32,000 nucleotides of DNA from Candidatus Saccharimonadota bacterium (GCF_029232205.1 NZ_CP107255.1:30001-62000), one strand, 5' to 3'. Counted from the first letter of the stretch, positions 1-32,000 are shown. The notes: generated by a model not told the origin, from the letters alone. Program-made: numbers and translations.

Positions 1-87
1 TTTGCCTGTTTCTGCGACTATTTCCTCTCCAGGCTGGATTTTTACTTCGAGGAAGGGTGAGAAGTCTCCTTTGATTCTGTATTCCAT
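1..87 (-). CDS. N-terminal 29 codons of a TIGR00266/DUF124 (AIM24-like) family protein; the gene runs off the left edge
   Basis: The reverse strand reads ATG at 87 followed by MEYRIKGDFSPFLEVKIQPGEEIVAETGK. This resembles, from memory, the conserved N-terminus of the DUF124/TIGR00266 family. It is too short for the ORF track. Confidence 0.45.
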   Translation of the reverse strand, partial: MEYRIKGDFSPFLEVKIQPGEEIVAETGK

Positions 88-128
88 AAGAGTTGATTGG
101 AGGCCTTGTTGAAAAGCTTTCTTTTGAT

Positions 129-1196
129 TCAGTCTATAAAGTCCTTTACTGTTTCGAAGAAGGTTTTGCTTTCCTCTTTCTCTCTTCTGAGTTCTTCCAT
201 GACTTCTCGTTGTTCCTCAGAGAGTTTTTCCGGTATCTCAACGTCTACCTTGATGAACAGGTCTCCTGTTCTGCGACCTCTTCTGGAAGGCATTCCCTTG
301 TCTTTGACTCTCAGTACCTGGCCTGGCTGTGTTCCGCTTGGTATGTCTACCTGGATTTCCGAGTCCGGTGTCGGAACTGTTATCTGTGTGCCCAGTGATG
401 CATCGCCGACTCCTATTTTTGCGGTTGTGAATAGGTCGTTGTCTCGTCTTTCCAGTGAGTCATGTGGTTCAACGGTGACTCTGATTATCAGGTCTCCTGG
501 TCTGCCGTTTGATTCGTTTCCTTTGCCTGCGACTTTCAGTCTCTGTCCATCCTTAACTCCTGAAGGAATGTCTACTGTAATGGTTTCCTTCTGTTCTGTA
601 AGGCCTTCTCCGTTACATTCCGAGCATTTAGTTTCGGGTATGTTTCCTGTTCCGTTGCACTGCGGGCATTCTGTTACTGTCTGTGTGCGGCCGAAAGGTG
701 TTCTCTGAACCTGTCTTACCTGGCCCTGACCCTCACACTCTGTGCATGTTGATGTGTTGCCGTTTTCTGCCCCACTACCGTTACATTCCGGACATTCCTT
801 TCTTCTTTTTACCTGGAAGCTTTTTTCAATTCCCTTGTAGGCCTCTTCCAGTGTTATCGATGTCTGGATTCTAAGATTCTGGCCTGAGCTGCGGCCTCTT
901 CCACCTCCTCCGAAAAGATGCTCGAAAATATCCTGGAAGTTCTGTGATGCTCTCTGCTGTCCTGCACGTGCGTTTCCTTCTACGCCCTGTTTGCCGAATC
1001 TGTCGTATTTCTTCCTTTTTTCTTCGTCTGAGAGAACGTCGTAGGCCTTGTTAATCTTCTTGAACTTTTCCTCATCAGCTGTATCAGAATTTGAGTCTGG
1101 GTGGTATTTTTTGGCCTTTTTTCTGTAGGCCTTTTTGATTTCGTCCTGGCTTGCGTCTTCGCTGACTCCTAGAAGTTCGTAGTATTCTTTCGCCAA
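129..1196 (-). CDS. dnaJ: Chaperone DnaJ (Hsp40, type I)
   Basis: It has a J domain with HPD (KKYHPDSN), a G-rich linker (FGGGGRGR) and four CxxCxGxG zinc-finger repeats ([32 protein letters not shown]). The start is TTG, preceded by GGTGA 7 nt upstream. Confidence 0.95.
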
Positions 1197-1277
1197 CGAA
1201 CTTTCACCAAAGTTTGATCATGGTTAAACCGCTTGCAGTGGCTTCTGGATTTTTGAAAGAAAGAGGAGAGGAGGACA

Positions 1278-3215
1278 TTATTCCTCTTCCTCGTCGGTGT
1301 CTACTTCTTCGTAGTCTGCGTCGACTACGTCGTCTCCTCCTGCTCCAGATTCTCCGCCCATTCCTCCCATGTTCTGGGCTGCCTGTTTGAGGTCTTCTTC
1401 GCTCATGTTGGAAGGGTCGAAACCTGCACCTCCCATTCCACCAGGACCTCCTTGCTGGCCGTCGTACATTTCTTTGCCGATTTCTTGGAGGGATTCTTCG
1501 AGGCCTTCGATTGCGTCTTCGATTGTTTCTTTCGCCTCTTCGAGGTCTTCAATCTCCTCTGCTTCCTCTCGTGCTTCCTGTACTTCTTCGATTGCGTCTT
1601 CAATTTTCTCGGTTATTTCTTCGTCTACTTCGTCTTCGAAGTTGTCGAGCTGGGTTTCTGCCTGACTGATCATCTGGTCGGCCTTGTTCTTGGCCTCGAT
1701 GAACTCGCGTTTCTTCCGGTCTTCTTCCTCGTGTTTCTCTGCTTCTTCCTTCATTTCCTCGATTTCATCTTCGTCAAGTCGGGAAGTATCATCGATACTG
1801 ATTGAGGCCTCTTCTCCGCTCTGCTGTTCTTCTGCAGATACTTGTAGGATGCCGTCTGCGTCGATTTCGAATGTTACGTCGATTTGTGGCTGGCCTGCTG
1901 GTGCTGGTGGGAGTCCTTCGAGGTTGAACTGGCCTAGTGATTTGTTGTCGGAGGCCATTTCTCTTTCTCCCTGTACTACGTTGATGGTTACTGCTGTCTG
2001 GTTGTCCATTGCTGTGGTGAATGTTTTGGATTCTTCTGCAGGTACGGTGGTGTTTTTCTCGATTAGTCTTTCTGTTAGGCCTCCTTTGACTTCTACACCT
2101 AATGAAAGCGGCGCTACGTCAAGTAGGAGGATGTCGTCCATTTCTCCTGTGATGCTTCCTGCCTGGATTGATGCGCCCTGTGCAACGGCTTCTGCAGGGT
2201 TGACTTCCTGGTTCGGTTTCTGTGCTGTGATCGCCTGAACATGTTCTCTTACTGCTGGCACTCTTGTGGTTCCACCGACTAGGATAACTTCGTCGATATC
2301 TCCTTTTTCGATACCGGCGTCGCTGATTGCGGTCTTGGTTGGCTCTGTCGTCCTCTGAATCAGGTCCTCGACAAGATCCTCGAACTTGGAGCGTGTTAGC
2401 TCATAGTCAATATTGTATGTTTCTCCGTCTTCCTGGTGGATGAACGGAATGTTGATCTTGGCCTGTTTTCTTGAGGAAAGCTCCTTCTTGACTTCCTCAG
2501 CCTTCTCTCTGATTCTCTGCATGGCCTCGTCTTCATCTGAGAGGTCGATTCCGTTTTCATCCTCGAACTTTTCGAGCACCCAGTCAACGATCTCTTCGTC
2601 AAAGTCGTCGCCACCGAGATCGTTGTCTCCCTCGGTACTCTGTACTTCGTATATTCCATCTCCCATTTCTAGTACTGTGACGTCGAATGTTCCGCCACCA
2701 AAGTCGTACACAAGAACAGTCTGTTCTTTATCATCGTCAAGGCCGTATGCAAGTGCTGCTGCGGTTGGCTCGTTGAGTATTCTTTCTACTTCAAGGCCTG
2801 CGATCTCTCCTGCATCCTTTGTGGCCTGTCTCTGAGTGTCATCGAAGTGAGCGGGAACAGTAATTACGGCCTTCTCTACATTGTTGCCTAGCTTGTCTTC
2901 GGCATCGTTCTTCAGCTTCTGTAGAATCATCGAGGAGATCTCCTGAGGAGTGTACTCGTCTCCGTTGAGCTCTACGGTATAGTCTTCTCCCATGTGGCGT
3001 TTGATGGATTTAACGGTATTTTCTTCGTTTGTCACCCTCTGGTTTTTGGCCTGTTTTCCGACCAGTCTTTCTTCGTCGTCAAAGGCCACTATGGAAGGAG
3101 TGATTCTTTCTCCTTCGTTGTTTTCCAGAATTTTTGGTTCTCCGTCCTGGATTGCTGCCATTGCGCTTCTTGTCGTACCTAGGTCGATGCCGATAATCTT
3201 GTTTCCTTTGCTCAT
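1278..3215 (-). CDS. dnaK: Chaperone DnaK (Hsp70)
   Basis: Hsp70 signatures are present: [28 protein letters not shown]. The acidic C-terminal tail is [18 protein letters not shown] lies 7 nt upstream of the ATG. Confidence 0.97.
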
Positions 3216-3295
3216 TGTTGGTTCACCTATTTTACACTCTAGACTATTTTTTGATTACGTGAATAAAAATTTTTAAATCAGATGTTTAAAATCCT

Positions 3296-3790
3296 TTACT
3301 CCTCTTCTTTGCCGACCACGACCTCTGCTTCTCTGATTATCTGGTCGTCGAACATGTAGCCTTTTCTTTTCTGTCGGAGCACCTGGTTGTGTTGGCCGGT
3401 TTCTGTTTCGACTGCTTTGTGTAGTTCTGGGTCGAATTCCTCTCCTTCTGCATCTATTTTTTGAAGGCCTTTTTTCTCCAGTGTTTCGTAGAGCTGGTCA
3501 GATACCATTTTCACTCCCTGTACTACTGTTGAGTCTTCGTCGGCTGATAGAATTGCTCTTTCAAGGTTGTCAAGTACTTCGATGAGGTCTTCTGCCAGTT
3601 TTTGCTGGGCCTGTTTCGCCCATCTGTCTTTTCTCTCCTGTTCTTTCTTCTTGTAGTTCTCGAAGTCGGCCTTGACTTTTTTCGCCAGTTCCTCTTTTTC
3701 GTCTCTGTCTTCCTGTACTTCTGCAAGTTCTTCTTCGATTTCCTGCAGGGCCTCTTCTAGTTGTTCTCTGGAGAGTTCTTCGTAGCTCAT
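3296..3790 (-). CDS. grpE: Nucleotide exchange factor GrpE
   Basis: It has a coiled-coil N-terminus and a GrpE C-terminal domain (FDPELHKAV...GYMFDDQIIREAEVVV). It sits upstream of dnaK and dnaJ on the same strand. An A/T-rich TATA-like element (AAAATAAAAG) lies about 27 nt upstream of the ATG. Confidence 0.9.
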   Translation of the reverse strand: MSYEELSREQLEEALQEIEEELAEVQEDRDEKEELAKKVKADFENYKKKEQERKDRWAKQAQQKLAEDLIEVLDNLERAILSADEDSTVVQGVKMVSDQLYETLEKKGLQKIDAEGEEFDPELHKAVETETGQHNQVLRQKRKGYMFDDQIIREAEVVVGKEEE

Positions 3791-3828
3791 CGGTGAGAAA
3801 GATTGTTGGCTAATCTTTTATTTTGTAT

Positions 3829-4236
3829 TCAGTTCAGGCATCGGTATGTGAATCTGTTGTTTCTTCCTATTACCTCTATAAGATCTGATCTGTTGAGGTC
3901 TGTGTTGTATATTTCAAGCCTGAAGTCTCTCTGAGGGTCAACAATCTGTGGCTGGAAAGAGTAATCTTCTTCTGGAGGCCTCTGATTGATTATTACCTTT
4001 AGTTTTGAGGTGTTGATGGCCTTAGTATTACTGTTTCTGATGTAGACTGTTGTCTGGGCGGGGTTGCTGTTGCAGGCCTCTATCGTTATCTGATCCTGGT
4101 CAAAGATATTTGCTTCCTGTCTTGCGTTCTGCTGGACCTGGTTGATCTGCAGATAGATTGCTCCTGAGGCTGCTACAGTGACTGTTATGAGAAGGGTGAC
4201 GGCCACTACAGGTGTTATTCCTTTTCTTTCGCCCAT
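3829..4236 (-). CDS. Archaeal type IV pilin-like protein with a class III signal peptide (Pilin_N/DUF1628-type N-terminus)
   Basis: MGERKG|ITPVVAVTLLITVTVAASGAIY matches the prepilin-peptidase motif (K/R)G followed by a hydrophobic helix. I start the gene at the internal ATG (4236) rather than the ORF-track start at 4329. Two Cys residues (EACNS, YRCLN) lie in the globular part. Confidence 0.7.
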   Translation of the reverse strand: MGERKGITPVVAVTLLITVTVAASGAIYLQINQVQQNARQEANIFDQDQITIEACNSNPAQTTVYIRNSNTKAINTSKLKVIINQRPPEEDYSFQPQIVDPQRDFRLEIYNTDLNRSDLIEVIGRNNRFTYRCLN

Positions 4237-4299
4237 GTTATGCAATGAGTTTTTCTGGTTTATGACTTTCCGGTTGTTTGATATACCTCCTTTGTTAAG

Positions 4300-4794
4300 A
4301 TGTTTTGTATGTCTGATGATGAGAAGCATCCTTTTGTTGATGAGGCGGCCCGTAAGTCGTCTACTATCGTAACTAAAAACTCGATTGCTATTCCTCGTGA
4401 TTCAAAGAAGTATAAGAAGTCTGATAGGGCCTGGAACTGGGAGAAGATTGTTGACCTGTTTTTCCCTCAGGAACAGTCTCCGAAGAGAAACAAGTATGCG
4501 AAAATTTTTCTCCGTGAGTTGAAGGATGAGGGCGAGATTGATTCTGAGAAGTTGAATAACTTCGGTGAATGGGGTCATGAGAAAGGCCTGAGTAATTTGA
4601 AGAATAATATTTTGCCTAAGCTGCGGCGTATAGGTGTTATTCAGTATGAGTATCTGGAGTATCGTGGGCAGCGTGAGGGCAAGCAGGGCCGCCGAAAAGT
4701 TGTGAAGCCTGCAAGGTCTTTCACTTCAATACTTGACTCTATGGCTAATGGTTGGGCTGCATTTGAGTCGGCAGCGTATCAGTCTAACGAATAG
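4300..4794 (+). CDS. Hypothetical basic protein, possible winged-helix DNA-binding protein
   Basis: This is a 164-aa ORF, K/R-rich in an otherwise acidic proteome. The segment GLSNLKNNILPKLRRIGVIQYEY looks like a recognition helix plus wing. The alternative start ATG at 4309 fits a TATA-like TTTGATATA at 4277-4285. It is divergent from the pilin-like gene. Confidence 0.55.
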   Translation: MFCMSDDEKHPFVDEAARKSSTIVTKNSIAIPRDSKKYKKSDRAWNWEKIVDLFFPQEQSPKRNKYAKIFLRELKDEGEIDSEKLNNFGEWGHEKGLSNLKNNILPKLRRIGVIQYEYLEYRGQREGKQGRRKVVKPARSFTSILDSMANGWAAFESAAYQSNE

Positions 4795-4845
4795 CTCCCG
4801 CTATCGCGATTTTAAAGGCCTGTACGGGAACTTTCTCTATTATTC

Positions 4846-4959
4846 TTAGAGAGTTTGAACTGCTACGACGTTTGCTTCAGGGTGTACCTGTGCCTGTGTC
4901 TGTTCTTCTTCAAGCTGTGCCTGAAGTTCGACTTCGAAGTGTCGTGCGTTTGCGTCCAT
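4846..4959 (-). CDS. Candidate small ORF (37 aa), unknown function
   Basis: The ORF reads MDANARHFEVELQAQLEEEQTQAQVHPEANVVAVQTL* and is preceded by GGTGA 9 nt upstream of the ATG. It is acidic like the rest of the proteome and below the ORF-track length cutoff. Confidence 0.25.
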   Translation of the reverse strand: MDANARHFEVELQAQLEEEQTQAQVHPEANVVAVQTL

Positions 4960-4989
4960 TGTTTGTTGTCACCTGTTTTGGTGGTTGGT

Positions 4990-5340
4990 TGTATGGTTCA
5001 AGTAGTGTTTAGCTGGTGGGTTGAATATGCAACCGTGGAGCAGCCCGCACCTTGCAAGCACGACCTGCTCCCGATTCCAAGGTCTACCTATGTTCCACAG
5101 AGGTAGAAGAATTGGAATCAACTTTTCCAGAGGCCTTGAGTATTCGCGGTCGGCACTTGACTCCCGTAGGAGCCAAGGCTTCATCCCGCTTTACTCTGCC
5201 AGGAAGTTAATAATGGAGAATTTAGCCTTGGCCCTGGTCAGATGTGTATAGCAATAGCTCACGGAATCCATCCACATGTTTTCCGGAGCCGGTGTATTTT
5301 GTACCAAGGCCATTTTCACCTGAAAGTTGGGAGTAGTCGT
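4990..5340 (-). ncRNA. Candidate structured non-coding RNA, family unassigned (SRP RNA or RNase P RNA are the obvious candidates); boundaries approximate
   Basis: No credible ORF is present. There are nested helices: 5073-5119 (GATTCCAA..TTGGAATC enclosing TCTACCT..AGGTAGA, loop containing GGAA on the minus strand), 5037-5071 (GGAGCAG..CTGCTCC) and 5019-5034 (GGTTG..CAACC). On the minus strand 5161-5172 reads CUCC-UACG-GGAG, a UNCG-type tetraloop. An 8-bp long-range pairing joins 5172-5179 and 5225-5232. Strand is assigned from the UACG and GGAA loops. Confidence 0.35.
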
Positions 5341-5348
5341 TTTTAAGT

Positions 5349-6110
5349 CTATTGCTTGGAGGGGATATGAGGTTCGAAGACTTCTCCTGTCAGACGCTTG
5401 TGAACTATTTCTAGGAGGTCCTGAAGGTTCCGGGCGTCGTACTGGTTGTATCTTACAAGTTTGTCCAGTGCGTCCTGATTGTTGTTTCTCTCGTATTTTT
5501 TCCAGAGTCTGACTGCTTCGCGGCCGTCAATGTCTTCAAGCTCTCTGTCGACGTTTAACTGTTTCTCTATCTTCTTGAGGCCTCCTGAGTATCCTATTCT
5601 TTTGAAGAGGTACATGAGGTCGATATGAGGAACTTTGATATCCATGTCGAAGTTATGCTCGAGGAATGGCTGGTCAAAACGCTTTCCGTTGAATGATACA
5701 AGTATCTTGGATTCAAACATCTCCTCTTCTAGGCGCTCCTTGGTCAGATCCTGGCCTTGGATGAGTGTCCGTGATTCGCCGTCTCGGTGGAAGCTGACGG
5801 TAGTAACTTTGTTTCTTTTCTTGTCGAGGCCTGTGGTCTCGATGTCGAAGAAGCATGCGTTCTCCTCGAAGTTTCTGTATAGTCTCCAGAGGCTTTTGTT
5901 TGGTAGTTTTTCTTTGAAGAATACTGAGTTCCCTACATCCAGATTTCTGCGGGCCTTTCCCACGAACTCCGATATTTTCTGTTGCTTGTTGGAGCTGATT
6001 TCGCTGGTGTCTTCTACGTGGTCCCAGTGGGTTATTCCTTTTTTCCAGAGCTTCTGCTCTGTCTTTTCTCCTACTCCGGGTGCCAAGATAAAGCTGTTTT
6101 CAATCCGCAT
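5349..6110 (-). CDS. Predicted exonuclease, RNase H-like superfamily (YprB/COG3359-type)
   Basis: It carries a DEDD-type motif, FFDIETTGL, followed by LVSFNGKRFDQPFL and a C-terminal YNQYDARNL. The N-terminus has a helix-hairpin-helix-like APGVGEKTEQKL. Confidence 0.75.
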   Translation of the reverse strand: MRIENSFILAPGVGEKTEQKLWKKGITHWDHVEDTSEISSNKQQKISEFVGKARRNLDVGNSVFFKEKLPNKSLWRLYRNFEENACFFDIETTGLDKKRNKVTTVSFHRDGESRTLIQGQDLTKERLEEEMFESKILVSFNGKRFDQPFLEHNFDMDIKVPHIDLMYLFKRIGYSGGLKKIEKQLNVDRELEDIDGREAVRLWKKYERNNNQDALDKLVRYNQYDARNLQDLLEIVHKRLTGEVFEPHIPSKQ

Positions 6111-6171
6111 CTAGTTCACTCAAGAAAAATAAGAAAGGTAATAGGTAAAAATCATACTGGCCGCGAAAGAC

Positions 6172-6369
6172 TTACTGAGAAGCCTTTACGTCGTCGGCCT
6201 GTACAGTCTTTCTGCCAGCGTGCTGAGCGTATTCTTTTGCTTCTCGTGCTCTGTCGCTAGCGTACTCTTCCAGTTCATCTCTTAGTTCCTCTACTGCATC
6301 TTCGGAAACTCTGGATGCTCCGGACTGTTTGATGATTCTCTTTACAGGTGCTAGTGGTAGTTCTGCCAT
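6172..6369 (-). CDS. Archaeal histone (HMf family histone fold)
   Basis: MAELPLAPVKRIIKQSGASRVSEDAVEEL...HAGRKTVQADDV aligns with the HMfB pattern (ELPIAPIGRIIK...HAGRKTIKAEDI). I place the start at ATG 6369 because GGAGGTGA (6378-6385) lies 8 nt upstream. The ORF-track start at 6381 is a GTG inside that SD. Confidence 0.9.
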   Translation of the reverse strand: MAELPLAPVKRIIKQSGASRVSEDAVEELRDELEEYASDRAREAKEYAQHAGRKTVQADDVKASQ

Positions 6370-6377
6370 GGTAATTG

Positions 6378-6385
6378 TCACCTCC
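6378..6385 (-). promoter_or_regulatory. Shine-Dalgarno sequence GGAGGTGA for the histone gene
   Basis: This is a strong SD-like GGAGGTGA motif, 8 nt upstream of the ATG at 6369. The same GGTGA core is found upstream of dnaJ, dnaK, tyrA, cdc48 and other genes. Confidence 0.6.
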
Positions 6386-6620
6386 TTTTGGAGAAATTGA
6401 TATCTTCTATTACGTATATTGTTTGTGTCCCTATAAAAACCTTGGGTTAAATACGGCTTTCATTCTGTCATTACGCCATCAGAAATGCTTGCTTGGAACC
6501 TAGAGGATTATATGTAATCCTATGTTATGATTCAAACTTCATTTGATCCTTCAATAACAACTACCTGAATTTTTCGTACTCAATTATACCTAGAACATTT
6601 CAGTGAGGTCAAGGCCTTTT

Positions 6621-6632
6621 CTGTGTACACAG
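6621..6632. promoter_or_regulatory. Perfect 12-bp palindrome CTGTGTACACAG upstream of polB (candidate operator)
   Basis: The palindrome is seen directly. It lies about 44 nt upstream of the polB ATG and just upstream of an A/T-rich TATA-like stretch (TTAATTTTT, about 6648-6656). Confidence 0.3.
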
Positions 6633-6675
6633 GTGCAGGCCAGATACTTAATTTTTCGAATAAAAATTCTGTTGT

Positions 6676-9087
6676 ATGAGAATTGAAACTCAGGTAATTG
6701 ATGGCGATTACAGGATTGAGGACGAAGAGGTATTTGTCAGGCTTTTCTGCAGGTCTGGAGAGAAAAATATTATCGCGTACGATAGAGATTTCAGGCCTTA
6801 TTTCTACGCTTTGCCGTCCGAGGAGTCCGATGGCGCTGAAGATCTTGAGAAGAAGATTTCCGATCAGAGTTTTTCGGATGATGATGGCGAACATATTCCT
6901 TTGCTTGATACTGAGGTAGTGGAGAAGATTGTAGGTCATGAGGCTAGGAAGGCTGTCAAGGTGTACACCAATATCCCTGCTAACGTTCCAAAGCTGAAGA
7001 ATGGAGTCTGGGATCTTCCGGAGACCGAGAGATGCCGGGAGTTTGACATTCCTTTCTACCGCCGCTATCTCATCGATAAGAGGATCAGGCCTGGAAAAAC
7101 TGTAGAAGTTTCCGGCGAAGAGGCAGACTCTGATGAATATGATATAGCTATCGAGATAGATGACATCAACCCTGACGTCGATGAAAAAGATCAGGAGTAC
7201 GTTACAATGGCCTTCGATCTTGAAGTGTATCAGGACAAGATTATAATGGCCTCAATGAAGTCTGAAGGTTTTGAAAAAGTTCTTTCTCTTTCAGAGGTTG
7301 ATAGGCCTTTTGTTGAGAGTGTTGAAGATGAGGAAGAGCTTCTTGAGAGATTTATCGAGATAATACAGGATAGAGATGTTGATATTTTAACAGGTTACAA
7401 TACTGATGAGTTTGATTTCTCCGTGCTGAGGGATGCTGCGGAGAGGAATAATGTTACTCTTTCCCTAGGCCGTGATGGCGAGAGAATGAAGTTTAACCGC
7501 AGAGGCCGTTTTTCAGCCGCGAGATTGAAGGGCAGAGCACATCTTGATCTCTATCCTTTCGTTGATCATGTTCTTTCTCCGGGAATGGAGGCCGAGAACC
7601 TTGATCTTGATTCTGTGGCTGAGGAACTTCTCGGCGAGAACAAGGACGATCTGAGTTGGGAGGAGATGAAAGAGTCGTGGGAAGAACAGGAAGATCTTGA
7701 GAAGTTTGCCGATTACTGCCTGAAGGACTCAGATCTAGCGTTGAGACTTTCGGAGGAGATTGTGCCTCAGGTTATGGAGTTGTCGAAGATTGTCGGAACG
7801 ATCCCATTCGATACATGTAGACTTACTTACGGCCAGTTGACAGAAAACTTCCTTTTGAGAGAGGCCTTCGAGAGAGATATGATTGCGCCTAACAGGCCTT
7901 CCCGCAGCAAGAGATCTGATCGAAGAAATGAGGGCGCTTATGCAGGAGGTTTTGTCTATACACCGGAGTCAGGCCTTCACGAAAATATTGCGTTGTTCGA
8001 CTTCCGTTCGTTGTATCCTACAGTGATGGTGGCTCATAATATTTCTCCTGATACACTGAATCTTGATAATTGCAGTGACAGGTTTACGTTGGAGGACTTT
8101 GAGTATGATTTCTGTCAGGATGAGCAGGGTTTCTTCCCTGAGTTGATTGAAGGCCTTGTAGAGGAAAGATATGAGATTAAAAGTGAGATGAAGGATGCAG
8201 ATAAGGATTCTGCTGAGTATCAGAGTTTGTATAATCGCCAGCAGGCCGAAAAGATTCTTGCCAACTCCTTCTATGGTTATCTTGGTTATAACGGTGCCAG
8301 GTGGTACAGCAGGGAGTGTGCGGAGGCCACTACGTATATGGGCCGGAAGTATATTGAGGATACTATTGAGACAGCTGAGGATTTAGGCCTTGAAGTTGTG
8401 TATGGTGATACGGATTCTGTTTTCCTTAAGGGAGATAATATTCGTGAGAGGATGGATGGTTTTCTGGATGAGGTTAACGATGAGCTTCCTGAGTTTATGG
8501 AGCTGGAGTTTGAAGGCTTTTTCAGGAGAGGCCTGTTTACGTCTACCGAGTCCGGTGAAGGGGCCAAGAAGAAGTATGCTTTGATTGATGAGGACGGCGA
8601 GATGAAGATTACTGGTTTTGAGCAGGTTCGTCGTGACTGGAGCCCTATTGCGAAGGAAACTCAGAAGAAAGTTTTACAGGCCGTGCTGGAGGATGATGTC
8701 GACAGGGCAGTCGAGGTTGTAGAAGATACTATAGAGGAGCTTCAGTCGGGTGAGGTGCCGGTTGAGAAGTTGAAGATCTATACTACCTTGACGAAGCCTC
8801 CTGAGGAGTATGGTTCGACGGCTCCGCACGTTGAGGCAGCTAAAAAGGCAAAGAAGAAAGGTGATGAGATCAAGCCTGAGTCAACTATTACTTACGTGAT
8901 TACTTCTGGAGGAGGCACTATTTCTGATCGTGCAAGGCTTCTGAAGTATGCTGATAGCTATGATTCCGAGTACTACGTTGATAACCAGGTTTTACCTGTC
9001 GCTATGAGAGTTCTCAAGGTATTTGGTTATACAGAAGATCAGTTGAAGGGAAAAGGTAAGCAGAGTGGCCTTGACAGGTTTTCCTAG
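6676..9087 (+). CDS. polB: Family B DNA polymerase (PolB)
   Basis: Exonuclease motifs are FDLEV and TGYNTDEFDF. Polymerase motifs are DFRSLYPTVM (motif A), KILANSFYGYLG (motif B) and YGDTDS (motif C). There is no intein. Confidence 0.95.
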   Translation: MRIETQVIDGDYRIEDEEVFVRLFCRSGEKNIIAYDRDFRPYFYALPSEESDGAEDLEKKISDQSFSDDDGEHIPLLDTEVVEKIVGHEARKAVKVYTNIPANVPKLKNGVWDLPETERCREFDIPFYRRYLIDKRIRPGKTVEVSGEEADSDEYDIAIEIDDINPDVDEKDQEYVTMAFDLEVYQDKIIMASMKSEGFEKVLSLSEVDRPFVESVEDEEELLERFIEIIQDRDVDILTGYNTDEFDFSVLRDAAERNNVTLSLGRDGERMKFNRRGRFSAARLKGRAHLDLYPFVDHVLSPGMEAENLDLDSVAEELLGENKDDLSWEEMKESWEEQEDLEKFADYCLKDSDLALRLSEEIVPQVMELSKIVGTIPFDTCRLTYGQLTENFLLREAFERDMIAPNRPSRSKRSDRRNEGAYAGGFVYTPESGLHENIALFDFRSLYPTVMVAHNISPDTLNLDNCSDRFTLEDFEYDFCQDEQGFFPELIEGLVEERYEIKSEMKDADKDSAEYQSLYNRQQAEKILANSFYGYLGYNGARWYSRECAEATTYMGRKYIEDTIETAEDLGLEVVYGDTDSVFLKGDNIRERMDGFLDEVNDELPEFMELEFEGFFRRGLFTSTESGEGAKKKYALIDEDGEMKITGFEQVRRDWSPIAKETQKKVLQAVLEDDVDRAVEVVEDTIEELQSGEVPVEKLKIYTTLTKPPEEYGSTAPHVEAAKKAKKKGDEIKPESTITYVITSGGGTISDRARLLKYADSYDSEYYVDNQVLPVAMRVLKVFGYTEDQLKGKGKQSGLDRFS

Positions 9088-9088
9088 T

Positions 9089-10498
9089 CTAGTATGTGTG
9101 AATTGATTTATCGAGCGCGTCTTCACAGGCCTCTGCAAATCCTTCAGGGAATGTAGGGTGTGCGTGTATTGTATTTGCTACATCGTCTAGGTAGGCCTGC
9201 ATTTCAAGGGCTAGAGTTGCTTCTGCAATCATGTCAGATGCTCTGGCACCTACTATCTGAGATCCCAGTAATTTGCCGTCTTCACGGGCCACTACGCGTA
9301 TGAAACCATCTGTTTTGGTGGTTGTAAGTGCTCTTCCGGATGCTGTGAGCGGGAAGCGGCCGACTTTGATGTTGTCATGTTTTTCTCGGGCCTCTTCGGG
9401 ATTTAGTCCTACTGATGCTACTTCTGGATCTGTGTACATAGCCTTTGGTATGTACTGGTTGTCGAATGCCGCCTTTTTTCCTGCGGCGACTTCTCCAGCT
9501 ACTTTTCCTTCTCTGTAGGCCTTGTGTGCGAGCATTGGCTGGCCTACTACGTCTCCGATTGCGAATATGTTTTCGTCGGTTGTTCTCATCTGTTGATCTG
9601 TTTTGACGAATCCTTCGTCTACTTCTACGTCTGTGTTTTCTAGTTCGAGGCTTTCCAGATTTGGTTTTGTTGTTCTGCCTGCGGCTACCAGTATGTAGTC
9701 TCCTTCGATTTCTACTTTTTCTCCTTCCTGATCTGCTACCAGTACAGCTTTATCGTCTCGGTATTTGACTTCTTCTGCCTTTGTTGAGGTGTAGATTTCG
9801 TCGTTGTAGTGATCGCTGACTTCCTGTAGCTGGCTGACTATCTCTTCGTCGAAGTTTGCGAGTACGCGGTCTCGGGCCTCTACTACTTTGACTGTGGCGC
9901 CGAACTTGCAGAACTTTGTTACGGCCTCCATTCCAATGTATCCTCCGCCGACTACTACTATTTCGTCCGGAACGTGTTCCAGATTCAGAAGTTCTCTGGA
10001 TGAGATGATTTTGTCTTTGTCGAATTCGAGGCCTGGTATTTCTATTGGGGAACTGCCTGTTGCGATTATTGCGTTTTCAAACTCTATTTTGTCGGTCCTG
10101 TGTTCTTCTTCGACTCTGACAGTGTTTGAGTCAATGAACTTGGCCTCTCCTTTCTTGTATTCGATGTTTTCGTGCTCCAGCATCTGTTTTACGCCTTGAT
10201 CAAGTTTTTCCACTATGCTGTCTTTCCATTCTTTGATCTCCTTGAAGTTGACGTGCTCGCATTCTGCTTTGATGCCAATGTTGTTCCAGTGCTGGATGTC
10301 GTCATGGAATTTTGATGCATGGATAAAGGCCTTGGCCGGTATGCATCCTCTGTTGAGGCAGGTTCCTCCTATTTTTTCTTTATCTACCAGTACGACATCT
10401 TGGCCTTCCTGTGCGGCTCTTATTGCTGCAGAGTATCCTCCTGGGCCTGCACCTATCACTACTAAGTCTGTTCCGGTTGCGATATCTCCTACTACCAT
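9089..10498 (-). CDS. lpdA: Dihydrolipoamide dehydrogenase (E3)
   Basis: It has an FAD-binding GAGPGGY, the redox disulfide GGTCLNRGCIPAK, an NAD-binding VVVGGGYIGME and a C-terminal HAHPTFPE dimerisation motif. Its ATG overlaps the E2 stop (TAATG). Confidence 0.93.
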   Translation of the reverse strand: MVVGDIATGTDLVVIGAGPGGYSAAIRAAQEGQDVVLVDKEKIGGTCLNRGCIPAKAFIHASKFHDDIQHWNNIGIKAECEHVNFKEIKEWKDSIVEKLDQGVKQMLEHENIEYKKGEAKFIDSNTVRVEEEHRTDKIEFENAIIATGSSPIEIPGLEFDKDKIISSRELLNLEHVPDEIVVVGGGYIGMEAVTKFCKFGATVKVVEARDRVLANFDEEIVSQLQEVSDHYNDEIYTSTKAEEVKYRDDKAVLVADQEGEKVEIEGDYILVAAGRTTKPNLESLELENTDVEVDEGFVKTDQQMRTTDENIFAIGDVVGQPMLAHKAYREGKVAGEVAAGKKAAFDNQYIPKAMYTDPEVASVGLNPEEAREKHDNIKVGRFPLTASGRALTTTKTDGFIRVVAREDGKLLGSQIVGARASDMIAEATLALEMQAYLDDVANTIHAHPTFPEGFAEACEDALDKSIHTY

Positions 10499-11925
10499 TA
10501 CAGGTTCACCATTAGTTCTTCTGGGTTCTCCAGGTTTTCGACTACGTCATTCATGAATTTGGCTGCTGTGGCGCCGTCTACAACTCTGTGATCGTAGCTG
10601 AGTGATAGTTTGACTGTGGTTCTGGGTGTTACTTCTCCATCCACTACTTCTGCGGTTTCTCCTATTTTTCCTATTCCCAGGATTGCGACCTGAGGGTAGT
10701 TTATGATTGGTGTGAACTCTTCTCCTCCTATTACTCCGAGATTTGTTATTGAGAAGGTTCCGGGGCTCATTTCGTCCTGTCCAAGACTTCCGTCTCTTGC
10801 GGCCTCGGCCTTTTCCACGATGTCTTCAGCCAGTTCGATCATGTTTTTCTCTGCTACATCCTCTATTCTTGGTACTAGCAGGCCTCTGTCTGTATCGACT
10901 GCGATGTTGAAGTCGTAGTATTTTTTCTGAATTACTGTATCGTTTTCTTTGTCTAGCTCTGCGTTGAGAGTTGGGTAGTCCTTTAAGGCTTTTGTACAGG
11001 CCTTCATGATGAATGGCAGGTATGTGAGGTGTGCGTCTACCTTGTTTTTCACGCTGTCTCTGAGATCTGAGAGCTCGGTAATATCGGCTTTTTCCACGTG
11101 TGTAACGTGTGGTGCTGTGAAGCGAGATTTCTCCATTTTGCTGGCGATGCTTTTTCTGATGCCGGACATTTCAACTTTCTCTACTTCGCCACGATAATCT
11201 CTGTCGGTTGTAGAAGTTGTTTTCTGCTCCGTTTCCGTTTCAGGGGTTTCTCCGTTTGCGGCATTGATTACGTCTTGTCGGGTTATTTTTCCTCCGCGGC
11301 CTGTTCCCTCTATCTGTGAGATATTGATTTCTTTTTCTCTGGCCAGTTTCCGTACGGAAGGTGTAGCGTTCACCTCTCCGGTATCTGCGACTTCCTGTGC
11401 TGGAGAAGAGTCTTCGGTTTCTGAGTTCTCTTTGTTTCCTCCGCTTTCTGCGGCCTGCAGTACTTCTTCCTCTGTTATTCTTTCTCCTGTTTTGATGCTT
11501 GCGAGGTCGACGCCTTTCTTCTCTGCCAGTTTCCTGACTTTTGGAAGTGCAAGCACGTCTCCTGATGAAGAGGAAGTTTTGGTTGTTGCTTCTTGCTGTT
11601 TTTCTTCTGTATCTGCTGCTTCAGCCTGTTCTGGTGGTTCTTCCTCATTTTCTTCTGGTTCTGAGGCCTCTTCTGTTTCTTGTTCTTCGGTTTCTCCTGT
11701 ATCCAGTTCCATGATGACGTCTCCTACTTCTACTCTGTCTCCTGGGGAGGCCATCAGTTCTTTTACTGTGCCGTCTGATGGCGCCGGTATTTCTACTACT
11801 GCTTTATCTGTTTCTGCTTCCCCGACTACCTGGTCTTCCTCTACCTGGTCTCCTACTTCTATTTTCCATTCGAGGAATTTTCCTTCTGTTACTCCTTCGC
11901 CTGTGTCGGGGAATTCGAACTGGAT
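10498..11925 (-). CDS. Dihydrolipoamide acyltransferase (E2) of a 2-oxoacid dehydrogenase complex; the 5' end is set at a putative non-canonical ATC start
   Basis: The lipoyl domain (FEFPDTGEGVTEGK...GEAETDKAVVEIPAP) lies upstream of the first ATG (11754) and in frame with it. Following it are an acidic linker, two PSBD modules (LALPKVRKLAEKKGVDL; ATPSVRKLAREKEINI) and a catalytic domain with DHRVVDG. No ATG/GTG/TTG occurs between the upstream stop (11944-11946) and 11754. AGGTGATC lies 5 nt before ATC 11925. Confidence 0.85.
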   Translation of the reverse strand: MQFEFPDTGEGVTEGKFLEWKIEVGDQVEEDQVVGEAETDKAVVEIPAPSDGTVKELMASPGDRVEVGDVIMELDTGETEEQETEEASEPEENEEEPPEQAEAADTEEKQQEATTKTSSSSGDVLALPKVRKLAEKKGVDLASIKTGERITEEEVLQAAESGGNKENSETEDSSPAQEVADTGEVNATPSVRKLAREKEINISQIEGTGRGGKITRQDVINAANGETPETETEQKTTSTTDRDYRGEVEKVEMSGIRKSIASKMEKSRFTAPHVTHVEKADITELSDLRDSVKNKVDAHLTYLPFIMKACTKALKDYPTLNAELDKENDTVIQKKYYDFNIAVDTDRGLLVPRIEDVAEKNMIELAEDIVEKAEAARDGSLGQDEMSPGTFSITNLGVIGGEEFTPIINYPQVAILGIGKIGETAEVVDGEVTPRTTVKLSLSYDHRVVDGATAAKFMNDVVENLENPEELMVNL

Positions 11926-11930
11926 TTTTG

Positions 11931-11938
11931 GATCACCT
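11931..11938 (-). promoter_or_regulatory. Shine-Dalgarno AGGTGATC serving the E2 lipoyl-domain reading frame
   Basis: The 8-nt SD-like sequence (AGGTGATC) overlaps the E1beta TAG stop. It lies 5 nt upstream of the in-frame ATC at 11925-11923. Confidence 0.5.
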
Positions 11939-12905
11939 AGAAGTTAAGGACTCTTTCGAGACCCTTTACTGCTCTGTCCTTGTTTGGCATGTAGAAGTCT
12001 TCAAGAGTGTATAGTGGATATGGTACGTCCGGTGCTGTTACTCTTTCTACCGGAGCCTCCATTTTGAGTATTTCGTTTTCCTGGATTCTTGCTGCTATTT
12101 CTGCTCCGAATCCTACGCTTTTTGGTGCTTCGTGTAGTACCATTGCTCTTCCGGTTTTTTCGACTGATTCGTAGATTGTGTCGAAGTCGGCAGGGTAGAT
12201 TGTTCTCAGGTCTATTATTTCGACGTCTGCGTCGATTTCGTCTGCTGCATCCTCCGCTACAGGCACCATTGCGCCCCAGGCTACCAGTGTTACGTCTTGT
12301 CCTTCCTGTACTATTCTGGCTTCTTCTAGGTCGACTTCTTTCTCTGTGTCTACGTCTTCCTTGAAGGCTCTGTAGATTTTCTTTGGTTCAAGGAATACTA
12401 CTGGGTCGTCCATCTGGATCGATTTTCTGAGCAATGAGTACGTGTCCTGTGGTGTGCTTGGTATTACTACGTGGAGGCCCTGTGAATGTGAGAAAAATGT
12501 TTCTGGGCTTTCCTGGTGATGTTCCAGTGCCGAGATTCCTCCTCCGTATGGTGCTCTCATTGTTAGAGGCACTGTGTAGTCTCCACGACTTCTTATTCTC
12601 ATTCTGGATGCATGTTCCTTGATCTGATAGAATGACAGATATGAGAAACCTGAGAACTGCATCTCTATTACAGGCCTGAATCCGTACAGGCTCATTCCAA
12701 TGGCTGTTCCTGCAATTCCTGACTCTGCCAGAGGGCTGGAGAATACCCTGTCCTCTCCAAACTCATCCTGAAGACCTTTAGTTGCTCTGAATACTCCTCC
12801 ATCTTCTCCTACATCTTCTCCGTAGGCTATTACATTTTCATCTGCTTCCATTTCGTCGTGTATTGCCTGGTTGACGGCCTCTACTATGTTCATTTTCTCT
12901 GTCAT
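11937..12905 (-). CDS. pdhB: 2-oxoacid dehydrogenase E1 component, beta subunit
   Basis: It shows transketolase-like pyrimidine-binding and C-terminal domains: GEDVGEDGGVFRATKGL, SPLAESGIAGTAIG, and FLEPKKIYR. Its ATG overlaps the E1alpha stop (TAATG). Confidence 0.93.
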   Translation of the reverse strand: MTEKMNIVEAVNQAIHDEMEADENVIAYGEDVGEDGGVFRATKGLQDEFGEDRVFSSPLAESGIAGTAIGMSLYGFRPVIEMQFSGFSYLSFYQIKEHASRMRIRSRGDYTVPLTMRAPYGGGISALEHHQESPETFFSHSQGLHVVIPSTPQDTYSLLRKSIQMDDPVVFLEPKKIYRAFKEDVDTEKEVDLEEARIVQEGQDVTLVAWGAMVPVAEDAADEIDADVEIIDLRTIYPADFDTIYESVEKTGRAMVLHEAPKSVGFGAEIAARIQENEILKMEAPVERVTAPDVPYPLYTLEDFYMPNKDRAVKGLERVLNF

Positions 12906-13960
12906 TACTGATCCACCTCTTTTTTGAGCTGTTCTTTTTCCTGTTTCAGTAGTTCTGGCATTTCATCGTATACGTAGTCGAATAGCTCGTCGAATTCTGG
13001 CTCGTCGGCGTCTATTGCTTTCTGGGCGGCCTCGTCTACTTTTTCCTTGGCTTTTTCCTCGAACTCCTCTAGTTCATCGTCCCAGATGTCGTGTTCTTTC
13101 AGGTATTCTTTGAATTTTCTTAGAGGATCTTTTTCCTTCCATTCTTCGACTTCTTCCTCATCTCTGTAACGTGTTGAGTCGTCAGAAGTTGTATGGTCCT
13201 CCAGTCTGTATGTTACGGCCTCAATCAGCACTGGTTCGCCGTTTCGAGCTTTTTCAAGTGCTTCTTCCATGGCCTTGATTACTGCGAGAAGATCGTTTCC
13301 ATCAACCTGGATGCCTGTGATGCCGTATGCAATTGCTTTCTGTGCGATTGTCTCTGACTTTGTCTGTTTTTCCCGCGGCATGCTGATTGCGTACTGGTTG
13401 TTCTGTACGAAGAAGATTGAGTGGCCGCTGTATACTCCTGCGAAGTTGAGGGCCTCGTGGAAGTCTCCTTCTGAAGTTGATCCATCGCCTGTAAATCCTA
13501 TTACTGCGTTTTCGTCGTCTTTTTTCTCCATTGCCATTCCGAGGCCTGCGGTGTGCAGGTTCTGTGTTCCTACGGGGATGGCTACTGGTAGTGTATTTAG
13601 TTCGGAGAGGTTTTTCTGGCCGTTTGCGTCACCCATCCATCTCTGGAAGATCTTGTCAAGCGGTGCACCACGTGCGATAAAGGCCGCTGTCTCTCTGAAT
13701 GAAGGTACAACCCAGTCGTCTTCTTCAAGCGCGAACATTGCACCTATCTGGGCTGCTTCCTGACCTTTGTGAGGTGCGTAAGTTGATATTTCCCCTCTTC
13801 TCTGCAGTGAAAAGGCCTTTTCGTCGAATTTTCTTGCAATCATCATTTGCTTGTAGAGCTCTTTGTACTCGTCTTCCTCTATCCAGGGGAAATCGTCTTC
13901 ATCGTCTGTCCCCATGACTTCAATTCGCTCTACCGAACCAGAATATACTTCTTCCCGCAT
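12905..13960 (-). CDS. pdhA: 2-oxoacid dehydrogenase E1 component, alpha subunit (ThDP-binding)
   Basis: The ThDP motif is GDGSTSEGDFHEALNFA...FFVQNNQYAIS. I place the start at internal ATG 13960 (MREEVYSG...). The ORF-track N-terminal extension to 14113 is basic, atypical, and overlaps the divergent ACD gene. A TATA box (TTTTTTATATAC, 13985-13996) lies about 25-30 nt upstream. Confidence 0.9.
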   Translation of the reverse strand: MREEVYSGSVERIEVMGTDDEDDFPWIEEDEYKELYKQMMIARKFDEKAFSLQRRGEISTYAPHKGQEAAQIGAMFALEEDDWVVPSFRETAAFIARGAPLDKIFQRWMGDANGQKNLSELNTLPVAIPVGTQNLHTAGLGMAMEKKDDENAVIGFTGDGSTSEGDFHEALNFAGVYSGHSIFFVQNNQYAISMPREKQTKSETIAQKAIAYGITGIQVDGNDLLAVIKAMEEALEKARNGEPVLIEAVTYRLEDHTTSDDSTRYRDEEEVEEWKEKDPLRKFKEYLKEHDIWDDELEEFEEKAKEKVDEAAQKAIDADEPEFDELFDYVYDEMPELLKQEKEQLKKEVDQ

Positions 13961-14058
13961 TATGATTGAAACAGGCCTCGGCTCGTATATAAAAAATCGT
14001 TTGCGACCTCTCGGTGAATTCAACAACCTAAATAACCGCGGAATAGAAATTAAGGTAT
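13961..14058. promoter_or_regulatory. Divergent promoter region between the 2-oxoacid dehydrogenase operon and the ADP-forming acetyl-CoA synthetase gene
   Basis: This is a 98-bp gap. A minus-strand TATA, TTTTTTATATAC (13985-13996), lies about 25-30 nt from ATG 13960. A plus-strand TATA-like CTAAATAAC (about 14028-14036) lies about 25 nt from ATG 14059. Neither gene has an SD, which is consistent with leaderless transcripts. Confidence 0.5.
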
Positions 14059-16110
14059 ATGAAACTTGACAAACTCTTTCAACCGGATGATATTGCTGTA
14101 GTGGGGGCCTCACGCCATGAAGGGAAGACAGGGCATGAAATTTTCGATAATCTTGTTCATGGGTTTGAGGGAGAGGTTTATCCTGTAAATCCGAAGGCCG
14201 ATGAAGTTGAGGGAAAGAAGGCCTTTGATGAAATTCCGAAAGGAACTGATCTGGCTGTTATTGCTGTTCCTTCAAAGATTGTGCCGAATGTTATGGAGAA
14301 TGCTGCTTCCAAAAAAGTTGATGCAGCGGTCGTTGTTTCCGCCGGTTTTTCGGAGACTGGTAATAAGGAGCTTGAGGAGGAAGTTCTTGGTATTGCGAAC
14401 AGTAACAATATAGATCTTCTTGGACCTAATGTTCTGGGGCTTATTAATACTGAGAATTCGATGAATGCTTCTTTCGCATCTAAAATGCCGGAGGCTGGCA
14501 ATATCTCGTTTATGAGTCAGTCTGGAGCATTCTGTACAGCTATATTGGATTATTCGAAGGCTGAGCATATTGGTTTCCGCCACTTTGTGTCCCTTGGTAA
14601 CAAGGCGCAGTTGAATGAAGTTGATCTCTTGAAGAAATGGCGTGAGGACGATACTGAGTCTATTATTTCGTATACGGAAGGTATTGAGAATGGACGCGAG
14701 TTTATGGAGGAGGCGGAGAAGACTTCACGTGAGAAACCGATTGTAATGATTAAATCAGGCCGTACCGATAAAGGAGGCTCAGCTGCTTCTTCCCATACCG
14801 GGAGCATTGCGGGAAGCTATCAGGCCTACAGGGCTGCTTTCAGGAAGGCCGGAATTATTGAGGCCGAGTCCAACAGAGAGCTTCTTGATTTTGGAAGAGC
14901 TTTCTCGTATCAGAATCCTCCTGACGGCGATAATATTGCTATTGTGACAAATGCTGGAGGGCCTGGTGTTATTACTACTGACGAGATTTCTCAGAGAGGA
15001 TTGGAGCTGGCTGAGTTTTCCGATAAGACAAAGAGTCGTTTGAAGGAGTCTATGCCTGACGAGTCCACGCCTCATAATCCTCTTGATGTTATTGGAGATG
15101 CAGGACATCATCGTTACAGTGAAGGCCTTGAGATTGTTCTTGAGGATGATAATGTGGATGCTGTAGTGGTTTTGCTGACGCCTCAGGCCAATACAGAGAT
15201 TGATAAGACTGCGAAGGCTATTTCGCGCGCGGATGAAAGCTCGGATAAGCCTATTTTTGCCTCTTTCATGGGAGAAGAGGATGTTGAGTCTGGTAAAAGA
15301 ATACTTGAAGAGAATAATATTCCTGAGTTTGAGGATCCTGTTGATGCTGTCAAGACCTTGAAGTCGATGGTTGGGTACAGCGAGTTTCTTCAGCAGGAGA
15401 GAAATTACAGGGATATTGATTACGACAGAAAGAAGGTGGAGGAGGCCTTGCATGATTACTCTGGTTATGCCAACGGCCACAGTCTTTTCGAGGCCTATGG
15501 ATTTGATCTGCCTCTGACAGAGGTTGAGAGCGCTCCGCGAGGTGCTGAAGAAGCTGCATCCAGTATTGGCTATCCTCTGGTTATGAAGGTTGATTCGCCT
15601 GTAGTGTCGCATAAGACTGATGTTGGCGGTGTGAAGACAGGTGTTCAGGATCGTGAAGAGGTGCAGGAGAACTTCAGAGAAATAATTGATAATGTACATC
15701 ACGCCAAGAACGGTAGATCTCCTATAAACGGTATTGTGCTACAGGAAGAGGTTGAAGGCCTTGAAGTGGCTCTTGGAATGAAGAGGGATCCTCAGTTCGG
15801 CCCTATGATTCTTGTAGGTCTTGGAGGCATCTACATAGAGGCATTACATGATATTTCGTTTGGCATTGCTCCTATCAGCGAGGAAGAGGCCGAGCAGATG
15901 ATTGAAGAGCTACAGAGCAGCGACCTGTTTGAAGGTGTTCGTGGAGAAGACCATTCCATGGAGCCTGTAAAGGATGCTATTATCAGGCTTGGAGAACTGG
16001 CCCTGAATCATGAAGAGATTTCCGAGATAGATGTTAATCCATTGATTCTGAAGAAGGAGAAGGCCTTTGTGGCTGATATCGAGATAGAGTTTGAAGAAAA
16101 TTCACGATAG
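14059..16110 (+). CDS. acd: Acetyl-CoA synthetase (ADP-forming), fused alpha/beta subunits (acetate--CoA ligase, NDP-forming)
   Basis: It has an N-terminal CoA-binding domain (IAVVGASRHEGKTGHEIF) and a succinyl-CoA-synthetase-like ligase domain with the phosphohistidine segment GGSAASSHTGSIAGS. The C-terminus is an ATP-grasp domain (GYPLVMKVDSPVVSHKTDVGGV). Confidence 0.88.
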   Translation: MKLDKLFQPDDIAVVGASRHEGKTGHEIFDNLVHGFEGEVYPVNPKADEVEGKKAFDEIPKGTDLAVIAVPSKIVPNVMENAASKKVDAAVVVSAGFSETGNKELEEEVLGIANSNNIDLLGPNVLGLINTENSMNASFASKMPEAGNISFMSQSGAFCTAILDYSKAEHIGFRHFVSLGNKAQLNEVDLLKKWREDDTESIISYTEGIENGREFMEEAEKTSREKPIVMIKSGRTDKGGSAASSHTGSIAGSYQAYRAAFRKAGIIEAESNRELLDFGRAFSYQNPPDGDNIAIVTNAGGPGVITTDEISQRGLELAEFSDKTKSRLKESMPDESTPHNPLDVIGDAGHHRYSEGLEIVLEDDNVDAVVVLLTPQANTEIDKTAKAISRADESSDKPIFASFMGEEDVESGKRILEENNIPEFEDPVDAVKTLKSMVGYSEFLQQERNYRDIDYDRKKVEEALHDYSGYANGHSLFEAYGFDLPLTEVESAPRGAEEAASSIGYPLVMKVDSPVVSHKTDVGGVKTGVQDREEVQENFREIIDNVHHAKNGRSPINGIVLQEEVEGLEVALGMKRDPQFGPMILVGLGGIYIEALHDISFGIAPISEEEAEQMIEELQSSDLFEGVRGEDHSMEPVKDAIIRLGELALNHEEISEIDVNPLILKKEKAFVADIEIEFEENSR

Positions 16111-16142
16111 ACGTTTTAATTCTTGAATATAGAACTGATCTT

Positions 16143-16319
16143 ATGAATGAGGAAGCAATAGGCGGTGGTTTAGGAGCTATTATGGGAGCATATGTCCTTA
16201 GTGAGATGTTAAGGACTGCTCCTGTGGCTGAATCTATTTCAACGGTAAAATGGATGCCTCCTGTTTTGGTGATTCTAGGAGTTTTCCTAATAATAGCAGG
16301 TATTTTCGGAGTAGAATGA
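16143..16319 (+). CDS. Candidate small membrane protein (58 aa, two hydrophobic segments)
   Basis: I translated this manually: MNEEAIGGGLGAIMGAYVLSEMLRTAPVAESISTVKWMPPVLVILGVFLIIAGIFGVE*. It is absent from the ORF track. Its TGA overlaps the ATG of the next ORF (ATGA). Confidence 0.4.
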   Translation: MNEEAIGGGLGAIMGAYVLSEMLRTAPVAESISTVKWMPPVLVILGVFLIIAGIFGVE

Positions 16320-16696
16320 TTCCAAAACTTCTTGAGTCTCTGGCTGGCAGCATTTCGAAGGGAGTGCCTCTTTTAGTAATTCTAGGTTATTTGCCTCTAA
16401 AACTTGCTTTACATCTTTTGGGCAAAGAAGAACATTTTAACACATGGGAAAGACTGGAAAAAATATCTCTGATGCTTATTAGCGGGGTTTTGTGGGGTTA
16501 CTTGTTTTCTTTTGCTTCTAACAGCTTGAATTTAGAATTTGATGCCAATATTGCTTTTTCTCTTTTTATTGCTGCTTTAACTGGGGCTTTCTCAACTTTG
16601 ATTATTGTAGTGGGTCTTATTTTTGTTAGGTTATGCAATGAGGTGAACTACTTTGAGCGTTTTGAGAGCTGGGTAGTGGATAAACTTGATTTTTAA
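16316..16696 (+). CDS. Hypothetical integral membrane protein (about 126 aa, about 3 TM)
   Basis: I place the start at the internal ATG (MIPKLLESLAG...), which overlaps the upstream stop. Hydrophobic helices are VPLLVILGYLPLKLALHLL, ISLMLISGVLWGYLFSFA and IAFSLFIAALTGAFSTLIIVVGLIFV. The segment is AT-rich. Confidence 0.55.
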   Translation: MIPKLLESLAGSISKGVPLLVILGYLPLKLALHLLGKEEHFNTWERLEKISLMLISGVLWGYLFSFASNSLNLEFDANIAFSLFIAALTGAFSTLIIVVGLIFVRLCNEVNYFERFESWVVDKLDF

Positions 16697-16995
16697 ACTG
16701 ATGTTTGTGGTTTCTGGCCTGGTAGTGGTTCATCGACGTTTTCTGTAAGCGTTATATCGTATCTGTTTTCTTCAGGGTACCAGTCAGCCTCCATTCGAGG
16801 ATTGTCGATATCCAGTTCCTCAAATATTTCGTCTACAAATGCTCCTACACCTGGTTTTTCAGATCCTTCCTCGAAAGCTACGTAGATGTAGGCCTGATCT
16901 CTGGCGTCATCTATATCGATGCTGGTTCTGTATCGCCCGTCATAGTTCTCGTTGAAGAACTGGTTTATCTCTTCTTCAAGGACTTCTGGTTCCAT
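16693..16995 (-). CDS. Hypothetical acidic cytoplasmic protein (100 aa)
   Basis: This is an intact ORF whose D/E-rich composition matches the proteome. I do not recognise a family. Its stop overlaps the stop of the convergent 16316-16696 gene (TTTAAA). Confidence 0.6.
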   Translation of the reverse strand: MEPEVLEEEINQFFNENYDGRYRTSIDIDDARDQAYIYVAFEEGSEKPGVGAFVDEIFEELDIDNPRMEADWYPEENRYDITLTENVDEPLPGQKPQTSV

Positions 16996-17070
16996 CAGTG
17001 CATGTTTCGTGTTTAAAGCCTAAATTCTCTTCGGTAGAATGAAGAAAAAACTGGGAAGAAGAGGCCTTTT

Positions 17071-17877
17071 CTAGTTCAGGCCTACTTCTGCTTCTCCTTC
17101 GATCTCTGCTTCAGCTGAAGTCTCAGTGTCTTCTGTTGAGGTTTCGGTTTCTGCGTCGACTTCTGCTTCAATTTCTAGATCGGTTTCGAAGCTTCCTTCG
17201 CTGTCTCCTGATTCAACTTCTACTTCGAACTCGTCGGCCTCTGGGACTGTAACGACAAGTTCTCCGTCTGCGTTGGTCTGGCCAGCTATTTCGCCGTTAA
17301 TTTTGACTGTTGCGTTGGCGACCGCCTCTTCTTCCTGCATTGCTTTTACAGTTACGTTGTTGCCGGATTCAATCTCTCCGTCAACATCTACCTGGATAGA
17401 TGTGCTGGTTTCCTGGGTGGAATCGTCGTCGGATTCGTTGTTTCCTACTGATTCGGCTGCCTGATTGTTTCCTCTGTCTGATAGGAAGGAGCTGATTGCT
17501 GAGAGAATTCCTGCCTGATTTCCGGCACGGGCCTCTGCTGATACTTCTGCTCCAAGATTGCTCTTGTTGTTCTGTGCGTGTTCTGGAGGACCTCTCTGTG
17601 CATCGGTGTTTGTTTCTGCTTCTGCGGAGGCATTGGCTTTTTCTTCTAGCTCAGTTACTCTCTGCTGAAGCTGCTGTACCTGCTGCTGTAGTTTCTGTAC
17701 TTGTGATCTTAGATCTGATATGGTCTGTCCTATATCTGCCTGTGCAGATGCTTGCGCATCTGTTTCAACCTGGTTGTTTGACTGTGCCTGCGCTGGCTGT
17801 GCTGCTGCTGGTGCAGCAAATCCAAGCGCCATTCCTGCTATGAGGAATATTGCTGTAATCTTATTCGAGTGGTTCAT
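17071..17877 (-). CDS. Secreted protein with a Q-rich coiled coil and an Ig-like/carboxypeptidase-regulatory-like beta domain
   Basis: The signal peptide is MNHSNKITAIFLIAGMALGFAAPAAA. The coiled coil is LRSQVQKLQQQVQQLQQRVTELEEK. The beta-rich segment is NVTVKAMQEEEAVANATVKINGEIAGQTNADGELVVTVP, followed by a highly acidic tail. GGTGA lies 6 nt upstream of the ATG. Confidence 0.7.
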   Translation of the reverse strand: MNHSNKITAIFLIAGMALGFAAPAAAQPAQAQSNNQVETDAQASAQADIGQTISDLRSQVQKLQQQVQQLQQRVTELEEKANASAEAETNTDAQRGPPEHAQNNKSNLGAEVSAEARAGNQAGILSAISSFLSDRGNNQAAESVGNNESDDDSTQETSTSIQVDVDGEIESGNNVTVKAMQEEEAVANATVKINGEIAGQTNADGELVVTVPEADEFEVEVESGDSEGSFETDLEIEAEVDAETETSTEDTETSAEAEIEGEAEVGLN

Positions 17878-17933
17878 TTGATTTCACCAAGCTGGTATAC
17901 TCAGTCCACCCTTATATGGCGTGTCCAGAAACA

Positions 17934-17976
17934 GTGGTTTAAACCCGTTAAGAAGCCGTTTAAACCCGTTTAACGG
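17934..17976. repeat. Phased direct/inverted repeats: GTTTAAACCCGTT x2 (21-nt period) and CCGTT(T)AA x3 (10-11-nt period)
   Basis: The 13-mers at 17937-17949 and 17958-17970 are identical. CCGTT occurs at 17945, 17956 and 17966. The terminal CCGTTTAACGG (17966-17976) is an inverted repeat. The cluster lies upstream of a TATA-like TTATAT (17912-17917) of the 17071-17877 gene. Confidence 0.45.
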
Positions 17977-18000
17977 TGAAGAAATTCTGTTCAATTATGT

Positions 18001-18390
18001 TTATCGCTGCTGTTTTCGTATCTCGTCGAAGTCGGCCTCAACCAGGTATGTGTTGGCTTTTTTCTTCTTGATTACGAGGTCTCTTTCGAAAAGTTCGGAG
18101 ACTGCGTTGCTGATTGTGGCCTTTGAAACATCTATTTCATCAGGCAGATCGCTCTGAAGTTTTGAATCGTCCATTACCGAGTCCAGTACTTCCTCAGCTC
18201 TTCTGGAAAGGCCTATATTGTCTATCCGTAGGTCTTTTCCTTCTTCCTCTTTTTCTTGATTGGAGGCTGTTACAAGAACCTGTCGAAGTTTCCAGATGTA
18301 AAGGCCTGAGGCAAATGTCAGCGCTATGAAGGCCCCTAGCATCATGTAGATTAGAATTTCGAACTCTGCTTCTGGGAATGGGACAGCCAT
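18001..18390 (-). CDS. Membrane-anchored winged helix-turn-helix protein (MarR/TrmB-like HTH after one N-terminal TM helix)
   Basis: The TM helix is ILIYMMLGAFIALTFASGLYIW. The HTH-like segment is LSRRAEEVLDSV...QSDLPDEIDVSKATISNAVSELFERDLVIKKKKANTYLV. GAGGT lies 6 nt upstream of the ATG, and only 4 nt separate it from the upstream gene. Confidence 0.7.
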   Translation of the reverse strand: MAVPFPEAEFEILIYMMLGAFIALTFASGLYIWKLRQVLVTASNQEKEEEGKDLRIDNIGLSRRAEEVLDSVMDDSKLQSDLPDEIDVSKATISNAVSELFERDLVIKKKKANTYLVEADFDEIRKQQR

Positions 18391-18394
18391 GTTT

Positions 18395-19189
18395 CTACCT
18401 CAGGTCTGTCAAAGAATTGTTTTCTGTAATTTTATTGTTCTGAGGTTCTGGCCTGTTTTTATCTACATTTTCGTCAGAACTAACTGGAGCTTCGCTGTCT
18501 TTGACAGAAGACGCCTTATTCTCTGCTTTGTCCACAGTTTCTTCTACAGATCTGTTGTCTAGATCAGGTTTCTGGCCCTGTGTCAGGTTCTCAGGATTCC
18601 TGTTTTCTCCATTATTTAGATTAGGTCTGCCGGTATTTTCAGGTTTGCCTGTCTGGTTACGGCCTGTAACTGGTATTTCCGATTTGTTGAGGGCTTCTGA
18701 TGGCGGGCCTTGTCTTCTCTTCTCTGATTGGTTTATTGCCTTTTCTATAGCGCCTTTGGCCTGTTCTGGGACTTTTTCCTTCACTTCTTTGAGAGTTTCA
18801 ACGTTTTTATTTGAAATATTGTTTATTTTCTGCTTTAGTTGCTCGTCCTGGCCTTTTCCAGCCAGTTCGACAGATCTATTCAGGGTCTTTGAGTATCTGT
18901 CTATGGCTTCTGCTGCTTTATCGCTTTTGTTTCTTTCTATAAGTGTTTGGGCCTCAGATACGCGTTCTTCTGCGTTGTTTGCCAGGGCCTTGGCTTTCAT
19001 ATCGTCTCCGCCTATTACTCCTGCCAGTTTGACTTCAAGGTTCTCTGCAAACATTTCTACTCCATAGAATGGGCTGGCAGGTGTTAGGCCTGGTGCTAAT
19101 CCGTTTTCAGAACTGTTTGTTGTTTGCTGAGCTGAGGCTGTTCCGATCAGGATTAGAGATGCTAAAAGCAGGATTGCGGTCTTTCTCAT
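18395..19189 (-). CDS. Secreted helical protein, DUF5667-like N-terminal region
   Basis: The signal peptide is MRKTAILLLASLILIGTASA. The motif PGLTPASPFYGVEMFAENLEVKL resembles, from memory, the DUF5667 signature. The C-terminus is low-complexity and N/Q/P-rich. ATG 19189 lies about 27 nt downstream of the TATA-like GGTTTAAAATC; the ORF-track start is TTG 19198. Confidence 0.65.
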   Translation of the reverse strand: MRKTAILLLASLILIGTASAQQTTNSSENGLAPGLTPASPFYGVEMFAENLEVKLAGVIGGDDMKAKALANNAEERVSEAQTLIERNKSDKAAEAIDRYSKTLNRSVELAGKGQDEQLKQKINNISNKNVETLKEVKEKVPEQAKGAIEKAINQSEKRRQGPPSEALNKSEIPVTGRNQTGKPENTGRPNLNNGENRNPENLTQGQKPDLDNRSVEETVDKAENKASSVKDSEAPVSSDENVDKNRPEPQNNKITENNSLTDLR

Positions 19190-19294
19190 ATTCTTCAAAC
19201 TCGCGCTGATGATTTTAAACCATTTTATTAACGATTGTTTAACTTCTGGCTTTTAATTTATTCTACTGTTTTTTGAAGAGGCCAAGCTGTTTAA

Positions 19295-20077
19295 TTATGT
19301 TTTTTCGTCTTCTTCCGGTTCGGGATTGGTTTTTCCGCCGAAGCCTGCTGATAATATTCGTGTTAAGGCCTCCTCGGCTGTTTCGTCAGCGTCTTCTACT
19401 TTTTCTTCATCTAGTTCGAGGACGAGGCCTGATGTGATGTTTGGTGCTGTGGGCATGAAGACAATGTCGCGGCCGTCTTTTGTCTTGTTTCCTGTTTTGA
19501 AGCCTGTCAGCCTAAATCCGCCGTGCTGAATCTTTACAGGTCTTGAGAAGTCTTCTGCTCCGCCCATTACTGTTTCTGTTGTTACTTTTGTCATGTTGTA
19601 GATGCTTCCGATGAACGGTATCATGTCGAAGAACTCGTCTATGATCTTTTCAAGCTGGAATCCTCTTTCTGTTCTAGCTATGCGGCCTACTCCTGTCACT
19701 ATTACTGCTGCTAGTGTCAGTAAAATAGCCAGTTTGAATGTCTGGTTGATGTAGTAGATATCTGTAAAGTTGAAGTACTGGTTTCCCGGTATCTGACTTA
19801 TCTTGCTGAAAAGCCAGTCTACAACAAGGAGAACTACTGCTACGGGAAGAACTACGATGAGGCCTGAAACTGCTGGCTGCTTTGGGTTGCCCATTCTCTT
19901 TGAGAAACTTTTAATTAGTTCTGAACGATTCTGTCTGTAGTAATCCAGTTTTCTGGTTCCTTCGCGGCCCTTCTTGATTCCGGCCTGCATCATTTTCTGT
20001 GTTCCTTTCTCCAGATGCTTCTTCCCCTCTCTGAAGTGTTCTTTGCCGGAACTGCCTTTTTCTCCCCCTTCTGACAT
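19295..20077 (-). CDS. DUF502 family membrane protein
   Basis: It has two TM helices (GLIVVLPVAVVLLVVDWLF; AILLTLAAVIVTGVG). The conserved C-terminal region FMPTAPNITSGLVLELDEEKV...EEALTRILSAG is typical of DUF502, from memory. Confidence 0.7.
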   Translation of the reverse strand: MSEGGEKGSSGKEHFREGKKHLEKGTQKMMQAGIKKGREGTRKLDYYRQNRSELIKSFSKRMGNPKQPAVSGLIVVLPVAVVLLVVDWLFSKISQIPGNQYFNFTDIYYINQTFKLAILLTLAAVIVTGVGRIARTERGFQLEKIIDEFFDMIPFIGSIYNMTKVTTETVMGGAEDFSRPVKIQHGGFRLTGFKTGNKTKDGRDIVFMPTAPNITSGLVLELDEEKVEDADETAEEALTRILSAGFGGKTNPEPEEDEKT

Positions 20078-20160
20078 ACTTAGATGTTGATGCCCGAATC
20101 ACATAAGGTTATGGCCTCAGGTTGCAAACTGTTTTAGAGATTGCATCACCAGTCATTTCT

Positions 20161-21318
20161 ATGGTTAATCGGAAAGAAGCACTGGAGTTACACAGCAAAA
20201 ATCCGGGCAAAATCACTGTAGAACCTTCTATAGAGATAGAGGATAAAGAAGATCTGGCAATGGTTTATACGCCGGGTGTTGCAGAGCCCTGCAAGGAAAT
20301 AGCAGAAGATAAAGAAAATGCATACAAATATACAAGCAAAGGCAATCTTGTAGCAGTAGTGAGCGATGGATCAGCAGTTCTAGGCCTTGGAGATATTGGT
20401 CCTGAGGCCTCAATGCCTGTAATGGAGGGAAAGGCCAATCTGATGAAGAAATTCGGAGAGGTCGACGGCTTTCCGGAGGTAATCAATGCTGACAGCGCGG
20501 ATGATATTATAGAGCACGTCGAAAGAATGGCTCCAACCTACGGCGCTATCAATCTTGAAGATATCAAGGCGCCGAGATGCTTCAAGGCCGAAGAGGCCCT
20601 GAAAAAATCTCTTGATATCCCTGTATTCCACGATGATCAGCATGGTACAGCGATTGTCGTAGGTGCTGCAGTCCAGAATGCGCTTGAGTTGTCAGGCCGC
20701 GCCCTGAAGGATTCAAGAATTGTTATCAGTGGAGCAGGCGCTTCAGGAATGGCGGTTGCCAATTTCCTGCTTGATGCAGGTGCTGAGAATATTCTCCCTC
20801 TGGATTCCTCAGGTATTCTGAGAACAGATGATGAAAATGAGTACAAGGCCGATCTTGCAAAGAGAACCCTGGCCTCTGAAGAGCAGGGCAGTCTTGAAGA
20901 TGCTATGGCGGGTGCGGACATGTTTATAGGCCTTTCAGCTCCTGGAATTGTTTCCCAGGAGATGGTCGAATCCATGGCAGAGGATCCAGTAGTATTTGCA
21001 CTTGCAAATCCTGAACCAGAAATTTATCCTGACCAGGCAAAAGAGGCTGGCGCCTTCATTACTGCTACAGGCCGCTCTGACTTTGATAATCAGGTTAACA
21101 ACTCTATTGCATTCCCGGGAGTTTTCAGAGGAGCTCTAGATGTTAAGGCCTCTGATATAAATGAAGAGATGAAGATTGCTGCTTCCGAAGCTATCAGGAA
21201 CTTTATCGAGCCTGAGAAGGATAAGATTCTGCCTGAGACTTTGGATAAGGAGCTTGCTATGGTGATTGCTGAGGAAGTTGCCGAGGCGGCCCGTGAATCT
21301 GGTGTGGCCCGGCAGTAA
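20161..21318 (+). CDS. NAD(P)-dependent malic enzyme (short form)
   Basis: Motifs are ALELHSKNPGKI, LAMVYTPGVAEPC, VVSDGSAVLGLGDIGPEASMPVMEGK, FHDDQHGTA and the Rossmann segment ISGAGASGMA. I place the start at ATG 20161; the ORF-track start at 20122 is a TTG. Confidence 0.9.
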   Translation: MVNRKEALELHSKNPGKITVEPSIEIEDKEDLAMVYTPGVAEPCKEIAEDKENAYKYTSKGNLVAVVSDGSAVLGLGDIGPEASMPVMEGKANLMKKFGEVDGFPEVINADSADDIIEHVERMAPTYGAINLEDIKAPRCFKAEEALKKSLDIPVFHDDQHGTAIVVGAAVQNALELSGRALKDSRIVISGAGASGMAVANFLLDAGAENILPLDSSGILRTDDENEYKADLAKRTLASEEQGSLEDAMAGADMFIGLSAPGIVSQEMVESMAEDPVVFALANPEPEIYPDQAKEAGAFITATGRSDFDNQVNNSIAFPGVFRGALDVKASDINEEMKIAASEAIRNFIEPEKDKILPETLDKELAMVIAEEVAEAARESGVARQ

Positions 21319-21350
21319 GTTTTTCACTTTTCTCTATCCTTTCTTTTCTC

Positions 21351-22244
21351 ATGAACGATGAAGAACGCCAGAAGTACGTTGAAGCAGGAGAAGTAATTCA
21401 GAAGGCCCGGAAGCATGCTAGGGAGGTTGCAACTCCAGGAACTAACTTGAAGGAGATTGCTGAAAGTATCGAGCAGCTTATCAGAGATGAAGGCCTTGAA
21501 CCTGCTTTCCCCGTAAATCTTTCGATAGATGAGGAGGCCGCACACTACTCTCCAGGAGTTTCCGAGGACAGAGTTCTGAAGGAGGACGATGTCTTGAAGA
21601 TTGATATCGGTGCTCACTGCGATGGATATATTGCGGATACTGCTCTGACAGTTAATCCTTCTGGCAGCGAGGAGGAAATGATTGAAACAGTTGAAGAAGT
21701 TCTTGAAGAGGCCCTTGAGTTTTTGGAGCCTGGTGTTACTGTTGGAGAGTTCGGTGCTTTTGTTCAGAGACAGATTCCAGATGATTACTCTCCGATAAGA
21801 AACTTGACAGGCCACTATCTGGGCAAATATACTCAGCACGCAGGTGTATCCATTCCTAACGTGGATAACGGTTCTGAACATGTTATTGAGGAGGGAGATG
21901 CCGTGGCTATCGAGCCTTTCCTGACTGATGGTTCTGGAAAGATCAAGAACGGGAAAAAAGGTAATATCTACAAGCTAGAGACTGATAGAAATGTTAGAGG
22001 CCGTCATGAGAGAAAGCTTCTTGGCGATATCAAGGAGTTTCAGGGCCTCCCGTTCAGCACGAGATGGTTTGATGACTTCGGCGCCCGTCAGAAAATGGCG
22101 TTGAACAAGCTTGTACAGGCCGATGTAGTTCATTCCTATCCTGTTTTGAAAGAGGTTGAAGGAGGTACAGTGGTTCAGGCCGAGCACACGGTGCTTGTTG
22201 GTGCAGGAGAGGACGGCGAGAACATTGTTACAACTCGTCGTTAA
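21351..22244 (+). CDS. map: Methionine aminopeptidase, type 2 (archaeal)
   Basis: The pita-bread fold metal ligand context is visible: DVLKIDIGAHCDGYIADTA, NLTGHYLG, AIEPF, AEHTVLV. A type-2 helical insert is present. Confidence 0.93.
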   Translation: MNDEERQKYVEAGEVIQKARKHAREVATPGTNLKEIAESIEQLIRDEGLEPAFPVNLSIDEEAAHYSPGVSEDRVLKEDDVLKIDIGAHCDGYIADTALTVNPSGSEEEMIETVEEVLEEALEFLEPGVTVGEFGAFVQRQIPDDYSPIRNLTGHYLGKYTQHAGVSIPNVDNGSEHVIEEGDAVAIEPFLTDGSGKIKNGKKGNIYKLETDRNVRGRHERKLLGDIKEFQGLPFSTRWFDDFGARQKMALNKLVQADVVHSYPVLKEVEGGTVVQAEHTVLVGAGEDGENIVTTRR

Positions 22245-22768
22245 ATCTTGCAGGCCTTTCTACCAAGCTGGTTCAAAGTGTATACTGTAGATGCCAGCAG
22301 GAATAGAATGGCGATTATTCTTATGCTGTAGCCTGAGAACGGGATCATTGCTATAATGCTTGATGCTCCGGTCAGGCCTACTACTGCTCCTGCACATGCG
22401 GTACATGCAGGTGCAAATGTTGCGATGAATGCGCCTGTTATCGATGAGGCATTTTCTCTACCGAACTCCGACAGTTCAAGAAGTCTGAATGCTGCAAGAG
22501 TGATGTTAATTCCTATCAGGCCTGAAATAGCTATAACTAGCAGTATTTCTATTTTTGGAAGTGTCTGGAAGTATCTGAGCGATATTCCTGGTGCCAGCGC
22601 TACAGCGAGCGAGAGATCTCCTTCAAGGATGTATCTTTCGAGAAGGCCTGAGTTGTTGAAAATGCTGTAAGCTGCTAGCGAGATTATAGAAAGAGAAAGG
22701 GATAGAAGGAGGTATCGAGGCCTCCTGAGGATGTCCTTCAGTTTATTCAGGTTTTCCTCTGCGTTCAT
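22241..22768 (-). CDS. Hypothetical 4-TM membrane protein with an intramembrane CxxC (FAPACTACAGAV); putative redox partner of the adjacent DsbA-like protein
   Basis: I place the start at internal ATG 22768 (MNAEENL...), which overlaps the upstream stop (TAATG). There are four hydrophobic helices, CTAC in helix 3, and a further Cys near the C-terminus (KACKI). The ORF-track extension to 22957 overlaps the upstream gene. Confidence 0.65.
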   Translation of the reverse strand: MNAEENLNKLKDILRRPRYLLLSLSLSIISLAAYSIFNNSGLLERYILEGDLSLAVALAPGISLRYFQTLPKIEILLVIAISGLIGINITLAAFRLLELSEFGRENASSITGAFIATFAPACTACAGAVVGLTGASSIIAMIPFSGYSIRIIAILFLLASTVYTLNQLGRKACKI

Positions 22769-23697
22769 TATCCCTGGTTCTGGAGTTCCTGATCGATAAT
22801 TTTGCTCATGGTGTCGTAGGACTGTGCTCCGCTGAGGCTGACGTATCCTTCCTCCTCGCTTCCGATGAAGAAGAGGGGAGTTCCAATTCTGTCGACTTTG
22901 CTTCTTACGAGATTTACGTCGTTCTGAACTTCTGAGTTTCCTGAGCTGGAAACACATTGTTCCATTGCTGTTGCGTTTGCTCCTACGTTCTGAGCGATTG
23001 ATCGGAAGGTTTGATCAGGCATGTCCTGCCCTGAGTCTCCTCCAAGCCATTCGGTTCTTCTCTCGTACAGAGTCTTGCTGAATTCGCTGTAAAGACTGCT
23101 ATCCTGTTCGTATATGCAGTTAGCGGCCTTGTGTGCCTGAAGAGCGTTCGGGTGCGCAGGATAGTCCATCACCGTGAACTGGATCTCTCCTGTGTCGATG
23201 TAGTTTTCTTTCAGCTTGTCGTAGTTCTGATTGTTGTCAATTCTGCCGTTTACACGAGCGGCATCGTCAGGAATTGCGTCCGCACCCATCCATTCTGCAC
23301 ACCATGGACATCCGTAGTCAGTAACCATGATGACTCTTACAGGTGCGTCAGAGGGTCCGAGAGTTGGATCATCGGAAATATTGCTGCTGGCGAACTGTAT
23401 GCGATCAGAGCTTGAATCATTGTTTACAGAAGGAAGATCAACTCCCTGAGTGTTCAGAGCGTTAAGGCCTCCGATCAAGAAACCTCCTAAAAGAACACCT
23501 ATCAGAAAGCTGGCATAGACAGTTTTTCGATTATTAAAGTTGAATATGGCCTTTTTGCTTTCTTCATTATTGTTGTCTTCAGAGGAGGAATGATTTTCTT
23601 CGTCCTCTTCGATATGTTTCTGGCTTTGATGGATGTGCAGGCCTCTTTTGGAGTCGAATTCTCGGCCGCAGTCATCGCATGTGAATTTTTCAGTCAT
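22768..23697 (-). CDS. C2H2 zinc finger / TM / DsbA-like thioredoxin-fold oxidoreductase fusion
   Basis: The N-terminal FTCDDCGREFDSKRGLHIHQSQKH fits C-x2-C-x3-F-x5-L-x2-H-x4-H. An acidic linker follows, then the TM helix VYASFLIGVLLGGFLIGGL. The extracytoplasmic thioredoxin domain has the active site DYGCPWCAEW and DsbA-like helices. Confidence 0.75.
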   Translation of the reverse strand: MTEKFTCDDCGREFDSKRGLHIHQSQKHIEEDEENHSSSEDNNNEESKKAIFNFNNRKTVYASFLIGVLLGGFLIGGLNALNTQGVDLPSVNNDSSSDRIQFASSNISDDPTLGPSDAPVRVIMVTDYGCPWCAEWMGADAIPDDAARVNGRIDNNQNYDKLKENYIDTGEIQFTVMDYPAHPNALQAHKAANCIYEQDSSLYSEFSKTLYERRTEWLGGDSGQDMPDQTFRSIAQNVGANATAMEQCVSSSGNSEVQNDVNLVRSKVDRIGTPLFFIGSEEEGYVSLSGAQSYDTMSKIIDQELQNQG

Positions 23698-23754
23698 GTT
23701 AGAATATGCTTGTTGAGAATTAATAAGGAAAAGGGAGAAGTTTTTGAGGCCTGA

Positions 23755-26025
23755 TTATGCGTAGTAATCAGGGATCTCTTCTTCTGTCTCCAGCTCTCTC
23801 ATCTTCTCCGTCATCTGCTTGTAGTGGTCGACGTTTTCGTCGGTTGCTGTTGGCCTTGTGTTATTCATTGCTTCTTCAAAGTCTGCCATGGTGACTTTGT
23901 CGCTTTCAGTGTCCGATCTTAGCGCGTTCATTCCGGCCTCTCTGCATACAGATTCTATATCGCTACCTACGAATGTGTCTGCTTCTTCTGCAAGTTTTTC
24001 TAGGTCTACGTCGTCTGCGAGAGGCATGTCCTCTGTGTGGACTTCGAAAATCTTTCTTCGGGCCTCCATATCTGGGATTGGGATTTCAACGCTGCGATCG
24101 ATTCTTCCTGTACGCATGATTGCTGGATCGATCATGTCAGGTCTGTTGGTTGCTGCAATAACTGTTACTCCTTCAAGGGCCTCGATTCCGTCGAGTTCTG
24201 TTAGGAGCTGGTTTACTACTCTGTCTCCTACTCCGGAGTCTGAGCTGCGGCCTCCTCTTCTTGGCGCGATTGCGTCGATTTCGTCGATGAAGAGGATGCA
24301 TGGTGCTACCTGTCGGGCTTTCTTGAAGATTTCTCTGACGGATTCTTCTGATTCTCCTACATATTTGGAGAAGATCTCTGGGCCTTTGATTGAGATGAAG
24401 TTTGAGTCTGATTCGTTTGCTACGGCTTTTGCAAGCATTGTTTTTCCTGTTCCTGGCATTCCATATAGCAGGATTCCTTTTGGTACGTCGATTCCCATTC
24501 TTTCGAATCTTTCAGGGTATTTTTGAGGCCATTCAACCATTTCTCTTAGTCTTTCTTTTGTGTCGTTGAGGCCTCCGATGTCGTCCCAGCTTGTCTTCGG
24601 TACTTCGACCATGACTTCTCTCATCTGGCTTGGCTCGACCATTCTCATTCCTTCGACCATTGCGTCTCTGTCCACGACGAGTTTCTCCAGTACTTCGCTC
24701 GGGATTTCCTCGTCCATGTCTATCTCGGGTAGTACTCCTCGTATAACGCTCATAGCGGCTTCTTTGCACAGTGCTTCTAGGTCTGCACCTACGTATCCAT
24801 GCGTCATGTCTGCGATTTCGTCAAGATCAACGTCTTCTGCCATTGGCATGTTGCGTGTGTGGACCTGCATGACTTCTTTACGGCCTTCACGGTTTGGAAC
24901 TCCTATCTCAATCTCTCTGTCGAAACGGCCTCCTCTACGGAGAGCTGGATCAATGTGATCTACGCGGTTGGTTGCTGCGATAACTATAACGTTTTCTCTT
25001 TCTTCGAGGCCGTCCATTTCAGAGAGAAGTGTTGATACTACTCTTCTTTCTACTTCTCCGCCGGAGTCGCTTCTTTTTGGTGCGATTGCGTCGATTTCGT
25101 CGATGAAGATTATTGCTGGTGCTCCTTCCTGTGCTTCCTCGAATTTTTCACGGAGCTGTTTCTCTGATTCTCCGTAATACTTGGACATGATTTCTGGGCC
25201 GTCGATTGAGAGGAATGTTGCATCGGCCTCGTTTGCTACGGCCTTTGCCAGCAGTGTCTTTCCTGTTCCTGGTGGGCCGTGTAGTAGTACTCCGCTTGGT
25301 GCGCTTATTCCCAGTTGTTGGAATACTTCTGGGTGTTTGAGAGGCAGTTCGATCATTTCTCTTACTTTCTGTACTTCTTCGTCGAGGCCTCCTATGTCTT
25401 CGTAGGTTACTTCTGGCACGCTTACTTCTGTCTGGCTTGGTTCTACAGCTTGTTGTTTCATTTCGATCTCCGTTGCGTCGGTTATTTTAACTGCTCCCTG
25501 TGGTTTGGTGTTTACCACTGACAGTTTGAGGTCTCCGAATCCAAACCTCATGTTGTCTGATGCTCCGCCCATGAATTCGTCGAAGAGGCCTGGATTCATG
25601 TCTCTGTTCGATCCTGGCACTACGATGTCGCCTTTCATGAGGATGCGGCCTCCTAGTCCTCTTTTGAAGTAGTTTGGGTTGGATACTTGCATCATTACTC
25701 CTTCTTCTGCTGGCGCTAGTACTACTTTGTCTGCTTCTTCTACGTCTGCTGGGCTGACTTTTACGCTTTCTCCAAGGCTTGTGCCTGCGTTTTTTCTCAT
25801 GTAGCCATCCATTCGTGCTATTCCCAGGCCTTTGTCCGCGGGGTAGCTTCTGGCGACTACTCCTGCTGTTTCTCTGTCGCCCTGGACTAGTACTCCGTCT
25901 CCTTCTCTGACTCCTAGTTCTTCCATGATTTTGCTGTCTATTCTGATCACTCCTTTACCCACGTCTTGCTGGGCGTTTGGAGGGACTTCGCCAACCCGTA
26001 GTTTTACTTCATTGTCTTCTGCCAT
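23755..26025 (-). CDS. cdc48: CDC48/VCP-type AAA+ ATPase (two AAA domains)
   Basis: It has a CDC48 N-domain, two Walker A motifs (GPPGTGKT; GMPGTGKT), two Walker B motifs (IIFIDEIDA; ILFIDEIDA) and a C-terminal YYA that fits the HbYX motif. I place the start at ATG 26025, with AAGGTGA 8 nt upstream; the ORF-track start at 26037 is a GTG inside that SD. Confidence 0.95.
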
Positions 26026-26368
26026 TCTGTTCTTCACCTTCTGTTTCGTCTGCTTGGATCTTCTGGATTATCTGCGGGTCCTGAAGAAGGACCTTGAAAA
26101 TATGGTGTGAGACCTTTTCTCCCCAGTCCGTAAAGTATGTCTCTACTCGTTTAACATGTTGGTTGGAGAGGATAAAAACCGAGTCGTCTATTCGGACATT
26201 TGGGATTTCGTCCATCAGTCCGTCTTTCTCGTATTCGTACTTCTTTCCGTTCCGCTTCACTGTCTGCTTGTATCCAAACAGTCCGCGGTAGAACTTGTTT
26301 CTCTCGTACACGGATTCGAACTTATCGCGTTCCGTGTTGTACGTGAGGAGAGAGGCCTCTTTTGACAT
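26009..26368 (-). CDS. Hypothetical protein (119 aa) overlapping the cdc48 start
   Basis: I place the start at internal ATG 26368 ([17 protein letters not shown]...), with the TATA-like AATATAAG about 24-27 nt upstream. The 3' end overlaps cdc48 by 17 nt and contains its SD. I do not recognise a family. Confidence 0.55.
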
Positions 26369-26474
26369 GGTAGGTGATGGGTAAGGTAAACTTATATTGA
26401 TTTTTGTGTACGTCAGTAAAAAACTGTTTTTCCCTGAAGAGTAACGATAAAAGATTTCCAATCAGATTTTTCCT

Positions 26475-27164
26475 GTGAAAGTTGAGAGAGTCTCCACTCA
26501 GTGTGAATCCGTCGACAAATTGTTGAACGGCGGAATAGAGAAAGGAATAATCACGAACTTCTACGGAGAATCAGGTACAGGCAAGACCAATGTCTGCATC
26601 CAGATAGCTGCCACAGTAGCGGAAAACGGCGGCAAAGTAGTATACATAGATACAGAAGGAGGATTTTCTCCTGAAAGATTTGAGCAGGTAGCTGGAGAAG
26701 AGGCCCTTGAAAATATTCTTCTTAGAGATCCTGTAGACTTTACAGAGCAGGAGGAGGCCATTGAATCTATCGCGGAGGTTGTGGAGTCTGAGGATGTTGA
26801 GCTTGTGGTTGTGGATTCTGCAGTTTCGCTTTACCGTTTGCAGGTGAATGGTGAGAACGCTTCAGAGATCAATCAGAGGCTTTCAAGGCAGCTTTCCGAG
26901 CTTTCGAAGATTGCCAGAAACAATAATATTCCTGTGGTGATCACAAACCAGGTGTACACAAGCTTCGATGAGGAGGAGCTTGAATTGGTGGGGAGAGATG
27001 TGCCGAAGTACTGGTCGAAGGCCTTGCTGAAGCTGACTCAGAAAACTAATGGTACACGCAAGATCAAGGTTTCCAAGCACAGGTCAATTCCAGAAGGTAG
27101 AAGCACACAGTTCGAAATTACGAACGATGGGCTTTCAACTCCTGACAATAAAGGCCTTTTCTGA
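26475..27164 (+). CDS. radB: DNA repair and recombination protein RadB (RecA/RadA paralogue)
   Basis: Motifs are LDKLLNGGIEKGIITNFYGESGTGKTNVCIQ (Walker A) and LVVVDS (Walker B). The ~229 aa length without an N-terminal HhH domain is typical of RadB. The start is GTG. Confidence 0.85.
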   Translation: MKVERVSTQCESVDKLLNGGIEKGIITNFYGESGTGKTNVCIQIAATVAENGGKVVYIDTEGGFSPERFEQVAGEEALENILLRDPVDFTEQEEAIESIAEVVESEDVELVVVDSAVSLYRLQVNGENASEINQRLSRQLSELSKIARNNNIPVVITNQVYTSFDEEELELVGRDVPKYWSKALLKLTQKTNGTRKIKVSKHRSIPEGRSTQFEITNDGLSTPDNKGLF

Positions 27165-27232
27165 ATTTCTGCTGAAAGATTTAACAGGTTTAACCAGGAA
27201 GACAAGTGTATGGATACAGGAGGTATCAAGAA

Positions 27233-28012
27233 ATGGTGAAGGTCGCACTTCTAGGCCCTTCAGGAACTTATACACATCAAGCAGCTGAAAAATACTTTGA
27301 CAATCTTGAAACAGAGTTCTGCTCTACTATACGCGATGTTTTCGAGTCAGATGCTGATCAAAAGTTTGTGCCAATCGAGAACTCTCTAGGTGGCGGAGTA
27401 ACTGATACAATTGATCTACTGGAGGAGCGTGATGAGAAGATTACTGGAGAAGTAATACTTGGAATCCAGCACGCCCTGATATCAGATGAAGAAGAAATCT
27501 CAGATATAGAAAAAGTGAAGTCCCATCCTCAGGCCCTCGCACAGTGCAAAGAAATAATTAACGAACATGGATGGGAAACAGAGGAAACCAATTCAACAGC
27601 TGATGCGGTTGAAAATCTTTCTGAGGGAGAGGCCGCACTGGCCTCGGAGATCGCAGCAGAACTGAACGAGAAGAATATTCTCAAGAAGTCAGTGCAGGAC
27701 AGGGACGTGAATGTCACTCGTTTCCTTGTGCTTAATGGAGAGCCGGAGGCCGAGGACAAAACTTCGCTGATACTGAAACCTGGAGAAGACCGGCCGGGCC
27801 TACTTCACTCGATGCTGTCATGTTTTTCCGGCCATGAGATCAACCTGAGCCACATCCAGTCAAGGCCTACCAAGGAAAAGCTCGGAGAGTACTTTTTCTA
27901 TGTCGAGGCGGAGACTGCTAACGGCCGACTTCAGAAGGCGTTGCAGTGTCTTGAGACGTATGGTGAGGTTCAAAATCTTGGAAGTTACAGAGCGGCAGAG
28001 ATGCCGGAGTAG
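27233..28012 (+). CDS. pheA: Prephenate dehydratase
   Basis: The PDT domain shows VALLGPSGTYTHQAA and PIENSLGGGV. The C-terminal ACT domain shows TSLILKPGEDRPGLLHSMLSCFSGHEINLSHIQSRP. AGGAGGT lies 8 nt upstream of ATG 27233. Confidence 0.9.
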   Translation: MVKVALLGPSGTYTHQAAEKYFDNLETEFCSTIRDVFESDADQKFVPIENSLGGGVTDTIDLLEERDEKITGEVILGIQHALISDEEEISDIEKVKSHPQALAQCKEIINEHGWETEETNSTADAVENLSEGEAALASEIAAELNEKNILKKSVQDRDVNVTRFLVLNGEPEAEDKTSLILKPGEDRPGLLHSMLSCFSGHEINLSHIQSRPTKEKLGEYFFYVEAETANGRLQKALQCLETYGEVQNLGSYRAAEMPE

Positions 28013-28021
28013 GATCTAAAA

Positions 28022-29116
28022 ATGCGAGAAAGAATACAGAACATCAATCTATCAATACGAAAAATTTCGGAAAAAGCAGCAGAACAGGACGACATAGTCA
28101 GATTCGATATAGGTCAACCCAGCTTTGACACGCCAGAACACGTTAAAGAAGCGGCAAGAGAAGGCCTTGAAGAGAAACAGGGATATTCTCCAATGCTTGG
28201 AATTGAAGAGCTGAGAGAAGCGGTTGCCGAGGAAGAATCAGTGAAGAAAGGCCTTGAAGTCTCTAGTGATGAGGTAATGGTTACTACTGGCGGAATGGGA
28301 GCACTGTACGCTATAATGGCTGCAAGATTAGGTGCTGATGATAAAGCTGTTTTCAACGATCCGTGCTGGGGGCCTTACAAGATGATTTCAGAGGTTTCCG
28401 AGAATCAGTGGAGCCAGGTTCAGTACTGGAACGATGAAAGAGAGCTCAGGGAAGAGGCCCGAGAAGAAATTGCAGATGCCGATCTTGTAATTGTCAATAC
28501 TCCTGGAAATCCAACAGGGTATGTTCTCAATGAGGAACAGGCCCGAGAGATTGCTGAGGTCGCTGAAGAAAATGATACTTTCCTTGTATCAGATGAAGTT
28601 TATCACAGGTTGACCTATGGTCGTGAGCACTACTCTCCAGCGGCCTACGCAGAGAATGCAGCGATTATTGGTTCGGCATCAAAGAACCACGCGATGACTG
28701 GCTGGAGGATTGGATGGCTGGTTGATTCTCCTGAGAATATTGAAGAGTATGCAAAGGTTTCGCGGGCTTCAACGGCCTGTCCGCCAAGAATCTCTCAGTA
28801 TGCAGCTGTAGAGGCCTTACAGAATGATTCTCATGTTGATGAGATGCAGGAGGCCTATGAGGAGAGAAGAGATCTTCTTGTCGAGAGAATGAATGATCTT
28901 GGATGGGATTTTGTAGCTCCAGAAGGCGCAATCTATGCTTTCCCGGAGGTTGGAGAGGATTCCTGGGATTTCTGCATGGATATGATTGAGGAAGGTGTTG
29001 CAATGGTTCCTGGCGAGCCGATGGGACCTGACAGCGATCAGAATGTTAGGATTTGCTTTGGATCCACAACCAAAGAGGAGATAGAGAAGGCCTTTGACAG
29101 GCTGGAGAACAGGTGA
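28022..29116 (+). CDS. Class I/II pyridoxal-phosphate-dependent aminotransferase (aspartate/aromatic type)
   Basis: The PLP-lysine motif is GSASKNHAMTGWRIGW. NTPGNPTG and DEVYHRL motifs are present. The genomic context is between pheA and tyrA. Confidence 0.88.
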   Translation: MRERIQNINLSIRKISEKAAEQDDIVRFDIGQPSFDTPEHVKEAAREGLEEKQGYSPMLGIEELREAVAEEESVKKGLEVSSDEVMVTTGGMGALYAIMAARLGADDKAVFNDPCWGPYKMISEVSENQWSQVQYWNDERELREEAREEIADADLVIVNTPGNPTGYVLNEEQAREIAEVAEENDTFLVSDEVYHRLTYGREHYSPAAYAENAAIIGSASKNHAMTGWRIGWLVDSPENIEEYAKVSRASTACPPRISQYAAVEALQNDSHVDEMQEAYEERRDLLVERMNDLGWDFVAPEGAIYAFPEVGEDSWDFCMDMIEEGVAMVPGEPMGPDSDQNVRICFGSTTKEEIEKAFDRLENR

Positions 29117-29123
29117 ATTATCT

Positions 29124-29978
29124 ATGATTGATAGAAAAATTGCGATTGTTGGCGGTACAGGGAAGTTTGGACAGCATCTTGCTGAAAGAATGGACGATAA
29201 AAACGAGATCTTTATCTCAGGGAAAACCGTTGAAGATGCTGAGAAAGTTGCAGAGGGTAGAGGCTGGAACTACGGCCCTAGCACCGAGATTGTAGAGGGT
29301 GCCGACCTCGTTATTGTTGCTGTGCCGATTGCGGTGACTGAAGATGTTATTCATGAGATAGGGCCTCATGTTGAGGATGATGCTCTTTTCTGTGATATTA
29401 CGAGTGTGAAGCAGATGCCTGTTGAGGCCATGACGGAGTACTCCGATGAGGTTCTTGGAATGCATCCTATGTATGCGCCGAGTAATTCTATCAGTGGCCA
29501 GAAGGTTGTGATGTGTCCTGAAAAAGGTAAAAAGTGGAGTATGATGGAGGAGTTCTGGGAGGAGCACGGCGCTGATCTCCACTTCACTGAGCCTGAGACT
29601 CATGACAAGGCCATGTCTCTGGTACAGGGCCTGATGCATTTCTCTGAGCTAGTTGTTGCTGATGTTATCAGGAAGTCCGAGCTTTCCGGAGATGATATGG
29701 AGGAGTTTTCCTCTCCGGTGTATCAGTTGATTACTGATTTGACGGCCAGAATGCTGAATCAGAAGCCAGGTCTTTACGGTAGTATTCAGGCTGAAAACCC
29801 TGAGAATGGGACTGTCCGTGATAGGTTTATTGAGTCAGCTGAGGATATTAGAGATATTATTGGCGATGAAGAGGCCTTTGCTGGCAAGTTCGATGAGCTT
29901 GGAGAAGAGTTTGATCTTGAAGGAGCTCAGAACAGGACTGATCTGGTGATTGAGTTTCTTTCTGAGGAGGTCCGGTGA
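29124..29978 (+). CDS. tyrA: Prephenate dehydrogenase
   Basis: The Rossmann motif is IAIVGGTGKFGQHL. The PDH domain shows DITSVK and GMHPMYAP. AGGTGA lies 7 nt upstream of ATG 29124 and overlaps the aminotransferase stop. Confidence 0.85.
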   Translation: MIDRKIAIVGGTGKFGQHLAERMDDKNEIFISGKTVEDAEKVAEGRGWNYGPSTEIVEGADLVIVAVPIAVTEDVIHEIGPHVEDDALFCDITSVKQMPVEAMTEYSDEVLGMHPMYAPSNSISGQKVVMCPEKGKKWSMMEEFWEEHGADLHFTEPETHDKAMSLVQGLMHFSELVVADVIRKSELSGDDMEEFSSPVYQLITDLTARMLNQKPGLYGSIQAENPENGTVRDRFIESAEDIRDIIGDEEAFAGKFDELGEEFDLEGAQNRTDLVIEFLSEEVR

Positions 29979-30021
29979 TTTATGGAAAATTTTTTACTGA
30001 AAGTTTCAGAAGGTGTATTGT

Positions 30022-30300
30022 ATGGCTGATTTGCTTGAAGACGCAAGAGAGAACATTGATGAGATAAACCATGAGATAGCTGAACTGGTATCCGAGAGAA
30101 TGGAGGAAGTGGTCAAAGTCGTTGAATACAAGGAAGAGAACAACATGGATGTCAAGGATGAAGGTAGAGAGGAACAGGTTATGCAGCAGTTTGGCGATCT
30201 TTTCGAGGAGAGAGATCTTCCTCGTGAGAGAGGCCGTCAGTTAGGCCGTCTTTTGATTGATACTGCGGTCGATGCTGAAAGAGAGATGATGGATAAGTAG
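30022..30300 (+). CDS. Chorismate mutase (AroQ class, monofunctional)
   Basis: This is a ~92-aa all-helical protein with RENIDEINHEIAELVSERMEEV...YKEEN...D..REEQV, matching the CM_2 pattern. AAGGTG lies 6 nt upstream of ATG 30022. Confidence 0.8.
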   Translation: MADLLEDARENIDEINHEIAELVSERMEEVVKVVEYKEENNMDVKDEGREEQVMQQFGDLFEERDLPRERGRQLGRLLIDTAVDAEREMMDK

Positions 30301-30301
30301 T

Positions 30302-32000
30302 CTACCAGTCGTCCTTGCTTGCGCAGTCGGGATCTATACACATCTGGTAGTCCCTTCCTTTCTTTCTCTGAACATCGATCATCGGCTTTCCACATGTCTC
30401 ACATTCTTTATCCAGACTGGAAATCTTTCCGTTGTTCGGAAGCGGGTATGTGTTTTCGCAGTCAGGGTAGTTGGAGCAACCCACAAACTTGCTGCCGTTT
30501 GACTTGATAATTCTGAGTTTTCCGCCTTCGCGATCTTCTTCCTCACATTTATCGCAAGGCCCGAGAGTTCTCCTTCTCTTTCTCTCGGAATCAATAGTAT
30601 CTACTAGCTGAGCACCAATCTTGGCCTCGTTCTCCTTGAATTTTTCCAGAGTCTCCTTGAGTTCTTCGCGGGCCTTTGAGAGAACGTCTTCTCGTGACTC
30701 CTCCTCATTTCTGATTGACTGCATGTTCTCCTCGAATTCTCGGGTAAGTTCTTCGCTGAGAAGTGTTGGAGAGTACTCTTCGAGTGTTTCGACAATTGTC
30801 AGGCCTAGATCTGATACCTCGATTGGATCTTCTTCAATATAGTTTCTGTTGTAGAGCCTGTCAACTACCTGTGCTCTCGTGGCCTTTGTACCAAGATTCT
30901 TTTTCTCAAGTTCGGATACGATACCTGACTGGGAGTATCTTCTTGGTGGCTGTGTCTCTTTCTCGTCAAGTCTGAAGTCCTCGATATCCAGAACTTCTCC
31001 TTCTTCGAGGCCTGGAAGCTCTGCTTCTTCAACTCTGACGTATGGATCGTAGAGGTCAAACCAGTTTCTTTCCTTGGTGACTTTTGACTTGGCCTTGAAT
31101 TCGTGGCCTTCAACATCAAGTGTCAGTGTCAGTGACTGTCTCTTTGCTGCATCGCCGAATACCGCGCAGAAGCGCTTGGCAATCAGATCGTAGACCTGAC
31201 CTTCTCTCTTGGAGAGGCCCGAAGGATGTTCTCCTGTAGGATAGATTGCAGGGTGTGCATCGTCTTTCTTTTTACCCTGTCGAGGATATCTGTCGTCATC
31301 GTCTTTTTCAAGCACTTTTTTGGCGGGTTCCTCCAGTTTATCCTGCTTTTTGAGCTTCTTCAGAATATTTTCGTATCCAATCTTGGCAGGAAGCTTCTGC
31401 GACTCGGTACGCGGATAAGAAATCAGGCCGTTCTCGTAAAGAGTCTGTGCAATGGCCTGAGTCTGTTTAGGATTAATATTAAACTGTGAAGAGGCCTCTT
31501 TCTGAAGGCCTGTTAGGTTGAAAGGAATTGGAGGGTTGTGCTTGTAGTTATTGACCTTGATATTTGATACGTGTGTCTTTGTGGCGTCTTTTACTCTGTT
31601 GAATACTCCTTCAGCGACGTCCTCGTTCCATATTCGGTCTTCGTCGTCCTCCCACTGGGCCTCGAACTCTTCGTGGATCAGGTAGATTTCCCAGTAAGGA
31701 TCTGGCTCGAAGGCCATGATTTCGCGTTCTCTGTCTGCTAGAACTTTCAGTGCTGGGCCCTGTACACGCCCTGTTGAGAGTGTTTTGTATCTGTCGTTTT
31801 CTCTTACTGCCTGCATCAGTGCTCTTGAAACGTTGACACCGTAGTAGAAGTCCAGGAAGTGTCTTGTGAATCCGGCCTCTGTCATTCCTTTGTCGTAGCC
31901 TTCTAGATTGTCGTAGGCCTCTTGTAGGTCGCTTGCTGTCAGTGTTGAGAACTTCATTCTTTTGATTCTGTCTTCTGGCGCGTCAGCAATCTGTTTTATT
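30302..32000 (-). CDS. topA: DNA topoisomerase I (type IA), C-terminal ~565 codons; the N-terminal Toprim part lies beyond the right edge
   Basis: The active-site region is ENGLISYPRTESQKL. Type IA domains 2-4 are present, and C-terminal zinc ribbons are CDKCEE...CSNYPDC and CETCGKP...CIDPDC. The reading frame remains open upstream of the first Met (31957) to the window end. Confidence 0.93.
   Translation of the reverse strand, partial: IKQIADAPEDRIKRMKFSTLTASDLQEAYDNLEGYDKGMTEAGFTRHFLDFYYGVNVSRALMQAVRENDRYKTLSTGRVQGPALKVLADREREIMAFEPDPYWEIYLIHEEFEAQWEDDEDRIWNEDVAEGVFNRVKDATKTHVSNIKVNNYKHNPPIPFNLTGLQKEASSQFNINPKQTQAIAQTLYENGLISYPRTESQKLPAKIGYENILKKLKKQDKLEEPAKKVLEKDDDDRYPRQGKKKDDAHPAIYPTGEHPSGLSKREGQVYDLIAKRFCAVFGDAAKRQSLTLTLDVEGHEFKAKSKVTKERNWFDLYDPYVRVEEAELPGLEEGEVLDIEDFRLDEKETQPPRRYSQSGIVSELEKKNLGTKATRAQVVDRLYNRNYIEEDPIEVSDLGLTIVETLEEYSPTLLSEELTREFEENMQSIRNEEESREDVLSKAREELKETLEKFKENEAKIGAQLVDTIDSERKRRRTLGPCDKCEEEDREGGKLRIIKSNGSKFVGCSNYPDCENTYPLPNNGKISSLDKECETCGKPMIDVQRKKGRDYQMCIDPDCASKDDW

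Follow-up and report, generated by a model that had tools for sequence, protein, structure and literature searches.

Hyper-abundant palindromes have been known in cyanobacteria for 30 years. HIP1 (GCGATCGC) and the alternate HIPs GGCGCC, GCCGGC, and GCsGC are the described examples (Elhai 2015, PMC4390886; Xu, Lawrence & Durand 2018, PMC5861425). A methyltransferase of matching specificity accompanies each alternate HIP, whose one-letter deviations are found at the outer positions (PMC4390886). In the case of HIP1, quasi-periodic spacing and site conservation beyond the neutral level have been reported (Xu et al. 2018, PMC5861425). The hexamer AGGCCT, described here, shows a similar behavior. 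Like HIP1 and the alternate HIPs, it is a short GC-rich palindrome with approximately one copy per 0.2-1 kb, more than 10x the expectation. It occurs in every coding frame and in non-coding DNA, deviations by one letter are concentrated at its two ends, and no mechanism has been agreed upon for it or for them. With the alternate HIPs it also shares a length of 5-6 bp and a sporadic rather than clade-wise distribution. HIP1, with which a preliminary description of this DNA had compared AGGCCT, is the best available analogy as a GC-rich palindrome with outermost deviations in sporadic lineages (PMC4390886). Unlike HIP1, AGGCCT is another word in another domain of life (DPANN archaea), is even denser (2.7-4.6 per kb), and lacks periodicity or clear excess site conservation. 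The key correlate of the HIPs in cyanobacteria is the matching methyltransferase, whereas for AGGCCT this enzyme is a presumed one.

Other known systems share some of these features. RM systems of the StuI type (AGGCCT) and of the HaeIII/MthTI/SuaI type (GGCC) recognize the same palindromic word, and the strict inner and looser outer bases of AGGCCT resemble the specificity of an enzyme. However, the targets of active RM systems are normally avoided, and AGGCCT is enriched. Dcm/Vsr of E. coli and M.MthTI/Mig.Mth of Methanothermobacter each represent a methylated palindrome with a repair footprint. T-containing deamination products are depleted there, as they are around AGGCCT, but the AGGCCT effect exceeds theirs by an order of magnitude and extends to all six positions and to transversions. 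DUS/USS are thought to arise through molecular drive and not through per-site benefit. These words and Chi are, like AGGCCT, short and over-represented genome-wide in genic and intergenic DNA. They are longer, non-palindromic, and orientation-dependent, whereas AGGCCT is a symmetric hexamer and cannot carry orientation.

AGGCCT appears to be a separate archaeal instance of such a palindrome, and the genomes concerned are ~1 Mb in size. We found no published description of AGGCCT enrichment in archaea, Nanohaloarchaea, or DPANN. Our tentative reading, to which we assign a probability of about 40%, is that AGGCCT belongs to the highly iterated palindromes, is specific to certain lineages of Nanohaloarchaeota, and is driven by a DNA enzyme that is probably methyltransferase-linked.

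Abundance and placement of AGGCCT in the window

The window, i.e., the whole 32-kb stretch of DNA that was analyzed, has the gene order of Ca. Nanohalovita haloferacivicina BNXNv (compared with PMC10266531), which points to a nanohaloarchaeal origin. It contains 87 exact AGGCCT matches, in line with the earlier estimate of 85-90 copies, and AGGCCT ranks first among the 4096 hexamers. The gaps between sites have a median of 298 bp and a maximum of 1131 bp. The sites start at the following positions:

101, 601, 839, 1043, 1127, 1501, 1805, 2077, 2794, 3465, 3976, 4074, 4584, 4816, 5131
5578, 5827, 6612, 6793, 7087, 7303, 7862, 7894, 7971, 8151, 8385, 8529, 9127, 9193, 9517
10029, 10327, 10880, 10998, 11664, 12672, 13542, 13813, 13973, 14219, 14822, 15123, 15443, 15491, 15756
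16061, 16890, 17062, 17078, 18209, 18302, 19086, 19366, 19425, 19860, 20382, 20405, 20928, 21146, 21491
22252, 22374, 22518, 22644, 22718, 23465, 23639, 23747, 24569, 25385, 25586, 25826, 26353, 27019, 27152
27863, 28162, 28249, 28812, 28851, 29088, 29872, 30801, 31008, 31492, 31506, 31915

The over-representation is confirmed as real. The expected count is 6.2, 7.8, and 27 under order-0, order-1, and order-2 models, respectively, and 100 dinucleotide-preserving shuffles gave 7.88±2.58 copies with a maximum of 15. Synonymous codons were also shuffled within genes, with protein sequence and codon usage held fixed. This gave 13.3±3.2 AGGCCT vs 77 real sites (z ~20) and 96±8 GGCC vs 250. Since both kinds of shuffle fall far below the observed count, base composition, codon usage, and amino-acid usage are insufficient as causes, as the preliminary description had argued. 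In seven loci (12-32 kb per genome) AGGCCT reaches 8.6-23x the order-0 expectation. HIPs are short GC-rich palindromes in excess of at least ~10-fold genome-wide, and over the lengths covered AGGCCT has this kind of abundance. Restriction avoidance would deplete the word, and the opposite is seen. Other palindromes are depleted in the window, such as CTCGAG (1 vs 13.5 expected) and CTTAAG (1 vs 9.6).

The maximal-order Markov expectation, built from penta- and tetranucleotides, is 91.9 and hence close to the count of 87. The preliminary description had named such agreement as a reason to give up the enrichment. The agreement formally holds, but the anomaly persists and is shifted to the sub-words GGCC (265 vs 149 expected, z 9.5), AGGCC, and GGCCT (both z ~3). 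This indicates that the outer bases A and T contribute independently. In the window, 87 of the 265 GGCC (33%) are in the A-GGCC-T context, and not close to half as first thought; a 5' A is present in 53% and a 3' T in 66%. The proposed extended motif AAGGCCTT is also not borne out, with 16 copies vs 11.5 expected from its 7-mers and with near-background values outside the hexamer.

Among the 87 sites, 82 lie within ORFs, and genes of both strands carry them. The confident genes of the window contain 38 sites as xxA GGC CTx, 31 as xAG GCC Txx, and 8 as AGG CCT. Together with the non-coding sites, these three phases agree with the earlier claim that AGGCCT occurs in more than one codon phase, on both strands, and between genes. 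Scans of the window for tRNAs and against Rfam were both empty. Representative features are as follows:

4816-4821: intergenic AGGCCT
6612-6617: intergenic AGGCCT, upstream of polB
6676-9087, plus strand: family-B DNA polymerase gene; phase 1 example (xAG GCC Txx, Glu-Ala-Phe) at 7862-7867
14059-16110, plus strand: ADP-forming acetyl-CoA synthetase gene; phase 2 example (xxA GGC CTx, Glu-Gly-Leu) at 15756-15761
17062-17067: intergenic AGGCCT; a second site, 17078, lies 16 bp away within the next gene
22241-22957, minus strand: membrane-protein ORF; phase 0 example (AGG CCT, Arg-Pro) at 22718-22723
22252-22723: densest AGGCCT stretch, 5 sites in 470 bp (22252, 22374, 22518, 22644, 22718)
23747-23752: intergenic AGGCCT, between the DsbA-like and Cdc48 genes

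The two coding examples cited earlier, GAA GGC CTT (E-G-L, 15754-15762) and GAG GCC TTC (E-A-F, 7861-7869), are in frame, and the four sites claimed as intergenic (4816, 6612, 17062, and 23747) are indeed so. Phase 2 is the commonest (38 sites), and AGGCCT is present in 69% of the permissive X-Gly-Leu contexts. In phase 1 (31 sites), it fills 62% of the [K/E/Q]-Ala-[C/F/L/S/W/Y] contexts. Arg-Pro is written as AGG CCT in 8 of the 17 dipeptides in confident genes, although AGG makes up merely 14% of Arg codons. The five sites of the densest stretch are all in the usual phases of the minus-strand ORF.

Pressure on DNA, not on translation

The pressure works on DNA and not on translation. Non-coding DNA of the enriched loci contains 26 AGGCCT in 8.2 kb vs 1.9 expected (3.17/kb), and the density is 3.25/kb in whole enriched loci and 0.38/kb in control genomes. 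The pressure is equal in genes and between genes, and the exact hexamer is favored wherever it can be written. AGGCCT appears in all coding frames and in non-coding DNA independently of codon usage, as the HIPs do. Counted on the sense strand, both AGGCC and GGCCT reach ~3.8x the synonymous-shuffle mean, so the effect is strand-symmetric. All six positions respond. The choice in the motif context vs overall is 0.88 vs 0.37 for A at position 1, 0.86 vs 0.52 for G at position 2, 0.90 vs 0.18 for AGG at position 3, 0.86 vs 0.30 for GGC at position 4, 0.92 vs 0.28 for GCC at position 5, and 0.93 vs 0.46 for CCT at position 6. This context-dependent choice is absent from the control genomes.

The inner GGCC is strictly needed, and the outer A and T each add independently. 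Compared with the control level, GGCC is raised 1.24x with no A/T flank, 3.1x with one flank, and 13.8x with both. Among one-letter variants, NGGCCT reaches 2.1-6.6x the control density and inner-position variants 0.53-1.09x, so that deviations fall at the first and last positions in the HIP manner. No conservation is seen beyond the hexamer, and the AGGCCT flanks are at background.

These observations bear on a trivial origin, in which AGGCCT is a by-product of composition, dinucleotide, codon, or codon-pair bias, or a short mobile repeat. This genome uses GGC, GCC, CTT, and AAG/GAG as ordinary codons, and the Markov expectation of 91.9 also speaks for such an origin. The shuffles are far too low for it, however, the non-coding density equals the genic density, and GGC and GCC are favored solely within the motif context. 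Moreover, the enrichment is missing from genomes of relatives that are alike in GC and codon usage, and the sites occupy aligned codons of conserved proteins without insertions. REP/MITE elements would share flanks and be mainly intergenic, whereas the flanks here are unconserved and most sites are in ORFs. We give this origin practically no credence, and it is already refuted.

A repair footprint has also been considered. Here, an m5C methyltransferase acting at GGCC or AGGCCT would be paired with a T:G repair enzyme of the Vsr/Mig.Mth type that over-corrects T to C. An archaeal precedent exists, since the GGCC methylase M.MthTI is encoded beside the T/G glycosylase Mig.Mth, and the most depleted transition neighbors are GGTC/GACC and AGGTCT/AGACCT (0.57-0.61 of the control density). 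However, the C-to-T neighbors AGGTCT and AGGCTT are short by -0.53 sites/kb (-0.38 and -0.14), which is ~17% of the AGGCCT excess of +3.0 sites/kb. The transversion neighbor AGGGCT is equally depleted (0.53), the outer A/T and the G at positions 2 and 3 respond too, including choices that require transversions, and at the C positions, A, G, and T variants are found with similar frequency in the orthologues from non-enriched genomes. A Vsr/Mig footprint would balance the excess by C-to-T loss and leave the other positions unaffected, and neither is the case. Methylation or repair bias alone, one of the causes first suggested, is already contradicted as the sole cause, and we regard the footprint as very improbable. 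It may still play a part if a Vsr/Mig gene follows the trait.

The pressure fills approximately two-thirds of the synonymously reachable positions and slightly shifts protein sequences. Approximately 65% of the amino-acid contexts that allow the word contain it, and in the window AGGCCT is realized in 77 of the 122 permitted contexts. Gly-Leu dipeptides and permitted contexts are commoner in enriched than in non-enriched genomes. AGGCCT distorts codon choice and even protein sequence, and it may bias k-mer-based binning and the detection of horizontal transfer.

AGGCCT on and off among relatives

The comparison covered 31 related loci. The realized fraction of permitted contexts is 0.55-0.75 in 7 genomes and at most 0.14 in 24, without intermediates. 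A bootstrapped tree of eight concatenated proteins places the enriched L008 and L012 as sister to the non-enriched L004, L020, and L021 (100% bootstrap), and the window, L001, and L002, together with L003, group with the non-enriched L011 and L013 (97%). A clade uniting all enriched genomes has 0% support. The AGGCCT trait is phylogenetically patchy and is switched on in some lineages but not in the lineages that are sister to them. This clean contrast between close lineages (55-75% vs at most 14% filled) is a natural experiment, and phyletic profiling over the many available nanohaloarchaeal genomes could pinpoint the responsible gene.

A variable block beside the ACD gene (17071-19198), which includes a winged-helix protein, was considered as the determinant. 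It is shared with the enriched L008 but is missing from the enriched L012 as well as from the non-enriched L011 and L013, so its presence does not follow that of the enrichment.

Neither spacing nor individual sites showed signs of selection in the tests made. The spacing is no more regular than that of a random subset of allowed positions (P=0.17) and has no periodicity, so the fairly even spread noted at first is accounted for by the positions that the proteins permit. Neighbors do not interfere: when two adjacent permitted positions are 30-300 bp apart, the filling of one is independent of the other. Sharing is common, with 26 of 41 AGGCCT positions found in both the window and L008. At common permitted positions, sharing between genomes gives odds ratios of 1.7-6, mostly not significant, and is mostly as saturation predicts; one genome pair shares realized positions in excess (odds ratio 6.1, p=0.02). 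Independent filling of sites, unremarkable spacing, and sharing mostly at the level given by saturation are a better fit to drive than to selection acting on coverage or on particular sites. The equilibrium sequence pattern is equally compatible with direct selection and with drive.

Under direct selection, a lineage-specific protein would bind or recognize AGGCCT and require it in many copies genome-wide, each of them selectively kept. The word could be a self tag in recombination, repair, or uptake (Chi-, USS-, or HIP1-like) or a site for a nucleoid protein. The response of all six positions and the protein changes that yield more AGGCCT are in its favor, as is the genome pair with excess sharing. 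HIP1 sites have been argued to be selected (PMC5861425), and HIP1 is reported to boost transformation efficiency in a homology- and methylation-dependent manner (preprint 10.1101/2024.09.10.611283). In contrast, the lack of interference and of a spacing signal means that the diminishing returns predicted for a coverage or density function are not seen, and sharing is otherwise accounted for by saturation. A log-odds shift of ~3.7 per site would have to be maintained at ~3000 sites (extrapolated) in a 1-Mb obligate symbiont. Sister lineages are at baseline, the enrichment being lost or never present, and a 6-bp word gives little specificity for a tag. The uptake, architectural, and landmark roles that the preliminary description had suggested may still apply. 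Direct selection is possible, although we do not consider it likely.

One form of it concerns the lifestyle of these organisms. It has been proposed that Nanohaloarchaea obtain nucleotides by scavenging DNA from outside the cell, and they would therefore need to discriminate self from imported DNA (PMC10266531). AGGCCT might be a self mark in such DNA-scavenging DPANN symbionts, read by a lineage-specific and possibly methylation-dependent protein, which we consider doubtful. If so, its density would set the symbiont's chromosome apart from DNA imported from the host or the environment, steering recombination and repair to self DNA and degradation to foreign DNA. The word would then correspond, in archaea and without orientation, to Chi or HIP1, and its presence or absence in sister lineages would reflect differing DNA-acquisition strategies.

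DNA uptake may also act without benefit to the cell. As with Neisseria DUS and Haemophilus USS, fragments bearing AGGCCT would be preferentially taken up or recombined among the cells of a population, and the word would spread by gene conversion. AGGCCT does accrue independently in every context, lineages either have the trait or lack it, and DNA uptake has been proposed in Nanohaloarchaea (PMC10266531). HIP1 abundance has been tied to a type IV secretion system (2026 preprint, 10.64898/2026.06.24.733823). However, known uptake words are 9-12 bp, non-palindromic, often arranged as inverted terminator pairs, and served by a dedicated receptor, whereas AGGCCT is a 6-bp palindrome with no extended flank, single intergenic sites, and no paired-terminator architecture. 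A hexamer is also frequent in foreign DNA. We consider this kind of drive quite unlikely.

Candidate enzymes behind the proposed drive

The reading that we prefer is a HIP-like drive by an AGGCCT-recognizing enzyme. The most likely driver would be an orphan DNA methyltransferase specific for AGGCCT. Acting together with repair or recombination, it may cause mismatches or heteroduplexes to be resolved preferentially in favor of the cognate, methylatable sequence. The word would thus spread by molecular drive, as Elhai proposed for HIP1 and the alternate HIPs, and not by natural selection at each site. Gain or loss of the driver gene would turn the enrichment on or off.

The literature offers leads to such an enzyme. 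RM genes and orphan methyltransferases are typically patchy, as is the AGGCCT trait, and GGCC m4C methylation occurs in Sulfolobus acidocaldarius (PMC10609329). AGGCCT-specific m4C methylation is found in Alcanivorax borkumensis (PMC12128166). In the enriched M3_22 (L001), the sole RM-type gene listed is a partnerless Type II m4C methyltransferase, and for LC1Nh the entry is a single Type II m5C methyltransferase (PMC10609329, Tables 1-2). SVXNc carries two methyltransferases of the Dcm-like type, with only a single motif assigned (PMC11001535).

Neither the window nor the ~127 kb of enriched loci showed a methyltransferase, nuclease, or repair gene, and a search of all loci (each ~2% of its genome) for signature motifs of C5-, N4-, and N6-methyltransferases and of Vsr gave nothing. 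Against a methyltransferase, the Elhai ratchet depends on methyl-directed MutS/MutL repair, a pathway that these archaea may lack. In addition, BNXNv is reported to have a Type III RM system only (PMC10266531), and PacBio profiling of SVXNc gave GDGcHC only (PMC11001535), so that AGGCCT would be without m4C/m6A there if SVXNc is enriched. As the enriched strains BNXNv and LC1Nh are in culture, the answer is testable, and sensitivity to StuI offers a quick assay of AGGCCT modification.

Viral contigs with three AGGCCT in ~80 bp were also sought. The 120 loci retrieved included none of nanohaloarchaeal origin. The AGGCCT-dense viral contigs are polyomavirus-like contigs and AT-rich phage repeats.

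AGGCCT abundance and the favoured unit

AGGCCT occurs exactly 87 times in the window, within the range of 85-90 copies estimated in the preliminary description. The gaps between sites have a median of 298 bp and a maximum of 1131 bp. AGGCCT ranks first among the 4096 hexamers, above T-rich words that are expected at 33% T. The order-0, order-1 and order-2 models predict 6.2, 7.8 and 27 copies, respectively, and dinucleotide-preserving shuffles (n=100) yield 7.88±2.58 (maximum 15), which upholds the claim of strong over-representation. A maximal-order Markov model, which had been proposed as a check on this claim, does reproduce the count (140 x 174 / 265 = 91.9). However, this match does not dissolve the excess, because the model conditions on pentamers that carry the same anomaly. 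GGCC itself is found 265 times where trinucleotides predict 149 (z 9.5), and AGGCC and GGCCT are each a further 1.27x over their own expectation. The maximal-order match therefore indicates that neither flanking base, 5' A or 3' T, depends on the other for its contribution.

Two details of the preliminary description are revised. The share of GGCC tetramers in the A-GGCC-T context is 33% rather than close to half. The proposed extension to AAGGCCTT is barely above prediction, with 16 copies in the window against 11.5 predicted from its 7-mers, and bases beyond the hexamer are near background.

The contexts of GGCC were compared between seven enriched loci, from AGGCCT-rich genomes, and seven non-enriched relatives (controls) of similar GC content.

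Density of GGCC contexts, enriched relative to control
GGCC, neither flank matching: 1.24x
GGCC, one matching flank: 3.1x
GGCC, both flanks matching (AGGCCT): 13.8x
Hexamers with an inner-position mismatch: 0.53-1.09x

The hexamer AGGCCT is therefore the favoured object. Its inner GGCC is strictly required; the outer A and T are less stringent and act additively, as expected from a symmetric DNA-recognising protein.

Depletion against order-1 expectation is strong for several other palindromes in the window: CTCGAG (1 vs 13.5), CTTAAG (1 vs 9.6), CGATCG (1 vs 5.9), GCCGGC and ACCGGT (0 vs ~2.6) and CTAG (59 vs 121). The pattern resembles ordinary avoidance of restriction sites, beside the AGGCCT excess.

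Codon choice, saturation and spacing

Genes were called as the longest ORFs and checked with Pfam. They include DnaJ/DnaK/GrpE, PolB, four pyruvate-dehydrogenase subunits, ADP-forming acetyl-CoA synthetase, malic enzyme, Cdc48, a RadA-like ATPase, prephenate enzymes and a topoisomerase; none of the window ORFs is a DNA-modification gene. In confident genes, AGGCCT uses all three phases (xxA GGC CTx 38, xAG GCC Txx 31, AGG CCT 8) on both coding strands, so that the earlier report of more than one phase and both strands is extended. Both of its codon examples lie in the claimed frame, and its four named intergenic sites are indeed intergenic. Permutation of synonymous codons within each gene, which preserves protein sequence and codon usage, gives 13.3±3.2 AGGCCT against 77 observed and 96±8 GGCC against 250 observed. 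As had been argued, codon or amino-acid usage cannot explain the motif.

Both pentamers, AGGCC and GGCCT, reach ~3.8x their own shuffle mean on the sense strand; the effect is therefore strand-symmetric. Despite this equal enrichment, sense strands carry 186 AGGCC and 105 GGCCT, because of the A/T strand asymmetry. This asymmetry is strong in the window (T 10525 vs A 6735). Purines prevail on sense strands, and the asymmetry is consistent with most long genes being encoded on the minus strand.

In the pooled enriched loci, context-dependent codon choice is strong at all six positions of the hexamer.

Codon choice in AGGCCT context and overall, enriched loci
Position 1, four-fold codon ending in A before GGC CT.: 88% vs 37%
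Position 2, K/E/Q codon ending in G before GCC: 86% vs 52%
Position 3, Arg as AGG before CCT: 90% vs 18%
Position 4, Gly as GGC between ..A and CT.: 86% vs 30%
Position 5, Ala as GCC between.AG and T..: 92% vs 28%
Position 6, Pro as CCT after AGG: 93% vs 46%

This choice is absent at all six positions in the non-enriched relatives, and an inner mismatch (e.g..AA before Ala) abolishes the preference (20%). Non-coding segments of the enriched loci hold 26 AGGCCT in 8.2 kb against an order-1 expectation of 1.9. Their density (3.17/kb) matches the overall density of these loci (3.25/kb; control genomes 0.38/kb), and the pressure therefore acts on the DNA itself. Composition and codon bias are ruled out as the cause by the shuffles and by the equal non-coding density.

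The hexamer can be written synonymously at Arg-Pro, at [K/E/Q]-Ala-[C/F/L/S/W/Y] and at Gly-Leu after a residue with an A-ending codon. Confident genes of the window offer 122 such permitted positions, and 77 (63%) carry AGGCCT. Across 31 loci, the realised fraction is bimodal, with seven loci at 0.55-0.75 and the remaining 24 at 0.00-0.14. Permitted positions are also more frequent in enriched genomes (11-20 per 1000 codons vs ~10), and Gly-Leu dipeptides reach 1.1-1.4 observed/expected vs ~1.0. Amino-acid sequences have therefore shifted too.

The sites, described as fairly evenly spread, are more even than uniform random placement (CV 0.72, P=0.001) but their evenness does not exceed that of permitted positions drawn at random (P=0.17). 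Occupancy of a permitted position is independent of that of its neighbour 30-300 bp away, and no periodicity of AGGCCT sites was detected. The window has AGGCCT positions in common with three distant enriched genomes (26/41 with L008, 16/33 with L012, 15/29 with L003). Four-fold codon identity with these genomes is 0.35-0.37, no higher than with non-enriched relatives, and synonymous sites are therefore saturated. Where two genomes both permit the word, its presence in one is only a weak predictor of its presence in the other (odds ratios 1.7-6; only L008 reaches p=0.02). The sharing is thus mostly that of two independently saturated genomes. We thus see no evidence of selection on spacing, coverage or particular sites.

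Two overlapping ORFs lie in a dense stretch.

22241-22957, minus strand: membrane-like ORF, hydrophobic, without a Pfam match, with five AGGCCT in 470 bp
22356-22670, plus strand: antisense ORF of 104 aa, in which three AGGCCT of the opposite ORF read as Arg-Pro

The antisense ORF is probably spurious. The membrane-like ORF overlaps a DsbA-like gene by 190 nt, and its true start is therefore probably further downstream.

Distribution among Nanohaloarchaeota

PolB and neighbouring genes place the window in Nanohaloarchaeota. Its gene order (PDH, AcdA, seven genes, malic enzyme, six genes, PheA-AspB-TyrA-chorismate mutase) agrees with the locus tags BNXNv_0048-52, 0060 and 0067-70 (PMC10266531), which suggests that the window corresponds to Ca. 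Nanohalovita haloferacivicina BNXNv; look-ups of exact protein sequences gave no record. SVXNc is without the aromatic operon (PMC10266531). For each genome, 12-32 kb of one and the same chromosomal neighbourhood was covered. Besides the window, the following are enriched.

L001: strain M3_22, CP046106, said to share a genus with the window
L002
L030: a Nanohalobium
L003
L008: Nanosalina sp. VS9-1, NZ_CP180230
L012

AGGCCT is not enriched in the classic genomes J07AB43 and J07AB56 or in many MAGs. In a neighbour-joining tree of eight concatenated proteins (300 bootstraps), a distance-based method that leaves deeper branching uncertain, non-enriched L004, L020 and L021 are sister to enriched L008 and L012 (100% support). 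The window, L001 and L002, together with L003, cluster with non-enriched L011 and L013 (97%), and a clade uniting all enriched genomes receives 0%. This tree requires no fewer than two gains or losses of the enrichment.

L020 and L021 show a slight excess (8 vs 4.1 and 9 vs 4.0), with realised fractions of 0.12 and 0.09; the other non-enriched genomes in clades containing enriched lineages (L004, L010, L011, L013) are at 0-0.05. The excess could be a decaying remnant of past enrichment, or noise. L013 (JBLGBK010000002.1), deposited as a 'Colwellia polaris' MAG, is evidently mis-binned or mislabelled, since it bears a nanohaloarchaeal PolB and PDH and ACD genes ordered as in the window (62-82% identity).

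A variable block (window 16250-19198; L008 20536-22377) separates the acetyl-CoA synthetase gene from the DUF502/malic-enzyme genes. It contains two small hypothetical genes, a coiled-coil/Fn3_arc protein, a winged-helix protein (18001-18390, 73% identity to its L008 counterpart) and a DUF5667 protein. The block occurs in L008, is missing from the corresponding place in L011, L012 and L013, and does not follow the AGGCCT trait.

Candidate mechanisms and highly iterated palindromes

Dispersed repeats are ruled out, as flanks are at background and sites lie within aligned codons. A methylation/very-short-patch repair bias had also been suggested. Three results exclude a pure T:G to C:G repair footprint as the sole cause. 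At the two C positions of window sites, A, G and T occur with similar frequency in non-enriched orthologues (9/10/8 and 4/11/8). The response extends to the outer A and T and to both Gs. The joint deficit of AGGTCT (-0.38 sites/kb) and AGGCTT (-0.14) is too small, only ~17% of the AGGCCT surplus (+3.0 sites/kb), and the transversion neighbour AGGGCT is depleted equally to AGGTCT.

Whatever agent causes the excess must recognise the palindrome as a whole. It would either bias sequence change toward AGGCCT (drive) or give each copy selective value, and the equilibrium pattern alone cannot tell the two apart. Our preferred reading is drive tied to a Type II-like enzyme, for which an orphan AGGCCT methyltransferase is the most plausible candidate. 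Sites behave independently, without diminishing returns, and an obligate symbiont would hold, by extrapolation, ~3000 sites per 1-Mb genome at ~65-75% occupancy. Enrichment is all-or-none and its distribution is patchy, as for restriction-modification genes (PMC10609329), and every alternate highly iterated palindrome (HIP) of cyanobacteria co-occurs with a methyltransferase of the same specificity (PMC4390886). The sole RM-type gene listed for M3_22, REBASE organism 40725, is a partnerless Type II m4C methyltransferase, LC1Nh has one Type II m5C enzyme (PMC10609329), and AGGCCT m4C methylation is known in another organism (PMC12128166); these leads fit methyltransferase drive and prove nothing. 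Against it, a Type III system is the only one mentioned for BNXNv (PMC10266531), and GDGcHC is the only motif in SVXNc PacBio data (PMC11001535). Elhai's ratchet also presumes methyl-directed mismatch repair, which is an assumption in these archaea. Drive has a serious rival in the idea that AGGCCT functions as a 'self-DNA' or recombination/uptake signal: recent HIP1 work hints at such a signal (10.1101/2024.09.10.611283), and DNA scavenging has been proposed for nanohaloarchaeal symbionts (PMC10266531).

In full-text searches of papers available without subscription, no account of enriched AGGCCT or GGCC turned up for nanohaloarchaea or for any other archaeon. The likeness to HIP1 noted earlier is borne out, and AGGCCT, which shows three of the four HIP hallmarks examined out of five, is filed as a highly iterated palindrome in DPANN archaea. 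Alternate HIPs likewise deviate at outer positions (PMC4390886).

Local AGGCCT clusters also occur in IMG/VR contigs. L058 (e.g. 617, 627, 637) and L118 carry them beside polyomavirus-like large-T-antigen and capsid ORFs. These clusters are probably the GAGGC repeats at which T antigen binds in the origin, and they have no relation to the archaeal enrichment. L031 and L111 are related, AT-rich (GC 36%) and phage-like. Their AGGCCT sites form tight groups between small genes at 14-45 bp spacing (13 sites in 3.6 kb in L031), which look like a local repeat array.
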